Below are positions 1 through 64,000 of a DNA stretch of 64,000 nucleotides, piece after piece. Below the pieces are notes generated by a model. That model made no database searches, was not told where the DNA came from, and saw only the letters and a program-made list of their open reading frames with translations. Position 1 is the first letter of the stretch, and every line of letters begins with the position of its first letter. Position numbers and translations under genes: made by a program. Source of the DNA: Alphaproteobacteria bacterium (GTDB lineage: Bacteria; Pseudomonadota; Alphaproteobacteria; UBA9219); contig JAQVBU010000008.1 in assembly GCA_028690155.1 (NCBI GenBank), positions 7,593 through 71,592 of the forward strand, in the 5' to 3' direction.

Positions 1-825
1 GGCCCTCGGTGGTCTTGCGGATGATGACGTTGTAGGTGTCCACCGCAATCAAGTTCTTCGGGTCGGTCAGGACGATGGAATCGTTCGGCATGGAGGGAAC
101 GCGGACGATGGGGATGCCCGCGGGCTGCTTGAGCACGCTGTCCGTCACGCCGCCGCCAGCGGTAACCATCAGGTTCAGCAAGTATTCCTCCCACTTCTGC
201 GCGCGCGCAGGGGACATGAGCCAGCGGAGGTTGCCGTTGTTGAACTTGTTGGGAATCATGCGCAGCGCGTCGTAGAACACGGCGATGGACATCGCGCCGG
301 AGCCGACGCTCGTGCGGTTGTCCGTGAAGGCGTTGTTCTTGAGCAGCTTATACCAGCCGTCGTTGACCTTGAGGAAGTCGTAGTCGTCGCTGCCGGGGGC
401 AACAGCCGCGTCGCCGTTCATGAGCAGATCCTCACGGTCGAGGCCGAGCTGGGTCGTCATGAGGTCCGTCACGATAGACTCGAAGTTCTGACCCTCGATG
501 TTCTGGCGCAGCGATTCCTCGTTGATCTCCCAGGGGAGGCGGACGGGCGTGGTGTTGTACTGAATCTTGCTCAGATTCGCCTTGGCGCGGTAGTTGTCGT
601 CGGTGCCCTCGGTCTTGGCGCGCAGGATGCGCTTGTCGATGCCGATCTTGTCGATCTCGCCGGAGGTCGCGGTGCGCTGCTCGTGGCGGATCAGGTTGCC
701 GAGGACGGTCTTTTCGAAGGTCTGGACGATGAACTTTTTCGCCTGCTCAGCGTTCAGAATGCCGCCCGCCGCAAGGTCTCCCGTGCTGATGGCGGCCTTG
801 TTGACGATTTGCTCATTGGTGGTCA
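1..825 (-). CDS. major capsid protein (partial; 3' end beyond window start)
   Basis: ATG at 825 preceded by GGAGGA; reading frame stays open to position 1. Sits after the protease-scaffold gene, as in the SPP1 head gene order. The LREDLLMNGD-type segment resembles HK97-fold capsid proteins. Confidence 0.55.
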
Positions 826-850
826 TATATTTCTTTCCTCCCTTTCTTGA

Positions 851-2239
851 TTAGAGAAGTCCGTGGAGATAGTGTTTCTCGTCCTGCTTCTCCACGTTCT
901 GGTCGTCTACGTTGGTAGGAACACCGCGTGCCTTGAGTGCTTTGGAAATCGCGTCCCCAATCATCTTAGAGACCGATTCCTGCGTCAGTTCGGGCTTAGC
1001 TTCCTCCGCGCCGGGCTTATCCTCGGGCTTGTCGTTCAGCGATTTCTCAATCGCCTCCGAGATCATCTTTTGCACCGCGTCCGCGGTAAGCGGTTCGGGC
1101 GCAGCGGGTACCGCGGCAGGTTCGGGCGCAGCGGGTGCCTCCGGCTTTGCCACCTTCGCGATGGATTCGTCGATCATCTTCTGGATGTCATCCTTGTTCA
1201 TATCGGTTTCGTCTCCCTTCTCATCGTCTCCGGTCGTTTCGTCGCTCTTTTCTTCCTGCTCGTCCTCGAATTCGGCAAGGAACTCGTTCAGACTTTGGCA
1301 GATGCCTTTGAGCTTCTGTTTGTTGGTTGTGGACATCTTCTTGCCGGCCTTTTCGACCGACTCCGGTTCGGACTCCATCTTCGCGCGCGCGTCGTGGAGC
1401 GCCTTTGCGATTCCGTCGCCTCTCTCGGTAAGCAGCTTCGTGATGATCTCCGAGAACTCGGCAAGCGCTTCGCGGATTTTTTCGTCATCCGACTCATAGC
1501 GGCGCTCGTCCGTCCAATAATCCCAGCCGCCCAACACGGTTTCGAGGGCGTTGAAGGCGTTCCAAAACGCCGAAGAAAGTGTCCACTTCTCGTAGAGCTC
1601 GGTGACCGCTCCCTTCTCTACGACGTTGAATCCCATTGCCTTCGCCAATCGTTTGAGCAGCCCTTCTTTGGTTTCAGGCTGCTTGCTTTCGGCGGCGGGC
1701 GCCGGATCGCCTTTGGATTTGTCGATCTCCACGTCCTCCTTCGCGTATTTCCCGACGCCGCCCATCGAGAAGCCGGAGATTTCGCCCTTTTCGATTGCGC
1801 TCCAGACATCGGGATCAGCGACTTCCACGGTCATCAACCACGTGCCCTTCTTGACTTCCTGTTCCTCGACAGTGCAATCAGACTTGGTTACGGAGCTTTC
1901 GACAACGTAGAGACCGTTCGCTTCCTCGAAGGAATGCTGAATGTCCACCTTGTCGCCGTTCTTGAGGAACCAGTGCGCGGCCTTCTCGATTTCAGCCTCG
2001 GTCATGAAGTTGTCGTGCGCGTCCGCCGTCATCGGCTCGTACACAACGCCCGTCACGTAGTGACTCTCCTTATCGACCTTGAGAATCCGTCCGACCGTGG
2101 TGAACTGCGCGGCACCGTCCTCTTGCTTGGTTATCAGGAATGTCTTTTGGTTCGCGGCCTTATCGACCAGGGAGATGAACTGGATGCGCGCGTCTTTGAT
2201 CTCGATGGACTTCTTAATCTCCATCATTTTCACCCCCAT
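851..2239 (-). CDS. prohead protease (XkdF-like) fused to an acidic scaffold-like C-terminal region
   Basis: N-terminal motif ISLVDKAANQKTF typical of XkdF-family prohead proteases. C-terminal half is acidic and coiled-coil-like, consistent with a scaffold role. Confidence 0.6.
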   Translation of the reverse strand: MGVKMMEIKKSIEIKDARIQFISLVDKAANQKTFLITKQEDGAAQFTTVGRILKVDKESHYVTGVVYEPMTADAHDNFMTEAEIEKAAHWFLKNGDKVDIQHSFEEANGLYVVESSVTKSDCTVEEQEVKKGTWLMTVEVADPDVWSAIEKGEISGFSMGGVGKYAKEDVEIDKSKGDPAPAAESKQPETKEGLLKRLAKAMGFNVVEKGAVTELYEKWTLSSAFWNAFNALETVLGGWDYWTDERRYESDDEKIREALAEFSEIITKLLTERGDGIAKALHDARAKMESEPESVEKAGKKMSTTNKQKLKGICQSLNEFLAEFEDEQEEKSDETTGDDEKGDETDMNKDDIQKMIDESIAKVAKPEAPAAPEPAAVPAAPEPLTADAVQKMISEAIEKSLNDKPEDKPGAEEAKPELTQESVSKMIGDAISKALKARGVPTNVDDQNVEKQDEKHYLHGLL

Positions 2240-2432
2240 TCATTTGAGAATACCCATACACGCGCCGGCCTCGACGCGCGAGATTGTGGATCACCTCCGC
2301 TGCAACGCAGTCCATAATGGTGTGATGCACGTTAACGCCTAGCTCCTTTCATGGTTGATGGTATAAAAAAGCACCGATCCTTTCCCCTCGGTTTCGAGAA
2401 GGAGGCGGCGCTCGTTTATTGTGAATAGTGGG

Positions 2433-2675
2433 TCAGTCAGGTTCGATGGCGTCCATTTGCTCGCGCATCGGGATGCCGTCCACGAGCAGCCGGTCGAGCA
2501 CCTCGTCCGCGTTTTGCACGAACTCGTCGTTCTGCGGGCCGCTGATGTAAAGAGGTTCATTGTTCGTGCCGGTGCCGATGTTCTCGGATATGAAGTAGAC
2601 CTCGTCCTTGAACGTGAACACCACCTCCGCGTGATCCTGCTCGACGTCTCTTTTGAAATCCTCGAGTTTATACAT
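2433..2675 (-). CDS. hypothetical small head-module protein
   Basis: 80-aa ORF packed between the MuF-like and protease genes on the same strand. Confidence 0.3.
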   Translation of the reverse strand: MYKLEDFKRDVEQDHAEVVFTFKDEVYFISENIGTGTNNEPLYISGPQNDEFVQNADEVLDRLLVDGIPMREQMDAIEPD

Positions 2676-2684
2676 AGCATCCTC

Positions 2685-4001
2685 CTATTCGATGATGATG
2701 TCCTTCACGAGCCTGCGCATCTTCGAGGTAAGCGCCATGTTGCGACCGTACTTGGTGAAGTCTCCGTTCTTGTCGTATAGCGCGCGCGTGTAATGCGCGC
2801 CATGATCGCCGAAAGGATGAATCTTGGGCTTCCCGTGGTCGCTGTTGTCAATCCTGCAGACGATCTTACCCGCTCCGTCGTAGATGTATCGGCTGACTCC
2901 CCCTTTCTTATCGACAACGTCTATGACGGCGTTCGGTTCCTGAATTATCGAAGGCGTTATGCTGTGGCTCACGGTTTTCGTCGCACTTAGTCCTCCGTAA
3001 TTCGCGTTCGGGAGCAGACTGTTTATCGCGGTCTTGGGGTCCTCGATGCCGGCCTTGGCCTTGTTCTGCTCGTCAAGTTCGGCAAGCCACTTCTGATCGT
3101 CCGTCTCCACGATCTGCCGTTGGAGTTCCTTGCGCTCCTCGAGGGAAAGGCCGAGCACGTTCGAGTTGACAATACCTCTGTGGATGCAATGGCAGTTGAT
3201 GCGTTCACTGGCGGGAAGCTCCGTGTCTCTCGGGTACTCCGGATAGTACATGGCGCCGTCGTTGCCGCGAAGCTCGAACTTATCCGTTTTCAGCACCACC
3301 TGCCCGTCGATGGCCACGTGATTCGGGCGCGCTTTGTTTCTTCGCGTTCCCGAATGCCGCCATTCCTTGCTTTCGACGGCTGGACTTTGCATCAGGCCTT
3401 CGTTCCGTGATACCGAATGCGCCGTTAGCATTTCCGTTACTGCGGTCGCGCGCGCCCTCTGGTAGTTGGTGCGTATCCCGCGATCCATGATTTGCCGCGT
3501 TGCCTCGGCTACACTCTTGCCCGCATTCAGGCACGTTGTGAGGACGTTCTCGATGTCCGTGTGCGACGTGAGTTTCATAAGGCTGCCGAGGCTTTCGCTC
3601 CATGAGCCTATCCACGATGTCGTCCTCATGCTGATTATGTCCGACACGAGGTACATATCCGTGTCCTGCAGATACGCATTGACAAGCTTCGGTATCAGGC
3701 GGTTGAAGCCGTCCTCAAATATCTCTTGGATGTCGTCAGCCAGCGCGGAGCTGTCTTGGATGACGCCCCATGTATTTTCGAGGAACTCACCGACATCGTC
3801 CGATTTGTCCAACTGATCCGCGACACGCTCGGTTTCGCGGTTGAGCGCTTCTGCAAGGTCGTCTTCCATGTCGGTCGCTTCATCGACGCTTTCACCTGAT
3901 TCGAGATATCCTTCGTTCTCCAAATCCTCCTTCAAGTCATCATCCTGTTTGGCTATATAGGCGTCGATGGCTTTTGCAAGTTTCGCGCACGTGTCACACA
4001 T
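2685..4001 (-). CDS. head morphogenesis protein (Mu F / SPP1 gp7 family) with a ~170 aa C-terminal extension
   Basis: MuF signature WRHSGTRRNKARPNHVAIDGQVV matches W..D.R.R..H...G. Lies directly downstream of the portal gene. Extra C-terminal domain (HPFGDHGAHY...). Confidence 0.7.
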   Translation of the reverse strand: MCDTCAKLAKAIDAYIAKQDDDLKEDLENEGYLESGESVDEATDMEDDLAEALNRETERVADQLDKSDDVGEFLENTWGVIQDSSALADDIQEIFEDGFNRLIPKLVNAYLQDTDMYLVSDIISMRTTSWIGSWSESLGSLMKLTSHTDIENVLTTCLNAGKSVAEATRQIMDRGIRTNYQRARATAVTEMLTAHSVSRNEGLMQSPAVESKEWRHSGTRRNKARPNHVAIDGQVVLKTDKFELRGNDGAMYYPEYPRDTELPASERINCHCIHRGIVNSNVLGLSLEERKELQRQIVETDDQKWLAELDEQNKAKAGIEDPKTAINSLLPNANYGGLSATKTVSHSITPSIIQEPNAVIDVVDKKGGVSRYIYDGAGKIVCRIDNSDHGKPKIHPFGDHGAHYTRALYDKNGDFTKYGRNMALTSKMRRLVKDIIIE

Positions 4002-4005
4002 TGCA

Positions 4006-5613
4006 TCAACCTCCTTTCGCCTTTTCAGCCAGCAGAGCGCGCACTTGCTTCATGACGGCGACCAACTCGTCCGAATCCGAGCGTTGAGCTTTTGTGATCT
4101 TTTCATCGACCTGAGAGAGCAGGTTCAGCGTTTCGGCAGCACTCGCCTCCTTGTCTGCCAGCATCTTGGCGTATACCAGGGGCGTGTTGCCCCAGTCGCC
4201 CTCGTAATCCTCGGAGGTTCTGCCGTACATCGTTCCAGCAAGCTCGTGCGCCTCGTTGGGCGTCATGCCTCCCGCACGCTCGATCACATTGAGAAGCTTC
4301 GCCTGATCGTCCGGGTTCGTGATGTCCGGCCCACGGAATTTGATCTCTACGAATTTGAACTGATAATCACCCAGCAGTTTCCGGTTGATGACCCAAGCCA
4401 TCTCGCGGCGCATGGGGATGAACACCTGCTTCTCCGTGATCTCCATCGCCGTCTGCGCGGTCGCTCGGTTGAAGTCGGTCGTGTATCCGACGTAAAGATC
4501 AGGCAAGAGGAAGGAGGACTGTACTTTCTTGCGCACATTGTCCAGATACCCTTGGAAGAGCTCGTCCTTTTGCAACATAGGAGACAGGTCCTTTATGGTG
4601 ACGGTCGGAGGCTTGACATCATCAAATTGGGTTTTTGCGTCTGTCAGTTCCGTCTCAAGCACCATGAATGCGTGCTGCCCGCGCTCACCTTTGATCTCGT
4701 TCATGTAGGTTTTCAGGTTGTCGAAACTCTTTTCCGACAAGGTTCCGCCCTGAATCATAATCATCATCGGCGTATGACGCCCGTTCTCGAAGTAGTTGTT
4801 GTTGAGGCGCTCCGCTTTGGCCGCGCCGTCGATCCCGAGCATCTGCCCGATCCAGCGAACCATACCATACGGTTGATCGCCAATCGGGAAGTCGATGATC
4901 TCATTGGCTTGGAAGTCGAGTTCAAGCACCTCCACGTACCGGCCGGTGCGCTTGTCCATGATGCGCGGGTCGCCGAACTCCTTGAAGTATACGGTTCTTC
5001 CGCCGACCGTCTGCTTGAACTTCCTGAACTTTTTTCTGCGGATCTGCATCTCGCCCTTGTAGTAGTACGGAACTTCGAGATACGGGTCCAGTTCGATTGT
5101 CTGCCGGACGGTTCCGGGGCGCCTGATGTTTTCGATCTGCGCGACTTCTCCGGCAAGGTTGCGGATGACCTCAACAAAGGCGATTCCGTACTTTTCGCGC
5201 GTTTCCACGATCTTGCCAAACATATCCTTGGTTTCGCAGTCGTAAGAAAGGAGATCGAGAATGCGCTGTACGCGGTTGTACTCCTCGATCATCTCCGGGC
5301 TTTCCTCTTGGTCTGAATCATCCGTGTAGTCGATACCGATCCCAAAACCCACGATATTGCCCTTGTAGGCATTGATGCACTGGGGCAGGATCGTCGAGTG
5401 CGAATATAGGACATCAAGCCCATCGAACGAGAAGGGAGGCTCTATCCAGTCTCCGGCAGTGGACTTTTCCTCCGGCTGTATGCTCGTTACATGGTCAGCC
5501 TTGGCGATCCCGCCGAGGGGCGGCTCGTTTGATTTGATGACACGAACATTCACGACCGCACCGCGCTTATCCGTTTCCTCGCTCATCTGCGCTCTCACCT
5601 CCATTTCTTCCAC
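4006..5613 (-). CDS. portal protein (SPP1 gp6-like)
   Basis: 535 aa, between TerL and the MuF-like gene. Size and position are typical of siphovirus portal proteins. Confidence 0.65.
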   Translation of the reverse strand: MEEMEVRAQMSEETDKRGAVVNVRVIKSNEPPLGGIAKADHVTSIQPEEKSTAGDWIEPPFSFDGLDVLYSHSTILPQCINAYKGNIVGFGIGIDYTDDSDQEESPEMIEEYNRVQRILDLLSYDCETKDMFGKIVETREKYGIAFVEVIRNLAGEVAQIENIRRPGTVRQTIELDPYLEVPYYYKGEMQIRRKKFRKFKQTVGGRTVYFKEFGDPRIMDKRTGRYVEVLELDFQANEIIDFPIGDQPYGMVRWIGQMLGIDGAAKAERLNNNYFENGRHTPMMIMIQGGTLSEKSFDNLKTYMNEIKGERGQHAFMVLETELTDAKTQFDDVKPPTVTIKDLSPMLQKDELFQGYLDNVRKKVQSSFLLPDLYVGYTTDFNRATAQTAMEITEKQVFIPMRREMAWVINRKLLGDYQFKFVEIKFRGPDITNPDDQAKLLNVIERAGGMTPNEAHELAGTMYGRTSEDYEGDWGNTPLVYAKMLADKEASAAETLNLLSQVDEKITKAQRSDSDELVAVMKQVRALLAEKAKGG

Positions 5614-7012
5614 GCGCCATCGCCGGCACGCAGAGCAGCATAACGCAGTCGGCCTCGTCAGGAGACACGCCGATGCGCTTTTTTACCTCGTCTTTGCTCT
5701 CGACGCGCAGCTTTGAGTTTTCCGTCATCTCGTACTTCCTCGTGGACAACTGCGCAATCAAGTCGGCATCGTTCGGCAGGATCAAGTCAACCGCCTTGGG
5801 ATTCCCTTCCTCATCCACGGTTGACAGCATGCTCTTGATTACGCCGAGCATGAACGTCGTGGAATCGTAGTAGTATGCGTGCTTGATGCGTCGCCCGAAC
5901 TGCACGGGCAGAACCTCCATCCACGCAAATCGCTTTTGATTCGCCTTTTTAATCTGCCTTAGGCGGTCCGTCACGCCGCCGCCGACACCGCCATCGTCAA
6001 TGCGGACCATGATGGTGCCCGTATACTTGTACTGGCGTATAAGATCAACGCCGAGCTCTATAATCTTGTCCGCAGTTTTCATCAGGTCTTGCCCGTTGAT
6101 CTTTAGGTGGATCGTAACATTTTCGTTGATCTTATAGGCGATGACTGTCTTATCATCGCCGAAGCGCGCCACATCGCACCCGATGTCGATCCTTATCGGG
6201 CGCTTGAGCGCGAACTGAGTTTGAACGCTTGCCTCAAGCAGCGAAAGTGGGATAAACACATCGTCCTCTTGAAGCGGAAACTCTCCATCTACGCGAACGC
6301 GAATGAAGTTCGAGTGCTTCCCGTATTTCCGCTCCATTGCCGCGATATTCTCCTTGTTAGTGCGCGGACAATCCCGAGACGAAATGTGATGTGACTGATA
6401 CACGCTCTTGTCCCGCGTGTGAGAATCATAAAAGGTCCCTCTGGTTTGCGTCGGGTTGCCGCACATGAGCAATTTGTTGTTTGGCCCTGACAGCGTGCCG
6501 AGCACCGCCTCCATGATCGGCTCCGAAACGCCGGACGCCTCGTCAATGACGAACAGCATATTGTCCTCGTGGAATCCCTGCATGTTCTCCGGCTTTGTCG
6601 CCGTTCGCGCGACCGCAAACCAACGCTTTTCATATCCCGACATATAGACGTATGTTTTCGTCCATTTCAGGATCGCCGAGAGCAGAGGGGACTTGGCGCG
6701 CCACTTCTCGATTTCCGACCAGAGAACGTCGTGCAGTTGCTGGCGTGTCGGCGCCGTACACACGACGCGAGCGTATGGGTAACATGTAAGGAACCACAAT
6801 ATGATAATGGACATGAGCGCCGTCTTGCCAACGCCCTGCCCGCTTCGCACCGTGATCCGATTGTAGTCAGCGACATCCATCATGACGCGCGCCTGGTTCT
6901 CATCGGCGTCAAAGTGTAAAAGTTCGCGCCCGAATGCCACGGGGTCATTTTTATACTTTTTCTGTACGCGCCTGAACGCCTTTACTCTGTCATTCATCAG
7001 GATCGTCTCCAT
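5567..7012 (-). CDS. terL: terminase large subunit
   Basis: Walker A SGQGVGKT and Walker B-like VIDEASGV. C-terminal nuclease-like region. Overlaps the TerS stop. Confidence 0.8.
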   Translation of the reverse strand: METILMNDRVKAFRRVQKKYKNDPVAFGRELLHFDADENQARVMMDVADYNRITVRSGQGVGKTALMSIIILWFLTCYPYARVVCTAPTRQQLHDVLWSEIEKWRAKSPLLSAILKWTKTYVYMSGYEKRWFAVARTATKPENMQGFHEDNMLFVIDEASGVSEPIMEAVLGTLSGPNNKLLMCGNPTQTRGTFYDSHTRDKSVYQSHHISSRDCPRTNKENIAAMERKYGKHSNFIRVRVDGEFPLQEDDVFIPLSLLEASVQTQFALKRPIRIDIGCDVARFGDDKTVIAYKINENVTIHLKINGQDLMKTADKIIELGVDLIRQYKYTGTIMVRIDDGGVGGGVTDRLRQIKKANQKRFAWMEVLPVQFGRRIKHAYYYDSTTFMLGVIKSMLSTVDEEGNPKAVDLILPNDADLIAQLSTRKYEMTENSKLRVESKDEVKKRIGVSPDEADCVMLLCVPAMARGRNGGESADERGNG

Positions 7013-7811
7013 TCTCGGATGACAGGAGGGCTTCTACCCATTCGTTTGCAAGCTTGCTCTGCTCGTTTTCGCCCAGCGCTCTGATGCGCTCGATTTCGAG
7101 GCGCTCGCGGTCGATCTTCATCTTGTCGAGCTGCGCAAGCACTTTGAGTTTCTTTGCTTGCGTCTTATCAAGTTCGCTTTCAAGGCGATTGAGCGCTTCC
7201 TCGACGGACGTAGTATTCGTGACGGTCGTATCCGAACGCTCGCCGTCAAAGAATCCCGTCCCTTTGTCTTTGACGAGGTTCCCGTTCTCGTCCTCCTTAA
7301 ATACGCCGTAGAGCTTTTCGGTTTTTGTCTTTGAAACGGAATTTATCATAAGGTTGCGCGTGTTCAATTGCCGCACGGATTGAATGCGCTTCATCAGCCG
7401 CAACTCCTTCGCCTTGAGGAAAGCCAGCGTGTTTTTTAGCTCGTCCTCAATGCTATCAAGCTCCGTGTCGTTCGCCACCTCGATTTCATCTTCAAACATG
7501 TGCTCGAAGGCGAACCGCTCGAACGCGCCGTGCTTCAACCGGTTTTTGTTGCCCAATGGCGCGCCGTGTCCGACAGCATTTCTATTGCCTTTTTGCCCGC
7601 CACGGCGTTTCGTTGCGCCACTTTTCGATGCTACGTCATTTGATTGCGCAACTTTATCCCACGAATCCTTTTGCTTCCAATTCCTGATTTGGGATTCCGA
7701 CACTTCGAGCCGCTTTGCGATCTCCTTGAGAAGCATCTTCTTATCGGAAGCAATCCACATGTCATATGCTTCTTTCCGCTTTGGACTCTGCGGCCTCGGC
7801 ATCACCACCAC
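6990..7811 (-). CDS. terS: terminase small subunit (HTH-containing)
   Basis: N-terminal HTH (LKEIAKRLEVSESQIRNWK) typical of TerS. Immediately upstream of TerL with an overlapping stop/start. Confidence 0.55.
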   Translation of the reverse strand: MVVMPRPQSPKRKEAYDMWIASDKKMLLKEIAKRLEVSESQIRNWKQKDSWDKVAQSNDVASKSGATKRRGGQKGNRNAVGHGAPLGNKNRLKHGAFERFAFEHMFEDEIEVANDTELDSIEDELKNTLAFLKAKELRLMKRIQSVRQLNTRNLMINSVSKTKTEKLYGVFKEDENGNLVKDKGTGFFDGERSDTTVTNTTSVEEALNRLESELDKTQAKKLKVLAQLDKMKIDRERLEIERIRALGENEQSKLANEWVEALLSSENGDDPDE

Positions 7812-7855
7812 CTCAGTTTATTCGTCAGTTCGTTTGAATCGTAGGGGCATTTTCC

Positions 7856-8377
7856 TCAGATGTTGACCGCTACTTCGGCTTTGCTATATCCGGTCACGCC
7901 TTTCGTCATCATTGCAAGGAAATCGTCCCGTGTGAAGTCAGACAACCTGAATATTTCCTCCGGCTTCATGCCGAGCTGTTTGCCAATCTCCTGTACTGTT
8001 TTCCCTTCCCCCAGCAGTTTCTTAACAATCGCCTTCATCGGTTCGAGCAAGTGCTGCCCACGCGCTCGGTTGTGGGTGATTGTGCCGTAGATGTCGTCGG
8101 CCTCGTTGTCGTGCTCCACTACAACTACGGGAACAATACCTCCAAGCCGGCTTAGAAGCGGTTCGCGCCCAGAAACCGTCCAGCGATGAAAGCCGTCAAT
8201 GATCGTCATGTCCGGCCTGACCACAAGCGGCATCGTCCACCCGTTGGTGAGAATCGACCGCGTGAGCAGTTCAAGGTTCTGCTGGCTGACCTTGTTTGGG
8301 TTGTAGTCATTCGGTTTCAGCACATCGCGGGGAACGAATTGCACGTTCCTCAACGGATACAAAAGATCGCTGTTCAT
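7856..8377 (-). CDS. ParB-like nuclease domain protein (IbrB-like)
   Basis: ParB/Srx motif IIDGFHRW and N-terminal NDYNPNK. Paired with the downstream PAPS-reductase-like gene. Confidence 0.6.
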   Translation of the reverse strand: MNSDLLYPLRNVQFVPRDVLKPNDYNPNKVSQQNLELLTRSILTNGWTMPLVVRPDMTIIDGFHRWTVSGREPLLSRLGGIVPVVVVEHDNEADDIYGTITHNRARGQHLLEPMKAIVKKLLGEGKTVQEIGKQLGMKPEEIFRLSDFTRDDFLAMMTKGVTGYSKAEVAVNI

Positions 8378-9564
8378 TGTGCTCCTTTCTGCCTGCGGGC
8401 GGCTTCCTCTGCTTCGCTTACCGCGACGAAATCATTGCGTATCGTGGCGCATACGCCGCGAAGCGAGCGCTGTTTCGTGTCACCGCTTTTCAGCGCCTCG
8501 TACATCCGTTTATAGTGCTTCGGCGTCATCATGCTCTGCAGCGAGATGTAGGAGTGCCGGTACGCTTTTGCGACCTTCTTCGCGTGAGGATTCGTGAAAA
8601 GCGTGTCGATGTTGGCGAACGTCTCGTCGAGCAGCGCCTTGTAGTCCTTCGGCGCTTCCTCGCCCTCGAGTTCCTTCCGCCGCGACGTGCGTCTATGGAA
8701 CATTTCGCTGTCCCAATACAAGAGCGCGAGGTAAGCGTTTTCTTCGCGCCGGCATATCCTGTCCATCAGCTCCGGGTAGAACTGGCTGATCGCGTTCAGG
8801 CAGCATACGGTGTCTATGGCGAAAAAGTTGCATACGCGCAGCCTGTTCTTGGACACGCCAACTTGCCACATGTACATATAGGCGACCGGCAGATCAAGGT
8901 TGCGATCCTTGATGAACATCCACACGTCAACATCCTTCCAGTCGTAAAGCGGACTGATCCGATTGTTCTTCGCGATGGAGACGTTGCCTTGATTCCCGAT
9001 CATGGCACCCATTGAGGTTGACATGTACTTCGCGCGCTGGAATGATTCCGCCATGCGCACGCCGTCTACGCTCGCGCCGTCGCCCATGTACTTTGCGAGG
9101 AAACTCTGGTAGTTCTCATTGCGCGGGTTGAGCATTGGGTGCGTCCGAACGGCAAACGGTGGAGGCGTCCTCATCCAGTTCGCTTCCTCGTACCTGTCCC
9201 AGCATACCCAGCTCTCGTCATCCACGAGCGCATGGAGGCAGTTGAAGTGCTTGACCTCGAGGCAGAACCACGTGAACTTTGCGCCGGCAAGCAGGAATAT
9301 GCTTCGCCACTTTGCGACGCTCTCGATCACGTCCTCGTACATCCCTTCCTCGTCAATGAACACCACTTCCATTTGCGCGGGATCTACTTTCCCTTCCTGT
9401 ACAAGCTCCATGACACACTGCGCGAGGCAAATGCTGTCTTTACCGCCCGAGAAGCAGATGTACACCTTCCGACCGTTGTCGAAGATGTTCTTGATGCGCA
9501 TCTTTGCGGCCGTCACGACATCAATATCAGCGGTCCTCTTGACGACCCTGCTCATCAAGCCCAC
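8374..9564 (-). CDS. PAPS reductase-like PP-loop protein with C-terminal extension (IbrA-like)
   Basis: PP-loop motif SGGKDS. About 400 aa, matching the PAPS_reduct plus DUF3440-like architecture. 4-nt overlap with the upstream ParB-like gene. Confidence 0.65.
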   Translation of the reverse strand: MGLMSRVVKRTADIDVVTAAKMRIKNIFDNGRKVYICFSGGKDSICLAQCVMELVQEGKVDPAQMEVVFIDEEGMYEDVIESVAKWRSIFLLAGAKFTWFCLEVKHFNCLHALVDDESWVCWDRYEEANWMRTPPPFAVRTHPMLNPRNENYQSFLAKYMGDGASVDGVRMAESFQRAKYMSTSMGAMIGNQGNVSIAKNNRISPLYDWKDVDVWMFIKDRNLDLPVAYMYMWQVGVSKNRLRVCNFFAIDTVCCLNAISQFYPELMDRICRREENAYLALLYWDSEMFHRRTSRRKELEGEEAPKDYKALLDETFANIDTLFTNPHAKKVAKAYRHSYISLQSMMTPKHYKRMYEALKSGDTKQRSLRGVCATIRNDFVAVSEAEEAARRQKGAQ

Positions 9565-9571
9565 CTCCTTT

Positions 9572-10249
9572 TCATATCAGGATTTTCTCCCCGCACTTCG
9601 GGCAGATCACGAACCGTCCGACCGGCGCGGTTTGCTCCTGCCCCGACGCTTCCCCGTGAACGACTTGAGCGTACTCCGCTCTTGCATGATCCGCATAGGA
9701 AGGCTGTACCGTTTCGCCGGGCGTGGGAGAATCTGCGTCCCTTTGAAGAAGCGCTTCCTTGCGCTCTGCGGCTCTGTCCAGACGGGATTTATCCTCGTCG
9801 GACATCACGCCGAACGTTTCGATCATCTTGGAAACCTGCTCCGCTTCTGCGGCAATGGTAGCAAGGATGGAATCATCAAAGCCCGGAATATCCAGCTCGC
9901 CGTCCAGCGAGAGCTCCTTGATGAACTCCTCGATCACGCTGTGGTTGTCCACACCGAGGGAGTAGATGCGGTTATCCATCGTCATGATCTTTTTCTTGTC
10001 GTTCTCGGTGGCGCCGGTTACCCGCAGCACCCATGCCTCCGTGTACTCGCTCTCCAGCATCGCGTCGAGCAAACCATTGCCCGCCAGCACGACGTTGTTC
10101 TCGTCGATGACGAGCGCCTTGATTTGGCCTGCAAACTTGAGTGAACGCACAAGCTCCGAAATCTGCTTCTGCCCGTGGATGCGCACGTTGCGCTCCGGGT
10201 GTTTAAGCAGTGTGATGTCAATCGTTTCCTCGGTTCGTTTGAGTGCCAT
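9572..10249 (-). CDS. ParB N-terminal domain-like protein with C-terminal zinc ribbon
   Basis: ParB-like N-terminal region (KALVIDENNVVLAGNGLLDA). C-terminal CPKCGEKI. Paired with a second PAPS-reductase-like gene. Confidence 0.45.
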   Translation of the reverse strand: MALKRTEETIDITLLKHPERNVRIHGQKQISELVRSLKFAGQIKALVIDENNVVLAGNGLLDAMLESEYTEAWVLRVTGATENDKKKIMTMDNRIYSLGVDNHSVIEEFIKELSLDGELDIPGFDDSILATIAAEAEQVSKMIETFGVMSDEDKSRLDRAAERKEALLQRDADSPTPGETVQPSYADHARAEYAQVVHGEASGQEQTAPVGRFVICPKCGEKILI

Positions 10250-11052
10250 CAGTACTGAATCCCCTTTCTGTCAAGGTAATCCGCGATCCGCTTGATGTGC
10301 GGAGCGGCGTTGACGAGGCATTGCACATCGATCTGTGCCACCTCGTCCATCGGCTTATCTTCGCTGTCTCCCGGATTCTGCGGGCGCTCCGGCCAGCCGC
10401 GAACCCCAAGCCCGAAGCTATCCTTGAACGGCCAGTTGTACGTCGGCGCGAATCCGAACCCGCCGTACTTCATGATCGCGAGCATCTCCATGTGCGTGTA
10501 GTCGTACATCGGGCACACCTTCTTGGTGTCTCCGTTGAAATAGACGCCACCGTCGCCCGGTTTCCCGCAGTAATTCCCGTCCTGCGTTCTGTGCCCGAGG
10601 ATAATCGCATCAAACTTGTGCGCGGCCACGTACTTGTTCCAGGCCGCTCGCTGCGGATGATACCACCGGCCGGCTTGCTTCTTGTCCTTCGGGAAAAGGA
10701 GCTCCGGGTGCTTGTTCAGGAAGTCGTACTGCAGATCGTGATTGAACACGTTCGTAAAGTCCGGCATGCTGTCATACCGCCACTTTCTGATCTCCGGGAA
10801 TTCCAGTGCGACGCCGTACTCGGACATGATCGCGTCCTTTATGCCGGCGCGGTCGCAGATGACGCGCAGCGCCTGACTGTCTTTCCCGCCAGACCATCCG
10901 AACGTCGCGTGCGTGGAGGGCGCGTGCTCCTTGATGCGCGCTACCGCCTTGTCAATCAGCCGCTCCACGTTGTCCTTGCCGACGATCTCAACAGACCGCT
11001 CGTAAGCCTCGTACCATTCCGCGGCGGGCGTTCCGAATTTCGATAACTTCAT
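10249..11052 (-). CDS. PAPS reductase family PP-loop protein
   Basis: FGWSGGKDSQAL PP-loop motif; size typical of the PAPS reductase/CysH-like family. Confidence 0.65.
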   Translation of the reverse strand: MKLSKFGTPAAEWYEAYERSVEIVGKDNVERLIDKAVARIKEHAPSTHATFGWSGGKDSQALRVICDRAGIKDAIMSEYGVALEFPEIRKWRYDSMPDFTNVFNHDLQYDFLNKHPELLFPKDKKQAGRWYHPQRAAWNKYVAAHKFDAIILGHRTQDGNYCGKPGDGGVYFNGDTKKVCPMYDYTHMEMLAIMKYGGFGFAPTYNWPFKDSFGLGVRGWPERPQNPGDSEDKPMDEVAQIDVQCLVNAAPHIKRIADYLDRKGIQY

Positions 11053-12045
11053 TCATCTGCCATCCTTTGCTTGCGAACGCTTCTCTTTCCAATGCCACGC
11101 GAGGGCGAATGCGATAGCGCCGAATACGATCCAGATGCGGATCGAACTCATGAGCGTCCACGCGCCCATAACGCCCAGCGGTATGATGAACTGCCAGAGC
11201 GCGACGGTGGCGACATTGATTGCCAGCCCCAGCCTCTTTCCGAATGTGATGTAGATGCTGTACAGGAACGATGATACCGTGGACAGCAGGGTAATCAGCA
11301 CTGCCAGAACAATGCTGAGTGCCGGAGGGAAGCGCGTCCACGAAAGCAGGAATGTGAAGATGAGGTACACCCCAAAAAGAAGCCCGCCGTTTATGAAAAC
11401 GCGGGTGATGTTGATCTTTTTCGTCCCGTCCCCGTTCTGCTCGTTGTAGTCGAGCATCTCGAAAAAATACGGGTAGAGGAAAGGACCCGGCAGCAGGAGA
11501 ACGCACTTTTCGATCCCGATGCCTATTTGATCGGCGCCCATCGTCAGGGGGATCATGTTTCCCCTGGAGTAGATCATGGCCAGAACCGTCAATAGGAGGG
11601 CGATGGCATAAACGCCAATCCACGCCGCATAATCCGAGAGCACGGTGCGGATCATCCCGTTTCTCCATAGCATGATGATGAAGCCTATGGCAATGGCATA
11701 GGCCAGCGCCATCCCAAAAACGCCGGTCAAAGGCGTGTCATCAAATATGGACTGGATGCCGTTGAGATTTGTCCACACCTGGAACACGCACATGAAACCG
11801 ACGAGATAGTGCATGATTCGGCTTCTGAACACCTCGCGCAGTTTCGGGATGCGCGGCGCGAAGATTCCGAACAGAATGCAGGCGATCGTGTTCCCGAACG
11901 CCCAGAGCAAAAACGGTATGATGCCGTAATCGCGAGCCATCTGCATCCCGACCATGAGCGCCCCGACGCCCGCCCACGTTGATGCGATGGACATGGAGTA
12001 GTATAGCGAAGGATTGCGTTTGAAGCGTGAGCCCGCAGATTGCAT
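11053..12045 (-). CDS. polytopic membrane protein (about 10 TM), possible transporter
   Basis: Repeated long hydrophobic segments throughout. Start at 12045 is the most plausible Met. Sits directly downstream of the ParB/PAPS pairs. Confidence 0.45.
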   Translation of the reverse strand: MQSAGSRFKRNPSLYYSMSIASTWAGVGALMVGMQMARDYGIIPFLLWAFGNTIACILFGIFAPRIPKLREVFRSRIMHYLVGFMCVFQVWTNLNGIQSIFDDTPLTGVFGMALAYAIAIGFIIMLWRNGMIRTVLSDYAAWIGVYAIALLLTVLAMIYSRGNMIPLTMGADQIGIGIEKCVLLLPGPFLYPYFFEMLDYNEQNGDGTKKINITRVFINGGLLFGVYLIFTFLLSWTRFPPALSIVLAVLITLLSTVSSFLYSIYITFGKRLGLAINVATVALWQFIIPLGVMGAWTLMSSIRIWIVFGAIAFALAWHWKEKRSQAKDGR

Positions 12046-12248
12046 TGTGTTCCTCCCTGTGCATACAAAAAAGCGGCCCATGTTGGCCGCTTTTGCGCTT
12101 TTTGCTGCATACAGTATAGCACCCTGCGGAATGCCCTGTCAACGCCCAATAAATGCCCTTATTAGGGGCTTTAATTTAAGGCTATGGTTTCCTTTAGGAG
12201 CATCCGAAACGCGGCGGCAGGGGCGCACTGGCGCCGGCAGCGTACCCT

Positions 12249-12941
12249 CTACTCCGTGAGCCGCCCGCCACCGATGGCGTCAATGCCAAACAGGAGCGCC
12301 GTTACGCATTCGACCGCCGCGTCGAGGTCTTTATCAACCGTCCTTGGGTGAATATGTTCCCGGTCAGCGATGGCGTTTACGGACATCGGTTCTTCTATGA
12401 GGTATTTCGCGTTGAGCACGCGGTATTGCCGTTTTACGCTTTGCATGGGGGATTTGTCACAATAAGCCGCGTAAATATCCAGCATTCGCTCGATGTGCCG
12501 TAGGATAATCATCGTGCGCATTGCTGACCGCTTGATGCTGTCTATGTAAACTTCCTCATTCCTGATGGAACGATTCAGCATATCCCATATCTCGCCCGGA
12601 GCCGGCTCGTCGTCTTGGGTTGCGATTTCATACACGGCACTCTCGCAATGCGCCTTCAAACTGTTGTAGTTTCTGAGCAGGAGGCGCGTATTGTACATAC
12701 GGCGATCCATCGCCTTGGCCTTTTCTTTTTTGCGGATATTCACCCGTTCCTTTTCCACGGCATGTGCGCCGGCGCGCGTCGCCTCGGCGACAACGCTCTC
12801 GATGGTTTGCTTCATGGCTCCATCGGCGCACTTGTCGATCATGGATAGCGCGGTGATCGCTCCAGTTTCCGCGGCGAGTTTCACAACCTCTTGGATCGTC
12901 ATGTTGGTCACCCCCATTCCCACACACTGCATCGTTTTCAA
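12249..12941 (-). CDS. putative late-gene transcriptional regulator (C-terminal sigma-70 region-4-like HTH)
   Basis: C-terminal HTH-like segment REHIHPRTVDKDLDAAVECVTALLFG. Position upstream of the packaging module. Confidence 0.3.
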   Translation of the reverse strand: MKTMQCVGMGVTNMTIQEVVKLAAETGAITALSMIDKCADGAMKQTIESVVAEATRAGAHAVEKERVNIRKKEKAKAMDRRMYNTRLLLRNYNSLKAHCESAVYEIATQDDEPAPGEIWDMLNRSIRNEEVYIDSIKRSAMRTMIILRHIERMLDIYAAYCDKSPMQSVKRQYRVLNAKYLIEEPMSVNAIADREHIHPRTVDKDLDAAVECVTALLFGIDAIGGGRLTE

Positions 12942-13693
12942 GTTGTCATACCGTCGAGGAAGTTGATTTCAAACCCGTTGAACTTCACGGCGTATTCCTC
13001 TATATCGCCTGGCGTAACGTATTTCCTGCCATACAGGCACTTCATGTCCCGCCACACCGCCCACGGGATGCGATAAAACTCATAGAATGCGAAACTGACA
13101 AGGACAAAGCAGCGCGCGCCCATGTTGTGCAGCCGGTCGAGCGCCTTCGCCTGGTCGTCCGTGACTACGGTTTGCTTGATCCGGTCGGAGTCCGTGAACT
13201 TCGCCTCGAACGCAACGGTGATCCCGCCTGAGAGTGAGCCCTTGAAGTCCGGCTGCGCCTTTTTCTCGAAGCACGCGATAAACCGTCCGCTGCCGAGGCT
13301 CTGAATCGGACGCATCGGCTCCGGCGTCTTCTCGATTTCCGCGATGCCTGCCTCTGCGTATCGCGCGCATGACCGCTCTATGATTTCCTCGAACGCTTTC
13401 CCGTTGGTCTTATTTGTGCGCCCGGCAATGCTATGGCGATACTTCGCCTGCTCGTCGCGGTCACGGAATGATGGCGCATTGATGACCCGCTTTTTAGGCT
13501 CGCGTAGTTCCATCTGCTTGTATGCGAGAATCTGATTGCGTTCGTCGGTGATTTTTCTCATATGTCCTCCATAGCTCACTGGTCGAGAAAGTGCATCTGT
13601 GCGGAATTCGCCGCACACGCTCGGTTCATCCAAAGAAACTCCATTCGCGGCGCGCCACGTTCCGCCCGGCTTGATACGCTTTTCATCCGCCAA
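12938..13693 (-). CDS. recU: Holliday junction resolvase RecU-like
   Basis: Blocks NGKAFEEIIE, FEAKFTD and CFVLVSFAFYEFY align with the B. subtilis RecU core. The N-terminal start is uncertain. Confidence 0.55.
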   Translation of the reverse strand: MADEKRIKPGGTWRAANGVSLDEPSVCGEFRTDALSRPVSYGGHMRKITDERNQILAYKQMELREPKKRVINAPSFRDRDEQAKYRHSIAGRTNKTNGKAFEEIIERSCARYAEAGIAEIEKTPEPMRPIQSLGSGRFIACFEKKAQPDFKGSLSGGITVAFEAKFTDSDRIKQTVVTDDQAKALDRLHNMGARCFVLVSFAFYEFYRIPWAVWRDMKCLYGRKYVTPGDIEEYAVKFNGFEINFLDGMTT

Positions 13694-14399
13694 TCGGGCA
13701 GCATGTCGCGGTATATCTCGCAGTCGTACCCGGATAACATAATCATGCTGTCGCTCGCATTGAGCGCATTGAGCAACTCCACGTGATCGTCATCGCTCAT
13801 TTCGTGCCTGTATTGATCCCGGTGCGCCGTTCTGGATCGTCTGACATAGGGGGGTCAACATACATGAGCAAGTCCGTGCCGCTCATTCGGTTGATGAGTT
13901 CAAGCGCCGGTCTGTTCTCGATCTGGACGCTCATGAGCCGGCTTGCCACGGCGGTGATGCGTTCCGGCAGGTTCATCCAAAGCTTTGGGTTGTCCGGCCC
14001 GCTGTTCATCTGCTTCCCGGTCGTATTCCTCCATCCTGTCTTTTTGCTCATGCAACTTCCGAATGCCATCCAAGAACGGACGAGAAACCTCCGCGCTGCT
14101 TCCACGTCATCCACCTCGTTTTCATCGTCGAATTCAGCCATGTCATATTCCATTCGCGCCCACGGCGTGAGGGATACGACCCTCGCCAATTCGTCCGGAT
14201 GGTTTCTGCAGGTGCGGAAGAACCGCACGATGGCGCCGTCCAGATCGTTTACCGTTTCGATGCGCGACGGCCTCTTGTTGAGCAGGACCGCGAGGCTGCC
14301 GGCGTATGGTTCCAGGTACCCGACATGCGGCGGCATGCTCTCGATGATCCACCCAGCGATCCTCCACTTTGCCCCCGGATACTTTAAGATGGGCTGCAC
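13576..14399 (-). pseudogene. dam: Dam-like N6-adenine DNA methyltransferase (D12 class) interrupted by a -1 frameshift in a G6/C6 homopolymer
   Basis: N-terminal KYPGAKWRIAGWI (motif I). The upstream ORF ends ...DPPM-SDDPERR...K*. Adding one C at 13849-13854 restores DPPY and fuses in frame to the downstream 74-aa ORF, which carries the Dam C-terminal region. Confidence 0.6.
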
Positions 14400-14435
14400 G
14401 ATCTTTCCTCCTCGGTATAAAGACTTTTAAGCCTC

Positions 14436-14747
14436 TCAGGCGTTCGTCCTGTTTTCGGCTTTTTCTCTTATTCGGTCGCAGGTTTTCTTATATTTCTGCG
14501 GGAGGCGCAAAACCGTTATGAGTGTTTCGCCCGCGAACAGGAATACTTTGTCCCCATAGATGCGGATGTTGTTTGCCTTCCTCTCGCGCAAGTACAATCC
14601 ATCTAAGTACCGTTTCAGGCTTCCGGATGTCTGGGTATGGGTTATGCCTTTATCGAACGCGTTGTTCGTGACTTTCAACTGAGCGGATTTATTGCATCCG
14701 CATCTCCCTTTGAGCCTTTTTTGAGAGTGCCTGGTCAATTCACACAT
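14436..14747 (-). CDS. hypothetical protein (weak DUF4258-like N-terminus)
   Basis: 103-aa ORF. HSQKRLKGR resembles the HxxxRxxERGI motif only loosely. Confidence 0.25.
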   Translation of the reverse strand: MCELTRHSQKRLKGRCGCNKSAQLKVTNNAFDKGITHTQTSGSLKRYLDGLYLRERKANNIRIYGDKVFLFAGETLITVLRLPQKYKKTCDRIREKAENRTNA

Positions 14748-14874
14748 AGTTCCCCTCCTTTCAGCCGATCAGCATTGTCTTTTCTTGTCCGATCTTTTGA
14801 CCAGAAGAATCGCGAGTCCTATTCCGATTGCGTGATACGCGATTCCCGCAATAAGCTCCAACGTTTTCACCGCC

Positions 14875-15135
14875 CTAGGGTTTTATAAATGCGTGGAACA
14901 CATAGAACGTCTCGGCCTCAAACGTCCCGAGAAACTGATAGGTTTCGATGTCCTCGGGCGCTTCGCGGCCGGTCCCGAGAACCAGTACCTCGCATTGGAT
15001 TGGCTGCTTCTCCGTATCCACCAGCGCCCAAAGGCAAAAGTTACCCCTCTGCCAACCCACGTGGAGCGGGCGAATCATCGGTATATCAAATTGTGCTTTC
15101 GATCCTTTGAAGCAGTACTTATATACGGTTTTCAT
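14875..15135 (-). CDS. hypothetical phage protein
   Basis: 86-aa ORF on the same strand, tightly packed. Confidence 0.3.
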   Translation of the reverse strand: MKTVYKYCFKGSKAQFDIPMIRPLHVGWQRGNFCLWALVDTEKQPIQCEVLVLGTGREAPEDIETYQFLGTFEAETFYVFHAFIKP

Positions 15136-15473
15136 GGGTGGAACACCATCTTTTGCTGATCGCTCATGTGTCTGAGCGCGGCATTCGCGTCTCGGAGGGC
15201 GACGAATGTGTTTCGCCCGCGCGCTTTCGTCTCCTTGACAAAGCGTTCGATTTCGGCCTTGTTGTTAGACCGCCAGTAACCCGATGGCTGATGTGCTGTT
15301 GAGAGGATGGCGTATCCATCCTCGCCGGGTTTGGCTCGAAATTGGGCGATTTGATTTCTGGCGTTTCTGTCTGAGCATTCCCATAAGCGGGCGAGGGAAG
15401 ACCGGCTAATTGCGTTGTTGCGCCCTATCGGTATATCTTCTCTTTTCGGAATACACATTTTTACTCCCTCCAT
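15132..15473 (-). CDS. hypothetical DNA-binding protein (HTH-like), translationally coupled to ssb
   Basis: Start ATG overlaps the ssb stop (TGATG). Contains the HTH-like segment ISRSSLARLWECSDRNARNQIAQF. Confidence 0.3.
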   Translation of the reverse strand: MEGVKMCIPKREDIPIGRNNAISRSSLARLWECSDRNARNQIAQFRAKPGEDGYAILSTAHQPSGYWRSNNKAEIERFVKETKARGRNTFVALRDANAALRHMSDQQKMVFHP

Positions 15474-15889
15474 CAAAACGGTAGTTCGTCGTCTGGAACG
15501 TCCTGCTCGTCTTGCGCGTCCGGCGCGGTTTGCGGATGGTGAGCTATTGCGGATTGCTCGTTGGTGGCTTGGGGTTTCGTGTCTACGAATTCGACCTCGG
15601 CAGCCACGACTTCGGTCACGTAGCGCTTGGAGCCATCCTGCGCAGTATAATCTCTTGTTTGGAGCGAACCAACGATAGCGGCTTTTCTCCCTTTTGCCAG
15701 ATACTTCGCGCATGTTTCGCCGAGTTTATCCCATGCGATGATGTTGATAAAGTCGGCTTCTCGCTTTCCTTGCTGGTTGGCGAACTTTCGTTGAACGGCA
15801 AGTCGAAACTGCGCCACAAACTTCCCGTTTTGCGTCGTGCGTAACTCCACATCATTGGCAAGGTTTCCGATCAGAATCACCTTATTCAT
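15473..15889 (-). CDS. ssb: single-stranded DNA-binding protein
   Basis: OB-fold SSB pattern MNKVILIGNLANDVELRTTQNGK. Acidic C-terminal tail DDELPF. Confidence 0.8.
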   Translation of the reverse strand: MNKVILIGNLANDVELRTTQNGKFVAQFRLAVQRKFANQQGKREADFINIIAWDKLGETCAKYLAKGRKAAIVGSLQTRDYTAQDGSKRYVTEVVAAEVEFVDTKPQATNEQSAIAHHPQTAPDAQDEQDVPDDELPF

Positions 15890-15933
15890 TGCGCGCCTCC
15901 TTGCAAAAGATTCAATATGCGTCCTTATTTAAT

Positions 15934-15962
15934 ATTATAGCCCCAGTTTGGGGCATTGTCAA
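15934..15962 (-). promoter_or_regulatory. sigma-70-type promoter TTGACA-N17-TATAAT with spacer palindrome GCCCC-N5-GGGGC (copy 1)
   Basis: Reverse complement reads TTGACAatgccccaaactggggcTATAAT, upstream of ssb. Confidence 0.6.
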
Positions 15963-16018
15963 TAAAAACAATGCCCTTTCACCTTTCATTCGGGGGAAAA
16001 TGACCGTGAGGTTGTAGC

Positions 16019-16267
16019 CTAGCGCTTGCGTTTTGTCTCGACCGCACTTCCCTTTGCTTCGGCCTCGAGCGTCTTTACCGCCTCAGTTACGTCCTCGTTT
16101 GTGTACCCGAGGTGGAGAATCATAGCGCATACCCCATACCACACGGCAACCAACTTCCTGAACAGAACCTGCCGCACTGCCTTCTTCTTGATGTTGGCAC
16201 GCTTGATGACCACGATCGTATGGATCTCCGACATGGCGTTGATGGTCGAATTGATCAGCTTATCCAT
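16019..16267 (-). CDS. hypothetical small protein
   Basis: 82-aa ORF with one hydrophobic segment. Confidence 0.2.
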   Translation of the reverse strand: MDKLINSTINAMSEIHTIVVIKRANIKKKAVRQVLFRKLVAVWYGVCAMILHLGYTNEDVTEAVKTLEAEAKGSAVETKRKR

Positions 16268-16800
16268 TTTTCCTGCCTTTCTCCACCATTGACGAGCCTC
16301 GTTTTGCGAAGAATCTTGCTTACCGCCCCTTGGGTGATTCCATACTTGGAGGCGATAACAACCTGCTTGTGCCCAAGCGCATAGAGCCGTGCAACTTCGC
16401 CTCGCTCGGCGTCGCTCAGTTTCGCGTTCGGGTTTTTCTCTCCGACAGTGGCGGTCCCAGCGTTGTACTTATCGCACCAATTCTCGTATGCCGACCCGTA
16501 TTCCAAGTTCTCGATTCTGTTGTCGTGGCTATCGCCGTTCAAATGCCGTACCTGCATACCGGCACGCGGAGGCTTGCCGTTGAATGCAGCGCACACGAGG
16601 GAGTGCACATTCACCGTAACATACGTCATGTCCCTTCTCATGAGGCTCACGGTTTCGTACTTGCCTCCCGAGTGCTTCTTGACAGGGGCGACCTTGATGT
16701 GCATCCGGCCTTCAATGATCTCGCTATCGACCACGCTGTAGATGCCGCCATCGCTTCCGGCATAGTATCCGCAGTACTCGTCCAGTTTTACATATCGCAT
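16255..16800 (-). CDS. HNH homing endonuclease (NUMOD4 + HNH_3)
   Basis: YCGYYAGSDGGIYS (NUMOD4-like) and VHSLVCAAFNGKPPRAGMQVRHLNGDSHDNRIENLE (HNH). Start ATG at 16800. Confidence 0.7.
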   Translation of the reverse strand: MRYVKLDEYCGYYAGSDGGIYSVVDSEIIEGRMHIKVAPVKKHSGGKYETVSLMRRDMTYVTVNVHSLVCAAFNGKPPRAGMQVRHLNGDSHDNRIENLEYGSAYENWCDKYNAGTATVGEKNPNAKLSDAERGEVARLYALGHKQVVIASKYGITQGAVSKILRKTRLVNGGERQEKWIS

Positions 16801-16859
16801 GGCGTACCTCCCATATCGCTCACACGCTTCGTAATTCCCCCGGCGATCTTGCCGCCTGC

Positions 16860-17081
16860 TCACTTGTATATCTTTCCCGTCGCTCTGTCCCGCACCTCGA
16901 TGCGGCACAATAGATCAAACCCCGCAAGGTCTATTATGCCTTTTAGCGCCCTGATAAGCTGCATTGGACGCTGATCTGCCTCGCTCTGTCGGTCGTGCGC
17001 TCGCATCACGTTTGACAAGGCACTGTGGGCCGTTGGGTCGAGATAGCCTTCTGCGTTGCGAATCGGTATCCTGTCAGCCAT
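16860..17081 (-). CDS. hypothetical protein
   Basis: 73-aa ORF. Confidence 0.25.
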   Translation of the reverse strand: MADRIPIRNAEGYLDPTAHSALSNVMRAHDRQSEADQRPMQLIRALKGIIDLAGFDLLCRIEVRDRATGKIYK

Positions 17082-17451
17082 TCATGAACCTCTGCACGGA
17101 AAGAGCAATCCCCTCGTTATGGTTCTCGAGGGCTTGAAGAACGTCATATTCATCCATTCCCGCTTCAATAAGCTCATAGGCGGCCTTCATCCGCAGGATT
17201 TCTCCATCCACTCCGTAGGTGTTGTTCTCAGCCCTTACCTCATAGAAGCACGCATCCGAAAACCGTCTGCTCGACACCGTAGCGAGCATGTTCCGTACTT
17301 CTGCCCGTCTTGCGGCTTCGTCGAGCTTTTTTGCCGAGTACTCAAAAGCTTCCTTGATGAGCGCTCCGATCTTCTTGACCATCACCAGTCTCCTTTCCCG
17401 CGCTCTTGGCGCGGATTTTGTCCCGAGCGGTAGAGGCCGCATTTTCGGCAT
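17074..17451 (-). CDS. hypothetical protein
   Basis: 125-aa ORF. Confidence 0.3.
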   Translation of the reverse strand: MPKMRPLPLGTKSAPRARERRLVMVKKIGALIKEAFEYSAKKLDEAARRAEVRNMLATVSSRRFSDACFYEVRAENNTYGVDGEILRMKAAYELIEAGMDEYDVLQALENHNEGIALSVQRFMNG

Positions 17452-17560
17452 CTTTGAAGCAGCCCCATCGTGTCCTGATCCTCAAACCGATGTCGGCAAA
17501 ATACCCGATTCCAGAAAAGCCGCCCAGAACCAAAAGCACCATATTTGTACTTGCGCTTCA

Positions 17561-17827
17561 TCAGCCATCATCTCCTCCGTTCCATACAACGCCCTTGCCC
17601 TTACAGGCCGGACATTCGCCGTCCACGTCCGCTCCGCGCCCATTGCATACGGGGCACTTGAAAGGCTTTAGGGCGGGGGCTTTGCCTTTCAGATGGTCAA
17701 AGCATTCCGGGCAAATGTGAAGCATAATGAGAGCGGTCTCCCCGCAATGAGGGCATACCGTGTTGTTCAAGAGGCTGTGCGCCGTGAATTTCTTCCGGCA
17801 TCCGCAGCAATTAACTTCGCGCACCAT
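17561..17827 (-). CDS. Cys-rich small protein (multiple zinc-ribbon motifs)
   Basis: Four CxxC pairs in 88 aa. Confidence 0.35.
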   Translation of the reverse strand: MVREVNCCGCRKKFTAHSLLNNTVCPHCGETALIMLHICPECFDHLKGKAPALKPFKCPVCNGRGADVDGECPACKGKGVVWNGGDDG

Positions 17828-18299
17828 AATCCAACATCCTTCCGGCCTTCAATGCAGCTCCGGGGTCAGTGGCCGGAGCCAACGCGCCCTCGGCAGCCAG
17901 CGCCGCTTCTCCTTCTCTGCGTGCGTCTGCGAGCGTCTGGCCTTCCTTGGCGCCGACCATCCATGCGGGCGGTGTTGGCATCGTGCCCTTTTGCGGGCGC
18001 CAGATATGCAGCGCATACGGGTGCATATTGACATACTCGCTCTCCATCGGGTGATATTCAACGCAAACTTCTTCCGGGTGGAAGAACATGCGCTTGATCT
18101 CGCACATTTCTTCCCATGTAGGCGTCCGATTGGAGAATGAAACGCTTACGTGATCCCAACCGCCCCCCCAGCTGAACACGACCATCGCCGGGCGCGGCTT
18201 CTTGCTGCTGGCGAGGTGGGCTTCGGCCCAGCCTCCGTCTGCGCCTTCGCGAAGAATGATAAGGCGTGGGGTCTTCTTGATCTGGATAATATTCTTCAT
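17811..18299 (-). CDS. hypothetical phage protein
   Basis: 162-aa ORF; conserved-looking SWGGGWDHVSVS...EYHP core. Confidence 0.3.
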   Translation of the reverse strand: MKNIIQIKKTPRLIILREGADGGWAEAHLASSKKPRPAMVVFSWGGGWDHVSVSFSNRTPTWEEMCEIKRMFFHPEEVCVEYHPMESEYVNMHPYALHIWRPQKGTMPTPPAWMVGAKEGQTLADARREGEAALAAEGALAPATDPGAALKAGRMLDYGARS

Positions 18300-18617
18300 G
18301 GTTTACCTTCTCTCTCTGGTGTCATCCTCACGGTTATGGTATACTGCTGCAAAGGGGTGATTCGATGCCGACTCACATGCTTTCTAGTAATGAGAAAAAT
18401 GATCTCCGCATTTTTGTCGAGATGACCGTCAAGACCGGCTTACTCCCGCAGGAGATGGTGGAGAAGCTCAATACCGACAGACTTACGAAACAAGACCTAT
18501 CGCGAATCCAGCGCAAGATTGATGGTGTCATCGGCGGGGCGACCCTTGAGATTCGGCCAGGCACAGGGCGGTTGGTTATGGAATCTCTCATGATGGCAGC
18601 GACGGCGCATAGAGCGC

Positions 18618-19124
18618 TCACTCGGATTCGGGTATACGACTGGAAGTAGGCCCTTGTTTTGCTTCCTCTGTCGCCGGCTTTACGTTCCCTGGACATCCGG
18701 GATAGGGGCATTTGTGATCTCGCATGTCCTCAAGGCTTGCCGCAGAGAAACAGAATCTCCCGCATTTTTCACATATGTACTTTTTCATACGCTTCCCTTC
18801 TCCCGCTCGGCGCAGGAAGTTTCGTACCCGCGAAGCAGGCAGTCCCATAGCCATCATTTTCTCCGCGGCCTCAAGCGCGGGAAATAGGCGTTTGATTGTT
18901 TTCAGTTCCCGCTCCATATGCGCGCTCTTTTCTTGCAACGCGGTGATCTCGTCCGGGTTAAGGTCAGTGTCCTCATACCTCGCGAGCCGCACATAGTTCC
19001 TTGGAACAACACAACCGTTCGTGCATCCACCGATTTCATGGCAACCGCGCTTGCAGTAATTGTCCTGCCCGCAACACTCCCACGGGTCAAGGTTCCTCCA
19101 TGCCTTTTCTGTCAGCCTGTCCAT
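18618..19124 (-). CDS. Cys-rich hypothetical protein
   Basis: 168 aa with several CxxC/CxC motifs. Confidence 0.3.
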   Translation of the reverse strand: MDRLTEKAWRNLDPWECCGQDNYCKRGCHEIGGCTNGCVVPRNYVRLARYEDTDLNPDEITALQEKSAHMERELKTIKRLFPALEAAEKMMAMGLPASRVRNFLRRAGEGKRMKKYICEKCGRFCFSAASLEDMRDHKCPYPGCPGNVKPATEEAKQGPTSSRIPESE

Positions 19125-19142
19125 CCTCGTCCTCCTCCGATG

Positions 19143-20369
19143 TCACTGTCCTTCGTCTTGCTCCGTGAACATGCTCACTTGTTCCGGCTTTACAATACTT
19201 CTGGCGCGCGCTGCATCTTCCATCAATTCTTCCAACCGGTCGCCTCCTATCGTCTTTTCAATTCGCTCTTGCTGAAACTGTTCGAGTTCGGAGAATTGGC
19301 CGGATCGAACTACTTGCTCCATTCTGCGAATCTTCGCGGCCTTCGCCTTCTCTCGCCTTTCCTTTTTCGTCTCAGCGGCGGCTTTCTTTTGATCGCTTGC
19401 ATGAATGACGGTCACCCCGTCTTTCGCCGCTTGCAGGTCGGCCATCAAGTCGCGCGCGTCCTTTGCGCCCTTCGGAATTACCCGGATGTTCTTTACTTCC
19501 ACGCGGAAGCGACCGTGCCAGTGATGTTCCTCGAAGTAGAGATTCGCATACTCGCGGGAGTTTCGTATCTGCCAGTCAAACAACTCGGGATTCTCTGCTG
19601 TCATGCTGCAAATAGCAAGGCGTCGAGCGTGTTTAAAGTACCTCACTCCACGGGTGATGATTTCATTCCACTCTCCGTCAAAAAACGTGCCGTCCGTTCT
19701 GCGCCAGTGCTCATGAACATCGTATAGGACGTTCCCTTCTCTGCCGCTGTCGCGCATTCCGCAGCGTAGACACGGCTGTGTTATGCAGTAATCAGGGCAG
19801 ACGTTCGGGTCGTATTCACGGATGTAGTCCCACTTAATCCGCTCTCGATCCCACCTGGCATGGTGCGGGCAAAAGCTCCCCAGTTCTGCGCGGACCGCCG
19901 CCGCAAACTTTTTGAGCGCCACCGCCGCACGATGCTCGTCTGCCTGACGCTCACGCTCAGCTACAGCGTCCAGGGAATCGGTTTCGGAGTACGGCTTGTC
20001 CGTTGGCGTCCCCGCGCACTGGGCTAACCAGCTCGCGCCGCCGCCCAGCCGCAGGTCCTTCAACGGGCAGTCTGTCCTCGCCGGGATGTACGGGCATCGC
20101 ACGGTTGGATTGTCGTTCTCGTGGCACCATGTCACGCCGCCATAGCCCATATTGCGCCCATTCCATTCATCCTCGCGCCAGAGCAGCCCGCACGGCATCT
20201 CGTAGATTCGATCGCGCAGGAATTCCTTCTTGTACTCAAATTGCCCGTAGCCGCTTTCCCATTTCACGTTACCCGGATGGTTCTCCGGAGTGCAACCTTG
20301 GGCGATCAGGCGAGTTGTGAGATCGTTCGGATATTGCGAAACTCTGAAAGTACTCATATGCCCACGCAT
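19143..20369 (-). CDS. hypothetical protein (408 aa), Cys/His-rich N-terminal half with a charged C-terminal coil
   Basis: Long ORF with good coding appearance; no recognised motif. Confidence 0.35.
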   Translation of the reverse strand: MRGHMSTFRVSQYPNDLTTRLIAQGCTPENHPGNVKWESGYGQFEYKKEFLRDRIYEMPCGLLWREDEWNGRNMGYGGVTWCHENDNPTVRCPYIPARTDCPLKDLRLGGGASWLAQCAGTPTDKPYSETDSLDAVAERERQADEHRAAVALKKFAAAVRAELGSFCPHHARWDRERIKWDYIREYDPNVCPDYCITQPCLRCGMRDSGREGNVLYDVHEHWRRTDGTFFDGEWNEIITRGVRYFKHARRLAICSMTAENPELFDWQIRNSREYANLYFEEHHWHGRFRVEVKNIRVIPKGAKDARDLMADLQAAKDGVTVIHASDQKKAAAETKKERREKAKAAKIRRMEQVVRSGQFSELEQFQQERIEKTIGGDRLEELMEDAARARSIVKPEQVSMFTEQDEGQ

Positions 20370-20563
20370 GGCCGCATGCCGAAAAAGTCTTCCAGTCGGT
20401 CGCGAAGTTCCGATGGCTCGATGTCATACTCCTTTGCGACGCATTTTTCGCAGACCGGCGTCTTGTACGCCAATGCCTTGCTGACGCGAGCATCCCAACT
20501 GTTCAGGCGCTGCCCGCAGACGTTGCAATTGATGTCGAGCCATTTCACGCGATCTGCCATCAT
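20354..20563 (-). CDS. small zinc-ribbon protein
   Basis: ATG at 20563 preceded by GGAGGCG; CNVCGQ...CEKC. Confidence 0.3.
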   Translation of the reverse strand: MMADRVKWLDINCNVCGQRLNSWDARVSKALAYKTPVCEKCVAKEYDIEPSELRDRLEDFFGMRPCVGI

Positions 20564-20576
20564 TATCGCCTCCGTG

Positions 20577-20726
20577 TCACTTATCCTCTTTGATTCTCTT
20601 GATGCTTTCAAGGATCGCGATAACCAGCGCCGGGATGGCGAGAATCCCAATCCCCATGACAACGAATCCCGCGACGGATATGCAAGCTCTTGCCCCGTCC
20701 TGAAAAGCGCGTGCGAACTCACTCAT
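20577..20726 (-). CDS. small membrane protein (1 TM)
   Basis: Hydrophobic core VAGFVVMGIGILAIPALVIAIL. Confidence 0.25.
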   Translation of the reverse strand: MSEFARAFQDGARACISVAGFVVMGIGILAIPALVIAILESIKRIKEDK

Positions 20727-21007
20727 AACGCTGCTCCTTCCTTTCTCTGCGCTGTTGCTCTTTCCGACGCCGTTTTGATGCTTGGCGCCGGATGAATTTG
20801 CTTCCAAACCAGAACGGGAACCAGCTATATATCCTCTCGGTTTCCGCTCTCGTGCTGCGCTTCATCCTCTCCACCTTCTTTCGGCTCTTTGGCTTCGTAC
20901 ATCTCGAAGTATCCCGCCGCGCACTCTGCCTCAAGGTTGATGCGGCAACACCCTCCGCCGAGGTAGTGTACGCAGCCCAAGCAGCTTTTCGGCTTCATAG
21001 CGGCCTC

Positions 21008-21199
21008 CTAAAGCCTGTTTGCTTCTCTGCGTCCAGACTTTCGCATGGTCTTTCCGTGGTTTCGCATGCTTCGGTGCTGCCGGAAGATTATCACCGCTGT
21101 GACCGAAATAACCAAAACGGCAAGCACCAGAATGACACCAAAGATCGCAAGTGCGATCCACCCCCAGGCGATAACGGCGTCGATAATCCGTTCCATCAT
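21008..21199 (-). CDS. small membrane protein (1-2 TM)
   Basis: WIALAIFGVILVLAVLVISVTAVIIF. Confidence 0.25.
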   Translation of the reverse strand: MMERIIDAVIAWGWIALAIFGVILVLAVLVISVTAVIIFRQHRSMRNHGKTMRKSGRREANRL

Positions 21200-21639
21200 T
21201 CCTTCCCCCCGTTCATCCGGTCGTAAAGGGTTTTGCTTCTCCATCCGACCCTCTGCAGGTCTTTCAAGTCGAAGTACTCACCACAATGCGGACAACTTGG
21301 GACCATCGCATTGCTTGTGCCTGAATACCGCTCTTCCAGGTACTTGATGACCCGCAGCCGCGGCTTATATGTTTCGAGCTTCTTGGCTTCCTCGCGCATC
21401 CGGTCGAAGTCGCTGTTGATTCGCTCGTGGTTGTTCGCAAGCTTTTCAAGCGCCTGGAACGGGTCGATGATCGCGCCGCAGTCAGCGCATTCCACCATCC
21501 GGTTCGCTGAATCGACGAGATAGTGAGGGTCCAAGCACGTACAATACCGGCTGTAGTTCTTTTTTTGCCGGATGATGTCGATCCAAGAAATCTTCTCACG
21601 ACCATCCATCTGATGGTTTACCCCCTTTCCTTGGAACAA
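21196..21639 (-). CDS. hypothetical zinc-ribbon protein
   Basis: CADCGAI and CPHCGEYF motifs. Confidence 0.3.
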   Translation of the reverse strand: MFQGKGVNHQMDGREKISWIDIIRQKKNYSRYCTCLDPHYLVDSANRMVECADCGAIIDPFQALEKLANNHERINSDFDRMREEAKKLETYKPRLRVIKYLEERYSGTSNAMVPSCPHCGEYFDLKDLQRVGWRSKTLYDRMNGGKE

Positions 21640-21653
21640 GCTGTTCCTCGGTG

Positions 21654-22274
21654 CTATTCGCTTAATGCGGCTTGATTATCAGCCGGATAAACCGCGTCGA
21701 TTGCATCCGTGATTTCTACGAATTTCTCCGTGTCAGCGATGCAGCGAATGGAGGTAATAAGCGCCTTTAGCCTCTCGGCCTCGGCCTTGAGAGCAGACAT
21801 CGGGTGCTTGGGACAGCTCTCGATATGTAGCTTGAGCGCGTCAGCCATGCTGACCGGCGTCGTTTCGCCCGGTCCGTAGCGATGACCGCAGTAGACACAG
21901 TTGACGTACATGCCAGACTGCAGATCATTTACCCAGCGCTTGTAGCGTTCGACTTCATTCAACGCCGTTAACGTTCTCATTCGCCATTGGGAACGACTAT
22001 CGAGATAGATAACTTCGGACTTTCGCAGCCGCTCGACCTCAACGCGGAGGGCGGTGTGGTCATCCAAGTCGCGCTCCAGCGCCTCTGCCTGTTCCATTGT
22101 GAGCTTGATTTTTGTCGCCGGCCTGACCGGGATGCAGTCGGGGCAATGCTCAACCAAATCGAAGTGCTCTGGGGAATGACAGTCGCATTTGATCGGCAGC
22201 CGAAAATACGTCCGCACTAAAGTGCCCTCCTTCCCGCATACTTCACAGCGTCCGAAATTACACTCACCATTCAT
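21654..22274 (-). CDS. hypothetical Cys-rich protein
   Basis: 206-aa ORF; CEVCGKEG and CPDC motifs. Confidence 0.3.
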   Translation of the reverse strand: MNGECNFGRCEVCGKEGTLVRTYFRLPIKCDCHSPEHFDLVEHCPDCIPVRPATKIKLTMEQAEALERDLDDHTALRVEVERLRKSEVIYLDSRSQWRMRTLTALNEVERYKRWVNDLQSGMYVNCVYCGHRYGPGETTPVSMADALKLHIESCPKHPMSALKAEAERLKALITSIRCIADTEKFVEITDAIDAVYPADNQAALSE

Positions 22275-23173
22275 AGTAATACCGTCCTCCTTATATCGTT
22301 TGCCTTTGTCGCTACAATCTCAGGTCGCAACCATTCTCTTTGGAATCTGCGCCATTCCAAGCTGTAGGCTCCGCTCTCGTTCCTGTACAGCATTGCATAG
22401 GGCATGAACCCCGCCCTGATGATGTCGGTCAGTCGTTTTTCAGCCCGCTCGAACGTGTCCCCTTGGTACCCGATTAGGCAATAGCAACATAAGACATGTG
22501 CCTCAAAAGTAAACCCAGCGTCCCGAAGTATCCGTCCTGCTTTAAAAAGAGGGTCGCGATCATCAGGCGTATCGTACGCGAAGTACATTCGTCGAGGATG
22601 GAGGGCGTGCAGCGCTTCTGCTTGCCAAGGTTTTAGGAATTCCGCTTCAAGCCCACCCGTGAAAATTGGACGTTCTGATTGCCGAGCCAGCATCTCGAAA
22701 ACCGCTCGAATGTGGGTGTCTGAGCAAGCAAGAAGGTTGTCGTCAAGCACGTTCGAGCCGTCCACAATCGGATACTCCCGTGTCTTTCCCTCTCGCCTCG
22801 GCACTCCGCAGTACCAGCAATTCTTCGGACACCCGCGACTTGTAATCACCGCGCCCGGTTTGAGATACTGGCCGGAAATGAATTCGCCACCCGGCTTGTT
22901 GAATGCCGGTCCGCCCAGTTTGACCGGTACGCCTACAGCCCGCCATGCTTCTGCAAGCTGTTCCGCGCGTGCCATATCCCACGAAAACGTTACCGACACA
23001 TGCACCTCGTCGATTTCCGGCAATGCCAGCAGCGGCGGCGGGCAATTCACAAACGCCAAGTGATCGGTCGGAGTTAACCGGGTGCGTGAAGGAAATACGC
23101 GGGCAATGGTCATTGAGTTCACATCCTTAATCCCCGTCCCATACGCCATCCGGGCGCATCTGCGCAAGTGCAA
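22271..23173 (-). CDS. radical SAM domain protein
   Basis: CPKNCWYC (CX3CX2C) followed by a GGE-like IFTGGLE segment. True start uncertain, possibly 23113. Confidence 0.5.
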   Translation of the reverse strand: MHLRRCARMAYGTGIKDVNSMTIARVFPSRTRLTPTDHLAFVNCPPPLLALPEIDEVHVSVTFSWDMARAEQLAEAWRAVGVPVKLGGPAFNKPGGEFISGQYLKPGAVITSRGCPKNCWYCGVPRREGKTREYPIVDGSNVLDDNLLACSDTHIRAVFEMLARQSERPIFTGGLEAEFLKPWQAEALHALHPRRMYFAYDTPDDRDPLFKAGRILRDAGFTFEAHVLCCYCLIGYQGDTFERAEKRLTDIIRAGFMPYAMLYRNESGAYSLEWRRFQREWLRPEIVATKANDIRRTVLL

Positions 23174-23483
23174 GGAGCTGATTTAGTGAGCGCTTTGCAT
23201 TGCCCTCCGTATCCTCCCAGTAGTTGTCGGATACATCGTCTCCGAGCTGGGCTATCCCGGCCTTGAGGACGGAGATGCTTTCCGCTCCGGTCATCCCATA
23301 GATCGTTCTAATGCCCTCGTTGCCGAAGATGCGGCGGAATAACTTCCCGTAATTGTAGGTGATGTTCAGCCATGCTTCCGTGGTGCCGTCCACGGCGTAA
23401 GTTCCTCCGCGCATTGCGTGCGGAGAATCAAGCATGATCGTTTCCTTGGTGACGGGGTTGCGCAGGGAGATGTCGTAGCTCAT
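23127..23483 (-). CDS. hypothetical phage protein
   Basis: 118-aa ORF. Confidence 0.3.
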   Translation of the reverse strand: MSYDISLRNPVTKETIMLDSPHAMRGGTYAVDGTTEAWLNITYNYGKLFRRIFGNEGIRTIYGMTGAESISVLKAGIAQLGDDVSDNYWEDTEGNAKRSLNQLLALAQMRPDGVWDGD

Positions 23484-24067
23484 GTTCTCCTTCTTTCCCG
23501 GCAGTTTGCCCCCTCGGCGGTGCTGCCGCAGTGATTCCAGTCATCCCATTGGTAGTTGAATCCATCCAGCGCGTACGGATTCTTGATTTTGTTGTTGCAC
23601 CGATCCATTACGGTTTGATAACTCATATGGTTCTGCGCTGCCGCCTCTCTTGCCGACCGATAGACCTCCGCAACCTCTCCGCTCTCAAAAATCTTTGCAA
23701 CGGGACGCCGCCTCGATTTATGCCCGGTCATTTCCCCAAGCTCTCTCGGGGTAATGAATCCAATATTCGCGGCTCGATTGTCCGTTGTGTCTCCGTTGAT
23801 GTGGTAGGCAACCATTCCGGGTGGCCGACCGCCCTTCCAAACGTCCACTACGATGTTTACAAGTGGGACCTCGCGCGCCCTGCCATTTTGATCTGTGAGC
23901 TTCACGAAAACGCGGTTGCTTCGGCGTCCCTTGCCCCGAGGTTGTCTTTTGTAGGGCGTAAGCAGTCTGGATGAAGGAAGCCTACCCCAGCAGCTTCGAT
24001 AACTTCTTACCTCGCCCAATCTACTGACCTCGTAGAAACCGCCGTACCCTGCAATCATGCGCCACTC
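23480..24067 (-). CDS. HNH homing endonuclease (NUMOD4 + HNH_3)
   Basis: MEWRMIAGYGGFYEVSRLGEVRS (NUMOD4) and AYHINGDTTDNRAANIGFITPRE (HNH). Confidence 0.65.
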   Translation of the reverse strand, partial: EWRMIAGYGGFYEVSRLGEVRSYRSCWGRLPSSRLLTPYKRQPRGKGRRSNRVFVKLTDQNGRAREVPLVNIVVDVWKGGRPPGMVAYHINGDTTDNRAANIGFITPRELGEMTGHKSRRRPVAKIFESGEVAEVYRSAREAAAQNHMSYQTVMDRCNNKIKNPYALDGFNYQWDDWNHCGSTAEGANCRERRRT

Positions 24068-24137
24068 CATAGCAACCGGAATCCTCCTTTCTTCGTAGGT
24101 CGAGATCGCCGGGCCGTAGTTTGATCCCCGGAGCCCC

Positions 24138-24554
24138 TTATAGCCCGTCGTCGCAAGCCCCACCCTCCAGCACGTTTTTTAGCGCATAGATAATGGTGTA
24201 GTCAAGGATGCTGATTTTTTTGGGATCGTGCTCCTGTCTGAATTTCAGCTTCATCATTTCGCTGCGAAGCGCGGCTTGTACCTTGATCCGCTCAAGCGGA
24301 TTCTCCATGTCCATCTCTCCGGCCTCGAGCAGAAGCTTGTTCTCTTGCAGCTTTTCCAGCGCCGCCTCCAATTCGGCTCGGATTCGGATGATGTCCTCCG
24401 GCATCAAGCCGGTGTCCTCGTAGGCGGCGAGGCGTTCCGGCGCAAATCCAGTAATAGTTTCGTCTTTCGTAAACGGATCGTTGTAATTGAAATGATTCGC
24501 GCCGATTCTGGCGAGTCCAAATTCTCCCGGATCGCGGTATGTCAGCCTATCCAT
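24138..24554 (-). CDS. hypothetical protein; shares the LAAYEDTGLMPEDI motif with the 59297 gene
   Basis: Start at Met 26. The motif also occurs at 59297-60466. Confidence 0.3.
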   Translation of the reverse strand: MDRLTYRDPGEFGLARIGANHFNYNDPFTKDETITGFAPERLAAYEDTGLMPEDIIRIRAELEAALEKLQENKLLLEAGEMDMENPLERIKVQAALRSEMMKLKFRQEHDPKKISILDYTIIYALKNVLEGGACDDGL

Positions 24555-24912
24555 CTTTCCGTTCCTCCCGCAAAAGATCGTTTTGAGTTCCACAATAGGC
24601 ATCGTCTGTAATAAACGGCAGACCGTCAATTTCTGCGCTATTCCCGTTGGCGCACTTCATTCCCCGCGTTACTCCGAACAGACGGCAGACCATAGGGCGC
24701 ACGGGGTAAATAGAGCATCGCTTTAGCTCGTTGTCTCGAAAGATGCACTCCATAGGCTCGTGCGCCCGACGCATTATTTCACGGGGAAGGGCGTGCGCTT
24801 GGATGTAATTCTCAATCCGGGCGATGTCCGACGCCGTTACAGGAACTAGTCCGCAGCATCCCCCGCAGTTGGTGCAACGTGTATGAGGTGGTATGTAAAG
24901 CAGGGCGTTCAT
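24547..24912 (-). CDS. YkgJ-family Fe-S/zinc cluster protein (CxxCxxCC)
   Basis: CTNCGGCCG motif characteristic of the UPF0153/YkgJ family. Confidence 0.5.
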   Translation of the reverse strand: MNALLYIPPHTRCTNCGGCCGLVPVTASDIARIENYIQAHALPREIMRRAHEPMECIFRDNELKRCSIYPVRPMVCRLFGVTRGMKCANGNSAEIDGLPFITDDAYCGTQNDLLREERKDG

Positions 24913-25286
24913 TTTGATGCCTCCGCCGTTGAAAGCATAGATGCAGCGGCTTTCTCTGCTTCGCAGTATGGGCACTTCCCATTCATCCAGCCTTCCCGAT
25001 AAGTGCGGAAGCACCTCTTGCAACGCATGGCGCCGTGTTCGCCCTCTGCGATCTGTTCCAAGTACCCCCTAAGATTTCCGGCCTCGTACATAAATGTGTG
25101 CTGCCCATGTAGGGCGGCATAGAGATCGTCGGCGAGTTGCTTGACTTCCTCGCGGGATACGAGGATCGTATGATTTGTTCTTGCGCGACTTCCCGCGACC
25201 ACCCATCCAGCCCTAGGCAGCCCGTTGAATTTCATTTTCAGCGCAAACGCGGCATCCAACTTGCTTCTGGCATTGGTATCAATCAT
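24909..25286 (-). CDS. hypothetical protein
   Basis: 125-aa ORF; C-terminal CKRC...CPYC zinc ribbon. Confidence 0.3.
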   Translation of the reverse strand: MIDTNARSKLDAAFALKMKFNGLPRAGWVVAGSRARTNHTILVSREEVKQLADDLYAALHGQHTFMYEAGNLRGYLEQIAEGEHGAMRCKRCFRTYREGWMNGKCPYCEAEKAAASMLSTAEASK

Positions 25287-25346
25287 GTTTCTCCCTCCTC
25301 CTTTCCGGTTTCGATGCTCAGTGTTTCTTTATGCTTCTTACCGAGG

Positions 25347-27305
25347 TCACATCTGACCGACACCGAGCAGGAGTTGTTGATTGTGGGCCACAAGATAGTA
25401 ATCGGCATTCTCCATGATTCGCTCATACTGCTCCTTCCCTTGAAAACTATCAACAACCTCGCGTTCTTCCGGGGTCATCTGCTCATACCGCGCTTTCCCG
25501 TAATTCGGGGGGAGCCAGTTCCGGCCGCGCGCAGCGTAGATATTGAGTAGGTCAACCATGCGCTGATCGTGGAAGGAGATGTGGCATGTTCCCTTCTTGA
25601 AGAATGTCGCGTTGAAATACTTGAAGGCGATGTTCCGCGTCTGCCCTGCTGCATTGGCCGTCTTGAGAACTACGTGCATATCGCTCTCCGCTGTAACTCC
25701 CTGGTCCAAGTAGTCAAGGGATTTTTCGATATCTCCAAGCACGCCGTATATCGTGTACTCTGCGAGTTTCTCACCTTGCCAAGAATCAGAATGGCTGCCG
25801 TGGATGGGGATAATGACTTTCTTACCGATCTTGTGCGCCTTATTTGTCGCCCATCCGCTGTAGTAGTGGATGTTGTTCTTTGTCTCCGGCCACCATGAGT
25901 GGGCGGCAGTCATCTTCTCAAACACGTCCATGATTGCCTTATCAATGCCTGTTCGCAGCGAGCCATCCAGTTTTCCGATGATCTGGCGGATGTTGAATTC
26001 CGAGAATTCGTAATCCTCCATTTTACCGATGCTGGATTGATACTCTTTCATCAGGTCGCTTGTGAACTTGCTTGTGAGTTGCGGCAGGTGAAAAAGATTG
26101 TCCCAGTACTTTCCACGCACGGCGCGCATATAGCGGTTTACGCCTTCGTTGTCAATCGTGTCGTAGGATTGATCTCCGATCTTTATGGAGAGCAGTGCGT
26201 GTGCGTAAGACTGGCTGCCTGTCAGGATATACGGCACCAGGCCATTGTACTCACTCATAAACTCAAGTGTCGCGGACACCTCCACGCCGTAGTTGGTTAT
26301 CATCTGCTCAATGAAGTTGCCCCCGACAAGCTCGTGCTTGGAATCCGCCTGCACCGTTTGTTCTGTCGCTTTCTTCATGCGCTCGAATATGCTGGAATCA
26401 AACTCGCGCATCGGAATGTGGACAGACACGATTGCGACCTCCACATCGGAGCGGCGTTCCGCCCGGAGGAAAGCGCCCTTGATGAATTGAATCCGTGCGC
26501 CCAACTTTGTGAGACGGTCGAACAAATGCTTGCGTCTGACTGTATGCGGGTTGCGCAGCGTTTCGGCGTTCAGCAGGCAGACGATCTGGCCTCCGTCTTG
26601 CTGGATTTCGAGTGCCTTTTCCAAATGCCGGTCACCATCAGAGAAGGGCGGGTTCATCACGATCAAGTCGTATCGTTTTTGCGTGTGATACGTCAGGAAG
26701 TCGTCGTGGACAACGCGGTATCCCTTTCCGGTGAGTATGTAACGCAGATTTTGATCCATTTCGATGCAGTCGATGTCTTCAAGATTGCGGGAATAACGCT
26801 GGCGCTTATAGGTCGCGCTTCCCATACACTCAAGTAAGTCACCTTTTCCGGCTGACGGCTCGAGTACTGAACGCACTACCTTCCAGTCAACCATAGCCAT
26901 CATCTTTCCGGCCAGCGCAGAGGGGGTCGGGTAGAAGTCGGAATTGTCTCCGCTGGGCAGCATGGCCGGATCGTACTTTTGCTTCTCCGGTTTTGCGTTT
27001 TCTTTCCATTTTTTGAACACCCCGGTTTTCGCTGCATATAGAGTATCGAAGCTCCCAGCGTGTTCCCCGCGCTCATCCCCGTTCCTTTCGTAATACCTCG
27101 CAGAATACGGATGTGTATTCCATAAATCGACTTTATTCATGTCAATCCTACCAATCCGATTGCCGCGGTAATTTACATGAATGAAGCGCTGTAGCGATAG
27201 GCCTCGTTTCGACTTTGTCTGGATAACTTCGACTTCGATGCTTGGATGCTTGATGTCAAAAGTCTTTCCACTGCGCTCTTGGGTGTTTATCCTCAACGCA
27301 TTCAA
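25347..27305 (-). CDS. N6-adenine DNA methyltransferase (gamma class, TaqI-like) with a ~350 aa C-terminal extension
   Basis: FYPTPSALAGKMM (motif X), VLEPSAGKGDLLE (motif I), IVMNPPF (motif IV). Confidence 0.7.
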   Translation of the reverse strand: MNALRINTQERSGKTFDIKHPSIEVEVIQTKSKRGLSLQRFIHVNYRGNRIGRIDMNKVDLWNTHPYSARYYERNGDERGEHAGSFDTLYAAKTGVFKKWKENAKPEKQKYDPAMLPSGDNSDFYPTPSALAGKMMAMVDWKVVRSVLEPSAGKGDLLECMGSATYKRQRYSRNLEDIDCIEMDQNLRYILTGKGYRVVHDDFLTYHTQKRYDLIVMNPPFSDGDRHLEKALEIQQDGGQIVCLLNAETLRNPHTVRRKHLFDRLTKLGARIQFIKGAFLRAERRSDVEVAIVSVHIPMREFDSSIFERMKKATEQTVQADSKHELVGGNFIEQMITNYGVEVSATLEFMSEYNGLVPYILTGSQSYAHALLSIKIGDQSYDTIDNEGVNRYMRAVRGKYWDNLFHLPQLTSKFTSDLMKEYQSSIGKMEDYEFSEFNIRQIIGKLDGSLRTGIDKAIMDVFEKMTAAHSWWPETKNNIHYYSGWATNKAHKIGKKVIIPIHGSHSDSWQGEKLAEYTIYGVLGDIEKSLDYLDQGVTAESDMHVVLKTANAAGQTRNIAFKYFNATFFKKGTCHISFHDQRMVDLLNIYAARGRNWLPPNYGKARYEQMTPEEREVVDSFQGKEQYERIMENADYYLVAHNQQLLLGVGQM

Positions 27306-27332
27306 TGTCTCTACACTCCTTTGAATTTTCCC

Positions 27333-28223
27333 TTAGAAGATCAGGCTGCCTGGATCGTCCCACCGGCTATAAAGCTTACAGTTTGGCCGGAGTATCACAT
27401 ACTTGTACGAGTCCGAAACATCCTGAGCCATGCAGTCATCGTCAATGACGGTGGACATCCCGAGAATCGAATACTTTACGCGTCCGTACTCAAGCCTTTC
27501 GAGCGCGCGCCCTTCTTCCTTGACGTACTCGATCAGTTGCGATTCGGTCTTATCGGCAATCGAATGCTTGCGAATCCATTCAGCCTGTTCCGTTTCGCCG
27601 TCCCCGGTATACAGGATTCGGAGCGTTACTTGGTCAGCGCCGAGAAGCCTGCAATATGTAAAGAACTTCTCGGGCTTGTTGCTGTATCCGTTGAACTGAT
27701 CGGTGAGATTCACGGAAAGCCTCAGGTTGAAGTCGTATTTTTTGATCGCCTGACACAAGCTTTCAAGACAAACTTGGTGTTTATCAGGGGTTCCGATAAT
27801 CTCGTTGTTCGACCCGTTATCAAACGACGAAATCGAAACACTGATCGTACTCACCCCTACATGGTTTCGCAAAAACCGAAGATACGGGTCGTTGAGCATG
27901 ACACCCGTAGTCTGCATCTCAATCCACCGAAACGGTGAAGGGAGATTTTTGTTCATCGTACCGAACCGCTGCAAGAAGGACCTATTTTGTTGCGGCTCGC
28001 TGTCGCCCGTGAGCATGACCGTGTTGCAGCCATTGTCCCGGGCGAATTCCAACCGGCGAACATAGTCCGCTTCATATAGGTCGTAGAACGGGAGCTTCTC
28101 GTCAAGCATGTTCGGATACTCGTCGTGGCGCATTCTCGAAACGCAGAATTGGCATTTGTTGATGCAGCCGCTGCTCGGTACGACAATCGACAGGCTCTGA
28201 ATCTTCACGGTCGCACCTCCCAC
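27333..28223 (-). CDS. radical SAM protein
   Basis: GCINKCQFCVS CX3CX2C motif near the N-terminus; LTGDSEP as a GGE-like motif. Confidence 0.55.
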   Translation of the reverse strand: MGGATVKIQSLSIVVPSSGCINKCQFCVSRMRHDEYPNMLDEKLPFYDLYEADYVRRLEFARDNGCNTVMLTGDSEPQQNRSFLQRFGTMNKNLPSPFRWIEMQTTGVMLNDPYLRFLRNHVGVSTISVSISSFDNGSNNEIIGTPDKHQVCLESLCQAIKKYDFNLRLSVNLTDQFNGYSNKPEKFFTYCRLLGADQVTLRILYTGDGETEQAEWIRKHSIADKTESQLIEYVKEEGRALERLEYGRVKYSILGMSTVIDDDCMAQDVSDSYKYVILRPNCKLYSRWDDPGSLIF

Positions 28224-28981
28224 GGATATTCTTGCTTGAAATCAGACCCCATCAAATCACGGATAGAGGACTTCATAAAGACCGCGACCTTTTTTTCGGC
28301 GCAAGCTTCAACGATCTCGTCAATCCACCACTTCTCCGGAACGACTTTATTCTTCCGCGGCCCGGTTTCGGCTCCAACGATCACCCATTCCGGCCAATAT
28401 TCGGTTTCCATCTCCCCGAACGGTTCTAGGATAGGTTCGATGCTGACGAATCCGTGGTATGGCGTATCCCTGAACCATGTGAAGTTGTCGTCCGGCGATG
28501 TGAGTGTAGAGCCGAACCAAAAGTTGTCGGCATAAGGGAGCGCTTTGGCTGAGTACAGTTCCCGAATGCGCATCGGGTTCTTTGTCAAAAACAGATACCG
28601 ATGCCACGGTGCCGCGGCGCACGCGGTGAAAACATCCTGAATCCACTCGTCAGGAACCCACGAACCGAACAAATCTGTCATTGAGCCGACGAAGATGGTG
28701 CGCGGCTCGGACCACTTCGCAGGGATTCCGAGGCGGTAGCGATGGAAGGTCGGCGCAAATCCAAACGGGTAATGGTTGATACGCCCGCGCGCGATTTCCC
28801 CGCACTCGGTTCCCGTGACCAGATCCCGGTATGGTTCGTCCAGCTCGCGCAAATCATCGTCCATCGTGGCTTTGCCGAACCGATTTACATGCCTCCGCGC
28901 GTAGCAGTATTCGCAGCCGTGGAGACAGCCCGTGACAGGGTTCCATGAACTGTCACACCAGTCAATCTTCGTTTTATACAT
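28205..28981 (-). CDS. phage Gp37/Gp68 family protein (DUF5131), three-Cys motif
   Basis: IDWCDSSWNPVTGCLHGCEYCYA matches the hallmark TWNPVTGC..GC.YCYA N-terminus. Confidence 0.65.
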   Translation of the reverse strand: MYKTKIDWCDSSWNPVTGCLHGCEYCYARRHVNRFGKATMDDDLRELDEPYRDLVTGTECGEIARGRINHYPFGFAPTFHRYRLGIPAKWSEPRTIFVGSMTDLFGSWVPDEWIQDVFTACAAAPWHRYLFLTKNPMRIRELYSAKALPYADNFWFGSTLTSPDDNFTWFRDTPYHGFVSIEPILEPFGEMETEYWPEWVIVGAETGPRKNKVVPEKWWIDEIVEACAEKKVAVFMKSSIRDLMGSDFKQEYPWEVRP

Positions 28982-29243
28982 CTTGCACCTCCATAGGAAT
29001 CATTTTCTCGTAGTACGCAGCGTTCTTGCGTTCGATTGGAATATCGGATTCGTAATACTTGATGAATGATTCAAATTCTTTGTAGCACTCGCAGCACAGA
29101 AATTGGTTGAGTACAGGTACGAGATAGCCACGAAACGGCCGCTGGCTGCATGTGTCGCACATGCCGGGGCTTCTCAACAACGTCAGTTCCACGCGATCGA
29201 CCTCGTAGGCAAGGTACCCGGAGTTCCCGACGAGTTTTTTCAT
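28974..29243 (-). CDS. hypothetical zinc-binding protein
   Basis: CDTC...CCECY. Confidence 0.3.
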   Translation of the reverse strand: MKKLVGNSGYLAYEVDRVELTLLRSPGMCDTCSQRPFRGYLVPVLNQFLCCECYKEFESFIKYYESDIPIERKNAAYYEKMIPMEVQDV

Positions 29244-29246
29244 GCG

Positions 29247-29570
29247 TTATTCCTCCCTGTGGATACTTCGATCCGCATCGAAACCATGAGGGTATCGCTT
29301 CCAGAGCTTGTCGAGGTTCGATTGGGCGATTTCATCCAGGGTTAGCCCGAGCCCCGTAGCAATCTCGGCCGCGTACCAGAGGACGTCTCCGAGTTCCTCG
29401 GCCATGTGCTTCTTATCCAGATCGTGCCCCTGATACAGGTGCTTCTTGAGCAGGTCTGCGCATTCACCTGTCTCGCCGCTCAGGCCGAGGATTCCGTTCC
29501 TGATCTTCTCTGCCGCGCTCGATGTGTTGCTCGTTCGCTGCGCAAACTTCTGATACTCCGTGAAATTCAT
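29247..29570 (-). CDS. MazG-like nucleotide pyrophosphohydrolase
   Basis: EYQKFAQRT...LGLSGETGECADLLKK...ELGDVLWYAAEIA matches the MazG/NTP-PPase helix pair. Confidence 0.65.
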   Translation of the reverse strand: MNFTEYQKFAQRTSNTSSAAEKIRNGILGLSGETGECADLLKKHLYQGHDLDKKHMAEELGDVLWYAAEIATGLGLTLDEIAQSNLDKLWKRYPHGFDADRSIHREE

Positions 29571-29575
29571 GCTTG

Positions 29576-29776
29576 TTACTCCTTGTACTGACACCCGCAA
29601 AGCGGGCAGAATTTCGCCGTGGGGAAATTGTGCTTGTTTACCGCATAGGCGGCCTCGCCGCACTTGCACCCGTTCTCTCTGTCGCGCTTTTCCTTCAACG
29701 CTTGCCAAACGAGATCGCAGAACGGCTTGCTTCCGTCGCCGTCATAGAAAACCATCGCCCTTTCAACGTCCTTCAT
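29576..29776 (-). CDS. small zinc-finger protein
   Basis: CKCGEA...CPLCGC. Confidence 0.3.
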   Translation of the reverse strand: MKDVERAMVFYDGDGSKPFCDLVWQALKEKRDRENGCKCGEAAYAVNKHNFPTAKFCPLCGCQYKE

Positions 29777-30246
29777 GCCGACACCCTCCCGTCTTGCTGT
29801 TTGGATCTTTTGGCTGCCCGGTCATACATTACGATGCTTCCGGCGACCGCGACGTTATAGCAATGATCGCCGAGTATTTGAACCACATCTTTGCAGCGCG
29901 CGAGCACCTTCTGGGGGATGCCGTTATCCTCTGCACCGAGAAGGTAAATGCACCGATCCAGATGCCCGTAGCCCTCAAGCGGAATCGAGCGCTCGTCGAG
30001 CTCGACCGCAACAATTGGGCAGCCGCTCGGGATGTGCTCGATGAAGTCATCCCACGTCGGGTAGTTGAAAAGCGGGATGTGCTTCGGTGCTTTTGCGGTA
30101 TCGGAGCATTGATGCGAATACCTCCTACCAACCGTGAAAATGAAACTCGCGCCTAGTATCGAAGCGCTTCTCCAAAGCGTGCCGATGTTCTGCTCGGTTT
30201 TCCCATTGAAAATACCAATCCCGAAGTATCCTCTACCGCTATCCAT
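29773..30246 (-). CDS. SpoU/TrmL-like RNA 2'-O-methyltransferase (SPOUT class)
   Basis: NIGTLWRSASILGA (motif 1), YLLGAEDNGIP (motif 2), NVAVAGSIVMYD (motif 3); about 157 aa like TrmL. Confidence 0.6.
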   Translation of the reverse strand: MDSGRGYFGIGIFNGKTEQNIGTLWRSASILGASFIFTVGRRYSHQCSDTAKAPKHIPLFNYPTWDDFIEHIPSGCPIVAVELDERSIPLEGYGHLDRCIYLLGAEDNGIPQKVLARCKDVVQILGDHCYNVAVAGSIVMYDRAAKRSKQQDGRVSA

Positions 30247-30445
30247 GTGCCTGCCCCCTTTGCATGGCATCCGAATCCGTCTCCGGCGCCCGAACGATGA
30301 TCCCGAGTTCCTCCGCGAGTTTGTACTGGTTAAGCTCCATGAGGCATCGCAGTATGAACTCCGCGCTGCGGCTCATTGGCTTTGTGCCTCCGTGGCTTGA
30401 TGCCAAGCGGTCGATTACGGCTTCGAGCGCAGTCCTGCTAATCAT
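30239..30445 (-). CDS. hypothetical protein
   Basis: 68-aa ORF. Confidence 0.25.
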   Translation of the reverse strand: MISRTALEAVIDRLASSHGGTKPMSRSAEFILRCLMELNQYKLAEELGIIVRAPETDSDAMQRGQAHG

Positions 30446-31335
30446 CAGTCAGCCCCCAGCATCTTTTTCATGTCGGAGAAGCGCTTCTCCGCTTCTTCGC
30501 ATCTCCACGACGGACCGCGGAACTCAATCGGGAAACAGACCTCAAATATCCTGTCGTAGATGCGCATGTACCGGATGTCGCCACAATTCTGCATCGTCGC
30601 AAGGTTCATGTTCGTTGTGAGGATCATCGGCAATCGCGCTCGGTATCGGCTATCGACGATGTTGTAAACCTTTTCTATCGCAGTGTCTGTGCTGCGCTCC
30701 GCTCCCAAATCATCAATAATGAGTAGTTTCGCACGATTGATTCGTTTGATGATCGTTTCCTCATCCTCGTCGTTGGAACCATATTGCTTGATCGTCGATA
30801 ACAGCTTCACGAAGGACGTCATGACGACAGGCACTTGTCGATCAAGCAGATAGTTCGCAATACACGCGGCAGCAAACGTCTTCCCGGTTCCAGGCGCCCC
30901 GTAAAGGAGCAACCCCTGGTTGTTGGAAGCCATTTCATCGAATCGTTCCGAGTATCGCTTGGTAAACTTGAGGACGCGCTGATTGTGTTCTGTCGGCGTA
31001 AAGGCATCAAATGTACTCTCTCGAAACTTCTCGTCGATCAAACTGGCCTTTCGCAGCTTCTCAACGCGTTCCATGTCCTCCTTGTTCTTCTTGATGCGCT
31101 GTTCTTCCTCAATCGCCTTCTCGCGGCACTTGCACGTGCAATACACGGTCACAATTCCGTTGTCTCCCAGCTCCGGGAGATGCATGTTGATTCTGGTTTG
31201 CTTTCGCGTGTGGCAATTCCCGCAGTAAATCAAACCATCTTCGCCTGTATAGTCGCCTTCATTATGACTTTCTGCGAATTTTGAGAAAGCCTCGATCACT
31301 GTCTTTTTGAAACCTACGTTACGCATGCTTTCCAT
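30445..31335 (-). CDS. DnaC/IstB-like helicase loader ATPase
   Basis: Walker A LLLYGAPGTGKTFAA; Walker B LLIIDDLGAE; N-terminal zinc ribbon. Confidence 0.75.
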   Translation of the reverse strand: MESMRNVGFKKTVIEAFSKFAESHNEGDYTGEDGLIYCGNCHTRKQTRINMHLPELGDNGIVTVYCTCKCREKAIEEEQRIKKNKEDMERVEKLRKASLIDEKFRESTFDAFTPTEHNQRVLKFTKRYSERFDEMASNNQGLLLYGAPGTGKTFAAACIANYLLDRQVPVVMTSFVKLLSTIKQYGSNDEDEETIIKRINRAKLLIIDDLGAERSTDTAIEKVYNIVDSRYRARLPMILTTNMNLATMQNCGDIRYMRIYDRIFEVCFPIEFRGPSWRCEEAEKRFSDMKKMLGAD

Positions 31336-31346
31336 GTAAATACCTC

Positions 31347-32225
31347 CTACGGCCGGCGCGAGAACGGATTCACATCGTCATCGAGCGGCGGGGTGGGCAC
31401 GTACTGATTGCGATCTCTGACAACACCCTGCGAACCGCCCCGATTCTGATCTCTTGCAAGCCACGAGTTGATAAATCTCTTAATTCCGCTCCGCGTTTTT
31501 CTGCGTGTTGGGTTGCCGTCAAGCCATCCCGCCATGCTACGCAAAGCCTGTAGCATATTCACAGCCGGATATAGCTGCGTATACTTGTCCACTTCCAGCT
31601 GTGAAACGTCGTATGTAGTCCCGTCGTTCAATATCAAGGAAATTACCACAGGGCTTTCCGGTGCTTCCGGCGTGGAGGTGCTTGGCAACTCCGCGCGACT
31701 TCTTTGTTTCCTTTTCTTTCCTTTTATCTCATCTACTTTGGTTTTGGCATCATCTTCGGGGAGAACATCGCCATCTTCGGGGAGAACATCGCCATCTTCG
31801 GATACAAAAACCAATCCTTGGGATTCTTTCGCGCCCAAGAGCCAGTATTTGTGTATCACGGATTTACAGGAACGTTTCTGTATTGCGTCAACGTATCTCC
31901 GCTGGATGCCTCTACTCGTCAGCACACCATCCTCCTCGAACGGCCTGTCGTGAAACAGCCCAATCCGCAAGCATGTGGCGACCGTCTGCTTAACGGTCTC
32001 GGACCCAATACCACCGCCCATTCGACGCGCAGTCGTGGCCGCATTGGCATAGCTCCAACGGTAGAAATATCCCTCGGACCCGTAAGCCCTTTGGCAAAGG
32101 TAGAAGTAGATCGAGAAGCCTATCCATCCCTGAGCGTCAATCAGCTCGTCGATCTTGGTGTCGTTTTCAAAGATGTCAACGTTCCATCCGGCATAACTGA
32201 TGCCCCTTTTCGGCTTGCCGGCCAT
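31347..32225 (-). CDS. phage replisome organiser / DnaD-like replication initiation protein
   Basis: N-terminal replisome-organiser-like region (WIGFSIYFYLCQRAYG). Internal VLPEDGD tandem repeat. Positioned upstream of the DnaC-like gene. Confidence 0.55.
   Translation of the reverse strand: MAGKPKRGISYAGWNVDIFENDTKIDELIDAQGWIGFSIYFYLCQRAYGSEGYFYRWSYANAATTARRMGGGIGSETVKQTVATCLRIGLFHDRPFEEDGVLTSRGIQRRYVDAIQKRSCKSVIHKYWLLGAKESQGLVFVSEDGDVLPEDGDVLPEDDAKTKVDEIKGKKRKQRSRAELPSTSTPEAPESPVVISLILNDGTTYDVSQLEVDKYTQLYPAVNMLQALRSMAGWLDGNPTRRKTRSGIKRFINSWLARDQNRGGSQGVVRDRNQYVPTPPLDDDVNPFSRRP
31750..31799. repeat. tandem 21-bp direct repeat (about 2.4 copies) inside the replisome organiser gene
   Basis: catcttcggggagaacatcgc repeated twice, followed by a partial third copy. 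Confidence 0.7.
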
Positions 32226-32370
32226 CGGGGAATTTCGCCTCCCTCCATATAAACCGCCTCCTCGGTTGCATGATTTTGCGGTAAGTCGCTCCCTTGCGAG
32301 GCAATGAAACCGAGAATCGTTCCGCGCCCGCGGCGAATCGAGCGCGGAGATCGTGTGCTGTCATCGCGAC

Positions 32371-32991
32371 TTACTTAGACTTCGTATACAAGGCCTTTTC
32401 AGTATCCCAACCAAGCCTGTCAATTCGAGCAGTAATTGACATTGCGCTGACGCCGGTTGTAACGCTCCACTCAGCAACTGTTTTTGAAATACCATTGCAT
32501 ACGATCACTCGGTTGCTCCTCCGGTTGTTGCTTTGCCGTTTCGCGGTGGCAAATCTACAATTCTCCGGAGAATAGTTGCCGTTCACATCCATTCGGTCTA
32601 TGGACAGATCATCTGCATAGCCGTTTTGCATCGCCCAAGCATGAAAGTGTTCGAAGCTTTCAAGCCATTCGGAACAAATGGTGATTCCGCGGCCTCCATA
32701 TCTCGGATAGTTGCTGGCGTTCTGGTTATAACATCGCTTCCTCATCCCTTTCCATATAGAATAAAGTCGTGTATGGGATTGGCCGTGCACAGTATGCGCG
32801 CCAGACCGTACGATCTCCTGTTTCAGGCACCCACAACTCAGCGTATGACTGCGAGTTAGGTTACCTTGTAGAACGATGACCGATTTACCGCACTCGCATT
32901 GGCACAGCCACTTACGCTTTCCGGTTCCATCAACTAAACTGATGGCCGTAAGTCTGCCGAATTTCTGATTGTACAAATCCCTCGTGTACAT
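32371..32991 (-). CDS. zinc-finger DNA-binding protein with YGGRGI-type motif (HNH-associated / AP2-like fold)
   Basis: CQCECGK...CGC zinc finger, then YSIWKGMRKRCYNQNASNYPRYGGRGITICSEW. Confidence 0.35.
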   Translation of the reverse strand: MYTRDLYNQKFGRLTAISLVDGTGKRKWLCQCECGKSVIVLQGNLTRSHTLSCGCLKQEIVRSGAHTVHGQSHTRLYSIWKGMRKRCYNQNASNYPRYGGRGITICSEWLESFEHFHAWAMQNGYADDLSIDRMDVNGNYSPENCRFATAKRQSNNRRSNRVIVCNGISKTVAEWSVTTGVSAMSITARIDRLGWDTEKALYTKSK

Positions 32992-32995
32992 TTCC

Positions 32996-35900
32996 CTACT
33001 CCAGACTAGCGTGGCTACCGCCCTCGTCCTTGAATACATAGATGGCTTGCGGAAACCTTGCTGACATTTCTTTGTCGTGCGTGATAATCATGACTTTCTT
33101 GTCCGGATAACGGCCTTGGATGTTCTCTACAGCTTCGCAGTACGATTGAACGCCTTGACTATCTAAAAATGGAGGTTCGTCAATGGCGATGAATCCAATC
33201 TGCACGCCAGCATCGGCGCTCTTGACCTCAGCGAGTGCCAGGATAACGGAGAGTGCAACCTTGACGCGCTCGCCGCCGCTACGCGACAGGTACGGGAGCC
33301 TTCCGGTATCTGCGTCGGAGATGATGATGTCGAGCGTAACGACCTCCTTTTTGTTGTTGGATTTCATCACCTTCTCGGTGACGAGCTCGACGGACATCTT
33401 GCCGCCCGTCATCTGACCAAGGATGTTTGAGGCCGTCGCCTCGAGCAGCGGAACGACAGACCGAACGATGGAGTGCGGAATGCCGTTGTTACTGAAAGCG
33501 CGCTTTAGGGCGTCGCAGAACGCGGCAATCCGGCTCTCGGCAGCTATCTCCGTGGACAGGGACAGCATGTCCGTAGCTATCTGCTCGGCTTGCAGGAGGT
33601 CGTTTGCGAGTCCACCCTTGACGGCCATATGCCGATCTCGCTCGCCGTTGAGCGCGGATATCTGGTCGGAGAGCGCGGAAACGGATTGCCTCACTTGGTC
33701 GATTCCCGTGGAAAGAACCAGCTCGCCGGCGAGGCGCTCCTTCTTGTCGATTGCTTGTTTGTCGAGATCATCCACATCGGCCTGAATCTCCTTGATCCTG
33801 GCGGACGTTGACGCAAGACGCTCTTTGGCGATAAGCAAGCCCCTCTCGCGCTCGATGTAATGAGCGGATGCGGTGACCTCATCGCTCGCCTTGCTACACG
33901 CCGCGACAATCCCGCTCATCGGGATCAGCTTCGTTTCGATGGCCACCTGATCCGCGTTCAGTGTCGCGGATTTTTCTATGAGGGCAGTGATCTGGATGTC
34001 GAACTGTTCAATGCTCCGCCGCCGTTCCTCCAATTCGCCGCGTAGCTTCTCAAGCCCGAGATACGCCGTTGCGCTTGCGGCGAGGGCTTGCCGAGATGCC
34101 TCGAGGCGAGTGATCGCATCATCTGGCACGGCAGCCGCGTCTCGGGTGGCGCGCAGAGCGGAGATATTCACTTCTCCATCAGCGACAACCTTCTTCGCTT
34201 GCTCTGTCTTGTTTTCATGCTCGCGGACTGCCGGCTCAATCTGTGACTGCGCCTCGACCGCATCTTTCAAGAACTTGCATGTCGCTGATTCCAGAACAGG
34301 ACAACCGCTGTCAATCAGCAGGGACGCGCGACGCTGCAGGTCGGCGATCTGGGTTCTGCGGAGGGTGAAGGCGGCGCGGTATTCTTGGCGCACGGCTTCG
34401 AGCTTGTGCGATGCTTCGGATAACGCCTTGTCCGCCTCACGATAGGCGTCCCGCTTTGCATGGGCCGCCTTGATCTCGTCCCCAAGTCGCTGATATTCCT
34501 CGTGCTTTGCGCGAAGGTCAGCCTCCATGCTGAGCGTAGAGGACACGCGTTCGGCGTTCAAAACGGCTTGCTCCCGCAGTCCCTTTACGAAACGCGCGGT
34601 GTCCCCGGCGTCCTTGAGCGCAGCTTTCGTGTTCGCCAAATTGGAGAGCAGCGCGTCGTGTTCAGCCTTCTTCTTGAGCAGCGCGTCTCGGGCCGCCACG
34701 GCAGAATGATAACGTTCTACGCCGTCCATGATCTCGCGCTCCGACGAAACGACACCCTTTGCGCTGTCGAAGGCTGCCCGATGCTGGTCGAGTGATAACC
34801 GGAGGGACCTGCCCTTCGTGGCAATGGCATCAATCTCTACGGCAAGCGCATCGGCGCGCTTCTTCGCGGACTCGAGATTTCCAAGCGCAAGGCTTGATTC
34901 TTCGAGTTGCTTGCGTGTAGATTCGATGCTCGCGTCGAGCGCAGTTATCGAGCTGTCCTCGACGGCAATCTTCGCCTTCACATTGTCAACATCCGGCATG
35001 CGCGCCGAGAGATCGTCCTTTCGGACCTGTAGCTGGCGTACCAAGCGGTTTGCATCGGCCGACTTTTCCGTAGCGACATCCTCCATCTCGTCGTAGATAC
35101 CGAGCCCGAGGATGTCGGAGAGGATTTTCATGCGGCTCTCCTTGTCCGCTTGGAGGAACAGGCCGTATTGATCTTGCATGATAAGGGCGCAGGCGCGCAG
35201 CGTCATGCCGTCCATGCCGATTGTGCGTTCGATCTCGGTTTGGGTATCGCGCAGTTTCTCGCGGCTCCGGTCAACCCATTGGCCGTCCACGTATTCAGAC
35301 AGGTTGAGCGTTGCCTTGCCGGACTTGACACGCGTTCGAGCGACTCGAAAGACCTTCTCGCCAACGCGGAAAGTGAACTTAATGGCACCCGACTTCACGC
35401 GCTCGTCGTTGCAGATCCATCCGGTCAAATCGCCTTCGCGCGGTTCCTCGAAAAGCGCGTCATAGATGGCGTCCATGAATAAGCTCGACTTGCCGACGCC
35501 GTTCTGCCCGTTTACGGTGCAGAAACGAACATCATCGAAGCTGAATGTCTCCTGCCTGTAATTGCGATAATTGGTCACGTCGATCTCTACGGGTACAAAC
35601 AAGCCGTGCGGCTTCGTGGCGCGTCCCTTCGCCATTACGACATCAATAATCTCGCGGGCAAGGGGCATCATCGCCTCGATGTCCTCCAGATCGGTGCCGT
35701 TTTCGAGGAGATATGTCCGGAGGTTGGTTTCCGGATCATTCTCGCTGGACATGGCTTTCTTGCTGACGGTAATGGTGATCTTCTCCGGGGTGATCTCCTG
35801 AACCCAGAACGCGCCGTTGTCGTACAGGTATCTCTCCATCTGCGCACGGTTGAATCCTCGGTTGGCTTCGTCCGTGCAGTTGTAGAGCACGCGGACGATT

Positions 35901-36820
35901 GCTCCGTCCACGTCGTAGAACGGCAGCATCCCGGAGAGGTTGAAATCCTCCACGTCGCGCCCGTCGAGGCGAATCGTTTTGAATTTCCGCGCGGGAAGTT
36001 CATGCATATCACTGGTGACGCCATCCGGCACCAGGTCATGCACATAAAAGCCGCGCGGCTGGTTCTCGTCATTGAAATTGAAAGCGTTCACGGCACCGGA
36101 ATAGAAGGTGTGGCCGCCCAAATCCTGTGGGCGGTGGATGTGTCCAAACAAGCATAGGTCGTAATTCGCAACTTCAAGCGCGCGCCGGCTGACGACAGGC
36201 TCGAATTGCGAGAACATCATGGTCTGCCCGGATTCAGTATTACAACCATCGACGGTGTAGTGGCCGACGAGCACGCATGGGATGCTTCTTTCGCACATGG
36301 CGCGCATGCCCACGACCATCTTATCGAGGTTCTCCGAAAGCTCAACGTTCTCGTTTTCGCGGTCGATGCCGGGGTTGTGAGCGCGCCAATACCCCCGGTC
36401 GAATCCGGGTAGCGCGCAGACACATACCGTTTCGCCGGAGCGCGTGGCAATCATATGCGAACCTGGCTCGGTAAGTATGTGAACATCAGGATTGCCGGAA
36501 AAGAACTGTTTCAGCATGTCGAAGTGCTTTGCCCCGTCATGATTCGGCGTACCGCGCAGTACTATTACGGGCGCAATTTTTGCAAGGGCGGCAATGCGCG
36601 TCGCGGCGATTTCCACCTCATGTATTCCTCGATCGCTCCATGTCCGGGCGGCGTGAAACACGTCGCCCGCGACAACGGACAGGTCGATATTGAGCGCGCC
36701 GGCGCGGTCGATCAGCGTGTCGATGCACCGGAGTGTATCAAGAGCACGCGCGTTTTGCCCGTCTTGCGTGGGGCCGGGAAAATCGCCGATATGCCAGTCG
36801 GCTGAATGCAATAACCTCAT
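32996..36820 (-). CDS. sbcDC: fused SbcD(Mre11)-SbcC(Rad50) nuclease/ATPase, single 1275-aa polypeptide
   Basis: N-terminus: DWHIGD, AGDVFHA, NHDG, GHIH phosphoesterase motifs. Middle/C-terminus: Walker A NGQNGVGKSS, long coiled coils, signature LSRSGGERVKVALS, Walker B IAIDEPPFLD, H-loop IITHD. ATG at 36820 preceded by GGAGG. Confidence 0.75.
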   Translation of the reverse strand: MRLLHSADWHIGDFPGPTQDGQNARALDTLRCIDTLIDRAGALNIDLSVVAGDVFHAARTWSDRGIHEVEIAATRIAALAKIAPVIVLRGTPNHDGAKHFDMLKQFFSGNPDVHILTEPGSHMIATRSGETVCVCALPGFDRGYWRAHNPGIDRENENVELSENLDKMVVGMRAMCERSIPCVLVGHYTVDGCNTESGQTMMFSQFEPVVSRRALEVANYDLCLFGHIHRPQDLGGHTFYSGAVNAFNFNDENQPRGFYVHDLVPDGVTSDMHELPARKFKTIRLDGRDVEDFNLSGMLPFYDVDGAIVRVLYNCTDEANRGFNRAQMERYLYDNGAFWVQEITPEKITITVSKKAMSSENDPETNLRTYLLENGTDLEDIEAMMPLAREIIDVVMAKGRATKPHGLFVPVEIDVTNYRNYRQETFSFDDVRFCTVNGQNGVGKSSLFMDAIYDALFEEPREGDLTGWICNDERVKSGAIKFTFRVGEKVFRVARTRVKSGKATLNLSEYVDGQWVDRSREKLRDTQTEIERTIGMDGMTLRACALIMQDQYGLFLQADKESRMKILSDILGLGIYDEMEDVATEKSADANRLVRQLQVRKDDLSARMPDVDNVKAKIAVEDSSITALDASIESTRKQLEESSLALGNLESAKKRADALAVEIDAIATKGRSLRLSLDQHRAAFDSAKGVVSSEREIMDGVERYHSAVAARDALLKKKAEHDALLSNLANTKAALKDAGDTARFVKGLREQAVLNAERVSSTLSMEADLRAKHEEYQRLGDEIKAAHAKRDAYREADKALSEASHKLEAVRQEYRAAFTLRRTQIADLQRRASLLIDSGCPVLESATCKFLKDAVEAQSQIEPAVREHENKTEQAKKVVADGEVNISALRATRDAAAVPDDAITRLEASRQALAASATAYLGLEKLRGELEERRRSIEQFDIQITALIEKSATLNADQVAIETKLIPMSGIVAACSKASDEVTASAHYIERERGLLIAKERLASTSARIKEIQADVDDLDKQAIDKKERLAGELVLSTGIDQVRQSVSALSDQISALNGERDRHMAVKGGLANDLLQAEQIATDMLSLSTEIAAESRIAAFCDALKRAFSNNGIPHSIVRSVVPLLEATASNILGQMTGGKMSVELVTEKVMKSNNKKEVVTLDIIISDADTGRLPYLSRSGGERVKVALSVILALAEVKSADAGVQIGFIAIDEPPFLDSQGVQSYCEAVENIQGRYPDKKVMIITHDKEMSARFPQAIYVFKDEGGSHASLE

Positions 36821-37332
36821 TTTAATGCCTCCTTCGCGTAAGTCCACGTAAACCCGCCAGCGCTCTTCCGTTTTCCCTTGCAGCACTTGCAGATGTCTTC
36901 CTCGGATACTCGGTTGCTGAGCGACGCCTCCTTGATACTCCCATACGTGGCGATCCTTGCTCCTTCGTAGTACTGCTTAACCATGCGGGGCATGTTTGCT
37001 GGTGGCGCCGACGTGAGTCCAGTTCTCCATGCGTGATCGGCATTCTCCCTGTGTGAAACCCACTCAAGGTTTTCGACTGAATTATCGGACTTATCTCCGT
37101 TCTTGTGATTCACCTCGCGTTTGTTTTCAGGATTCGGAATGAATGCCTCCGCTACTATTCGGTGTCTACGCATCTGCAAACGACGGCCATTTTTGCATAG
37201 AGCATCTTGAACATATCCTTGAGAGCGGCTATTTTCTCCGAGCACTTTATTACTCCTGACGTTCCTCAAGCGCCCTTCTGAGCTAACTTCGTACACTCCT
37301 TCGTATCCATTCACAGGCTTCCAATATTCCAT
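36817..37332 (-). CDS. HNH homing endonuclease (NUMOD4 + HNH_3)
   Basis: WKPVNGYEGVYEVSSEGRLRN and RHRIVAEAFIPNPENKREVNHKNGDKSDNSVENLE. Confidence 0.7.
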   Translation of the reverse strand: MEYWKPVNGYEGVYEVSSEGRLRNVRSNKVLGENSRSQGYVQDALCKNGRRLQMRRHRIVAEAFIPNPENKREVNHKNGDKSDNSVENLEWVSHRENADHAWRTGLTSAPPANMPRMVKQYYEGARIATYGSIKEASLSNRVSEEDICKCCKGKRKSAGGFTWTYAKEALK

Positions 37333-37344
37333 GACAACCTCCTG

Positions 37345-38382
37345 CTAATGTCGAGTGTTTGCCGATCTCTGACAGGATGCGCACAAAGGCTTGCCATATT
37401 TACGAGTGGAGTACTCCACGATTCTTTCCGGCGTCCAGTTCCCGTTCGCAGTTATGACGCTGTGGCACTCTGCGCAGATAGGGAAATCAGCTTGCCGCGC
37501 CGGGTCGGGATCATCCTGGATGTACGGAGGTGTGTCATCGGGATCATGGGAATCCTGGGGTACGGTGTAGCCCGAGGATTCATCCGCGTCCAAATTCGCA
37601 CCATCGAAATGGGTAGCATCCTCCTCGTCGCTTATCTGAACCACCCTGCGCTGAACATCCTTGTTGTCAGCGCCGTAGACCGCGTTCGCGCTGGAGAAGA
37701 AGCTGTCCACAGCTTTGGCGCGAACGTCGGGATTGTCAAGGTTCGGAACGAGATACGCTACCACAAACGGCTTCTTGAGTTCCTCGAGTGTGTAGGTCGG
37801 CTTAATGAGCATTGCCGCTCGGAGCGCACGGTTCAGCGCCTTGCTCTCACAATGCTCTGTCCGGAACTTCAAAAACTGGTTCCGCTGGCTGTCGGTCATT
37901 CCGGCCACTTCGTCGGCAACGATGATCTCGCGGCTGCACTCATAGAAAATGTCCTGCCCAGTAAGCTGCGGCGCGGAGATCACGACCGTGTACTTCACAT
38001 CCTTGTTTCCGCACATGCCGCAGTTTACGGGCTTCCCGATGTTGCGGTTGACTTCCACGCACTTTTGACAGGTGGATGGAAGCACGGATTTGGAAGATAC
38101 AATCCTGATGCCGGCCGCGCGCATCAGTTTCAAAAGCCCTTTGCGCGTCAGCGCGTAGAATGTGGGATGACCCTCTCGGGTCTTGCCGTCGCGGCCTGTC
38201 CACGGGCTTTTGGCTTCCTCCTGAACGTAGACTTCCTTGTCGTTGAGATCAGTCGAGATGTATACGACATTCAAGACGGGCTTTTGAATGTCCGCGATTT
38301 CCGTGACCGTCTGGACGGGGACGAGGATGTTGTACTTGTCAATAGGATACTGCTTGGTGATCGCCAGCGCATTGTCCGACAT
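37345..38382 (-). CDS. putative recombination/single-strand annealing protein (uncertain) with acidic C-terminus and zinc ribbon
   Basis: 345 aa directly upstream of sbcDC. Call rests on context only. Confidence 0.25.
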   Translation of the reverse strand: MSDNALAITKQYPIDKYNILVPVQTVTEIADIQKPVLNVVYISTDLNDKEVYVQEEAKSPWTGRDGKTREGHPTFYALTRKGLLKLMRAAGIRIVSSKSVLPSTCQKCVEVNRNIGKPVNCGMCGNKDVKYTVVISAPQLTGQDIFYECSREIIVADEVAGMTDSQRNQFLKFRTEHCESKALNRALRAAMLIKPTYTLEELKKPFVVAYLVPNLDNPDVRAKAVDSFFSSANAVYGADNKDVQRRVVQISDEEDATHFDGANLDADESSGYTVPQDSHDPDDTPPYIQDDPDPARQADFPICAECHSVITANGNWTPERIVEYSTRKYGKPLCASCQRSANTRH

Positions 38383-38785
38383 TTTTTATTCCTCCATATT
38401 GTGTTTTTCCGAAAAGCGTGATACAATATGGGTATCCGAGAACGTTGACCAATTCTCGCACCACGGCGCACGACACTCCACTGTCGTTCGCCATTTTTTG
38501 TACCCATTCTTGTTCTTCGTTCGCCTGCTGCTCCTGCGCAAGGCGCAGGAACTCCTTGAAAATCTCGTCCCTCTCTTTGTGGTAGGCGTCAAGCCGGTTC
38601 TGGTTGACCGTCTCAGCAATGAGGATCGCGAGATAGTCATCGCCGTAGTTGCGCTTGAAAAGGTCGTTCTGGAAGTCGAGTTTCATCCGTGCGTATCTCG
38701 CCGCTTCGTCGTACTCATCGTCAGTGATCGGGTGGCCGAAGCGCGCCTCCGCCATCTCCCTCAGTGTCATTTGCAGCACCTCCAT
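38339..38785 (-). CDS. hypothetical protein
   Basis: 148-aa ORF. Confidence 0.3.
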   Translation of the reverse strand: MEVLQMTLREMAEARFGHPITDDEYDEAARYARMKLDFQNDLFKRNYGDDYLAILIAETVNQNRLDAYHKERDEIFKEFLRLAQEQQANEEQEWVQKMANDSGVSCAVVRELVNVLGYPYCITLFGKTQYGGIKNVGQCAGDHQAVSY

Positions 38786-39029
38786 CCGGTATCAAGTCGA
38801 GCAAGGATACCTGCTCATGCGTCGCGCGCGCCTGCGCCATGCTTCGGTTGCCTCCGGCTCTCTGCCTTGTGCGTGGTGTGGTTTCCCCTGCCGCGCGAGG
38901 TATAGACCCACCAAACGACTTGCGGTAACACACAGGCCCGTAGCCGATTGCCCTGGCATCCGGATTCGTGAGGACCCTCCTGCACCGTTTGCAGCGCGCT
39001 GTGAGAACCGCTTCGCTCAACCTGACCAC
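38721..39029 (-). CDS. DUF6011-like small protein (CxRC...GYGPVC motif)
   Basis: CKRCRRVLTNPDARAIGYGPVCYRK. First gene downstream of promoter copy 2. Confidence 0.35.
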   Translation of the reverse strand: MVRLSEAVLTARCKRCRRVLTNPDARAIGYGPVCYRKSFGGSIPRAAGETTPRTRQRAGGNRSMAQARATHEQVSLLDLIPDGGAANDTEGDGGGALRPPDH

Positions 39030-39066
39030 CTCCCTTTATTGTTTCAAAATGGATCTTTGTGCGCTT

Positions 39067-39095
39067 ATTATAGCCCCAATACGGGGCATTGTCAA
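39067..39095 (-). promoter_or_regulatory. promoter-operator cassette copy 2 (TTGACA-N17-TATAAT, palindromic spacer)
   Basis: Reverse complement reads TTGACAatgccccgtattggggcTATAAT. Confidence 0.6.
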
Positions 39096-39101
39096 TATAA
39101 A

Positions 39102-39383
39102 TTATGCGCGCCCTGTGTTCCTGGCGATTCCGGTTTTTGAGAACCCATTTTCCACAAACTCCCGTTCAAAATTTGGATTGGTATAGCTGAAAGGGGAATC
39201 GTCTCCGCTTGCGGCTTTTTTGAGTGCGTAGCACTCCATATTTGCGCTATCGAGGCGCTTCTTGAGATCGTCGATCTGGCGCGTGTGATAGCTTCGCTCG
39301 CGCCTGATCGCTTGGGTCTTGTCCCATACGACAATGCGGTCCAAAGCGATACCGATTATGGCAGCCAAGATGTAGAAAAACAT
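39102..39383 (-). CDS. small membrane protein (1 TM)
   Basis: MFFYILAAIIGIALDRIVVW. Confidence 0.3.
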   Translation of the reverse strand: MFFYILAAIIGIALDRIVVWDKTQAIRRERSYHTRQIDDLKKRLDSANMECYALKKAASGDDSPFSYTNPNFEREFVENGFSKTGIARNTGRA

Positions 39384-39577
39384 TACTTCGTCCCCTCCTT
39401 GTGCTCGTAGACGATGCCTGAGCGCAGCCCCCAGCCGATCATTATGCCAAGTGCCAAAGTCGCCATGAATGCGAACCAGCCGTCGAGATAACCGTCCGTG
39501 TACATGAGCATGAAGCCGTCCGCAGCGTCTTCGAGAAGGGTTCCGAGGCTCTGCAGCCAACCGACAAGCGCGTTCAT
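39383..39577 (-). CDS. small membrane protein (2 TM)
   Basis: Two hydrophobic helices in 64 aa. Confidence 0.3.
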   Translation of the reverse strand: MNALVGWLQSLGTLLEDAADGFMLMYTDGYLDGWFAFMATLALGIMIGWGLRSGIVYEHKEGTK

Positions 39578-39737
39578 CGCACCGCGCTCCCTTCTTCGAT
39601 TTCTACCTTTTTTTCAAGCGCGGCAAGAATGCACTGCGCGCAGTCATGGAGGCAATCCACCGGCTTGGGGAGCGTCGTGTCGCAGATGCACAGAGGGCTA
39701 TCCGCTATCGCGCGCACCAAGATTTCGAGCGCCCCGG

Positions 39738-40025
39738 TCATGCGAACACTTCCTTTCTACGCCGCCCTTGGCGGCACTGTTCTGCGGCCTTGGCCCCTTC
39801 TTCAATGAGTTGATCCAAGCGGCTCTTAGTTTTTCCCTTGGCGTTCTTGTGCGCCTCGCAGTAAGCTTCAAACCCTTCTATGTCGATGCGCAGGGTGCCT
39901 TTATCTCGGAAAACAATTCCGAGGGGTTCGCATTCGTGCATGATGTCGTAGGCCTTGCTCTTTTTGACATCGAGGATTTTCATAATATCAGAAGCCTTGT
40001 AGTAGGACTGCTTCGCGGCCGGCAT
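39738..40025 (-). CDS. HTH DNA-binding protein (excisionase/MerR-like HTH_17)
   Basis: SYYKASDIMKILDVKKSKAYDIMHEC resembles excisionase-family HTH. Confidence 0.35.
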   Translation of the reverse strand: MPAAKQSYYKASDIMKILDVKKSKAYDIMHECEPLGIVFRDKGTLRIDIEGFEAYCEAHKNAKGKTKSRLDQLIEEGAKAAEQCRQGRRRKEVFA

Positions 40026-40041
40026 ATCCTTGCCTCCTTTG

Positions 40042-40524
40042 TTAAACGTCCATCCCGTTCTTCTCGGTATAAATCTGTAGCGCGTGGATTGCTGCCTTCA
40101 ACCCGCCGAGACGTTTTACGATCTTCCGGAAACTCTCGATCTCGTGCTCGTCGACACTTCCGTTGGCAGCAATCATCAAAAGGGTTTTTGCATCTTCCGA
40201 GATGTCCTCGGTTGCCCCGAAGAAGCGTATGGCGACTTGCTCAAGCGGTCGATTCTCCGCCCTGGGGACTCGTCCTTTACCAAGCGGGCATTGCTCGGCG
40301 CAATAATTTGTTATAAGCTCCGGAGCCCGATATACCTGCGCCATACGGCGAACGTTGTAGTTGCTTGGCACGGTCTCGTCTCGTTCCCACCGGCCAATCG
40401 TCTCGGGAGAACCTACCTCAAGCACTTCTGCCGCCCCTGCGTGGGTTGCCAGCTTCTCGTTGCTGGATGCGGCGGCCAATCTCGCCTCGCGGTATTGGTC
40501 TCCGAGCGTTTTACTACCAGTCAA
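40042..40524 (-). CDS. XRE-family HTH regulator
   Basis: LGDQYREARLAAASSNEKLA HTH_XRE pattern. Confidence 0.5.
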   Translation of the reverse strand: MTGSKTLGDQYREARLAAASSNEKLATHAGAAEVLEVGSPETIGRWERDETVPSNYNVRRMAQVYRAPELITNYCAEQCPLGKGRVPRAENRPLEQVAIRFFGATEDISEDAKTLLMIAANGSVDEHEIESFRKIVKRLGGLKAAIHALQIYTEKNGMDV

Positions 40525-40589
40525 AGTCCTTTTCCACCTCCGCTCTATGCGGTATACTCTACATACAGTCCCTTGAATGCGTGACCTGA

Positions 40590-40826
40590 TCAGTGGGATT
40601 GCACGAGCCGCTCAACAGGGAATCCGAACAACTGAGAAAGCTTGACCGCAACTTCGATGCTCGGGTTCTTCGTGCCGTATTCCAACTTCTGGTAGTATTC
40701 GGGTGTCACGTCGATGGCAAGGGCTGCCTCGAACTGCGTAAGCTTCTTCGACTCTCGGATGTCCTTGAGCCATTCGCGCCTTCCGTAGTATTTCACGATT
40801 ATTTCCTCCTTCCCTTTGACATACAT
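40590..40826 (-). CDS. Cro-like XRE-family HTH regulator
   Basis: LKDIRESKKLTQFEAALAIDVTPEYYQKLEYG. Divergent from the 41197 gene across an operator-bearing intergenic region. Confidence 0.55.
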   Translation of the reverse strand: MYVKGKEEIIVKYYGRREWLKDIRESKKLTQFEAALAIDVTPEYYQKLEYGTKNPSIEVAVKLSQLFGFPVERLVQSH

Positions 40827-41138
40827 CCCGTTAGGATGTATAATACAGAGTGAATTATTGTGCCTAGGGGGTAATAGTGGTGTCCGAGATCGTTTACTGC
40901 GAAGCCATCAATGATCAGGTAGAGATCGTTGTCAAGCTGATCCAGTCCCCGATTCCGACAAGCGGAAAGTTCGGCCTCGATCAGATACCTGTCTCGGCGA
41001 CCTGCGAGCACGCTGCCACGTGCGAGGAATCGGGCAGCACTGAATGCCGTGTCACGACGAATCGTGCCATGTATGAGTAGTGCAGAACACCTCCTTTGTC
41101 TGGCGATTCGGGTATGGGGGTTGTATGTCTGCATTATA

Positions 41139-41186
41139 ACGCACTGTGGTGCGCTTGTCAACCCATAAACGCACTTTGGTGCGCAA
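41139..41186. promoter_or_regulatory. pair of inverted-repeat operators (ACGCAC-N4-GTGCGC) in the divergent intergenic region
   Basis: aacgcactgtggtgcgc and aacgcactttggtgcgc, about 30 bp apart, between divergent HTH genes. Confidence 0.5.
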
Positions 41187-41196
41187 ATATTTTTAG

Positions 41197-41565
41197 GTGG
41201 TGAGCTTGGTGTTTTATGACAACTTCCTTGCCGCATGTGCGCGAGCTGACGTAAAGCCGACAGCCGTTATTGTAGAGGCCGGGCTCAGTAGCGGCAATAT
41301 ATCAAAATGGAAGAAGGGCGTCGTGCCGAGCGGGGAAATCATCCTTAAACTCGCAAAAATGCTGCGGGTTTCGACGGACGCGCTTTTGGACGGGTTGGAT
41401 GCGCCGGAAGATGCGGATGCGCAAAACAGACCCGCCCCCGTAATCGGAGACGGGCCCTCTCAGGTAAGTATTAACCTCGCCACGAAGATCGATCTTCTGT
41501 CTGAACAGTCTCGTCGGGAGCTGGAGAACTACATAGCGTATCTCGAATCGAGAGACGAGCAATAA
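41197..41565 (+). CDS. XRE-family HTH regulator (non-ATG start)
   Basis: GLSSGNISKWKKG...ILKLAKMLRVSTDALL HTH_XRE. GTG/TTG start near 41197-41206. Confidence 0.45.
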   Translation: MVSLVFYDNFLAACARADVKPTAVIVEAGLSSGNISKWKKGVVPSGEIILKLAKMLRVSTDALLDGLDAPEDADAQNRPAPVIGDGPSQVSINLATKIDLLSEQSRRELENYIAYLESRDEQ

Positions 41566-41838
41566 GTTCCAGTACTTCTGCCGGACAACCAAGCGCTTCT
41601 ATTCGTAGCGCGAGGTCTAGTGATTGTTCAGTGGGATGGCATACACAGGCTCCCTTCTGACAAACCGGCTCGTCCATATTTGCGCCCTCCGATTATACCA
41701 TATTTTGGAATCCGCATCCATTGGTAAAAGATAGCAATTACTTTAAACCCAAGGACATCCGGCACCGAAGCGGGTGAGAGGCAGGGTGGTATTTGATGGT
41801 TTCTTTGTAGCAGCGGGATAGCCTCTCGGGAAATTATA

Positions 41839-42039
41839 ATGGTTTGGTATAGGAGGATGGTCAGAATGCGAATAATTGGAATACTCTTGGTTATCCTGGG
41901 CGTCGTCGGGACCGCCCTGTCATCTATGATGTTTGGCGATATAGGAATCGCCGGAATGATCGCATCGTTGTCATCGTTGCTCGCCGGCATTGGATTTTGC
42001 AAGGCCCACAAGCGACTGAAAGGGATGGAGAGAAAATGA
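41839..42039 (+). CDS. small membrane protein (2 TM)
   Basis: IGILLVILGVVGTALS and IAGMIASLSSLLAGIGF. Confidence 0.3.
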   Translation: MVWYRRMVRMRIIGILLVILGVVGTALSSMMFGDIGIAGMIASLSSLLAGIGFCKAHKRLKGMERK

Positions 42040-42578
42040 AGAAGATTTTTGCGTTTGTGCTGATCCTCTCGTTGGCTTTTGCCTCGTGTGCCAGCTCGGA
42101 GGGTGAGAGCGAATACGATCTCGACACCATGTCGGCCGACGAGCTTTATGCGCTCATCGACGCAGCGAGACTCCGCCTAATGGAATTTGACGGCACATAT
42201 GCTGAGCCCGATATGGTGCTGTACGACGAGCAAGGGGTGAAAGTCGCTGTAGCGGACTGGAATGTGCGGTCGTTCGGAAAGGACGATGCCACGCTGGATA
42301 TGAACATCATCATTGAGAATGACACGGATGCGGCGATCATTGTATTTGCCAAGAATCCCCGCTTGAACGGGTGGGCGCTTTCTGATGTGTCATCGTCTTC
42401 AATAGAATCGGGAGCGCGTGCCCGGAAGAAATTTTCGTTTGATTATGTCGGGAGCAAGGCAGACGTGATGAGCAACGATGATCTGCAGGACATCCAGTTT
42501 GCCTTGACCGTCACAGGGGTCGACTACAAGACGCTTGCGAGTACCGATGTTCGGTTGCAGTTTGGCAATCACGAATAG
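42036..42578 (+). CDS. secreted lipoprotein
   Basis: Signal peptide MKKIFAFVLILSLAFASC with lipobox; located in the lysogeny module. Confidence 0.5.
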   Translation: MKKIFAFVLILSLAFASCASSEGESEYDLDTMSADELYALIDAARLRLMEFDGTYAEPDMVLYDEQGVKVAVADWNVRSFGKDDATLDMNIIIENDTDAAIIVFAKNPRLNGWALSDVSSSSIESGARARKKFSFDYVGSKADVMSNDDLQDIQFALTVTGVDYKTLASTDVRLQFGNHE

Positions 42579-42804
42579 GCCTCCCGCGCTTGGGTTTCCC
42601 TCTTGACACAGCAAAGAGATCGTCGTTGGTATAGCGGAGGATGATTTTAATCCTCATGCTGAGGTTGAGAGATGGCGATTTCGTGCCCCCCTCGATCTGC
42701 GAATAATGACTGCGCGAGATGCCGAGTTGCGAAGCAATCGAGTACTGCGTATACCCGGCATTCGCGCGCATAGTGGATAGTTTCTCTCTCATATAAGCCT
42801 CCAT
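42511..42804 (-). CDS. XRE-family HTH regulator (cro-side of the main switch)
   Basis: AGYTQYSIASQLGISRSHYSQIEGGTKSP. Directly downstream of promoter copy 3. Confidence 0.5.
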   Translation of the reverse strand: MEAYMREKLSTMRANAGYTQYSIASQLGISRSHYSQIEGGTKSPSLNLSMRIKIILRYTNDDLFAVSRGKPKRGRPIRDCQTATEHRYSQASCSRPL

Positions 42805-42833
42805 CTCGGTTTCGGATTGGGATTTCTATACTC

Positions 42834-42862
42834 ATTATAGCCCCGTTTTGGGGCATTGTCAA
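42834..42862 (-). promoter_or_regulatory. promoter-operator cassette copy 3, in the divergent region between the 42804 gene and the cI-like gene
   Basis: Reverse complement reads TTGACAatgccccaaaacggggcTATAAT. Overlaps the 5' UTR of the cI-like gene. Confidence 0.6.
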
Positions 42863-42873
42863 GGAGGATTGGT

Positions 42874-43314
42874 ATGGCAATATTCGGTGAACGGCTTGTG
42901 GCGGCAAGGAAAGAGGCTGGCCTAACGCAATACCTGCTGGCTGAAAAACTCCAGCTCCCGCGTTCCACGATTTCTGGCTACGAAACGGAAGGGAAAGAGG
43001 CACCATATGCGATGCTGGCTCGCATTGCGACCCTGCTCGGCGTCACCACGGACTACCTTACGGGCAAGAGTGACAAACGGACAACTGCCGTCGAAACGGT
43101 TGTCATGGGGGAACTATCCAATCTACAGCGCGCGTACGACGCTGCCCGCCCTGCGGTACGATCCGCAGTTGCCGCAATGCTCGGAGATGTCTATGCAATC
43201 ATGGCTGAGGCGCTCGATAGCGAAAGCCCGGATAAACTAGCCGCCTGTGCCGAGTTTCTGTCGGCGGCGCGGCGCATGTATGCGCCGATGACCGGTGATG
43301 GACATGGCAAGTGA
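42874..43314 (+). CDS. cI-like repressor (XRE HTH)
   Basis: ATG at 42874 after GGAGG. LTQYLLAEKLQLPRSTISGYE HTH. Immediately upstream of the integrase. Confidence 0.6.
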   Translation: MAIFGERLVAARKEAGLTQYLLAEKLQLPRSTISGYETEGKEAPYAMLARIATLLGVTTDYLTGKSDKRTTAVETVVMGELSNLQRAYDAARPAVRSAVAAMLGDVYAIMAEALDSESPDKLAACAEFLSAARRMYAPMTGDGHGK

Positions 43315-44551
43315 GGCAAAGAAACCCGGACGGCGCAGGAAGGGGCAACGGAAGGATGGGCTGATCGCGGTCTATGGTGATTATGGGCGCCGGCCGGACG
43401 GATCACGCGACCGCAAGACCTTCTATGGGCATACGTGGGAAGAAGCCGACGCGCAGCGCAAGGCGTATGCTGAGGAACGAAAGCTCGGCGCGCCATTCGG
43501 AAGTGACAAGATCACCGTATCCGAGTGGTGCGACGAGTGGTTCAGCAACTACAAGCCCAAGGTGAAAGGGACGAACAGAGTATCCTATAACGCTTACATA
43601 GCTCGCTTGAAGAACGACCTCGGATTTGCGTTGGTGCGCGACGTTCTACATATCCACCTCCAGGCATCTTTGAACAAGATGTCGGGGATGTCAATGTCAT
43701 CCATCACAAAGTACAAGATGGTTTTGCAACAGGTATTTGCTCGTGCCAGGCAAAACAAGATCATTCGAGACGATCCGTCGGAAATGCTCGAAATCCCAGA
43801 GGGGACAGAGGGGGAGCACCGGGCCCTTGAACGCTGGGAGGCTGATTTCATTGTCGAGCATTGGTCGGAGTATCGCACCGGTTTATGGATAATGTTGATG
43901 CTGCTCGCAGGTCTGCGACGCGGCGAAATGTCGGCTCTGTCTTGGGACAGCATCGACTTGACGGCGAGAACGATCACCGTGTTCCAAGCCGCTGAGTATG
44001 TCTCGAATCAGCCGGTCATAAAGGATACCACAAAAACGGACGCGGGGATGCGTACATTGCCGATATGCGATGCCTTGTACGTCGCGCTATGCTCCGTACC
44101 CAAGGCGCACAGAACCGGTCTGGTCTGCCTGTCTGCGCACAAGAAGCCGTTATCGCAGAGAGCGATGGAAAAGGGCCTCGGAGGTTTCAACGTGGCAATG
44201 GAACGCCTCCTTAACGGTGAGCCGGTGAAACAACAGGGTAGACGGAAGGATGTCGAATGTGGTAAAATGACCGAGGAAGAAATCGCTGCGATGGAAAAGC
44301 GGGCGAAAGAGCGAAAGCGTTTTGAGATTCGCATGCATGATCTCCGCTATACGTTCGCCACTGCTCTGTACGATGCCGGGGTGGATGTAAAGACCGCGCA
44401 GTACTATCTCGGGCATGCCGACATCCGGATGACAATGGAACTCTACACAAGAATTTCCAAAGAGCGCGAAAATTTGGCTCGAGCAAAGACGATCAGTTTC
44501 CTCGATTCTTGGTTCAAAAAGGAGCCTCCAACAATGCGTTCAGAGCAGTAA
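43295..44551 (+). CDS. int: tyrosine-type site-specific integrase
   Basis: C-terminal catalytic box HDLRYTFATALYDAGVDVKTAQYYLGHADIRMTMELYTR (R..HxxR..Y). Confidence 0.85.
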   Translation: MMDMASEAKKPGRRRKGQRKDGLIAVYGDYGRRPDGSRDRKTFYGHTWEEADAQRKAYAEERKLGAPFGSDKITVSEWCDEWFSNYKPKVKGTNRVSYNAYIARLKNDLGFALVRDVLHIHLQASLNKMSGMSMSSITKYKMVLQQVFARARQNKIIRDDPSEMLEIPEGTEGEHRALERWEADFIVEHWSEYRTGLWIMLMLLAGLRRGEMSALSWDSIDLTARTITVFQAAEYVSNQPVIKDTTKTDAGMRTLPICDALYVALCSVPKAHRTGLVCLSAHKKPLSQRAMEKGLGGFNVAMERLLNGEPVKQQGRRKDVECGKMTEEEIAAMEKRAKERKRFEIRMHDLRYTFATALYDAGVDVKTAQYYLGHADIRMTMELYTRISKERENLARAKTISFLDSWFKKEPPTMRSEQ

Positions 44552-44554
44552 ATT

Positions 44555-44890
44555 TCGCGTCCGGCAGTAAAATGGCAGTAATTGGAAATGGGGCGCCGCA
44601 TGATTATTCAGTATTCCACGCTATGGATTAAATATATACGGAATATGCGCGGAATCAAGAATAAAATGCACTTTGAGGGGTTTGAATGGGGTTCAAGAGG
44701 CCGGAGGTTCAAATCCTCTCACCCAGACCAGAGAAACAGCACGGATTTACAAAAATCAGTGCTGTTTTATTGTATATATTCCACAAAAGTAGGCCATTCC
44801 TAGCCCTTTCTCACGTCATATAGTGGTTCTGAATCGTCCGTTCCGTCCGGGTTTTCCGCATCGTCGGCAGTAAAATGGCAGTAATGTGTT
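44555..44890. other. attP region: AT-rich, core flanked by 21-bp arm-type direct repeats
   Basis: cggcagtaaaatggcagtaat at 44562-44582 and 44865-44885 flank the tRNA-fragment core. AT-rich, in contrast to the GC-rich flanks. Confidence 0.55.
44686..44731 (+). other. tRNA 3' fragment (T-arm, acceptor 3' strand and CCA) = att core
   Basis: GGAGGTTCAAATCCTCTCACCCAGACCA; no complementary 5' acceptor strand upstream. Confidence 0.55.
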
Positions 44891-44951
44891 TTCGCGGGCA
44901 GTAGGCGGAACAGCTTTTTCTCAAAAAGCCCTATTTTGAATCAAATAAGTG

Positions 44952-44980
44952 TTGACATAGCCCCGATTTGGGGCTATAAT
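44952..44980 (+). promoter_or_regulatory. promoter-operator cassette copy 4 (plus strand)
   Basis: TTGACAtagccccgatttggggcTATAAT, followed by GGAGGG and ATG at 45007. Confidence 0.6.
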
Positions 44981-45006
44981 GGTCTTGACACGAAGGAGGG
45001 ACGCTG

Positions 45007-45586
45007 GATGGCAGGTTTGGTAATGGCGAACGACGGCCGTATCATCAATGCCCCGGTTTGGGTCTATACGAATGTATCGGCGTCCCAGAATGAGCTCGTC
45101 TACGCATATCATCTGGTGAATCGCCCTCCATCTATCGGAACCCATCCAAAAGATGACATAGGCGTCGTGAGTTATCGCTACCAGACGTACCAGGACACCA
45201 TCGGGCGTTGCGCATGGGGCATGGTGATCTACAACCGCCCTTTGACGCAGCGAGAAGTGGACGAGTACGAGCTTATACCCGACAGCGATACCGATTGTAG
45301 GTACAGGCAGTACGCGATCCTGCGCGCGGCTTTCAAAAAGGCCGGGGGCAGGAAGGTAGCCGAATGGAGCTTCCTGCTCTCGTGCGACGGTCTCGTATGG
45401 TTGTCGTGCTCGGAGACAAAAGCCAAGGAGCAGGCCAACGCGCTCGACCTCAAGGCGACTGAAAGCGGCGATGATCTGACGCGATATTTTGTTCGCAAAG
45501 TAGCGGACGCCTCCGACATCGCCAGAAAGGGCTTTCGGAGGACGTTTACATCGAACCCCATAAAGAGGGCGGCAGGCTGCAGCTGA
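45007..45586 (+). CDS. hypothetical protein, first gene of the rightward operon
   Basis: 193-aa ORF with good RBS just downstream of promoter copy 4; no recognised domain. Confidence 0.4.
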
Positions 45587-45769
45587 TCGCCCAGTGCATA
45601 CGGTGGATCGCCGAGAAAGGTCGATACAGGGGATACTCGTTCGGCAGATTGGAGGTGATTGCGTGCCGCGGCTTTTATGATTTAGCGCGAGCCACAAGGT
45701 AGGCCCGGAAAAAGAAGGCTCGGCCGGGAAGAATCACCGGGGCGCTCTTACGGAAGGGGGTGAGTTCAA

Positions 45770-45958
45770 GTGTGGAGCTACTATGACGTTATTGACTGGT
45801 ATGATCTCCAATATGATGCGTCTTTCAGCGCGAATGGCGCTGATGGCGTAAGGAGCATGGTGGACAACCTCGCCCGCCCGACCAAAGGCAAGAGCGTCGT
45901 ACCCCAAGCAGCGAGAGCACACCGCAAGCGGTTTCACGTCTGTGCTACCGGCATCTAG
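45770..45958 (+). CDS. hypothetical small protein
   Basis: 62-aa ORF. Confidence 0.2.
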   Translation: MWSYYDVIDWYDLQYDASFSANGADGVRSMVDNLARPTKGKSVVPQAARAHRKRFHVCATGI

Positions 45959-46249
45959 GTACGCAAAGCCGCTCGAAAAGTCAATGCCGCCTGAAAGGGA
46001 GCGGAGGCGGCGCAGCAGTTCTCGGGATCATTGAGGGGCTCTGCCGCTCCTGACGCCAGCATGCGTCCACGAGTACCGAGAACACAGGAATACACGTGAA
46101 ACAAAAAGCCATCGCAGGAAGCTCGTACCAGAGTTGAAAATGTGAACCCTGCGAGAACAGGATCACGGCACCGTAAGATCGCGAATGGTACTTCGCGTGA
46201 GGTCACCGAATCCAGCCAGTGCCGGGGAGTAACGGCCTCTCCGGCCTCA

Positions 46250-46325
46250 TGCCGCCGTAGCTCAATTGGCAGAGCGCTGGTCTTCCAAACCGGTTGTTAC
46301 GGGTTCGATCCCCGTCGACGGCTCC
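46250..46325 (+). tRNA. tRNA-Gly (anticodon UCC)
   Basis: Cloverleaf: acceptor GCCGCCG, D-arm GCTC-AATTGGCA-GAGC, anticodon loop CTTCCAA, T-loop TTCGATC, discriminator T, encoded CCA; one A-C mismatch in the acceptor stem. Confidence 0.7.
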
Positions 46326-46423
46326 AAGCCCGAATGGGCTTTTACCAAGGATCATATCGCTTCCCCAGAAAGGAGGTGACTGGTATCTCTGAACAACTTC
46401 CAATCGGCGTTGACCTCGGCGAA

Positions 46424-46687
46424 TACATGGGCATTCTGGCCGAACAACTCGGTCTCGTGGCGCATGAGATCAGAAAATTGTTGTCAAAACTGCGTGAGGA
46501 ACTTTTGGGTTCGATCGACGAGCTTTTGGGAGCGATCTTGGAAGCCGATGAGAGACTTGTGGAAGATGGTCCCCGCAGGCCGCAGTGGAATCCCACGACG
46601 TCCCCGCGCTATTTGCCGCCTGTGAGCGACAAGCGCGAAAGCAATCCGGCGAGAGCGCGGTTCTTCACATGTGCCGGAGGTCAGTAG
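46424..46687 (+). CDS. hypothetical small ORF (doubtful)
   Basis: Internal ATG of a longer ORF whose N-terminus overlaps tRNA-Gly. Confidence 0.2.
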   Translation, partial: YMGILAEQLGLVAHEIRKLLSKLREELLGSIDELLGAILEADERLVEDGPRRPQWNPTTSPRYLPPVSDKRESNPARARFFTCAGGQ

Positions 46688-46699
46688 CGAGGCGGCATG

Positions 46700-47950
46700 G
46701 ATTCCGTCGGGACGAGCGGAGGCGGGGCGGCAAGCGCCCCCAGGATCGACATGCGCCTACCGCGCCGACTGGCTGTAGCAAATATGAATATGATAAGCGA
46801 CCCATAGACATGCAACGCCATCGTATCACAACGCTCTTGCCCGCAAGGGAGGCGAGGAAAGCAAGCGAACGACAAAGCGCAACGGGGAGGTTCCGGTCGA
46901 TCAACGTGTCGAAGCCGGAGTGTACCTACCGGGCAAGAGCGTTCCCCCCACCGACCGAGAAGGGATGATCGGCATGAGGAAGTAGCCAACGGAACCGAGA
47001 TACATTGGAAGCATCAGGCGCGCTCTGTGGGAGCGCGGGGCGCGCCTCCATGCGGCCTTAGCTCGCGGTAGAGCAGATGCAAGCGGACGGTTGCCAAAGA
47101 CGTAAAGGGGCGCAAAAACCTCGCCCCTCCCTCGCCGCCACCGACATCAGGTTTGGTCCAATTCCAAAGGGCCGCACCAGGGCTTTCCGGTTCAGCATCT
47201 CCCCTATTGCCTGGGGAGCGTCCCGGCCAGACCGGGCAACGGAAAACCGGCGTTCTTTGACGCTCTATCATCGAGATCCATTTCTTCCGCGAAGAAACGG
47301 GTGCGGAATGACGCGAACCATGTTTTCGGTTATGAGCGGCGTTCAGCAGCAACCGATGGCAGCCCGGAAAGACGGGCACATATGGGGATGGTAGTCCGAG
47401 AGCTGCTCGACGGCCGGCGCAGGTGCAAATCCTGCGGTCTCCACCAACCAGCCCGCGTGCCGTGCATCCGATAGGCCACCGGAAGCACGATGGGAGCAGC
47501 CGTTCCGAGAGGTGCACGACAAGGACGGAGGCCCAGTGTTCGGGAGTAGTGCGCAACCGCAAGCCCAAGAACGACAGCGGTGACAGCTCGGAAAGACGGC
47601 ACCATGCAGCAGTAACTCAACCGGTAGAGTAACGGCGCAACGCGTCGAGGTGGATGCAGGTTCGATTCCTGTCTGTTGCACAAATACTCCGTGGACACCG
47701 TTATGAATCCGGGATTCGCCCGCGTGAAGCGCAGTTCGATCTGCAAGCGAGATGGTTCGACTCCTGACCGCGCTTGGTGCATATCACGGGCAACGGAACA
47801 GTCGGATGGGTTTTAGGAGGTCCTGAACGAAGCCCCACAAGCCGCACGGCGCTATTGCGGTTGCGACAGTCAATCAAGAGGCGGTTTTCTCTGTCTGGCA
47901 GTCGGGAAAGACCGACACCTTTGTCTCACCGTCGCGAGTGAGTGGATTGA
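46700..47950. ncRNA. ORF-free, GC-rich, structured region with tRNA-like modules (candidate Y-RNA-like or other structured RNA)
   Basis: All six frames carry only short overlapping ORFs. Contains GGTTCGATTCC and GGTTCGACTCC T-loop-like motifs and many stem-forming segments. Confidence 0.4.
47606..47680 (+). ncRNA. tRNA-like element (75 nt) with canonical acceptor, D- and T-arms but a 6-bp/3-nt-loop hairpin in place of the anticodon arm
   Basis: Acceptor GCAGCAG/CTGTTGC (one G-U pair), D-arm ACTC-AACCGGTA-GAGT, hairpin CGGCGC-AAC-GCGTCG, T-arm GCAGG-TTCGATT-CCTGT. Confidence 0.45.
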
Positions 47951-48061
47951 AATGACCCGGATATCGGAAGGCTCGACACCTTCACACAATTGATCGACGC
48001 CAGCAGCAACAAACAATGCATTGCAAAAGCATCAAGAATGCGTCGAGAAAGGGGTATTGGG

Positions 48062-49600
48062 ATGGATAACTTCATGGAGGCGCTGGAAAGACAAGCCTCG
48101 GAGGCCCGGCTTGTGCGGACGGAAAACGGTGCGCTCGGTCACGGAAGCACCGGATCGGCACTGCTTGATCTGAACTTCACCGCTTCTTCCTACAGAGACA
48201 GGGACGATTCTGCCGTCTGGACAGCTTTCAGGCGCGCGTATCGCGAAGACCCTAAGAGCGCGGTCGCATGGCTGTTCTTCTCCCGCGACGCCAGAGGGGG
48301 CATGGGCGAGCGTCGCTTTTTCCGGGTGGTCATGGAGCACATGGCAAGCAGCTACCCCGATGTGGTGGAGGCACTGCTCCCTGTTATCCCCGAGTATGGC
48401 AGATGGGACGATGTGCTTTCGTTGCTCGACACCAGTTGCCGCATGCGAAGCTCGATTGCGAAACTCGTTATGGCACAACTGCAATACGATGAAATCTGCC
48501 TGACCAATGGCAAGCCCGTGTCATTGCTGGCGAAGTGGATGCCCAGTGAAAACGCGACGAGCGAGCCGACGAAGCGCCATGCGCACTTGCTTGCAAATCT
48601 GCTTGGGTACTCCCCGAGACAGTACAGGAAGAAGCTCTCTGCATTGCGCAAATATCTCCGCGTGACCGAGGTCGATATGTCCGCGAACCAATGGGGGGAG
48701 ATTGACTACGCGCGCGTCCCCTCTCGCGCGAACCTCATTTACAAGGATGCGTTCATGAGGCATGACGAGGATCGGCGCGCGGCGTATTTGGAAGCCGTCA
48801 ACAGCGGAGAGGCGAAGATCAATGCCGGCGTGCTTTTCCCGCACGACATTGTTGCTCGGTATGCCGGTTGCGCCTCGCGTTACGAGAGCACCATCGACGG
48901 TGCGCTGGAAGCGCTGTGGCGCGCGCTGCCCAATACTATGACTGGCAATGGAAATGTCCTCGTTGTGCGGGACGGCAGCGGAAGCATGGGTAGCAATATC
49001 GGGAAAACCTCCGTGCGCGCTTTGGATGTTTCGACGGCACTCGCGATCTATTTTGCTGAACGGTGCACCGGAGCGTTCAAGGACAAGTACATCACGTTCT
49101 CGGCATGCCCTGAAATCGTCTCGCTCGTCGGGATGGAAACACTCATGGAAAAGCTCCGCGAATCGTACCGGTATGACGATTGCTCGAACACCAACATTGA
49201 AGCGACATTCGACCTGATCTTGAGCGCGGCGGTAATAAACGGAATGAACCAAGCCGACTTGCCGCGCATCGTGCTGGTAATCTCCGATATGGAGTTCGAT
49301 GGGGCCGTCTATGGCCGGAAAGCCGGCGCGACACTGTTCAGTAATATTGCGGCGCGGTTCGTTCGAGCTGGCTATGCTCTACCGAAGCTGGCGTTCTGGA
49401 ACGTCAACTCCAGAACGGATACAGTACCAATGAAGGAAAATGAGAACGGCGTCGTTCTTGTAAGCGGGTTCTCTCCTGCCGTCGTGAAGATGGTACTTTC
49501 CGGAGAGCTCGACCCCTACATGGCCATGATGAACGTTCTGGAATCCGACAGATACGATATGGTGCGGGAAGCAATCAAGGAGGTGGAGTTCACGGTTTGA
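48062..49600 (+). CDS. DUF2828-like protein with C-terminal vWA domain (Ro60/TROVE-vWA-like architecture)
   Basis: ATG at 48062 after an AGGGG RBS. N-terminal LVRTENGALGHGSTGSALLDLNF...RDARGGMGERRFFR region. MIDAS-type LVVRDGSGSMGS (DxSxS) at the start of the C-terminal domain. Confidence 0.5.
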   Translation: MDNFMEALERQASEARLVRTENGALGHGSTGSALLDLNFTASSYRDRDDSAVWTAFRRAYREDPKSAVAWLFFSRDARGGMGERRFFRVVMEHMASSYPDVVEALLPVIPEYGRWDDVLSLLDTSCRMRSSIAKLVMAQLQYDEICLTNGKPVSLLAKWMPSENATSEPTKRHAHLLANLLGYSPRQYRKKLSALRKYLRVTEVDMSANQWGEIDYARVPSRANLIYKDAFMRHDEDRRAAYLEAVNSGEAKINAGVLFPHDIVARYAGCASRYESTIDGALEALWRALPNTMTGNGNVLVVRDGSGSMGSNIGKTSVRALDVSTALAIYFAERCTGAFKDKYITFSACPEIVSLVGMETLMEKLRESYRYDDCSNTNIEATFDLILSAAVINGMNQADLPRIVLVISDMEFDGAVYGRKAGATLFSNIAARFVRAGYALPKLAFWNVNSRTDTVPMKENENGVVLVSGFSPAVVKMVLSGELDPYMAMMNVLESDRYDMVREAIKEVEFTV

Positions 49601-49739
49601 CCGTTGACTTTGAGGCGCATACAGCAATGTTATCAGCTATTTTGAGATTCCGGCGAGAGCCGGGGCGCCTCGTTCTTGAAGCCCTAACAGCAACCCAAAA
49701 TGATTTTTGACAGATCAAAAACGGGCTTCGTGTGGGAAT

Positions 49740-49856
49740 GGCGGTGTAGCTCAATTGGGAGAGCATCTAAGGTGCTTCGGTGAAGCGCGTACAGCAATCC
49801 CCTATTGGACTGTTAATCCGAGGATGCGGGTTCGATCCCCGCCGCCGCCACTCTCA
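49740..49856 (+). tRNA. tRNA-Asn(GUU)-like gene with a 39-nt hairpin insertion between the D-arm and anticodon stem (possible pseudo-tRNA or intron-bearing)
   Basis: Acceptor GGCGGTG/CGCCGCC, D-arm GCTC-AATTGGGA-GAGC, anticodon arm TTGGA-CTGTTAA-TCCGA, T-arm GCGGG-TTCGATC-CCCGC. Extra GCTTC-GGT-GAAGC hairpin at 49766-49804. Confidence 0.45.
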
Positions 49857-49954
49857 TTTCATTCACCAGATTGGGCGTTGCCGTCCGCAAGGGGATATGA
49901 ACCGAACGATCCCCGGCATCCACGCCGACGAGAATCCACGCAGGAGGTAATGGT

Positions 49955-51061
49955 ATGAAAATCCGAATCAATGCAAACGTGCTAAGGGACGCACTTTCCA
50001 TCGTAACTATGGCCGCATCACCACGTGCCGCCATGCCGATTTTAGAGGGAATCCTCATAATGGCGGGCGATGACAGCATCGTGCTTACCGGGTCGGACTC
50101 CATGTTGACCGTTTCAGTGAAAGTCAAAGGGGATGTCTTTGATGCTGGCGCCGGCGTGGTTCGAGGCAAGATGTTTAGCGACATCGTCAAGAAGATGCCG
50201 GACGGAGAGATCATCGTTTCATCAGATAAAAACGCTCGTTTTACCGTGAGCGGCGGCCAGGCCAAGTTCAACATTGCCGGGTCTGACGCGAGCCAGTATC
50301 CGCGACGCGATTCCGAAAATATCTTCAATTCTGTTTCCGTTCCGAATTCAGTGCTTTACGACATGATCGAAAAAACCGAACAATGCGTTGCAAATGATGC
50401 GTCACGGCCCGTGCTGACTGGCGGATGCCTTGAATCAATCAACGGGCAGGCGAACATGACGGCGCTGGACGGCTTCCGGCTTTCAACCAGGCAGTGTTTG
50501 TGCACTCCATCTGCCAAGGATATAGAGGTCATCATTCCGCACAAGTCGCTTGCAATGATGAAGAAACTGCTGAACCCATCGGAGGAAACGCCGATCACAT
50601 TGTCTTTTACAAATACCGCAATGCTCGTTGACATCGGCGGCACGGAACTGCAATCGACCTTGATCAACGGTCCCTATATCAAGTGGCGCACGTTGATTCC
50701 GAAGGATTTCAGTACGCGCGTGGCCGTAAACTCCGATGCGTTTCGCGATGCCATAGAGCGCGCAGCGCTCATTGCGCGTGGCGGTGAAAATCGTCTTGTG
50801 AAACTTTCGATTGGAGAAAACACGCTGTCGATCATGTCGCGCACGAGCGAAGATGAAGTGGTTGAGCACATTGAGGTTGACCAGTTCGGACCCGATCTCG
50901 ATATATCCTTCAACGTTGCGTATTTGAGCGATATGACCCGCGTTATCAAGACCAAGCGCACCATGCTGAATTTCACAAACAGCACATCTCCCTGCGTCGT
51001 AGAGCCGGAGGGCGATAAAGACTGCCTTTGGCTTATCCTGCCCGTCAGAACCACCGCATAG
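49955..51061 (+). CDS. dnaN: DNA polymerase III beta subunit (sliding clamp)
   Basis: 368 aa; N-terminal pattern MKIRINANVLRDALSIVTMAASPRAAMPILEGILI...LTGSDS typical of DnaN. Confidence 0.7.
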   Translation: MKIRINANVLRDALSIVTMAASPRAAMPILEGILIMAGDDSIVLTGSDSMLTVSVKVKGDVFDAGAGVVRGKMFSDIVKKMPDGEIIVSSDKNARFTVSGGQAKFNIAGSDASQYPRRDSENIFNSVSVPNSVLYDMIEKTEQCVANDASRPVLTGGCLESINGQANMTALDGFRLSTRQCLCTPSAKDIEVIIPHKSLAMMKKLLNPSEETPITLSFTNTAMLVDIGGTELQSTLINGPYIKWRTLIPKDFSTRVAVNSDAFRDAIERAALIARGGENRLVKLSIGENTLSIMSRTSEDEVVEHIEVDQFGPDLDISFNVAYLSDMTRVIKTKRTMLNFTNSTSPCVVEPEGDKDCLWLILPVRTTA

Positions 51062-51135
51062 CTTGCATGGTTATGTAGATACGCAAGAGTGAAGCCGAGC
51101 GAGTATCGGCCAATGAAAGGTCAGGTGCGTACGGT

Positions 51136-52074
51136 ATGCAGACAAAATATCAGCTTTCAAATGCAGGTCTATACGTCCCGGAAAGGTTGGGAAAGTTGGC
51201 ACGGGCAAAGGATCGCCCGACAGCGTTCAGCTTTTTTGCGGGATGTGGCGGCGTGGACCTCGGATTCATCCAAGCCGGATTTGAAATCGTGGGCGCCAAC
51301 GAGTTCGATGAATGCGCCAGCTTGACGTACATGGTCAACCTCGGTAGTTACCCGATGCAGATCCATTACATCGGCGGTGAGGCGGATAAAAAGCGGCTCA
51401 ACGCTGCTTGCGAGAAGCATGTATTCGGTGGCAAGGGGCGTGCGCTGCCCAAGGAGGGGCCGGCAGGATTTGATACGCCGTTCGGCCTTTACAACACAGC
51501 TACAGGGAGCCGGTTCGCCGGCAGCGGTTGGATCGCGCATAACCCGCAAGCTGCACCCGTCCGAAATTTCTGGTTCGGTGATGTTCGCAAACTTACAGGC
51601 AAGGCGATCCTGGACGCACTGGGTATGAAGCCGGGAGAGCTGGATTGTGTTTGCGGTGGACCACCCTGTCAGGGGTTCAGTCAGGCCGGCAGGCAGAACA
51701 TCGCTGACCCACGGAACAACCTGGTATATGAGTTCGGTCGGCTGATCGTCGAGCTCCAACCCAAGACCTTCATTATGGAGGAAGTTCCCGCGATCATCAA
51801 TTTCATGGACCCTGATGGCGTACCCGTGTTGGACAAGTTCGCCATGATGATCTCCGAGGGCGGTTACGGAAAGTGGGACACCATCAAAAAAGGCATGATG
51901 ATGCAGGCCGGATGCGCCGGGGGGATCAAAAGCATGCGGGATGTCGGTGGCATGGGGAAAAGGAAGCCGAAACAGAAAATAAAAAACCACGAAAAACCAA
52001 GTAAAAAAGCGTCCGTTGTTCAGGCGTCGTTATTCGACGATTTAGACGCGTTGAACGAGGGAGACGTGGTATGA
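51136..52074 (+). CDS. C5-cytosine DNA methyltransferase-like protein lacking motif VIII, the TRD and motifs IX-X (truncated or split)
   Basis: Motif I FSFFAGCGGVDLGF, motif IV GGPPCQGFSQAG, motif VI-like IMEEVPAI. No QxRxR or C-terminal motifs. Lys-rich tail. Confidence 0.5.
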   Translation: MQTKYQLSNAGLYVPERLGKLARAKDRPTAFSFFAGCGGVDLGFIQAGFEIVGANEFDECASLTYMVNLGSYPMQIHYIGGEADKKRLNAACEKHVFGGKGRALPKEGPAGFDTPFGLYNTATGSRFAGSGWIAHNPQAAPVRNFWFGDVRKLTGKAILDALGMKPGELDCVCGGPPCQGFSQAGRQNIADPRNNLVYEFGRLIVELQPKTFIMEEVPAIINFMDPDGVPVLDKFAMMISEGGYGKWDTIKKGMMMQAGCAGGIKSMRDVGGMGKRKPKQKIKNHEKPSKKASVVQASLFDDLDALNEGDVV

Positions 52075-52676
52075 GCAAGACCGATGTAACGCTCGACCTT
52101 GAGCGGCGCATCTTTCTGTACTCCAGGGGACAATTCGGATGCGATGAGGTAACGATAGGCCCTTTCGGGCGAGAACGGGTGGATTTCATAACGCTTGATT
52201 TTAAGGGCAATTGGCGATGTTATGAAATCAAGGCCAGCAAGAACGACTACCACAGCAAGGCACAAATCACGTTTATCGGCAACCTGAATTACTACGTAAT
52301 GCCCGGCGATCTGTATGAGGAACTAAAAGACGAGATTCCAACCCATGTCGGCGTTTTGGTGCCGTGTGGGCAGAGTGGACTAGAGAGCGTCAAGAAAGCC
52401 CGGAGGCAAGCCATAGCGTGTAGCGAAACAGTTCTCTATGCGAGCCTTATCAGAAGTCTTTACCGGACGTATGAGCGCGTGAGGGCGTCTGACGACGAGC
52501 CGATCATCACTTCTTACAAGCGCAAAGTTGCACAGCTTGAAAATGAAATTCATCGAGTTCGGGGGCGCGAAAGCGATGCGCGCTGGGAGGGGCGCAGAAT
52601 GAAGACCTTTATGCGAAGGCACGGTTTAATCGCGGAGTATGAATCTGAGTGCGATAGAGAGGACGGATTCCAATGA
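52071..52676 (+). CDS. PD-(D/E)xK nuclease-fold protein (MmcB-like)
   Basis: VDFITLDFKGNWRCYEIKASKND matches D...E.K. Confidence 0.4.
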   Translation: MSKTDVTLDLERRIFLYSRGQFGCDEVTIGPFGRERVDFITLDFKGNWRCYEIKASKNDYHSKAQITFIGNLNYYVMPGDLYEELKDEIPTHVGVLVPCGQSGLESVKKARRQAIACSETVLYASLIRSLYRTYERVRASDDEPIITSYKRKVAQLENEIHRVRGRESDARWEGRRMKTFMRRHGLIAEYESECDREDGFQ

Positions 52677-53296
52677 ACGTCAAACCCATTCTTTTTAGCG
52701 GCCCGATGGTGCGGTCAATACGAGACGAGTGTAAAACCGAGACGCGGCGAGTGGTAAGGCCGCAGCCCAAACATATCCAGCAGCTTAGGGATGGACGGTT
52801 TGAGACTTCGCCAGACGGCGGGTTCGATTGGGGTGTCGAGTATATAGAGTCGCCCTATCAGACCGGAGACATTCTTTGGGTGCGAGAAACGTGGGCTTCA
52901 TTCAAAGTCGCGAGCCCCGTTCGCGCAATCCCCGAAGATTTCAATGGCGTTTCATACATCTACCGAGCGGATGACGTTCGCAATAGCGACGGCTCTGCTA
53001 TCAAATGGCGCCCTTCAATCTTTATGCCCCGCGCCGCCGCTCGCCTGTTCCTTTGGGTGACAGATGTTCGTGTGGAGCGGGTGCAGGAGATTAGCGAGGA
53101 CGATGCGTGGCGCGAGGGAGTGACAATGGACGACGTGCTAAGCCTTGGCTGCACGCCGGACGATCCTGCAAAGTGCGTATTTTCCGGCATATGGGACGAT
53201 CTTAACGCCAAACGCGGATACGGCTGGGACGTGAATCCGTGGGTATGGGTGTACACGTTCGAGCGGATAGAGAAACCGGAAAGGTGGTGCCAGTGA
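52673..53296 (+). CDS. hypothetical protein (possible ASCH/PUA-like fold)
   Basis: ILFSGPMVRSIRDECKTETRR...GDILWVRETW. Confidence 0.3.
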   Translation: MNVKPILFSGPMVRSIRDECKTETRRVVRPQPKHIQQLRDGRFETSPDGGFDWGVEYIESPYQTGDILWVRETWASFKVASPVRAIPEDFNGVSYIYRADDVRNSDGSAIKWRPSIFMPRAAARLFLWVTDVRVERVQEISEDDAWREGVTMDDVLSLGCTPDDPAKCVFSGIWDDLNAKRGYGWDVNPWVWVYTFERIEKPERWCQ

Positions 53297-53622
53297 TGGG
53301 AAACCGTGTCATGCTGTTGGCGGAAGTGCTGGCGTTGCCAGAAGGGAAAAAGGTTTATGTAGAAGGCGCAAAGATCACCGACAGCCAACGCTATACGAGC
53401 GGGGTGCATACTGTGCGCCATAATTATCGCGAGGACATCGAGATCGATGAAATCTATCATGGGCACGCGCTGGTTGATAAGGATGGGTATTACTGGCCTC
53501 TTGATAAAGAGGGCAGGACGAGTTACGGGAAACACTATCGCGTTTGGGTGCTTCCCCATCGGCCGACGCCGGAGGAACTGATCGCGAACGCGTGGCCGGA
53601 GGTAACAAATGGGATTGACTGA
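53297..53622 (+). CDS. hypothetical protein
   Basis: ATG overlaps the upstream stop (GTGATGG). Confidence 0.3.
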
Positions 53623-54511
53623 TAATCAAAAACGATTGATACAGGCAGTGTCACTCAACGACATACAGGCGGCGAAGAAGTGTGCCATCGCTTGCGTAGC
53701 TGAGGATGCAACCGCAAAGAACAAGTACTTCTGCACGAAGTACAAGGCGGTATTGGAGTCCACCGGCTGCAATATGATGGAGCTTCTTCAAAATCTGAAA
53801 GGCCTGCTCGTCCTTGAAGATACGTCCATTTCGTTCCGCGAGGGCAGGTATTACCTTTCGGACAGGGAAGCGGCGGTCTTTCGCGGGATAACTCGCATGC
53901 GCAAGGTCAATGCGCGGCTCATGGAATTGGGGATACCGTACGTCAACTCAACGCTGCTGTATGGCGAGAGCGGAACAGGCAAAACGACGTTCGGGCGATA
54001 CGTGGCGTACAAGGCTGAGCTGCCCTACTGCTACATGAACTTCTCCGGCCTCGTCGATTCCTACATGGGCAGCACCTCAAAGAACATCAGCAAGGCGTTC
54101 TCCTACGCGATCTCAAACCCGTGCGTGCTTATGCTGGACGAGATAGACTGCATCAGCATCGCAAGGTCTGGATCAGGAGACAGCAGCGGCTCGGGCGGCG
54201 AAATGGCGCGCATTACCATATCCCTAATGCAGGAGTTTGACAGATTGCCCAACGATGTGATTGTGATCGGCGCTACAAACCGGATTGACAGGGTTGACGA
54301 TGCCCTTTTGCGGAGGTTTTCGGTCAAGCATGAGGTCAAAGCGCTCAGCCAAGAGGAAAAAACCGCGATGGTCAAGCGGTTTCTCTCCGATGTCGGAATC
54401 AGTTTTCCGGACGAGGAAATCGCCACGTTGGTTGCGCAGGGCAATCAGTCTCTTGTTTTGAACGGACTGATTCGGCATATTGCCGAACGGATTTCGGAAG
54501 AAATTGCATAG
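53609..54511 (+). CDS. AAA-family ATPase
   Basis: Walker A LLYGESGTGKTT, Walker B LMLDEID, second region of homology GATNRIDRVDDALLRRF. Confidence 0.7.
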   Translation: MGLTDNQKRLIQAVSLNDIQAAKKCAIACVAEDATAKNKYFCTKYKAVLESTGCNMMELLQNLKGLLVLEDTSISFREGRYYLSDREAAVFRGITRMRKVNARLMELGIPYVNSTLLYGESGTGKTTFGRYVAYKAELPYCYMNFSGLVDSYMGSTSKNISKAFSYAISNPCVLMLDEIDCISIARSGSGDSSGSGGEMARITISLMQEFDRLPNDVIVIGATNRIDRVDDALLRRFSVKHEVKALSQEEKTAMVKRFLSDVGISFPDEEIATLVAQGNQSLVLNGLIRHIAERISEEIA

Positions 54512-54545
54512 GCGGTCTGCCAATGTATCGGGATAGGAGGCAAGA

Positions 54546-54779
54546 ATGGAAGTGCTGAAAAACTGTCCGTTCTGCGGTTATTCCGCGTCGGGCGAGAGTT
54601 GGAAGGCTCGAAAAGGGTACGAAGCAGTCGCTCAATGCAACCGATGTGGCGCGAACATCACGACCATAACTTACGACACCGAGGAAGAAGCGGCGCAGGC
54701 TGCAACGGAAGCATGGAATCGGCGTGCACCTTGTTCTGAATGCAAGACCGAGCAGAAGGAGGCGAATGATGGCGTATAA
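54546..54779 (+). CDS. lar: Lar-family restriction alleviation protein
   Basis: CPFCG...CNRCGA...EAWNRR matches the Lar signature; 77 aa. Confidence 0.6.
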   Translation: MEVLKNCPFCGYSASGESWKARKGYEAVAQCNRCGANITTITYDTEEEAAQAATEAWNRRAPCSECKTEQKEANDGV

Positions 54780-55005
54780 GGTGAGCGTGATATGTGATCA
54801 ATGCGGAGCTGGTTATAGCTGGATGAACTACACAGTCACCATGCCGCAGGCAACGCGCATTGTGCGGTCGGAGGGTTGGAGCGTCGGAAAGCGCAGATGG
54901 ATATGCCCTAAGTGCAAGAAAGAACGAAAGGGCGCTACCTCGCGAGCAAGTAGAAAGGATCGTCTCCAGGTCGAAAAACCTGTAGAGCAATCTGGTAGTG
55001 AATGA
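54766..55005 (+). CDS. small zinc-finger protein
   Basis: ATG at 54766 after AAGGAGG; CDQCGAG...CPKC. Confidence 0.35.
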   Translation: MMAYKVSVICDQCGAGYSWMNYTVTMPQATRIVRSEGWSVGKRRWICPKCKKERKGATSRASRKDRLQVEKPVEQSGSE

Positions 55006-55023
55006 AAGGAGGCCGAGAAAGCT

Positions 55024-55467
55024 ATGCTGAACATCCGCCCAATCGCCTTCGCGCAAGCCGCTTCATTCGTAGATGAACACCACAGGCACCACAAGCCGCC
55101 TGTTGGGCACAAATTCAGCATCGCGTGCTATGACGGGGACAGGTTATGCGGCGTCGCGATGGTCGGCCGGTCGGTTTCCCGATACTTTGATGATAACCTG
55201 ACGCTGGAGGTCAATCGGCTTTGCACGGACGGAACGAAAAACGCCTGCTCGATCCTGTACAGCACCGCGTGGCGCGCGGCGAAGGCGCTTGGGTATAGGC
55301 GCATCGTGACCTATACTCTGGAAAGCGAATCAGGAACAAGCCTGCGGGCTGCTGGATGGAATTGCGACGGGATTGCGGGCAAAGGAAACTGGACGGGCGA
55401 AAGAGCCCGGCAAGTCGAGCTTTTCCCAGAGATGAAAATGCGGTGGAGCAAGGAGTTGAGCATGTGA
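55024..55467 (+). CDS. hypothetical protein (possible GNAT-like fold)
   Basis: 147-aa ORF; VDEHHRHHKPPVGHKFSIACY...EVNRLCTDG. Confidence 0.3.
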   Translation: MLNIRPIAFAQAASFVDEHHRHHKPPVGHKFSIACYDGDRLCGVAMVGRSVSRYFDDNLTLEVNRLCTDGTKNACSILYSTAWRAAKALGYRRIVTYTLESESGTSLRAAGWNCDGIAGKGNWTGERARQVELFPEMKMRWSKELSM

Positions 55468-55790
55468 GAAGCATATTTGGTTGGGACCTGCCTCCCGGAG
55501 CAGCCGACGACCCTGGAGCGCCGTGGAACCAGAAAGAAGGCCCATGCGATGTGTGCGGGTTGTCGGTGGATGATTGCATTTGCCCCGAGTGTCCAGAGTG
55601 CGGGGAGCAGGGCGATCCTATCTGCTATGAGCAGCACGGCCTCGTTCTCAGTGATGAGCAGCGCGAAAGCAAGAAGCGCGCTGACGATGAAAGGCGCGAA
55701 TCCGACAAGCGCATGACTGAATATGAGGATCAGATGGAAAGGGAATATGAGCGAGAGATGGCGTTGCGAAAAGAGGCCGGTGAGGAATGA
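55465..55790 (+). CDS. hypothetical zinc-binding protein with charged C-terminus
   Basis: GTG start overlaps the upstream stop; CDVCG...CICPECPECG. Confidence 0.3.
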
Positions 55791-56023
55791 CGCGCGGTTT
55801 TGAGCAGTCTCCCGAGGAAGAAGCACCCTCCGAGCGAGTTGTCGTCTACTGCGGCTTCCTGCGGGAAACGGAGGTCGAAACGTTCGCCGAGGTGATTGGC
55901 GGAATAGCAGGGCGGATCGCTTGTCTTGAATGCGGCGGGAGTGGTGTTTGGGACTTCGGGTATGACGGCCCGCAGGTTTGCGTTAGTTGCAAAGGAACCG
56001 GCAAGCAATACGTGTCGATTTGA
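55787..56023 (+). CDS. small zinc-ribbon protein
   Basis: CLECGGSG...CVSCKGTG. Confidence 0.3.
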   Translation: MTRGFEQSPEEEAPSERVVVYCGFLRETEVETFAEVIGGIAGRIACLECGGSGVWDFGYDGPQVCVSCKGTGKQYVSI

Positions 56024-56047
56024 CCGCCACCGGATAGAGAAGGAGGT

Positions 56048-56431
56048 ATGAAAATGAAAGAAATCATTGCCCGCGTCCGAGACGTTGGCGGGGCCGCTGA
56101 ATGGACCGAAAGCGTGGTCGTTCCTGATGGGGTTGACGGCTCTGAGTACTTCGAGCGCTTGATCCAGACCTTCAACGATACATTCATGCCTGGCGAGCGA
56201 CCCCGAGAACTGATCCGTGTGGAGGAAATGCGAAAAAACGCAATAGGTAAACACGCATGGGAAAAGTCCTCACTCGTTACACAGCGCGACCGGCGCGGCC
56301 AATACGATGCGTACCGATGCAAGAACTGCGGGATCACCGGAAAGCGGCGCAGTTTGCCGTTCGCAATCGAACGGGACCCAAAGTATAAGGCGAAAAAGTA
56401 TGAGGGGTGCCCTGGAAGGGAGCAAGGATGA
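56048..56431 (+). CDS. hypothetical protein
   Basis: 127-aa ORF; C-terminal CKNCG...C. Confidence 0.3.
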   Translation: MKMKEIIARVRDVGGAAEWTESVVVPDGVDGSEYFERLIQTFNDTFMPGERPRELIRVEEMRKNAIGKHAWEKSSLVTQRDRRGQYDAYRCKNCGITGKRRSLPFAIERDPKYKAKKYEGCPGREQG

Positions 56432-56886
56432 TGATTCACGAACTCAAATGCTGGCCGGAATACTTTCAAGCCGTGAAATCCGGGGCTAAGACCTTTGAAG
56501 TACGCAAGAGGGATCGGGCGTATAAGGAGGGCGATATGCTGCGTCTGCGTGAATATGACCCCAAAACGCTGGAATATTCGGGCGACGAGATCACCCGCGA
56601 GATCGCCTACTTGCTCGATATGGCCTATCTCCCGGGCGATAACCTCCCGCATTTTGCGGGGTATGTGGTGATGGGATTGTCTTTGCCGGATGGTACTGTC
56701 GCTCTCCGCGTCGAAAACGAGAGATTGCGCACAGCACACTGGGAGATCATTGCTATACTCGAGGAAGAAGCCGATTTCCTCGGACGTATGGGTTGGAAGA
56801 TAACGCCGGACGACTTGCGCGCGTGGGCCAGCAAATCCCGCGCCGCGCTGGAGAAAGGGTTCGCCGATGGAAGCGCCAGCGAATAA
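56428..56886 (+). CDS. DUF3850 (ASCH/PUA-like) domain protein
   Basis: HELKCWPEYFQAVKSGAKTFEVRKRDRAYKEGD matches the DUF3850 N-terminus. Confidence 0.55.
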   Translation: MMIHELKCWPEYFQAVKSGAKTFEVRKRDRAYKEGDMLRLREYDPKTLEYSGDEITREIAYLLDMAYLPGDNLPHFAGYVVMGLSLPDGTVALRVENERLRTAHWEIIAILEEEADFLGRMGWKITPDDLRAWASKSRAALEKGFADGSASE

Positions 56887-57109
56887 GAAAACGGTCCATT
56901 ACTGTGCAAGATGCGGGAAAGAGATGCGATACGAGGATAAATGGATGCTGTACACATACAGCGTCCGGAAGGATAGGACATGGCGGAGGGAGGAATACAC
57001 CCGACCGTTTGCCATGATGAAGATCAACCTTTGTGCAGGGTGCGCGTATCATCTCGAAAGAATCATCAAAGCCGAATGTACGGCGCTGGTGACGGAGGGT
57101 GAAAAATGA
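56867..57109 (+). CDS. small zinc-ribbon protein
   Basis: CARCGKEM...CAGCAYH. Confidence 0.3.
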   Translation: MEAPANKKTVHYCARCGKEMRYEDKWMLYTYSVRKDRTWRREEYTRPFAMMKINLCAGCAYHLERIIKAECTALVTEGEK

Positions 57110-57645
57110 GCTACACAGAGATTTATGGGTTCAACTCGCGCGGCGAATGTGAATGGATGGCCGAGATCAGGAACGCATGGCGCGGTGCGATGGCCGTCTG
57201 GCAAGACCTTGAGAAGCGCTACCTGACGCCGGTGCGATACGGTACCCGTCTCCTTTCTTTTCGGAATGACACCTCAAAAGAGGTCTGGGAACTGTTCTAC
57301 GATCCGCGCCTTTCCGAGACGGAGCGCATCGTCATGGGTACGACATTAGATAACGTGTTGGTTCGGGCGTCTGATGCCACTCGCATCCTCGAGGCCTTTC
57401 GCGCCTATCCCGGTGAAACCAACCTAAAAAAACAGGCCGACGCCATTGAGCAGCTTTGTGCTGATGGCGATTGCACTGCCATTGGTTGGAACCAGACCAG
57501 TGTTTCCGGGGATACATGGGCAAATGCGGGTGGATTCGACGAGGAAAAAGACGAGTCCATACCCTACAACTTCTTGACGATGGACAAGCACTGGTGGCTC
57601 TTTGATGAGGAAGGGCGGCTTCCGGAAAAGGAGGACGAGGAATGA
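57106..57645 (+). CDS. hypothetical protein
   Basis: 179-aa ORF. Confidence 0.3.
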   Translation: MSYTEIYGFNSRGECEWMAEIRNAWRGAMAVWQDLEKRYLTPVRYGTRLLSFRNDTSKEVWELFYDPRLSETERIVMGTTLDNVLVRASDATRILEAFRAYPGETNLKKQADAIEQLCADGDCTAIGWNQTSVSGDTWANAGGFDEEKDESIPYNFLTMDKHWWLFDEEGRLPEKEDEE

Positions 57646-57983
57646 AGATTTATTTCTACGGTTCGAGTGACGATTGCATCGAGGTCGAATGCGGAGAAAC
57701 ATGCGACGTCTCCGACGAGTACAACGCCTACGATTGCCCCGGATGGTTGGAGGTAAAGACCCCGAGCGGTGACGGCCTGATGGTGTTCGCGCACTACGCG
57801 CCGAATGGGTTCCCCGATGGAACGTGGGTGCTGGGTGTAACATTGCTCGCAGAGGATCACCCTCTCCCCGACTGGCCGATCAGTTACGCGACAGCGGAAA
57901 ATGGATATAGCCCGGTACTCATCATCGACGCGCCAGAGGATGTGATTGTATCCGAACGCGAAAAGGAAGGTGCCCGATGGTAA
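57642..57983 (+). CDS. hypothetical protein
   Basis: 113-aa ORF. Confidence 0.3.
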   Translation: MKIYFYGSSDDCIEVECGETCDVSDEYNAYDCPGWLEVKTPSGDGLMVFAHYAPNGFPDGTWVLGVTLLAEDHPLPDWPISYATAENGYSPVLIIDAPEDVIVSEREKEGARW

Positions 57984-58165
57984 AGTATGCCACGATTTCG
58001 TGTCCGTTGTGCGGAACCGCCATCACGCTTCGGATATACTTCCGGCTGTTCGGCAGATTCTCATGCCACGTATGCGGCGCAAAGGGCTTCGGACCGGTCT
58101 TCAAGCAGGGGAAGAAGCAGATGCAGGATCGGGACATCATCGCGGATGTGCGCGACAAGAAATGA
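57977..58165 (+). CDS. small zinc-ribbon protein
   Basis: CPLCG...CHVCG. Confidence 0.3.
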   Translation: MVKYATISCPLCGTAITLRIYFRLFGRFSCHVCGAKGFGPVFKQGKKQMQDRDIIADVRDKK

Positions 58166-58182
58166 TACGAGGAGGGTGTGAA

Positions 58183-58866
58183 ATGGACTGGCTTGACGAG
58201 ATCGAAGCATGTGCGAATGCAGCAACTCCGGGTCCGTGGGAGCAGCGCTTAAACATTCCGTGGAACAAAAGACTCGGCGTCGAGCCGAATATCGCATTCT
58301 GTCAAGAGGAAAGAGACGCAGCCTTCATCGCGCCCTGCAGAGCAAATGTCCCGAGGCTCATCGCCGAGGTCAGGCGGCTGCGCGACTTGGCAAAGCCTAT
58401 CACCGGAGAGACATCCGATGGATACCACACCTTCAACGAACTCTACCTCCATCGGGCGGTATTGTTCAGTGTGATATGCAATCACCGGCCCGATCTGGCG
58501 TGGAAATCAAAGCTACATCACGATGGCACAATGTATGAAGACATGTTCATTGTCGGTATCCAGACACCGGGAGGACAGGCGACATACCACTACGACATCG
58601 AGCCATATTGGGATATGTTCAAGGTCAAGGAACTGCCCCAAGCGCCTGAATGGGACGGACATACGCCGGGGGATGCGATTGCACGGATTGGGGCGCTTTC
58701 CGCCGAAGTCGTGCGGCATGGGCGGTGGATTATGGAGGTTGCGCCGTGGGGTGGGGCAAGTGGAGAATGGAGATGTTCCGTGTGTAATACGTGGACAAAT
58801 GTGGAGGGATACGCTTTTTGTCCCTCATGTGGGGTCCGGATGGACGAGAAGGAGGTGTCGAAATGA
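58183..58866 (+). CDS. Ead/Ea22-like protein
   Basis: ATG after GAGGAGGG; N-terminal ACANAATPGPWEQR motif; C-terminal zinc ribbon. Confidence 0.5.
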   Translation: MDWLDEIEACANAATPGPWEQRLNIPWNKRLGVEPNIAFCQEERDAAFIAPCRANVPRLIAEVRRLRDLAKPITGETSDGYHTFNELYLHRAVLFSVICNHRPDLAWKSKLHHDGTMYEDMFIVGIQTPGGQATYHYDIEPYWDMFKVKELPQAPEWDGHTPGDAIARIGALSAEVVRHGRWIMEVAPWGGASGEWRCSVCNTWTNVEGYAFCPSCGVRMDEKEVSK

Positions 58867-59096
58867 GACGATATTTTGATCTCCCTGATGCCCGCAATAC
58901 TCTGGCAATCGACTGCGAAGCTGGATCGCCGGCTGCTCTCGCCCCTGCGGAAAAAATCGCCGCTCATTTTAAGCAACCTGGGCGCATCCGCGAGATTGAG
59001 CGGTATGAATACATTCGCTTGACGCGGCAGTATGCCGGGCACAAAATACCGGACGATTGGGTACCTGGACAGGAGGCGCGGCATGCCAAGCATTGA
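58863..59096 (+). CDS. hypothetical protein
   Basis: ATGA overlap with the upstream stop. Confidence 0.3.
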   Translation: MRRYFDLPDARNTLAIDCEAGSPAALAPAEKIAAHFKQPGRIREIERYEYIRLTRQYAGHKIPDDWVPGQEARHAKH

Positions 59097-59283
59097 CGGT
59101 TTCCAATGTGAACACAAGTGGGTGCACCTGTCCACGCATTACGATCGAAAGAGCAATGGCTACGTGATCATGTACACCAAGTTAGATACATTCTTCTGCG
59201 AGAAGTGCTGCGAAACAAGGGAAATCAAGCGCGAGGGACAGGGGTATTCGAGCGATCCGGAACCGATCTGGTGGCGACATTGA
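59083..59283 (+). CDS. small zinc-finger protein
   Basis: ATG after CAGGAGG; CEHKW...CEKCC. Confidence 0.3.
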   Translation: MPSIDGFQCEHKWVHLSTHYDRKSNGYVIMYTKLDTFFCEKCCETREIKREGQGYSSDPEPIWWRH

Positions 59284-59296
59284 AGGAGGATGCAAA

Positions 59297-60466
59297 ATGA
59301 ACCCACTCGCAACAGAGGCTCGTGCGCTGTGTCAAGGTGCAACAGAGGGTCCGTGGCGTGCCGGAAGGTCGGATATGGGGACCTATGTTGACGGATACGA
59401 ATCAAAATGGATATATGCTGGCGAGCCCACCGGGAAGAGCAAGTATCTAGCCGTGTCATCCGGATACGAAATCAAGGAATGGGACGAGGTCATGGCGAAC
59501 GCACACCTGATCGCTCGCTCCCGTACCCTGATCCCCGAGATGGCCGACGAGATCGAAAGGCTGGAAAAAGAATTGTCCTTTGAGCGCAATAAGTCGCGCC
59601 TCACGCGTCCTATTGTACTTGACGGACAGTCTGCAGAGAACTTCTCCCACGTGATCGAGTTGGGAGAACTGCGCGAAGAAAACGAACGGCTCTCGGCTGC
59701 ATTGAAACTGGCACAGGCCTTACATGCCGACCGCAAAAGCGAGATTGACCGGATGAAGGAGGAGGCATTAGAGAAGGCGACGGAAGTCATGGAGGCCGAG
59801 GGTAATTTCAACGGTACGGATACTGGTTTCGTGATGTCGAGGGCAATCTGCTGTACGGGCGAGACGTGGCCATCACCGCGCCGGAAGAAGAAGCTCATGG
59901 ATAGGTTGACTAAGAAGTATGCAGGTGGCTATGGACTTGTGAAGGTCAGGGACAACGAGCAAGACCTTGAGAGTCCGTATCCCAACACCCTGCGCGCTTG
60001 CTTTGAAAGCTGGCAACGGCTCGCCGCCTACGAGGACACCGGCTTGATGCCGGAGGACATCATGCGCCTTGACGCTACGGCACGGTGCAACGCGAACATG
60101 CACGCTCGCCTGTCCGAGAGGTTGCTGAAACAGGAGGAGCGCACGCACAAAGCCCGTTGCCAGCGCGACAAGGCGCGAGCAGAGGCTGAGCAGTGGCGCA
60201 ACGCCTTCTCAACTGCGGAGGCAATCAGCATCGACCTTGCCGAGAATTTGAAATACATGACAAACGAAGCCAGTCAATACCACGCCGACATCGAGGCGGG
60301 GCGGCTGGTGAGTTTGCCCAACGAACTGATAGCCCCATACGAACTTAACGAGCGGTATTGGGTTTGCGGATGGGATGCAGATGATTGCACCTTGACCATA
60401 CAAGATCGCGCGCTAAAAAGCAAGGCCGAGGCACGCGCCGCGCTGGAAGGAGAAGATTTGACATGA
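59297..60466 (+). CDS. Ead/Ea22-like protein with long coiled-coil
   Basis: N-terminal ALCQGATEGPWRAG; central coiled coil; LAAYEDTGLMPEDI motif. Confidence 0.5.
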   Translation: MNPLATEARALCQGATEGPWRAGRSDMGTYVDGYESKWIYAGEPTGKSKYLAVSSGYEIKEWDEVMANAHLIARSRTLIPEMADEIERLEKELSFERNKSRLTRPIVLDGQSAENFSHVIELGELREENERLSAALKLAQALHADRKSEIDRMKEEALEKATEVMEAEGNFNGTDTGFVMSRAICCTGETWPSPRRKKKLMDRLTKKYAGGYGLVKVRDNEQDLESPYPNTLRACFESWQRLAAYEDTGLMPEDIMRLDATARCNANMHARLSERLLKQEERTHKARCQRDKARAEAEQWRNAFSTAEAISIDLAENLKYMTNEASQYHADIEAGRLVSLPNELIAPYELNERYWVCGWDADDCTLTIQDRALKSKAEARAALEGEDLT

Positions 60467-60777
60467 CACGCGAGGAAGAAATCCGGGCGAGGTGCGAGGC
60501 AGAGGCGAAAAACCTACAGAGAAACCCGTTGGTGATGACAAGCGGCCCGAGAATTGAGAAGGTGCTAGAAGAAGATGTTCCCTACATGCTCGACGAGAAC
60601 GCCCGGTTGCGGGCGGAGCTTGAGGCGGCGAAGCGAGACATTCGGTTTGTGCTTCAAGGCAAGACTTACTGCATCTGCGACATCTGCTCGATTCGTAAGG
60701 GCGGAAACTGCGCGTGCAGATGCGAAGACGCGGACTGGCGCGGCCCGTGCGCCGAGAACGGAGGGGCAGATGCGTAA
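60463..60777 (+). CDS. hypothetical Cys-rich protein
   Basis: CICDICSIRKGGNCACRC. Confidence 0.3.
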   Translation: MTREEEIRARCEAEAKNLQRNPLVMTSGPRIEKVLEEDVPYMLDENARLRAELEAAKRDIRFVLQGKTYCICDICSIRKGGNCACRCEDADWRGPCAENGGADA

Positions 60778-60982
60778 GTGCGAAGCAAACGGAAAACCGG
60801 CGCTTTTCCATCGCTGGGCAGATGTCGCCTATACGGTTGGCGACGGGATTGCCATAGGAAGTGCGCCGGGTGGTCAAGTGATGTATCCCGTTGCGATTGT
60901 GGAATACGAAGACGGCGCGGTTGATCAAGTCAACCCTGTGCATGTCAGGTTCGTCGCCGAAAACGGAGGAAAAGATGCGTAA
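60771..60982 (+). CDS. hypothetical small protein
   Basis: 70-aa ORF. Confidence 0.25.
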
Positions 60983-61157
60983 CCCGTACAAAGTTGCCCG
61001 CGAGAGATTTTCCCCGTACTGGATGTTCATGGGGACTAGGAGAAAACTGTTCGCAATGCGCCTAGTCGCTGGCGAGATGTTCTGGGCGGCGGTCAGCGGC
61101 TGGTCGCGGCGGCTGCAGAAGAAGGTGTGCGAAAGCAAGAGGCGAGGAACAGGATGA
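60976..61157 (+). CDS. hypothetical small protein
   Basis: 60-aa ORF. Confidence 0.2.
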
Positions 61158-61336
61158 AGCGGAAAGCCGACATGTCTAAGCCGTGGAATCGTGTTTGCGG
61201 CAAGTGCCGGTATTTTGGGTTTTGCCGGTTATGCTCAAATCGAGATGGCCCACGGTGGGGCGAAACAGTAACGTGGACTATGCGATGCAAAGCATTCGAG
61301 GCAGATGACAAGCATGGAGGTGGAGAGGGTGGATGA
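61154..61336 (+). CDS. small zinc-ribbon protein
   Basis: CGKCRYFGFCRLC. Confidence 0.25.
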   Translation: MKRKADMSKPWNRVCGKCRYFGFCRLCSNRDGPRWGETVTWTMRCKAFEADDKHGGGEGG

Positions 61337-61922
61337 CGCGACGATCGTCAAGACGCTACGGGCATGCGGGAGCGGGAAATCCGCATGCGACGAATGCCAT
61401 TTCAACAAGCTCGAGCGGGAGCACTACTTCCCGGAGTGCCTATTTGTTGCTTTGCGTACCGCCGCCTACCGCCTCGCAGAGTTGGACGCAGAAAACAAGC
61501 GGCTCAAAGACGATCTATTTGCTGCACGCTCCGAGGCGGCAGGCGCAGGTGCCCAGGCAGAGCGAGGATGGCGGAGTTTTGATGATGTGGTGGCGCAGCG
61601 CGACGAGGCGCGAGCCGAGGTGGACAAGCTACGGGTAGAAAACAGCGCCGGGAAACGCCTTTTTGCGGCTCTCGAAAGCGAGCTGTACGGCAATGAAAGC
61701 TGGAGGCGCAATGCGCGTCAAAACGTTTACGGGGTTGCCTGCGCAATGGCGGGATATCGCGCCGAAATCGGAATACCCCCTCGGTGGGGATGCGGCACAG
61801 GTGTCCCGTGCGCCGAAGCGCCCGCCCTCTCCCCTTCTCGCCCGCCTGACAATTACATCGGCGAATCCGCCGTGGAATACGGTGCGCCATTCGACGAGCC
61901 AATCCCGGAAGTTACTCAATGA
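61305..61922 (+). CDS. hypothetical protein with coiled-coil
   Basis: 205-aa ORF; CGSGKSACDECH. Confidence 0.3.
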   Translation: MTSMEVERVDDATIVKTLRACGSGKSACDECHFNKLEREHYFPECLFVALRTAAYRLAELDAENKRLKDDLFAARSEAAGAGAQAERGWRSFDDVVAQRDEARAEVDKLRVENSAGKRLFAALESELYGNESWRRNARQNVYGVACAMAGYRAEIGIPPRWGCGTGVPCAEAPALSPSRPPDNYIGESAVEYGAPFDEPIPEVTQ

Positions 61923-61976
61923 GAGACGCGGATTGCCGTTCGGCTATCCGGAATCCGCTCCAATACTTCCTCGCAA

Positions 61977-62642
61977 ATGAAGAATGGAGGCAATAGCATG
62001 TACGATAAATGCTACGAATACGAAAACTGCATCTCTGTGGAGGGGATCGTTACGGAAGGACTAACCCGAAGCCACGAGGCGTTTGGGCGGGTTTTCTACA
62101 AGGGAACCATCGACGTCCCCCGTCTGTCCGGCTATGTGGATATGATACCGTTCATTTGCCAAGACAGTATGCTTTCGGAAGCAGCGCTCAAAAGCGTCTT
62201 CCGCAATGCCGCCGTGCGGCTGGAAGGCGAGATTCGCACGTACAAGATGCCGAACATCGAGTATCCCCGCCTGATGGTCGCAATGTATGTCCGGTCATTT
62301 CAAATGATTGGACGCGACAACCTCGAGCAAAGCGCAAAGAACAGTGTGATCCTTTCTGGGGCGATCTGCCAGAATCCCATATTTCGCCATACAGCACTTG
62401 GCCGAGACGTATGTGAACTGAAAATCGCAGTTGCCCGCGCCGTAGGTCAGAAGTCCGACTACATACCTTGCATTGCATGGGCGGGAAACGCGAAAGAAGC
62501 GGCGGCATTTACCGTTGGAACGTATGTCCGCGCGACTGGACGCTTTCAGTCGAGGCCCTATACAAAAGACAAAGGCGACGGGAAAAGCGAGCAGCGCTGC
62601 GCGTACGAGGTTTCGCTGTTTCGGCTTTCTAGGGATTCGTGA
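61977..62642 (+). CDS. hypothetical protein (possible OB-fold ssDNA-binding)
   Basis: 221-aa ORF; weak SSB/PriB-like pattern only. Confidence 0.25.
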   Translation: MKNGGNSMYDKCYEYENCISVEGIVTEGLTRSHEAFGRVFYKGTIDVPRLSGYVDMIPFICQDSMLSEAALKSVFRNAAVRLEGEIRTYKMPNIEYPRLMVAMYVRSFQMIGRDNLEQSAKNSVILSGAICQNPIFRHTALGRDVCELKIAVARAVGQKSDYIPCIAWAGNAKEAAAFTVGTYVRATGRFQSRPYTKDKGDGKSEQRCAYEVSLFRLSRDS

Positions 62643-62787
62643 CACGATACGCACATAGCGGGCTGCTTTGCCCGCTTTTCTTATGTTAATTTACTGGCTA
62701 ATTACTTTTTGTAGTTGACAGAAAGTATACATCGTGGTAAGATAAGAATGAACAAAGGCACTGACCCAAGACAAGGAGGGACGAGCA

Positions 62788-62970
62788 ATGAAGCAGGAGA
62801 TCAACGCCTCCACCATCCGGGAGATCATCGGCCGCGAGATTGGCGAGTACGCTTTCGGCCACACGAAGGTTAGCGTGGACAAGACTGCGACCGGCATGGA
62901 TGTTTGGGTCTACGGTGACTACTACGGGCACTACGACTTCCGGAAGGGCAAGTTCACGAACGTCAAGTGA
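62788..62970 (+). CDS. hypothetical small protein
   Basis: 60-aa ORF with an AAGGAGG RBS. Confidence 0.3.
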   Translation: MKQEINASTIREIIGREIGEYAFGHTKVSVDKTATGMDVWVYGDYYGHYDFRKGKFTNVK

Positions 62971-63177
62971 GCGCAGCACCGCCCGATTCGCGACGCTAAG
63001 GAGGCATTTGAAATGACAGTTCGCCAGAAGTTGGCACTAATGGATGAAATCAGGAGAGCGAACGACGAGCGTGTAGCTCAATTCCTCGCCAAAGACACAA
63101 GGAGCTTCGCAGATAGGTGCCCGAGATGCACGGTAACGGCAAGCGGCAAGACGAAAAAGCAAGGGAGGCAAGCCAAA

Positions 63178-63797
63178 TGAAGGTCGCATCAATCAAGGAA
63201 GCATGGGAGAAGGCGAACGAGGTTTTCCCCACCGACTACATCAAGGATGAAAATTCCAGCGAGCGCGCCGGATACCCGATCTTCCGTTCGACGGCCGAAG
63301 GCCACTACTACGACTACATCTGCGACCTTGGCTGCCGGCTGGAAGTCAATCTTTCCGATGGAAACGTGGTCAACATCTGGATCGAAGCCGATAAGCGCGA
63401 CTTGAGAATATTTGAGCTGGAAAAGCAAGTTGCGAAGCTGACCGCCACGCTGGAGAAGGAATTGGATTGGAAGCCCCATGAGAGCGAGCGCAATGTCGCC
63501 CAGGCGGAGTATCAAAGGCTGGTGGATGGTGTTCCTGGCGGCTCTGCGTATTACATGGCTGACAATGATGCGATAGACTGGATTTGCAAGGAGTTCGACT
63601 TCGATCCCAAGAAAATCACCATCATTCACGAGATCGACGCGGAAGAAATCAATCGGCATCGTCAATGCCGCACAACGGGCAAGAAGATCGACCGCCGCCC
63701 TGTCTACTGCGCCACGGACTATCACTATATCAGGTTCAACACGACGCGGTGGTATTACGAAGTTTGGAACGGTCAGCTTAGAGAGTTCTATTGCTGA
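63178..63797 (+). CDS. hypothetical protein
   Basis: ATG after an AGGGAGG-like RBS; 206 aa. Confidence 0.35.
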
Positions 63798-63856
63798 TCA
63801 CCATCCGAGGGGGGCGGCCTCCGCCGTCCCCCTGACCCGAAAGGAGCATTGACCAT

Positions 63857-64000
63857 GAAAGCATTGTCAGTATTCGTTTACCGCAATTCCTGCCTCGGAG
63901 ACTGCACGAATGGTGGAATATCCGCAAAGCATGACCGACTGCTCGTTCTGTGCAAGGATGGCAATGTCACAATAGACGAAGAAAACCCGCCTGAGAACCT
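63857..64000 (+). CDS. hypothetical protein (partial, continues beyond the window end)
   Basis: ATG after AAAGGAG; open to the end of the window. Confidence 0.3.

Follow-up and report, generated by a model that had tools for sequence, protein, structure and literature searches.

Among DNA phosphorothioation systems, namely DndB/DndC, SspD and the type-4 BREX protein BrxP, a PAPS-reductase-family ATP pyrophosphatase modifies DNA together with a ParB-like protein (DndB). PP-loop folds of the PAPS-reductase type share one universal chemistry, the formation of an adenylated intermediate, and some phages with a 7-deazaguanine pathway also encode the precursor transporter YhhQ. In 7-deazaguanine DNA modification (DpdA/DpdB) the ParB-like NTPase DpdB helps the DNA-modifying enzyme, and DndB-DndC and DpdB-DpdA represent known parallels for a ParB-like protein working with such an enzyme (PMC12839542). 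Among phage proteins, the ParB-methyltransferase fusions of phrog_498 carry an N-terminal ParB-like domain and often lie near terS. The IbrA/IbrB pair of E. coli ECOR-9, after which phage proteins have been named (PHROGs 2302 and 2159), joins a PAPS_reduct enzyme featuring a C-terminal helical extension to a small ParB/Srx protein with a DGxHR motif and a helix-turn-helix (HTH).

Here, we describe a prophage cassette in which an IbrA/IbrB-like pair forms part of a larger gene set that also encodes another ParB-like protein, a further PP-loop enzyme and a transporter of its own. It lies in a stretch of 64,000 nucleotides, referred to as the window.

Layout of the locus

The cassette and its surroundings comprise the following features, all on the minus strand.

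12249-12941, minus: protein of 230 aa whose C-terminal segment is HTH-like (phrog_1558), context outside the cassette
12113-12142, minus: near-consensus sigma-70-type promoter upstream of the transporter gene (TTGACA-18-TATACT, 11/12 matches, TG extension)
12069-12094, minus: intrinsic terminator, a strong hairpin whose 10-bp stem is followed by TTTTTTGT
11053-12045, minus: minimal LeuT-fold transporter, 330 aa, a 10-helix-core membrane protein and first cassette gene
10249-11052, minus: PP267, PP-loop ATP pyrophosphatase, 267 aa, PAPS-reductase superfamily (WSGGKDS and GxRxxDGN), optional cassette member
9572-10249, minus: ParB2, ParB/Srx-like, 225 aa (phrog_620, E 6e-32, PHROGs only)
8374-9564, minus: IbrA-like PP-loop enzyme, 396 aa (PF01507, PAPS_reduct, E 2e-9; phrog_2302, E 6e-78)
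7856-8377, minus: IbrB-like ParB/Srx protein, 173 aa (PF02195, E 4.9e-6; phrog_2159, E 1e-69)
6990-7811, minus: terS, terminase small subunit (PF10668), context, 44 nt downstream of IbrB
5567-7012, minus: terL, terminase large subunit, context, overlapping terS

The five genes that an earlier note on this DNA had placed ahead of terS and terL are all present as open reading frames at these coordinates. They are tightly packed, with neighbours overlapping or abutting; the IbrB start and the IbrA stop share 4 nt, and IbrA has an alternative ATG start at 9555. The order is transporter, PP267, ParB2, IbrA, IbrB, directly followed by terS, terL and portal; judged by the position of terS, the cassette opens the packaging/late operon. 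Ahead of it stand the promoter and a promoter-proximal terminator, whose hairpin lies some 18 nt past the promoter and precedes the ribosome-binding site and ATG of the transporter gene. An identical promoter-then-terminator layout occurs in the Faecalibacterium phage FP_Taranis and in L009. The 230-aa phrog_1558 protein is a candidate late-gene regulator, because it occupies the same position as the RinA-like late activator of FP_Taranis.

Distribution and linkage

Previously regarded as unusual, the arrangement is shared by over 100 distinct IMG/VR loci of uncultured phages. A transporter fills the same slot in 107 of 134 distinct loci, and in each of 20 loci seeded with the transporter ParB2-IbrA-IbrB follows directly downstream, as far as the contig extends. 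PP267 lies within the cassette in every one of 80 PP267-seeded viral loci (78 with a transporter, two, at contig ends, without) and is essentially confined to it. The triplet ParB2-IbrA-IbrB occurs in phages of Firmicutes, Bacteroidota and Actinobacteria. The pairing of ParB-like and PP-loop proteins is kept in related phages, but the natural unit is not the two pairs into which the genes had been grouped: the conserved core is the triplet, with PP267 (optional) and the transporter as strongly linked add-ons.

In most loci terS immediately adjoins the cassette. Arthrobacter phage Laroye has a methyltransferase between the triplet and terS. S. thermophilus phages carry a distant IbrA-IbrB pair after the lysis genes, away from terS. 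At least eight unrelated terL clusters are found downstream of the cassette, which is therefore not tied to one packaging mechanism.

The transporter slot

The transporter is the best-conserved cassette gene (58–82% identity between loci). The protein, which had been described as a putative transporter with roughly ten transmembrane helices, indeed has a 10-helix-core LeuT fold, the fold of the sodium:solute symporters (SSS/SLC5, e.g., SiaT, PutP, PanF and CHT1). SSS members are among its top structural matches and no Pfam SSF match was obtained. It is a shortened remote relative of symporters occupying the same slot in related phages. In sister phages its place is taken by bona fide SSS proteins of approximately 460–580 aa, to which it is remotely homologous at profile level, with a length of only about 330 aa.

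Across loci the slot takes three forms: the 330-aa minimal LeuT-fold protein, a full sodium:solute symporter (PF00474, E 1e-22 to 3e-26), or an ABC permease with an SsuA/TauA-like (NMT1/SsuA-like) binding protein. One Gram-negative-type variant adds a secreted, porin-like 200-aa protein to the import genes. These three transporter types are non-orthologous, interchangeable import solutions for one slot.

PP-loop enzymes and ParB-like proteins

The description of the first pair as IbrB/IbrA-like is borne out by 75% and 44% identity to gp38 and gp37 of FP_Taranis, which are annotated IbrB and IbrA. IbrA features SGGKDS at residues 39–44, GxRxxESxxR and a single invariant cysteine, C101; its C-terminal extension is conserved, helical and DUF3440-like with a GDxKxR motif, although the window protein does not reach Pfam DUF3440. 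Its best solved-structure match is CysD. The PP-loop fold of PP267 is assigned with confidence, and this protein has no conserved cysteine across diverse homologues. A cysteine cluster is absent from both PP-loop proteins. The catalytic residues, whose loss had been named as a possible refutation, are intact in both enzymes and kept across diverse homologues (SGGKDS; GxRxxESxxR in IbrA, GxRxxDGN in PP267).

A tandem duplication of pairs, as proposed before, is not supported. BLASTP between IbrA and PP267 finds the PP-loop only (E 0.4) and profile comparison gives 14% identity (E 7e-12), while similarity between IbrB and ParB2 is barely detectable (E 0.004). IbrA and PP267 are ancient, remote paralogues rather than recent tandem copies.

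The motifs DGFHRW and HNRARG are present in IbrB, whose C-terminal HTH gives a weak sigma-70 region-4-like match. ParB2 has no Pfam match and shows AGNGL in place of the usual arginine box, together with a KKK patch; with no arginine in its NTP-binding box, it may have no catalytic activity. Of the zinc ribbon once ascribed to it, a C-terminal CPxC knuckle holds up, but not a complete ribbon, as C216 and C219 are its sole cysteines. Both proteins match the N-terminal part of phrog_498 (ParB2, E 1e-18; IbrB, E 5e-14), and IbrB also matches PADLOC MTase_II. In the phrog_498 fusions the partner is a SAM methyltransferase, whereas the cassette has its ParB-like domains as separate proteins next to PP-loop ATPases. 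A candidate assignment of these proteins as partition ParB was rejected.

Discussion

The best reading of the cassette, at a probability of about 40%, remains the DNA-modification role suggested earlier, here in the form of an ATP-dependent reaction that covalently attaches an imported solute to phage DNA before it is packaged. Several directly observed features point to it, from gene identities and folds to the regulatory layout: the very strong gene linkage with three import solutions in one slot, the catalytic motifs conserved in both PP-loop enzymes, the recurrence of ParB-like domains beside DNA-modifying enzymes, and the late-operon position of genes leading into terS, terL and portal. 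The LeuT-fold/SSS-type transporter would take up a small polar solute from the medium, and IbrA and PP267 would spend ATP on an adenylated intermediate, formed either on this solute or on a DNA phosphate or carbonyl oxygen. IbrB and ParB2 could recruit the enzymes to replicated phage DNA, IbrB via its HTH and ParB2 by its resemblance to the DNA-loading domain fused to phage methyltransferases. DNA as the target, the transported solute as the attached group and protection as the purpose are what we infer from this arrangement.

Some observations count against a modification of DNA. No nucleic-acid-specific domain (TGT-, glycosylase- or nickase-like) was found in the cassette, the PP-loop enzymes could instead act on a small molecule or protein, the S. 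thermophilus IbrA-IbrB pair is not adjacent to terS, and ParB2 may be inert.

Moreover, E. coli IbrAB reportedly increased expression of the prophage eib genes, as found by Sandt and colleagues in 2002, and to our knowledge this sole experimental datum for the IbrA/IbrB family is regulatory. That IbrA/IbrB and ParB2 act as co-activators and raise the expression of late or prophage genes is nevertheless rather unlikely. Here, ParB-like proteins would, for example, load on DNA and alter transcription or antitermination, with a PP-loop enzyme as cofactor-sensing or accessory subunit; the annotation "co-activator of prophage gene expression IbrA/IbrB" given to the proteins of FP_Taranis and of S. 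thermophilus phages, the HTH of IbrB with its weak sigma-70 match, and the candidate late activator and promoter-proximal terminator adjoining the cassette would fit. However, the late promoter and terminator both precede the cassette, so that it is a late product and not a switch, dedicated late activators (RinA-like, phrog_1558) are already there, and a transcription factor would hardly account for catalytic residues that two enzymes keep strictly, or for three interchangeable importer types. The IbrA/IbrB name by itself has little explanatory value.

A sulfur-based function is less probable again, be it (a) CysH/CysD-like sulfate/sulfonate assimilation as an auxiliary metabolic gene (AMG) with imported organosulfur or (b) Dnd/Ssp-like phosphorothioation of phage DNA. 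Viral "cysH" is commonly interpreted as a sulfur AMG (bioRxiv 10.1101/2021.01.05.425418), the two enzymes are members of the PAPS_reduct superfamily, IbrA has the CysD/CysH-type GxRxxESxxR along with its CysD match, and the ABC-variant binding protein is nearest to the SsuA/TauA (sulfonate/taurine) families and its permease to TauC/SaoP. Yet the binding-protein matches are sub-threshold (107–115 vs. 163.5 bits), and scores for CysH, CysD, DndC and BrxP fall far under their cut-offs (DndC 21 vs. 290 bits; APS reductase 16.5 vs. 235). The ECG[LI]H catalytic cysteine motif is missing as well as the cysteine cluster, and an obligate tie to two ParB-like proteins beside terS is atypical of a metabolic AMG. 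Membership in DndB/DndC or SspD, as considered in the earlier note, is likewise not sustained: neither a cysteine desulfurase, the sulfur-relay partner it asked for, nor DndD/E was found in the cassette or in the ten largest other ORFs. Assignment of the cassette to DndC, SspD, BrxP or CysH was accordingly rejected.

By analogy, DNA phosphorothioation systems are still the closest known "works-like" model. The cassette differs from Dnd, Ssp and BREX in lacking the DndC cysteine dyad or FeS ligands and a SspB/C or PglZ partner, in being phage-encoded and, by position, late-expressed instead of part of a host defence island, and in including an importer, which those systems do not have. Unlike DpdA/DpdB, it has no TGT-like transglycosylase and no QueC/D/E genes, its enzymes are PAPS-reductase-type PP-loop proteins and its transporter is of LeuT/SSS type.

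There is a slim chance that the cassette is a packaging accessory, analogous to HNH proteins adjoining terminases, in which ParB-like nucleases, nickases or DNA organisers aid the terminase in recognising or cutting concatemers. Its place beside terS and the DGxHR motif of IbrB, typical of ParB-like nuclease domains, agree with this, but the unrelated terL clusters downstream, cassettes away from terS in some phages and the many related phages that package without one do not, and two PP-loop enzymes and an importer are left unexplained. Equally improbable is that importer and PP-loop enzymes synthesise or degrade a nucleotide-like metabolite, e.g., an adenylated compound, and so manipulate the physiology or defence signalling of the host, in which case the ParB/Srx proteins would be NTP-dependent enzymes and not DNA binders: the cassette includes a transporter, the PAPS-reductase fold includes true small-molecule adenylyltransferases (the top structural/sequence matches include CysD and FAD synthase) and the ParB/Srx fold includes sulfiredoxin-type phosphotransferases, but IbrB has an HTH, ParB2 resembles DNA-binding domains of methyltransferase fusions, and the timing with packaging genes is late for host takeover.

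The larger cassette is a conserved late-operon unit of temperate Clostridia phages, built on a widespread phage triplet. If it modifies DNA as proposed, phage DNA would be covalently altered just ahead of terminase packaging and may thereby be protected in the next host.

Gene organization of the cassette and its leader

All genes of the cassette region lie tightly packed on the minus strand of the window, and are given here in the order in which they would be read, together with the elements of the leader:

12249-12941, minus strand: 230-aa protein with an HTH-like C-terminal segment (phrog_1558, function unknown)
leader, minus strand: 200 nt between the 230-aa HTH protein and the membrane protein
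12142-12113, minus strand: near-consensus promoter in the leader upstream of the transporter gene
12094-12069, minus strand: strong hairpin followed by a T-run (intrinsic terminator), about 18 nt past the promoter, with RBS and ATG next
11053-12045, minus strand: membrane protein, the minimal transporter
10249-11052, minus strand: PP267, a 267-aa PP-loop protein
9572-10249, minus strand: ParB2, a 225-aa ParB-like protein
8374-9564, minus strand: IbrA-like 396-aa PAPS_reduct protein
7856-8377, minus strand: IbrB-like 173-aa ParB protein
6990-7811, minus strand: terS
5567-7012, minus strand: terL
4006-5613, minus strand: portal

The ORFs and the Pfam and PHROG matches of the region bear out the coordinates and domain calls of the earlier note. 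For the membrane protein, a longer ORF (to 12081) is supported neither by homologues nor by the gene call of the identical contig. The start of PP267 directly adjoins the transporter stop, PP267 and ParB2 overlap by 1 nt, and the IbrB gene overlaps the IbrA stop by 4 nt, which is consistent with a single transcript. A 267-aa ORF at 10243-11046 (plus strand) lies exactly antisense to PP267, and comparable long antisense ORFs cover IbrA and portal; with no homologue-supported reading for any of them, they are probably a by-product of GC-rich codon usage.

Ahead of the first cassette gene, three diverged phages have a conserved promoter-then-terminator layout (window 12069-12142, minus strand; related loci L001 5084-5170 and L009 2816-2897), with a spacing of about 20–30 nt or less between the two elements; it is present in the Faecalibacterium phage FP_Taranis and in L009, and not in L061. 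This arrangement resembles a late operon under Q-type (or processive) antitermination, and such a layout puts the cassette first among the late products, to be made along with the packaging machinery. The 230-aa HTH protein is a candidate for the corresponding antiterminator or for an activator. A riboswitch upstream of the transporter, which could have indicated its substrate, was sought, and neither the window nor five related loci gave a match to an Rfam family.

A conserved core with tightly linked additional genes

The arrangement was followed in three sets of loci. In 20 IMG/VR loci seeded with the transporter, ParB2-IbrA-IbrB lie directly downstream wherever the contig allows, and PP267 stands between transporter and ParB2 in seven. 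Among 80 loci seeded with the IbrA profile, the genes recur in the order HTH protein, transporter, PP267, ParB2, IbrA-IbrB (or IbrB-IbrA), terS, terL and portal, with PP267 present in roughly half of them. When the PP267 profile served as seed, PP267 was located inside the cassette in 80 of 80 loci, 78 of which carry a transporter (67 a sodium:solute symporter, SSS, and 11 the minimal form); the remaining two, which have none, are at contig ends. Removal of duplicates left 134 distinct loci.

Table. Composition of the cassette in the 134 distinct loci.
Composition; number of loci
SSS, PP267 and ParB2; 57
Minimal transporter and PP267 (window type); 19
Minimal transporter and ParB2, without PP267 (FP_Taranis type); 19
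SSS and ParB2, without PP267; 9
ABC-type transporter and ParB2; 3
IbrA-IbrB only (distant clade); 12
Transporter not seen, or locus cut at contig end; 15

The core triplet ParB2-IbrA-IbrB also occurs without any transporter in phage vB_RanS_PJN03. In Arthrobacter phage Laroye, a methyltransferase gene and terS succeed it, in that order; gp4, encoded upstream of the Laroye triplet, is no membrane protein. The order is different, ParB-IbrA-IbrB-PP267, in a distantly related contig. This linkage pattern, including the transporter-free triplets, argues for a ParB2-IbrA-IbrB core to which PP267 and the transporter are tightly linked add-ons. The region had been described before as two duplicated pairs of a ParB-like and a PAPS-reductase-like protein, a grouping that is replaced by this core. 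The two enzymes of the region are ancient paralogues: profile comparison relates IbrA and PP267 with a probability of 97.5% (E 7e-12) at 14% identity, and BLASTP detects the PP-loop alone. Visible at the profile level only, this kinship rules out a recent tandem duplication as their origin. The two ParB-like families, also compared by BLASTP, are barely alignable by profile (E 0.004).

Exhaustive searching returned 336 relatives of PP267, and a word-indexed protein search two. Two of the PP267 relatives appear to be fusions, P0181 (the N-terminal half of PP267 with IbrB) and P0228 (the C-terminal half of an SSS with PP267); these probably arose by deletion within the cassette or in assembly, not as functional fusions, and were not taken as Rosetta-stone evidence.

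PP-loop enzymes and ParB-like proteins compared with named systems

IbrA matches PF01507 (E 2e-9) and phrog_2302 (E 6e-78). In an alignment of 12 diverse homologues, its intact SGGKDS loop (residues 39-44) is invariant in 12 of 12, as are FxDEE, GxRxxESxxR, PxYDWxxxDVW, the GDxKxR motif of the C-terminal extension and C101, the sole invariant cysteine. The window protein does not match Pfam DUF3440 (PF11922) even at E 0.1; homologues that do (two of the 12 aligned; L004) align with window IbrA end to end and have the GDxKxR motif in common with it. PP267 carries an SGGxDS loop on an adenine-nucleotide alpha-hydrolase fold and thus belongs to the PP-loop ATP pyrophosphatase superfamily. By sequence, no solved structure was found for IbrA or for the membrane protein, and a structure match to the designed helical protein 9mg8 was judged spurious.

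IbrB matches PF02195 and phrog_2159 (E 1e-69) and ends in an HTH. ParB2 has no Pfam match; it matches phrog_620 (E 6e-32) and phrog_498 (E 1e-18), the latter representing the N-terminal domain of phage ParB-methyltransferase fusions, and features a KKK patch and a C-terminal CPxCG. The zinc ribbon formerly assigned to this protein shrinks to one zinc knuckle, since C216 and C219 are its only cysteines. Partition ParB was rejected: IbrB reaches 25.9 of the 58.45 bits set for TIGR00180, and ParB2 gives no match. In place of the GERRxRA arginine box, IbrB has the conserved DGFHRW (besides a HNRARG motif) and the ParB2 family AGNGL, which contains no arginine. In a non-exhaustive search, no ParA was found among the scanned ORFs, nor any convincing clustered inverted repeats of the parS type between 7700 and 12400.

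With IbrA/IbrB, the window pair shares an enzyme with an intact SGGKDS PAPS_reduct domain and an adjacent small ParB/Srx partner. The names rest on annotated phage proteins and not on E. coli ECOR-9: window IbrA and IbrB are 44 and 75% identical to FP_Taranis gp37 and gp38, respectively, and window IbrA matches the ‘IbrA’ of S. thermophilus phage CHPC1230 with E 3e-17.

A role in sulfur metabolism or phosphorothioation would be in line with the PAPS-reductase family signature; the earlier note likened the pairs to DndBC and pointed to the folds shared with DndB/DndC and SspD. The window proteins, however, fall outside DndBC by score, cysteines and partner genes. Window IbrA scores 21.3 bits against the DndC model TIGR03183 (cut-off 290) and 23 bits over about 60 residues against the DndC model of PADLOC, and PP267 matches neither model. 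The FeS-cluster cysteines and the DndC-specific cysteine dyad are absent, IbrA having one invariant cysteine and PP267 none, and CxxC occurs in neither. Neither the cassette with its neighbours nor the ten largest other ORFs of the prophage include a cysteine desulfurase (DndA), DndD or DndE. PADLOC returned no SspD match, and a BrxP match of 30.8 bits spans residues 167-231 only, well short of the full-length model. True CysH/CysD was rejected as well, with scores of 16.5 vs. 235 bits for APS_reductase, 14.9 vs. 154 for PRK02090 and 32 vs. 195 for CysD; neither IbrA nor PP267 contains the catalytic cysteine motif ECG[LI]H or a cysteine cluster.

Exchange of importers in the transporter slot

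The minimal transporter has at least 723 relatives at 58–82% identity. It matches no Pfam domain, including PF00474 (SSF), and has a LeuT fold and homology to SSS proteins. Across the same loci, it is far more conserved than its neighbours, with 58–82% identity versus 43–47% for IbrA, 36–41% for ParB2 and about 32% for PP267.

In loci without this 330-aa protein, the gap of about 1.5 kb upstream of PP267 or ParB2 is filled by an SSS of 460–580 aa. These proteins match PF00474 (E 1e-22 to 3e-26 in L025, L033 and L068) and TIGR00813, and their similarity to PanF and PutP is weak. A third solution, found directly upstream of ParB2-IbrA-IbrB, comprises an ABC permease (PF00528) and an NMT1/THI5-type lipoprotein whose closest families are SsuA, TauA and SaoX, each below threshold. 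No ATPase gene is present in this variant, and a phage carrying it would have to borrow a host ABC ATPase. A further component, a conserved secreted protein of about 200 aa, accompanies the SSS in the IbrB-IbrA-order variant. It has a signal peptide and a beta-rich pattern, two of nine members give a weak Porin_2 match, and in Gram-negative hosts it may serve the same solute as a channel through the outer membrane.

ABC permease with SsuA/TauA-like NMT1 lipoprotein: L047 29-1536; L049 4630-6422; L060 2052-3789
Secreted protein (about 200 aa), flanked by the SSS gene and PP267: L068 4497-5105 and 41 other fetched loci (42 in total; alignment A4)

The strongest functional clue of this analysis is that one slot accommodates three non-orthologous import systems; an extracellular solute appears to be required by the cassette.

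A model of DNA modification and its alternatives

PP-loop enzymes adenylate an oxygen, which may belong to a carboxylate, carbonyl, sulfate or phosphate group, after which AMP is displaced by a nucleophile. ParB-like proteins accompany DNA-modifying enzymes in the DndB-DndC and DpdB-DpdA systems (PMC12839542), and the ParB-methyltransferase fusions matched here through phrog_498 represent a further case. Taken together, adenylation chemistry, the company of ParB-like proteins, an importer and late expression next to the terminase best support a model in which an imported solute is attached to phage DNA in an ATP-dependent manner before packaging, and to this model we assign a probability of about 0.4. 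Here, the phage-encoded importer would bring in a metabolite, which could be joined to DNA, at a base or the phosphate backbone, via an adenylated intermediate; the two PAPS-reductase-type PP-loop enzymes would perform this chemistry just before packaging, positioned by the two ParB-like proteins. DNA as the target, the identity of the solute and a protective purpose are what we infer in this model.

Among the alternatives, control of late or prophage genes has in its favour that regulation, reported as activation of prophage (eib) genes, is the sole experimentally based label for IbrAB, and the HTH of IbrB could serve such a function; the importers and the two PP-loop enzymes are more readily accommodated by DNA modification. 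An accessory role in packaging would suit the position before terS, yet the cassette precedes at least eight unrelated terL clusters, and in S. thermophilus phages a distant IbrA-IbrB pair is placed after the lysis genes instead. Synthesis of a small molecule could draw on the same adenylation chemistry and is a further alternative, with the ParB-like partners as an argument against it.

The same prophage encodes a D12-class Dam methyltransferase (13797-14399) and a 652-aa methyltransferase with DUF4942 (25347-27305), and thus already devotes genes to conventional DNA methylation. The ORFs of a radical SAM protein (27333-28223) and of a DUF5131 (‘Gp37/Gp68’) protein (28205-28981) overlap (both within 27333-28981), and a DUF5131 protein is also found just upstream of the cassette in L030. 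Two HNH_3 endonuclease ORFs (16255-16908 and 23480-24163), one with a NUMOD4 motif, may be homing endonucleases in the early/replication region. Beyond the strand switch at about 40 kb, three tRNA genes on the plus strand (46251-46323, 47606-47680 and 49740-49850) possibly mark the host flank or the prophage attachment region.

Distribution and significance

Proteins identical to those of the window are listed at NCBI under ‘MAG: Alphaproteobacteria bacterium’ (PHS57_05835/05840, 94.9-kb contig). RecU, the PF10668 terS and all close cassette relatives indicate Clostridia hosts, so that an error of binning or taxonomy probably lies behind the label. Most genomes with the minimal transporter are Clostridia MAGs (Oscillospiraceae, Dysosmobacter, Sedimentibacter), joined by two Treponema MAGs. 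Among 50,697 GenBank phage records, the minimal transporter was detected only in FP_Taranis, in Pioen, a second cultured Faecalibacterium phage, and in one metagenomic record, and PP267 only in one unannotated faecal contig; a megablast of the cassette region gave no match among GenBank phages. Isolated phages of Flavobacterium, Mycobacterium, Streptococcus and Arthrobacter commonly carry IbrA-like genes, and the IbrA/IbrB pair itself is thus ordinary and already annotated. For the extended cassette with its importer, second PP-loop enzyme and near-obligate linkage, our literature search retrieved annotations and the sulfur-AMG (auxiliary metabolic gene) reading and no dedicated paper, and the system goes unmentioned in the Aravind-lab jumbo-phage paper.

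‘PAPS reductase / cysH’ ranks among the most abundant virome AMGs, above all in the human gut (bioRxiv 10.1101/2021.01.05.425418). Since the PP-loop proteins of the cassette failed every CysH test and are locked to ParB-like proteins, an importer and the terminase site, part of this ‘viral sulfur metabolism’ signal is probably something else, which challenges the sulfur-AMG reading of viral ‘cysH’. More speculatively, and rather doubtful as yet, the cassette could constitute a previously unknown kind of phage DNA hypermodification with an imported metabolite, formed via an adenylated intermediate; if so, many gut-virome ‘cysH/PAPS reductase AMGs’ would be genes of DNA modification and not of sulfur metabolism. 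That three importers can replace one another argues strongly, on genomic grounds, for consumption of an external small molecule by the cassette; among phage late genes this would be a novel theme, and it could also involve a new DNA modification chemistry. FP_Taranis and Pioen, which are cultured and carry transporter, ParB2, IbrA and IbrB, allow the question to be tested directly, and the answer would also supply a biochemical function for the long-orphaned IbrA/IbrB family.

Follow-up and report, generated by a model that had tools for sequence, protein, structure and literature searches.

Candidate operators in the promoter spacers of a large temperate phage from gut Clostridia: palindromes that its own immunity proteins may bind

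In the 64-kb window, that is, the whole 64,000-nucleotide stretch of DNA analysed here, there are six perfect TTGACA-N17-TATAAT promoters, all belonging to a large temperate phage of gut Clostridia, and four of them hold the palindrome GCCCC-N5-GGGGC between the -35 and -10 boxes. We propose, with a probability of roughly 0.8, that this palindrome serves as the operator for the XRE-type immunity proteins encoded by the phage itself; the 146-aa cI-like repressor is the main candidate, while the 93-aa cro-like protein probably binds it too. Comparison with about 100 related phages points to this reading, and the motif tracks one repressor family over more than 100 loci.

Perfect promoters and their surroundings

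About zero perfect promoters would be expected in the window, and none arose in 100 dinucleotide-preserving shuffles of it. All six match the sigma-70/sigma-A consensus at 12 of 12 positions, keep the optimal 17-bp spacer and are oriented toward genes (Table 1), and every spacer contains an inverted repeat 5 bp or longer, for which the chance per random 17-mer of the window is 0.0146. The GCCCC-N5-GGGGC palindrome, written WTGCCCC-N5-GGGGC, is 15 bp long and always occupies spacer positions 3-17, with its half-site centres 10 bp apart; its four copies, against 0.08 expected in 64 kb, all lie inside perfect-promoter spacers, and their arms are conserved around a variable 5-nt loop. The flanks of the four sites share no similarity, so the sites are not copies of a longer repeat. 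Each is intergenic and directed into a gene whose start codon, served by a GGAGG-type ribosome-binding site, lies 26-44 bp downstream of the -10 box; from their sequence the four are predicted to be strong early promoters of the housekeeping-sigma (sigma-A) type.

The initial annotation had listed four exact promoters and described their spacer repeat with its variable centre; positions, strands and repeat were all confirmed, and a search of the 64 kb for the palindrome returned only these four. As a count of GCCCC sites the number four stands, but the set was understated, since two more perfect promoters and two one-mismatch copies of the palindrome (45049-45064 and 12154-12169) are also present. 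The two additional promoters, convergent with each other, contain other palindromes, and that of the 41133 promoter has a further copy at 41169-41184; they look like the same design, each probably under the control of its neighbouring XRE protein. The one-mismatch copy within the DarA_C gene may serve as an auxiliary operator, and in relatives the right-arm promoters are followed, about 52 bp further on, by a second AAACGGGGCA half-site. Whether the copy at 12154-12169 belongs to the operator set is uncertain.

Table 1. Promoters, operator-like sites and genes in the 64-kb window
Feature	Position	Strand	Details
Promoter, putative operator GCCCC-aaact-GGGGC	15934-15962	-	TTGACAATGCCCCAAACTGGGGCTATAAT; ssb downstream
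Promoter, putative operator GCCCC-gtatt-GGGGC	39067-39095	-	TTGACAATGCCCCGTATTGGGGCTATAAT; early block downstream
Promoter, putative operator GCCCC-aaaac-GGGGC	42834-42862	-	TTGACAATGCCCCAAAACGGGGCTATAAT; cro-like gene downstream
Promoter, putative operator TAGCCCC-gattt-GGGGCTA	44952-44980	+	TTGACATAGCCCCGATTTGGGGCTATAAT; first right-arm gene downstream
Perfect promoter, spacer palindrome TACATCC-cgtta-GGATGTA	40816-40844	+	Divergent from XRE gene 40590-40796
Perfect promoter, spacer palindrome GCGCAC-caca-GTGCGT	41133-41161	-	Divergent from XRE gene 41197-41565
Operator-like site, one mismatch	45049-45064	+	TGCCCCggtttGGGTC; 90 bp past the 44952 operator, within the DarA_C gene
Operator-like site, one mismatch	12154-12169	-	GCCCCtaataAGGGC; directly upstream of near-consensus promoter 12113-12142(-)
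cI-like XRE repressor, 146 aa	42874-43314	+	Recognition helix PRSTISGYETEGKE; Pfam HTH_3, E 3e-12
cro-like XRE protein, 93 aa	42511-42792	-	Recognition helix SRSHYSQIEGGTKSPSL; Pfam HTH_19/HTH_3; divergent from the 146-aa gene
Tyrosine integrase	43295-44551	+	Pfam Phage_integrase, phrog_1; overlaps the end of the cI-like gene
ssb, first gene behind the 15934 promoter	15473-15889	-	phrog_44, E 7e-52
Early block behind the 39067 promoter			DUF6011, phrog_13782, HNH, SbcCD-like protein
DarA_C-domain protein, first right-arm gene behind the 44952 promoter	45008-45586	+	PF18789, E 3e-14
Early regulator, 145 aa	40042-40479		phrog_6499

The genes that had been assigned downstream of the four sites, namely ssb, the early block, the cro-side regulator and the first gene of the right arm, hold by their Pfam and PHROG matches. 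The Pfam name of PF18789 is 'Defence against restriction A, C-terminal'. The tyrosine integrase, whose gene overlaps the end of the cI-like gene, marks the region as the lysogeny module. The 146-aa protein matches PHROG families of transcriptional regulators and repressors; among solved structures, its closest relative is the ICEBs1 Xre-family regulator (PDB 7t8i), followed with weaker similarity by the 434-type HTH chain dh434 (PDB 1sq8), and this resemblance puts PRSTISGYE at the recognition helix. A Pfam search of this protein returned HTH families only and no S24 self-cleavage domain, and its C-terminal part aligns to helical repeat chains only; a self-cleaving repressor of the lambda cI/LexA type was ruled out on this absence of a Pfam-detected C-terminal S24 peptidase domain. 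No ImmA-like gene was seen in the interval between the cI-like gene and the integrase. The ribosome-binding site of the divergent cI-like gene abuts the -35 box of the 42834 promoter, at a distance of 2 bp, and no promoter for the cI-like gene itself was found in the window.

The palindrome across related phages

A motif scan of IMG/VR gave 75 viral copies; in 40 cases the nearby gene, transcribed divergently, is a homologue of the 146-aa gene and starts 98-117 bp away. Nine related contigs have a distal copy besides the proximal one. Association was scored over distinct loci with an XRE homologue, taking the palindrome with at most one mismatch within 300 bp upstream. It was present at 38 of the 54 loci whose recognition helix reads R[ST][TA][VIL]SGYE and at none of the 49 loci with other helices (Fisher p 1e-15, a value that overstates independence, as the loci are related). 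Recognisable variants occur in most of the 16 family loci that lack a close match. The 49 other-helix loci have a near-consensus divergent promoter as well, with a different palindrome in its spacer, for example TACAAG-ttt-CTTGTA, TAAACA-aaa-TGTTTA or TTTCA-gtaaa-TGAAA.

Trends also exist within the family: QRTTVSGYE helices mostly go with GACCC..GGGAC, the exceptions L073 and L177 keeping GCCCC; RSAVSGYE goes with GCCCC..GGAAC, which is also seen at some RSTVSGYE loci; and RSTY[CS]GWE goes with GGGACA/GGGTCA half-sites. The putative operator sequence thus appears to change together with the recognition helix of the repressor, the subfamily variants being partly in step. Overall it is nearly constant across repressors only 32-45% identical, whose HTH region is much better conserved. 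Such constancy is unusual for phage immunity.

Single half-sites favour sequence-specific recognition over a stem. GGGGCA occurs on average 2.2 times per 300 bp upstream of cI at family loci and 0.08 times at other loci, and in relatives with a long intergenic region the cI promoter contains GGGGCA(A/T) twice in direct orientation, at a distance of 21 bp. All through the family, the promoter with the putative operator is followed by a conserved cro-like gene. Distal copies, before DarA_C and the early block, are kept in relatives whose proteins are 30-65% identical: a syntenic copy of the 39067 site, at L020:6533, is flanked by homologues of 39102-39383 and 38339-38770, and the 44952-type promoter with its operator precedes DarA_C homologues in nine distinct relatives overall (for example L017:6761 and L007:2971). 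The suggestion that the right arm is tied to the same regulator is supported by this conservation, and the reading of the sites as a repressor regulon gains computational support from the family association, the uncompensated arm changes described below and the direct-repeat half-sites.

Candidate binders and other readings

The initial annotation had named the product of 42874-43314 as the repressor; its association with the motif agrees with this, but the cro-like protein is an equally good candidate binder. Since the motif is accompanied no less consistently by the cro-like protein and the 145-aa regulator than by the cI-like protein, association cannot name the binder, and sequence alone does not separate the cI-like from the equally conserved cro-like protein. 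It is possible, though rather unlikely, that the palindrome is an operator bound by the cro-like protein alone or by the 145-aa regulator. Across the family, the recognition helix of the former matches that of the cI-like protein in conservation, and the gene of the latter is, of those that can be recognised, the one most often found downstream of the motif in relatives (40 of 81 distinct copies), with homologues in nine of the first 27 loci. However, the GGGGCA half-sites of relatives lie in and just upstream of the cI promoter, which is the classic layout of an autoregulating repressor, and the cI-like gene, which adjoins the integrase, always diverges from the promoter with the same spacing. 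In addition, cI and Cro share operators in lambda-type switches, so that binding by the cro-like protein would add to the cI-like model and not replace it.

Recognition by a conserved transcription factor of the Clostridia host would explain why the motif is nearly constant among phages with hosts placed in several bacterial families, with prophage copies in contigs labelled Oscillospiraceae, Lachnospiraceae, Christensenellaceae, Acutalibacter and Neglectibacter, and why it persists while the repressors diverge. This is nevertheless very improbable, as all occurrences examined have phage-type surroundings and over half adjoin one phage repressor family, the half-site shifts with the phage repressor helix in several subgroups, and phages with other XRE types from the same collections have different palindromes.

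The least probable reading, with a minimal chance of being right, is that the inverted repeat acts as structure, either as a DNA cruciform altering spacer geometry or as an RNA hairpin terminating or insulating read-through: each 29-mer does fold as single-stranded DNA at -5.8 to -8.3 kcal/mol (z-scores -2.5 to -5), and constant arms around a variable loop, like the presence of a repeat in all six spacers, would suit a stem, but the promoter-proximal arm in relatives is usually GGGAC without compensation, arm pair 10-22 being broken in 19 of 32 distinct cI-proximal promoters with only one cell changed on both sides, half-sites also occur singly and as direct repeats, no T-run follows the repeat, and a terminator scan did not call the four sites. 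The palindrome is therefore best read as a protein operator and not as a hairpin. Two special promoter types were rejected as well: the single-strand Frpo type, because the predicted stems span the spacer, extend into each box by one base at most and leave the boxes almost entirely unpaired, and the MerR-type spacer operator, because the spacer is 17 bp everywhere and not over-long at 19-20 bp.

The proposed switch and known systems

Based on these findings, we propose that a dimer of the cI-like repressor could place one helix-turn-helix on each GCCCC/GGGGC half-site, and we infer that the bound dimer, by covering the spacer, would sterically keep RNA polymerase off both boxes. In the lysogen all four promoters would then be silent, whereas upon infection, or upon induction without repressor, they would fire at full strength, giving expression of the cro-like protein, ssb, the genes for recombination and replication, and the right arm including its DarA-like gene. 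If the palindrome is a cI/Cro-type repressor site, the switch would be of an ordinary type, though in a phage family that is unstudied, and cI/Cro-type immunity switches with dispersed operators are a known kind.

The arrangement resembles the lambda/434-type cI-Cro switch in several respects: two XRE HTH genes diverge next to an integrase, the palindromic putative operator, whose half-sites are separated by one helical turn, overlaps the lytic promoter, extra sites occur at the repressor's own promoter (here in relatives), and the HTH domain is similar to 7t8i and the 434-type chain. It differs from this switch in that a single 15-bp putative operator lies within the 17-bp spacer instead of a tripartite OR overlapping the boxes, in that no S24 domain is detected by Pfam and no ImmA-like gene was seen before the integrase, and in that one putative operator serves again at three or more distant promoters. 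The arrangement had been called classic, which is right insofar as spacer-confined operators are known, but it is not the lambda layout.

In phage P1 with C1, and in mycobacteriophage L5 with gp71, one immunity repressor silences many scattered early promoters of a large temperate genome, and P1 also carries Dar anti-restriction genes. The present phage likewise has the same putative operator at separate promoters of one genome (four exact and two near copies) and, like P1, a Dar-type gene, here the DarA-like one with the DarA_C domain. However, the operators of C1 and gp71 are asymmetric, and the L5 'stoperators' also act inside transcription units, whereas the exact sites here are palindromic and always in the spacer, and the candidate repressor is by its Pfam assignment an XRE HTH protein. 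A repressor site between the -35 and -10 boxes is known from P22 Arc at Pant and from synthetic lac-operator promoters, where, as proposed here, repressor and RNA polymerase are in direct competition and the boxes can stay optimal; the repressor families are unrelated, and a single promoter is concerned there instead of a genome-wide set.

A further parallel is plasmid p576, in which four promoters of establishment genes are repressed by Reg576, a small autoregulating repressor, one of them driving the putative anti-restriction gene ardC, with some operator motifs in the promoter spacer and with transient expression after DNA entry (PMC6294495). Four promoters under one small repressor, an anti-restriction gene and operator motifs in the spacer would be common to both systems, as would self-regulation of the repressor and a brief burst of expression once the DNA has entered a cell. 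However, Reg576 is a ribbon-helix-helix protein that binds as two dimers to dual TTATCCC heptamers (PMC6294495), p576 is a conjugative plasmid and not a phage, and its described promoters are not of perfect consensus as those of the phage are.

Perfect promoters and the genes they precede

A search for TTGACA-N17-TATAAT returned the four perfect promoters of the initial annotation at identical coordinates and with the spacers it had quoted, and the pattern was absent from 100 of 100 dinucleotide-preserving shuffles of the window. The motif GCCCC-N5-GGGGC occurs 4 times in the 64 kb against 0.08 expected, and every copy occupies positions 3-17 of a perfect-promoter spacer. Each of the four promoters points into a gene, with a GGAGG-type ribosome-binding site before a start codon 26-44 bp downstream. 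The flanks of the 29-mers are unrelated; therefore, the four sites are not members of any longer repeat family, and an origin as a repeat or mobile cassette is ruled out. The four sites thus stood, but the set was incomplete, as two more perfect promoters in the window had been missed (Table). An inverted repeat of at least 5 bp occurs in the spacer of 6/6 perfect promoters, the chance per random window 17-mer being 0.0146. Additionally, single GGGGCAW half-sites number 26 across the window against 17 expected, an excess that says little, and no convincing further copy of the TACATCC- or GCGCAC-type palindrome was found in it.

The window belongs to a large temperate phage whose ribosome-binding sites are Firmicute-style and whose G+C content is about 55%. 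The leftward arm, on the minus strand, carries in order small regulators, an SbcCD-like 1274-aa protein, a methyltransferase, ssb and the terminase, portal and head genes, and the rightward arm carries a DarA_C-domain protein, two tRNA genes, a Ro-like RNA-binding protein and a sliding clamp. The two arms are separated by the lysogeny module, in which the gene of the 146-aa cI-like XRE protein overlaps that of a tyrosine integrase, and the gene of the 93-aa cro-like XRE protein is divergent. This layout bears out the earlier assignment of the four promoters to ssb, the early-gene block, the cro-side regulator and the first gene of the rightward arm.

Table. Features of the window discussed in the text
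Feature	Position	Strand	Remarks
Perfect promoter	15934-15962	-	spacer palindrome GCCCC-N5-GGGGC
Perfect promoter	39067-39095	-	spacer palindrome GCCCC-N5-GGGGC
Perfect promoter	42834-42862	-	spacer palindrome GCCCC-N5-GGGGC
Perfect promoter	44952-44980	+	spacer palindrome GCCCC-N5-GGGGC
Perfect promoter	40816-40844	+	spacer palindrome TACATCC-cgtta-GGATGTA
Perfect promoter	41133-41161	-	spacer palindrome GCGCAC-caca-GTGCGT; second palindrome copy at 41169-41184
SbcCD-like ORF, 1274 aa	32996-36820	-	leftward arm
Regulator, 145 aa	40042-40479		
XRE gene	40590-40796		divergent from promoter 40816(+)
Cys-rich ORF, 67 aa	40877-41080		between promoters 40816(+) and 41133(-)
XRE gene	41197-41565		divergent from promoter 41133(-)
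cro-like XRE protein, 93 aa	42511-42792	-	lysogeny module
cI-like XRE protein, 146 aa	42874-43314	+	lysogeny module
Tyrosine integrase	43295-44551		lysogeny module
tRNA-Gly(TCC)	46251-46326		right arm
tRNA-Val(AAC)	47606-47681		right arm
Ro-like RNA-binding protein, 512 aa	within 46251-49600		right arm; phrog_850, E 3e-135

Several other elements of the layout were observed. The 1274-aa ORF, 43-61% identical in relatives, matches SbcD-like (N-terminal) and SbcC-like PHROG families and appears to encode a fused nuclease. Exact direct repeats of 21 bp (CGGCAGTAAAATGGCAGTAAT), at 44562 and 44865 downstream of the integrase, enclose a stretch like a tRNA or tmRNA 3′-end (44683-44730; Rfam tmRNA E 0.24, well below threshold) and a hairpin with 15-bp arms (44734-44767), and 44562-44885 is likely the attP region. 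Two small genes on the cI strand at 41848-42578, between the two XRE modules, have no Pfam or PHROGs match; by eye, one is membrane-protein-like and a lipoprotein-like signal sequence (MKKIFAFVLILSLAFASC) is seen in the other. In L020, the closest of the related phage loci, their place is taken by an unrelated 431-aa gene (2510-3805), and the site has the look of a slot for exchangeable cargo genes that are expressed in the lysogen.

In the late region, a near-consensus promoter, TTGACA-18-TATACT at 12113-12142(-), is followed within about 30 nt by the hairpin GCGGCC-aacatg-GGCCGC and a six-T run (region 12058-12169), after which come the genes leading to terminase; an operator-like GCCCCtaataAGGGC lies just upstream of the promoter within the same region. 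The order of promoter and hairpin looks like that of lambda PR'-tR', which by analogy implies antitermination control of the late genes. The genes around this promoter have no Pfam match.

Relatives of the phage and the nature of the spacer palindrome

Megablast of window 38000-46000 matched none of 50,697 deposited phage records, and a protein search with the repressor returned one unannotated human faecal phage fragment (40% identity) and otherwise only distant XRE proteins. Exact-sequence look-up of the repressor found one 2.1-kb read-assembly contig without host context, and the literal motif strings led only to unrelated papers in a full-text literature search. Scanning IMG/VR for the motif yielded 27 loci, or 74 with a slightly relaxed pattern, several of them syntenic with the window and encoding proteins 30-65% identical to its own. 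An alignment of 146-aa homologues was then the query for two additional locus sets, namely 27 loci from bacterial assemblies labelled Oscillospiraceae, Lachnospiraceae, Christensenellaceae, Acutalibacter, Neglectibacter, Faecousia and others, and 80 additional loci from viral contigs.

Judged from these loci, the promoter set is conserved among relatives. The right-arm copy recurs upstream of DarA_C homologues in nine distinct relatives (among them L017:6761 and L007:2971), which supports the proposal that the right arm is tied to the same regulator, and the early-block copy has a syntenic counterpart in L020. For most relatives, the cro-like gene and a homologue of the 145-aa regulator are the genes that the cI-proximal promoter drives directly. 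The right-arm promoters of L016, L019, L021 and L024 have a second conserved half-site, AAACGGGGCA, in the 5′ leader about 52 bp downstream of the spacer operator, and in the window TGCCCCggtttGGGTC is present 90 bp downstream, at 45049-45064. The L021 right-arm promoter comes directly after lysis genes.

Four results, given here and in the next paragraph, point to the spacer palindrome being a protein-binding site. In viral contigs, 40 of 75 motif copies are divergent to the 146-aa homologue, 98-117 bp from the gene start, and nine contigs have both a repressor-proximal and a distal copy. When distinct loci with an XRE homologue were searched over 300 bp upstream, allowing at most one mismatch, the palindrome was present in 38/54 loci with the recognition helix R[ST][TA][VIL]SGYE versus 0/49 with other helices, the loci being related, so that the p-value overstates the difference. 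The other-helix loci have a near-consensus divergent promoter with a spacer palindrome of different sequence (for example TACAAG-ttt-CTTGTA, TAAACA-aaa-TGTTTA, TTTCA-gtaaa-TGAAA and TGTGC...GCACA). Inside the family, a variant helix tends to pair with a variant half-site, though not always: most QRTTVSGYE loci have GACCC..GGGAC, RSTY[CS]GWE goes with GGGACA/GGGTCA, and RSAVSGYE with GCCCC..GGAAC, which is also found at some RSTVSGYE loci.

The palindrome could alternatively be kept as a nucleic-acid structure, the 29-mers folding as single strands at -5.8 to -8.3 kcal/mol. Of 32 distinct cI-proximal promoters, 19 have a broken second arm pair (GCCCC...GGGAC), with a both-side change in only one cell, and selection for structure is rejected on these uncompensated arm changes. 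Moreover, the cI promoter of longer-intergenic relatives carries two GGGGCA(A/T) direct repeats 21 bp apart, one upstream and the other in the spacer that follows a TACACA -35 box, and direct repeats are left unexplained by a stem. An intrinsic terminator is rejected as well, since the terminator scan made no call at the four sites and no T-run follows the repeat, and membership tests place the sites outside the MerR, Frpo and terminator classes.

Based on these findings, we propose that the operator would be bound as follows. By likeness to the ICEBs1 Xre-family regulator (7t8i) and a 434-type HTH chain, and from what is known of 434 repressor, the recognition helix of the 146-aa protein is placed at PRSTISGYE. 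The half-site centres are 10 bp apart, a spacing that would suit a repressor dimer on one DNA face. Such a dimer, seated in the spacer, should bar RNA polymerase from the otherwise optimal -35 and -10 boxes, which would give (i) tight repression in the lysogen and (ii) maximal firing when the repressor is absent. The cro-like recognition helix, SRSHYSQIE(T/S)GEK, is as conserved as the cI-like one, which makes the cro-like protein an equal candidate binder, or a second binder as in lambda. Pfam finds no S24 self-cleavage domain in the 146-aa protein, which keeps it out of the LexA-like self-cleaving subgroup, and induction probably does not follow a LexA-like route.

A second XRE module and control of the repressor gene

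Both additional perfect promoters abut divergent XRE genes, 40816(+) that at 40590-40796 and 41133(-), with its duplicated palindrome, that at 41197-41565. They are convergent, about 290 bp apart, across the Cys-rich ORF, a layout resembling the coliphage 186/P2 type of face-to-face promoter switch. Both modules are present in the same arrangement in L020, where the XRE protein at the corresponding position differs, as does the spacer palindrome (TTGACATAAATCCAAATATGGACTATAAT). This fits a rule of one XRE protein to one spacer palindrome and suggests that, in the window, a conserved immunity layer is joined by a variable one.

Every candidate promoter of the cI-like gene in the window, L020, L017 and L029 had at least 3 mismatches; in the window none was found because the ribosome-binding site of the gene abuts the -35 box of the 42834 promoter. 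The gene may be co-transcribed with the upstream same-strand genes (41197-42578), and the terminator scan called no terminator-like site on its strand from 42578 to 42874. In long-intergenic relatives (L011, L026, L028, L031, L035, L047 and others), a conserved layout with two direct half-sites and a weak TACACA -35 box was observed, in the order TGCCGATTTTAGGGGCAA, CTACACAAAACGGGGCAA, TATAAT, about 20-110 bp upstream of the cI homologue. These half-sites and the weak box suggest autoregulation by the repressor there, possibly including activation of its own promoter.

Taken jointly, these observations allow a tentative reading, to which we give a probability of roughly one in four: a clade of gut Clostridia temperate phages, spanning more than 70 viral contigs and 27 bacterial assemblies under several family labels, would share a frozen immunity specificity (GCCCC-N5-GGGGC with an RSTVSGYE-type repressor), locked by the position of the operator between perfect boxes and by its recurrence at several promoters. 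Its members would be cross-immune through this layer, and phages like the present one would regain individual immunity through another XRE module that varies (in the window 41197-41565, with the palindrome at 41133-41184 as its own), in a two-layer switch that includes the convergent promoter pair.

Comparison with known switches

For a family of gut Clostridia prophages that is abundant but uncultured, this work names a specific operator, candidate repressors and a set of promoters, and thereby the sites and proteins to examine in induction studies. The design is modular, with perfect -35 and -10 boxes, a 15-bp operator exactly filling the spacer and three apparently orthogonal versions in one genome, and such promoters could serve as tightly repressible parts for Clostridia genetic tools. 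If true, clade-wide cross-immunity by a shared operator would bear on competition among gut prophages.

On its sequence, the 146-aa protein belongs to the XRE repressor kind. The kind of switch is already known, and the general understanding of phage switches is unchanged in principle. This repressor has no characterised relative in the phage collection searched by protein. The system is likened to a cI/Cro switch joined to a dispersed-operator regulon of the P1 C1 or L5 gp71 kind. In plasmid p576, one repressor, Reg576, silences four promoters, one of them for a putative anti-restriction gene (PMC6294495), and the present system resembles that regulon too.

Follow-up and report, generated by a model that had tools for sequence, protein, structure and literature searches.

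Among phage DNA hypermodification pathways, the 7-deazaguanine, 5-hmdU thymidine hypermodification and Dnd/Ssp phosphorothioation systems each use a radical SAM or PP-loop/PAPS-reductase-type enzyme, as does the locus described here, and known phage hypermodification pathways often occur alongside MazG-like or dUTPase-like nucleotide hydrolases and methyltransferases. Thymidine hypermodification is known to involve radical SAM enzymes (PMC5889632, PMC8989533), and a preprint cites the chemistry by which another radical SAM enzyme, viperin, acts on nucleoside triphosphates. Here we examine an 8 kb interval (22271-30246) of a 64,000-nucleotide stretch of contig JAQVBU010000008.1, called the window throughout. 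The interval is probably a mosaic of independently acquired accessory genes directed at nucleic acids and nucleotides, and not one pathway, because these genes travel separately in other phages and bacteria.

The contig is phage-like, and the interval lies between its replication and packaging modules with all genes on the minus strand. Flanking minus-strand genes encode portal, MuF, protease and small terminase proteins downstream, and SbcCD, Lin1244/DnaD-like and DnaC-like proteins upstream. The interval would be part of a long minus-strand early/middle transcription unit of the phage, which is probably temperate, with an anaerobic Firmicute as proposed host. GGAGG-type ribosome-binding sites precede most interval genes, GC3 is similar to that of the remaining phage genes, and promoter and terminator matches inside 19-33.5 kb show no excess. 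The genes are tightly packed with start/stop overlaps, an arrangement also compatible with co-translation of partners and in that respect at odds with a mosaic. Open reading frames and gene calls on a second, independent assembly of the same sequence (L031) place every gene named in the preliminary description on the minus strand at the coordinates given there, and its domain assignments stand in Pfam, PHROG and NCBIfam scans. The features, including three outside the interval, are as follows.

22271-23173 (probable start 23113), minus strand: rSAM1, a radical SAM protein (motif, PHROG match, AlphaFold fold).
23127-23483, minus strand: 118-aa ORF without family match, with a single homologue close to rSAM1 in locus L026.
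23480-24163, minus strand: NUMOD4 and HNH_3 endonuclease of homing type and a probable mobile insertion; paralogue at 36817-37332.
24138-24629, minus strand: 163-aa ORF without Pfam match, weakly matching phrog_38832 (unknown function, 3.5e-05); its start is uncertain and, as listed, it shares sequence with the 3' end of the next gene.
24547-24912, minus strand: CxxCxxCC (PF03692, YkgJ/FliB-type) putative Zn/Fe-binding protein, 121 aa, 45 bits, carrying CTNCGGCC.
24909-25286, minus strand: 125-aa ORF without family match.
25347-27305, minus strand: orphan gamma-class N6-adenine DNA methyltransferase; motif I (EPSAGKGD) stands ahead of NPPF, the gamma order.
27333-28223 (database start 28208), minus strand: rSAM2, a viperin/MoaA-like radical SAM protein (Pfam, fold, profiles).
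28205-28981, minus strand: DUF5131 (Gp37/Gp68) radical-SAM-like protein; full-length PF07505 match (153.5 bits), three-Cys motif CLHGCEYC.
28974-29243, minus strand: 89-aa Cys-rich ORF, no match in Pfam, the sole library scanned.
29247-29570, minus strand: MazG-type NTP pyrophosphohydrolase, 107 aa (PF03819, phrog_229).
29576-29776, minus strand: 66-aa ORF, no match in Pfam, again the sole library scanned.
29773-30246, minus strand: minimal SPOUT (SpoU/TrmH-like) RNA 2'-O-methyltransferase, 157 aa (PF00588, 65.8 bits); its closest solved relative is a tRNA Gm18 methyltransferase.
7856-8377: ParB_N, just upstream of the following gene.
8374-9564, minus strand, outside the interval: PAPS-reductase-like protein; the family is common near rSAM1 elsewhere, often immediately adjacent.
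51136-52074, plus strand, outside the interval: C5 cytosine DNA methyltransferase; the family often neighbours rSAM1 and DUF5131 elsewhere.

The reported HNH endonuclease is thus present, and the extra domain noted on the methyltransferase is a C-terminal DUF4942 (105 bits). A nucleic-acid and nucleotide flavour is also borne out by the N6-adenine and TrmH-like methyltransferases, MazG, and a DUF5131 protein whose family shares a megacluster with spore photoproduct lyase. Three radical-SAM-type genes in 8 kb exclude a chance motif match, but do not by themselves show functional linkage. The preliminary description matched the set to no known pathway, and the scans agree, with QueE, QueC, DpdA, Dnd and 5-hmdU-pathway matches all absent: among the ORFs scanned there were no 7-deazaguanine enzymes (FolE, QueD, QueE, QueC, DpdA), thymidine-pathway enzymes (dUMP hydroxymethylase, 5-HMUDK, aGPT-Pplase) or phosphorothioation enzymes (DndA, DndD, DndE).

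On their predicted folds, rSAM1 and rSAM2 fall into separate structural classes. Each represents a large, uncharacterised family that is near-absent in cultured phages. The likely true start of rSAM1, an ATG at 23113, gives a 280-aa protein identical to database protein P0121, with CPKNCWYC at residues 95-102 (window 22808-22831) and GGLE at residues 153-156 (window 22646-22657). Its Pfam Radical_SAM match lies under the cutoff and its phrog_9298 match reaches 1e-18, while the AlphaFold model (pLDDT 90) shows a radical SAM fold resembling cobalamin-type radical SAM methylases and methylthiotransferases. The G-C-P-x-x-C-x-x-C context of its cluster motif aligns with RimO and MgmA. However, compared with TsrM, MgmA, TokK, CysS, MiaB and RimO, rSAM1 is short and its N-terminal domain is reduced to a Rossmann-like remnant of about 90 aa with four strands and a single helix; unlike cobalamin-dependent methylases it has no Pfam B12-binding match, and unlike cobalamin-type methylases and methylthiotransferases it carries neither TRAM nor any other C-terminal substrate domain. 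Since no Cys of the remnant is conserved in the alignment, a MiaB-type auxiliary cluster is absent.

From its database start, rSAM2 is a 291-aa protein (P0001) with CINKCQFC at residues 15-22 (window 28143-28166) and a Pfam Radical_SAM score of 34.4 bits against a cutoff of 29.5; there is a 4-nt overlap between its start and the DUF5131 stop. In fold comparison viperin scored best (19.3), followed by GDGT-MAS (18.3) and MoaA (18.1). In size (about 290 aa), single-domain build and N-terminal CxxxCxxC, rSAM2 resembles viperin, pVip and MoaA, the last of which acts on nucleoside triphosphates. It differs from viperin and MoaA in an identity of only about 15%, and no curated model of either reaches cutoff. 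The stretch ahead of its cluster motif reads SLSIVVPS; in viperins an N-x-H stretch precedes this motif.

Linkage was measured in an HMM census of 104 rSAM2, 97 rSAM1 and 37 DUF5131 loci, with flanks of up to 5-10 kb each side, so that more distant genes of a genome fall outside the count. Around rSAM2, the DUF4942 methyltransferase occurs in four loci, DUF5131 in two, CxxCxxCC in one, and rSAM1 in at most one, as a distant rSAM1-like gene (locus L241). rSAM1 is accompanied by DUF5131 in 14 loci, by the DUF4942 methyltransferase in two and by rSAM2 in none. Conversely, four DUF5131 loci hold rSAM1 and none rSAM2. MazG was found in 1 of the 201 loci anchored on rSAM1 or rSAM2 (an rSAM1 locus), SpoU in 0, and CxxCxxCC almost never, with HMMs built from one or few sequences that may miss divergent members. 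Independent immediate-neighbour Pfam censuses concur that there is no conserved linkage. The nearest relative found, L241, keeps rSAM2, some small ORFs and the adjacent methyltransferase and CxxCxxCC genes in a different order, and in L294 DUF5131 abuts rSAM2 as it does in the window. No truly close phage relative was found (replication organiser at most 48-53% identical, IMG/VR), so synteny could be followed only at long range. The three radical SAM genes come from unrelated families whose linkage is essentially unconserved, and the single hypermodification pathway of the preliminary description is not upheld.

Certain gene pairs do show a genuine, if modest, association. The commonest families near rSAM1 are PAPS-reductase-like proteins and C5 methyltransferases, tied at 21 of 97 loci; each reaches 22% against 7.5% of control loci (p=0.011), and DUF5131 14% against 5% (p=0.047), all p-values being uncorrected and the loci phylogenetically non-independent. 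Among 150 proteins within two genes of rSAM1 in non-redundant loci are 10 DNA methyltransferases of four classes, four DUF5131 and three PAPS_reduct proteins, as well as conjugative-element genes (Relaxase, DUF3849, DUF4316).

From the observed domain identities, folds and co-occurrence statistics, we infer substrates and biological roles consistent with a block of several self-contained functions. The orphan methyltransferase, with DUF4942 as its putative recognition domain, would methylate phage DNA against host restriction, with the CxxCxxCC protein a possible companion, as it stays beside the methyltransferase in L241. rSAM1 is a compact enzyme of the cobalamin-methylase/methylthiotransferase structural class, without the auxiliary-cluster cysteines and most of the cofactor domain that it has lost, belonging to a loose mobile-element guild with DNA methyltransferases, PAPS-reductase-like proteins and DUF5131; its target may be DNA, or a step in DNA modification or anti-restriction. 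DUF5131, a relative of spore photoproduct lyase found directly beside rSAM1 in a minority of elements, may work together with it. A stand-alone viperin/MoaA-like rSAM2 would act on a nucleotide, and MazG (NTP pyrophosphohydrolase), SpoU (RNA 2'-O-methylation) and HNH (homing endonuclease) would each serve a function of their own.

A narrower possibility, which we regard as rather unlikely, is that rSAM1 and DUF5131 make up a radical-based system for DNA modification or anti-restriction on the mobile elements of anaerobes, in many cases joined by a PAPS-reductase-like ATP-pyrophosphatase and a DNA methyltransferase, and that its partners have here been split by insertions of HNH, methyltransferase and rSAM2. 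The two genes are adjacent or overlapping, in both orders, in at least five loci (L021, L126, L150, L173, L121/L124), and the enrichments and methyltransferase-dominated neighbourhoods above point the same way. DUF5131 matches the NCBIfam model 'radical SAM mobile pair protein A' (5e-27) and the PADLOC candidates PDC-M41B and PDC-M30B, and RadicalSAM.org groups it with the DNA-repair enzyme spore photoproduct lyase. NCBIfam defines the mobile pair family as one of two radical SAM genes on mobile elements. The presence of rSAM1 as DUF5131 partner in some elements recalls such systems, but rSAM1 gives no hit to the 'mobile pair protein B' model at E<0.01, and the gene next to DUF5131 here is rSAM2, a pairing found in just two of the 104 rSAM2 loci. 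In contrast to DUF5131-TcmP systems, the island proteins scanned include no TcmP-like partner; no published function for the DUF5131 family was found in the literature. Moreover, no DUF5131 gene lies within 10 kb in about 85% of rSAM1 loci, nor does rSAM1 lie within 6 kb in about 90% of DUF5131 loci. The p-values are also modest, and a shared preferred genome region may alone explain the association.

Comparably doubtful is the proposal that rSAM2 is a viperin-like nucleotide-modifying enzyme for counter-defence or for excluding rival phages, perhaps together with the nearby MazG, and grouped with NAD-salvage and tRNA-repair auxiliary genes instead of DNA modification. The top four matches in a sequence-profile search of the PDB are all viperins (E about 0.002), and pVip, to which 20 of 38 rSAM2 family members match, is the one PADLOC family that recurs; however, viperin matches are all weak (E=0.012 for the window protein against pVip), and NCBIfam lists only MoaA and PqqE and no viperin-named model, MoaA slightly better at 24.6 bits against a cutoff of 284. 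rSAM2 lies within an NAD-salvage cluster in L242 (PncA, PRT, NAMPT, rSAM2, NadE) and similarly in L032, two genes from NAPRTase in L005, and between PnuC and a NadR-like gene plus NUDIX in L009, whereas no NAD family recurs across 33 non-redundant metagenome loci. Jumbo-phage homologues adjoin RtcB or T4 Rnl1 RNA ligases, and some bacterial copies have a type I R-M system, HigBA toxin-antitoxin genes or an Arr gene as neighbours. Yet, unlike viperins, the family is not mainly one of defence islands, being found in lytic-type phage operons and in ordinary chromosomal contexts. It stands alone among unrelated neighbours in Clostridia chromosomes, and also alone in jumbo phages and in certain NAD-salvage clusters. 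No other census locus has MazG close to rSAM2.

Very improbable is one new DNA/RNA hypermodification pathway spanning the whole block, with MazG supplying or sanitising precursor while three Fe-S radical enzymes and methyltransferases build the base: the parts are real and closely packed, the thymidine systems offer a precedent and no known pathway explains the set, but that set is conserved nowhere, rSAM1 and rSAM2 meet in one distant case, SpoU joins neither, L241 has no DUF5131, MazG or SpoU in the 17 kb available, rSAM2 is a stand-alone bacterial gene, and no base-precursor enzyme (dUMP/dCMP hydroxymethylase, kinase, glycosyl/amino-acid transferase, TGT/DpdA) was detected among the ORFs scanned.

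Read as a mosaic, the interval is comparable to ordinary phage early-region accessory blocks, which it resembles in its position between replication and packaging genes, its packing on one strand, its content (an orphan methyltransferase, a phrog_229 MazG, NUMOD4/HNH genes and small ORFs) and the high variability of that content between relatives. It differs from such blocks in its unusual density of Fe-S radical enzymes, three in 8 kb, and in its TrmH-like RNA methyltransferase, a type seldom present in phage records (3 of 50,697).

On balance, the minus-strand block at 22271-30246 probably represents a mosaic of independent accessory functions carried on one long early/middle transcript. It lies inside a minus-strand gene run spanning ~1-41 kb of the window, in which two radical SAM proteins (rSAM1 and rSAM2) and a Gp37/Gp68 radical-SAM-like gene (DUF5131) are interspersed with other accessory genes. 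Downstream of rSAM1, the run continues with RecU, ParB_N and a PAPS-reductase-like gene, the small terminase, portal, MuF and the XkdF protease.

Genes of the block and its upstream flank, in transcription order
32996-36886, minus: SbcC/SbcD fusion
31347-32225, minus: Lin1244/DnaD-like protein
30445-31335, minus: DnaC/IstB-like ATPase, separated from SpoU by a 68-aa ORF (minus)
29773-30246, minus: SpoU, then a 66-aa ORF
29247-29570, minus: MazG, then an 89-aa ORF
28205-28981, minus: DUF5131
27333-28208, minus: rSAM2
25347-27305, minus: N6-methyltransferase with DUF4942, then a 125-aa ORF
24547-24912, minus: CxxCxxCC protein, then a 163-aa ORF
23480-24163, minus: NUMOD4/HNH protein, then a 118-aa ORF
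22271-23113, minus: rSAM1, last gene of the block

A promoter and terminator scan found no internal excess in the interval, and together with an Rfam scan it returned no RNA elements or signals there. In L031, an independent assembly of this sequence, SpoU, MazG and CxxCxxCC were called with the boundaries given in the preliminary description. The window comes from a 94.9-kb contig that was assigned to an Alphaproteobacteria MAG. Its RecU, Lin1244 and XkdF genes, its strong GGAGG ribosome-binding sites and its nearest homologues, which sit in Clostridia (Limiplasma, Ventricola, Eubacteriales), together indicate a mis-binned Firmicute phage and point to a phage of Clostridia instead. Recent horizontal acquisition of the block is rejected because the GC and GC3 of its genes match those of the remaining phage genes; the block has ameliorated in base composition.

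Several further features of the window deserve mention. NUMOD4/HNH-type endonuclease paralogues occur at 23480-24163 and 36817-37332 (minus) in one transcription unit, and homologues adjoin rSAM1 in two other loci (L024 and L025), which points to traffic of homing endonucleases; such traffic may have split former neighbors. The SbcC/SbcD gene, a single 1,296-aa ORF, encodes an SbcD-like nuclease and an SbcC-like ATPase in one chain; three IMG/VR contigs (L050-L052) have a counterpart at 36-58% identity and also carry DUF5131 ~5 kb downstream. A tyrosine integrase (43295-44551) is followed on the plus strand by tRNA-Gly(TCC) at 46251-46326, tRNA-Val with the unusual anticodon AAC at 47606-47681 and a third, 111-nt tRNA-like match at 49740-49850, which could be phage-borne tRNAs or mark an attachment-site region. 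A DUF2828/DUF7788 protein (47990-49600, plus), common to the window and 410-kb jumbo phages, precedes a DnaN sliding clamp (49955-51061, plus) and a C5 cytosine methyltransferase (51136-52074, plus); with the DUF4942 methyltransferase, the latter gives the phage at least two DNA methyltransferases. Near the other end, ParB_N (7856-8377) and the PAPS-reductase-like gene (8374-9564) overlap on the minus strand, directly upstream of the small terminase (6990-7811).

Every domain assignment made in the preliminary description was reproduced, and the cysteine motifs of rSAM1 (CPKNCWYC), rSAM2 (CINKCQFC) and DUF5131 (CLHGCEYC) lie where it had placed them. Homologues of each protein keep these cysteines with few or no exceptions; among 36 rSAM1 sequences, one lacks the middle cysteine. 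MazG (45.7 bits against a Pfam gathering cutoff of 22; the common phage phrog_229 type), SpoU (65.8 against 29.7) and CxxCxxCC (45.1 against 23) all score well above threshold. The SPOUT protein encoded by the SpoU gene is closest to the tRNA Gm18 methyltransferase TrmH, and TrmH-like SPOUT genes are rare in phages (3 of 50,697 records). The 25347-27305 product shows the gamma order, with EPSAGKGD at aa 149-156, NPPF at 218-221 and DUF4942 as an extra domain at 393-595; motif I before motif IV and a C-terminal target-recognition domain predict a gamma-class N6-adenine DNA methyltransferase.

Whether these genes belong together was assessed by a co-occurrence census. Loci anchored on each radical SAM family were drawn from IMG/VR, one genome per GTDB species, JGI/ENA metagenomes and a 153-billion-gene index. 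Each island protein was then sought in them, over flanks of 5-10 kb, by tblastn and with iterated HMMs, some of which were built from single sequences. Loci anchored on the Lin1244 protein served as controls.

Loci carrying each gene within the flanks of four anchors
rSAM1 (97 loci): rSAM2 0; DUF5131 14; DUF4942 methyltransferase 2; CxxCxxCC 1; MazG 1; SpoU 0; PAPS-reductase-like 21; C5 methyltransferase 21
rSAM2 (104 loci): rSAM1 1 (distant, L241); DUF5131 2; DUF4942 methyltransferase 4; CxxCxxCC 1; MazG 0; SpoU 0; PAPS-reductase-like 1; C5 methyltransferase 1
DUF5131 (37 loci): rSAM1 4; rSAM2 0; DUF4942 methyltransferase 0; CxxCxxCC 1; MazG 1; SpoU 0; PAPS-reductase-like 3; C5 methyltransferase 7
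Lin1244 control (80 loci): rSAM1 1; rSAM2 0; DUF5131 4; DUF4942 methyltransferase 0; CxxCxxCC 0; MazG 0; SpoU 0; PAPS-reductase-like 6; C5 methyltransferase 6

Conserved linkage of the component genes was not found across the rSAM1, rSAM2, DUF5131 and control loci, and Pfam censuses of immediate neighbors, independent of the island HMMs, agree. In the closest relative of the region, L241 (rSAM2 at 69% identity), CxxCxxCC comes immediately after the DUF4942 methyltransferase, rSAM2 lies ~5 kb further on, and counterparts of three window ORFs (206, 122 and 408 aa) come next; DUF5131, MazG and SpoU are all absent from the 17 kb available. From the census and the gene content of L241 it follows that the island genes do not form a conserved unit. 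The preliminary description had read the block as one hypermodification pathway, a reading that this lack of linkage does not uphold, and a false lead is thereby avoided.

When the 8.5-kb block was compared by megablast with 50,697 phage records, nothing matched. In the same collection, tblastn with rSAM2 retrieved two records, both belonging to a single uncultured phage of 735 kb, and tblastn with rSAM1 gave five weak matches at 23-29% identity. Both families are thus essentially missing from the deposited phage genomes and are not represented among studied phages. Within IMG/VR, the DnaC-like protein found no match and the Lin1244 protein found 80 loci, which reach 48-53% identity at best and of which none contains the island. 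No close relative of the phage was found in the collections searched.

In the protein collection, rSAM1 has over 7,000 homologues (60-77% identity), nearly all named 'hypothetical'. Their settings are prophages and phage contigs, with Clostridia as the main group; Bacteroidales, Synergistales, Treponema and Dehalococcoidia, taken to be largely anaerobic lineages, have them as well, and some contexts are conjugative elements (Relaxase, DUF3849, DUF4316). The rSAM1 model (pLDDT 90) has a partial TIM-barrel radical SAM fold. Its best superpositions are with cobalamin-dependent radical SAM methylases (TsrM, MgmA, CysS, TokK), AprD4 and the methylthiotransferases RimO and MiaB, over 236-250 residues that include the N-terminal Rossmann-like domain. 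Unlike the cobalamin-dependent (class B) methylases, however, rSAM1 has no Pfam B12-binding match and an N-terminal domain of just ~90 aa, made up of four strands and a single helix. It also differs from MiaB and RimO, whose UPF0004 domain carries three auxiliary-cluster cysteines, in having no conserved cysteine in residues 1-90 (alignment A1), and it stops right after the core with no TRAM match. rSAM1 therefore shares the structural class of these enzymes while being a member of neither family. Single-sequence searches of solved structures returned only noise for rSAM1, rSAM2 and DUF5131.

By genome context, rSAM1 is associated with DNA methyltransferases, with PAPS-reductase-like genes and with DUF5131. 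Its immediate neighbors (n=150) include DNA methyltransferases of four classes (10), DUF5131 (4) and PAPS_reduct (3). The PAPS-reductase-like gene, often immediately adjacent, is tied with the C5 methyltransferase as its commonest companion (21/97 loci versus 6/80 controls). These enrichments are modest, 22% versus 7.5% for each of the two (p=0.011) and 14% versus 5% for DUF5131 (p=0.047), with p-values uncorrected and loci that are not phylogenetically independent. The best hint of a real sub-module is the direct adjacency or overlap of rSAM1 and DUF5131 in at least five loci, in either order. DUF5131 itself is a full-length family member (153.5 bits against a Pfam gathering cutoff of 28.9), falls in the RadicalSAM.org megacluster containing spore photoproduct lyase, and matches the NCBIfam 'radical SAM mobile pair protein A' and two PADLOC candidate-defense components. 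A TcmP partner was not matched among the 10 island proteins by NCBIfam, the flanks of DUF5131 being the 89-aa ORF and rSAM2, and we found no functional study of DUF5131, TcmP or Gp37/Gp68 in the literature. That DUF5131 always needs an adjacent radical SAM partner is rejected as a general rule: a CxxxCxxC scan around 36 loci, which left out genes overlapping DUF5131 and hence the overlapping rSAM1 of L214, gave three matches, of which the one in L228 has a genuine radical-SAM context and the other two are Cys-rich sequences matching by chance.

We consider it unlikely that part of the block encodes new chemistry, whether in an rSAM1-DUF5131 module or in a viperin-like rSAM2. For the first, rSAM1, DUF5131 and the PAPS-reductase-like enzyme may together install a novel radical-dependent DNA modification. 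If true, such a system would be common among the phages and conjugative elements that strict anaerobes carry; the rSAM1 family is large, yet nearly absent from cultured phages. New chemistry in either place would have gone unnoticed because the hosts are uncultured anaerobes.

The second candidate, rSAM2, has over 2,200 homologues in the protein collection (57-73% identity). It shows a partial TIM-barrel radical SAM fold and the viperin fold including its C-terminal extension. Against PDB sequences, the four best hits of the family profile are viperins (E about 0.002), and among 5,027 PADLOC models pVip alone recurs, matching 20 of 38 family members at E<=1 (best 3.3e-4; E=0.012 for the window's rSAM2). 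NCBIfam gave no viperin-named model at E<0.01, only MoaA and PqqE, both sub-threshold. Relative to MoaA, rSAM2 scores 24.6 bits on the equivalog model TIGR02666, whose cutoff is 284, and has just two conserved C-terminal cysteines (C259 and C277; alignment A2) where MoaA carries a second [4Fe-4S] cluster. The NTP-acting viperin/MoaA group is thus its nearest known kind, short of established membership, and rSAM2 may be a phage-borne viperin-like enzyme producing a modified nucleotide for counter-defense or inter-phage competition.

Its surroundings vary. Clostridia carry rSAM2 as a stand-alone gene among unrelated neighbors, and in phages it keeps varied company. It lies immediately beside RtcB RNA ligase in jumbo phages of 300-410 kb (about 410-kb contigs L010, L011, L014 and L015; also L013 and L016) and two genes from a T4 Rnl1-type RNA ligase in L003, a tRNA-repair rather than a DNA-modification context. 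Elsewhere, a homologue (67-77% identity) sits in an NAD-salvage cluster (L242:661-7373 and L032:9748-18969) with a PncA-like isochorismatase, a PRPP-synthetase-like PRT, NAMPT/NAPRTase and NadE, the PRT and NAMPT resembling the phage NARP1 pair; an NAPRTase also lies near rSAM2 in L005. On a 248-kb viral contig (L009:8188-13178), rSAM2 has a PnuC-like transporter on one side and a NadR-like (AAA_28) gene with NUDIX on the other, PnuC and NadR being the composition of the recently described NAD-rebuilding pair NARP3. The NAD context did not recur in 33 non-redundant metagenome loci, so a dedicated NAD-salvage role is set aside as a lead only. L242 also encodes a 731-aa fusion read as radical SAM, NUDIX and NrtR winged helix; it is not an rSAM2 paralogue, since BLAST shows nothing shared but the cluster motif, and its radical SAM part may be read as HemN/HemW-like from the HVPFCKSRCKFCEY motif.

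Under the mosaic reading, five functions would sit side by side. Methylation would protect phage DNA against restriction; rSAM1 would act as a mobile-element radical SAM enzyme in a DNA-modification or anti-restriction neighborhood, perhaps with DUF5131; rSAM2 would be a nucleotide-directed viperin/MoaA-like enzyme; MazG would serve as an NTP pyrophosphohydrolase; and SpoU would 2'-O-methylate RNA. The direct results are the identities of the domains, the folds and the counts of co-occurrence, from which every substrate and role is inferred. The nucleic-acid-modification flavor noticed at the outset thus stands in part, separately from the single pathway built on it. What emerges are two large mobile-element radical SAM families, rSAM1 and rSAM2, without assigned function. 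Work on either could reveal a novel modification of nucleic acids or nucleotides that matters where phages and host defenses meet in anaerobic communities, such as those of gut, rumen and digesters.

Comparison with established systems places the block accordingly. NCBIfam and Pfam scans of the island proteins and 30 other window ORFs found no QueE, QueC, QueD, FolE or DpdA/TGT of the 7-deazaguanine (Dpd/phage Q) pathway, and no dUMP hydroxymethylase, 5-HMUDK kinase or aGPT-Pplase of 5-hmdU-based thymidine hypermodification. Dnd/Ssp phosphorothioation combines DndA/IscS, DndC, DndD and DndE, whereas the same ORFs gave no DndA, DndD or DndE match and the window holds a PAPS_reduct-like gene alone (8374-9564), 13 kb off. 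As the preliminary description had noted, none of the known hypermodification pathways appears to fit this composition. The block is a variable phage accessory region of an ordinary kind, unusually rich in uncharacterized radical SAM families, and its rSAM2 is the nearest thing to a phage-carried viperin, jumbo phages included.
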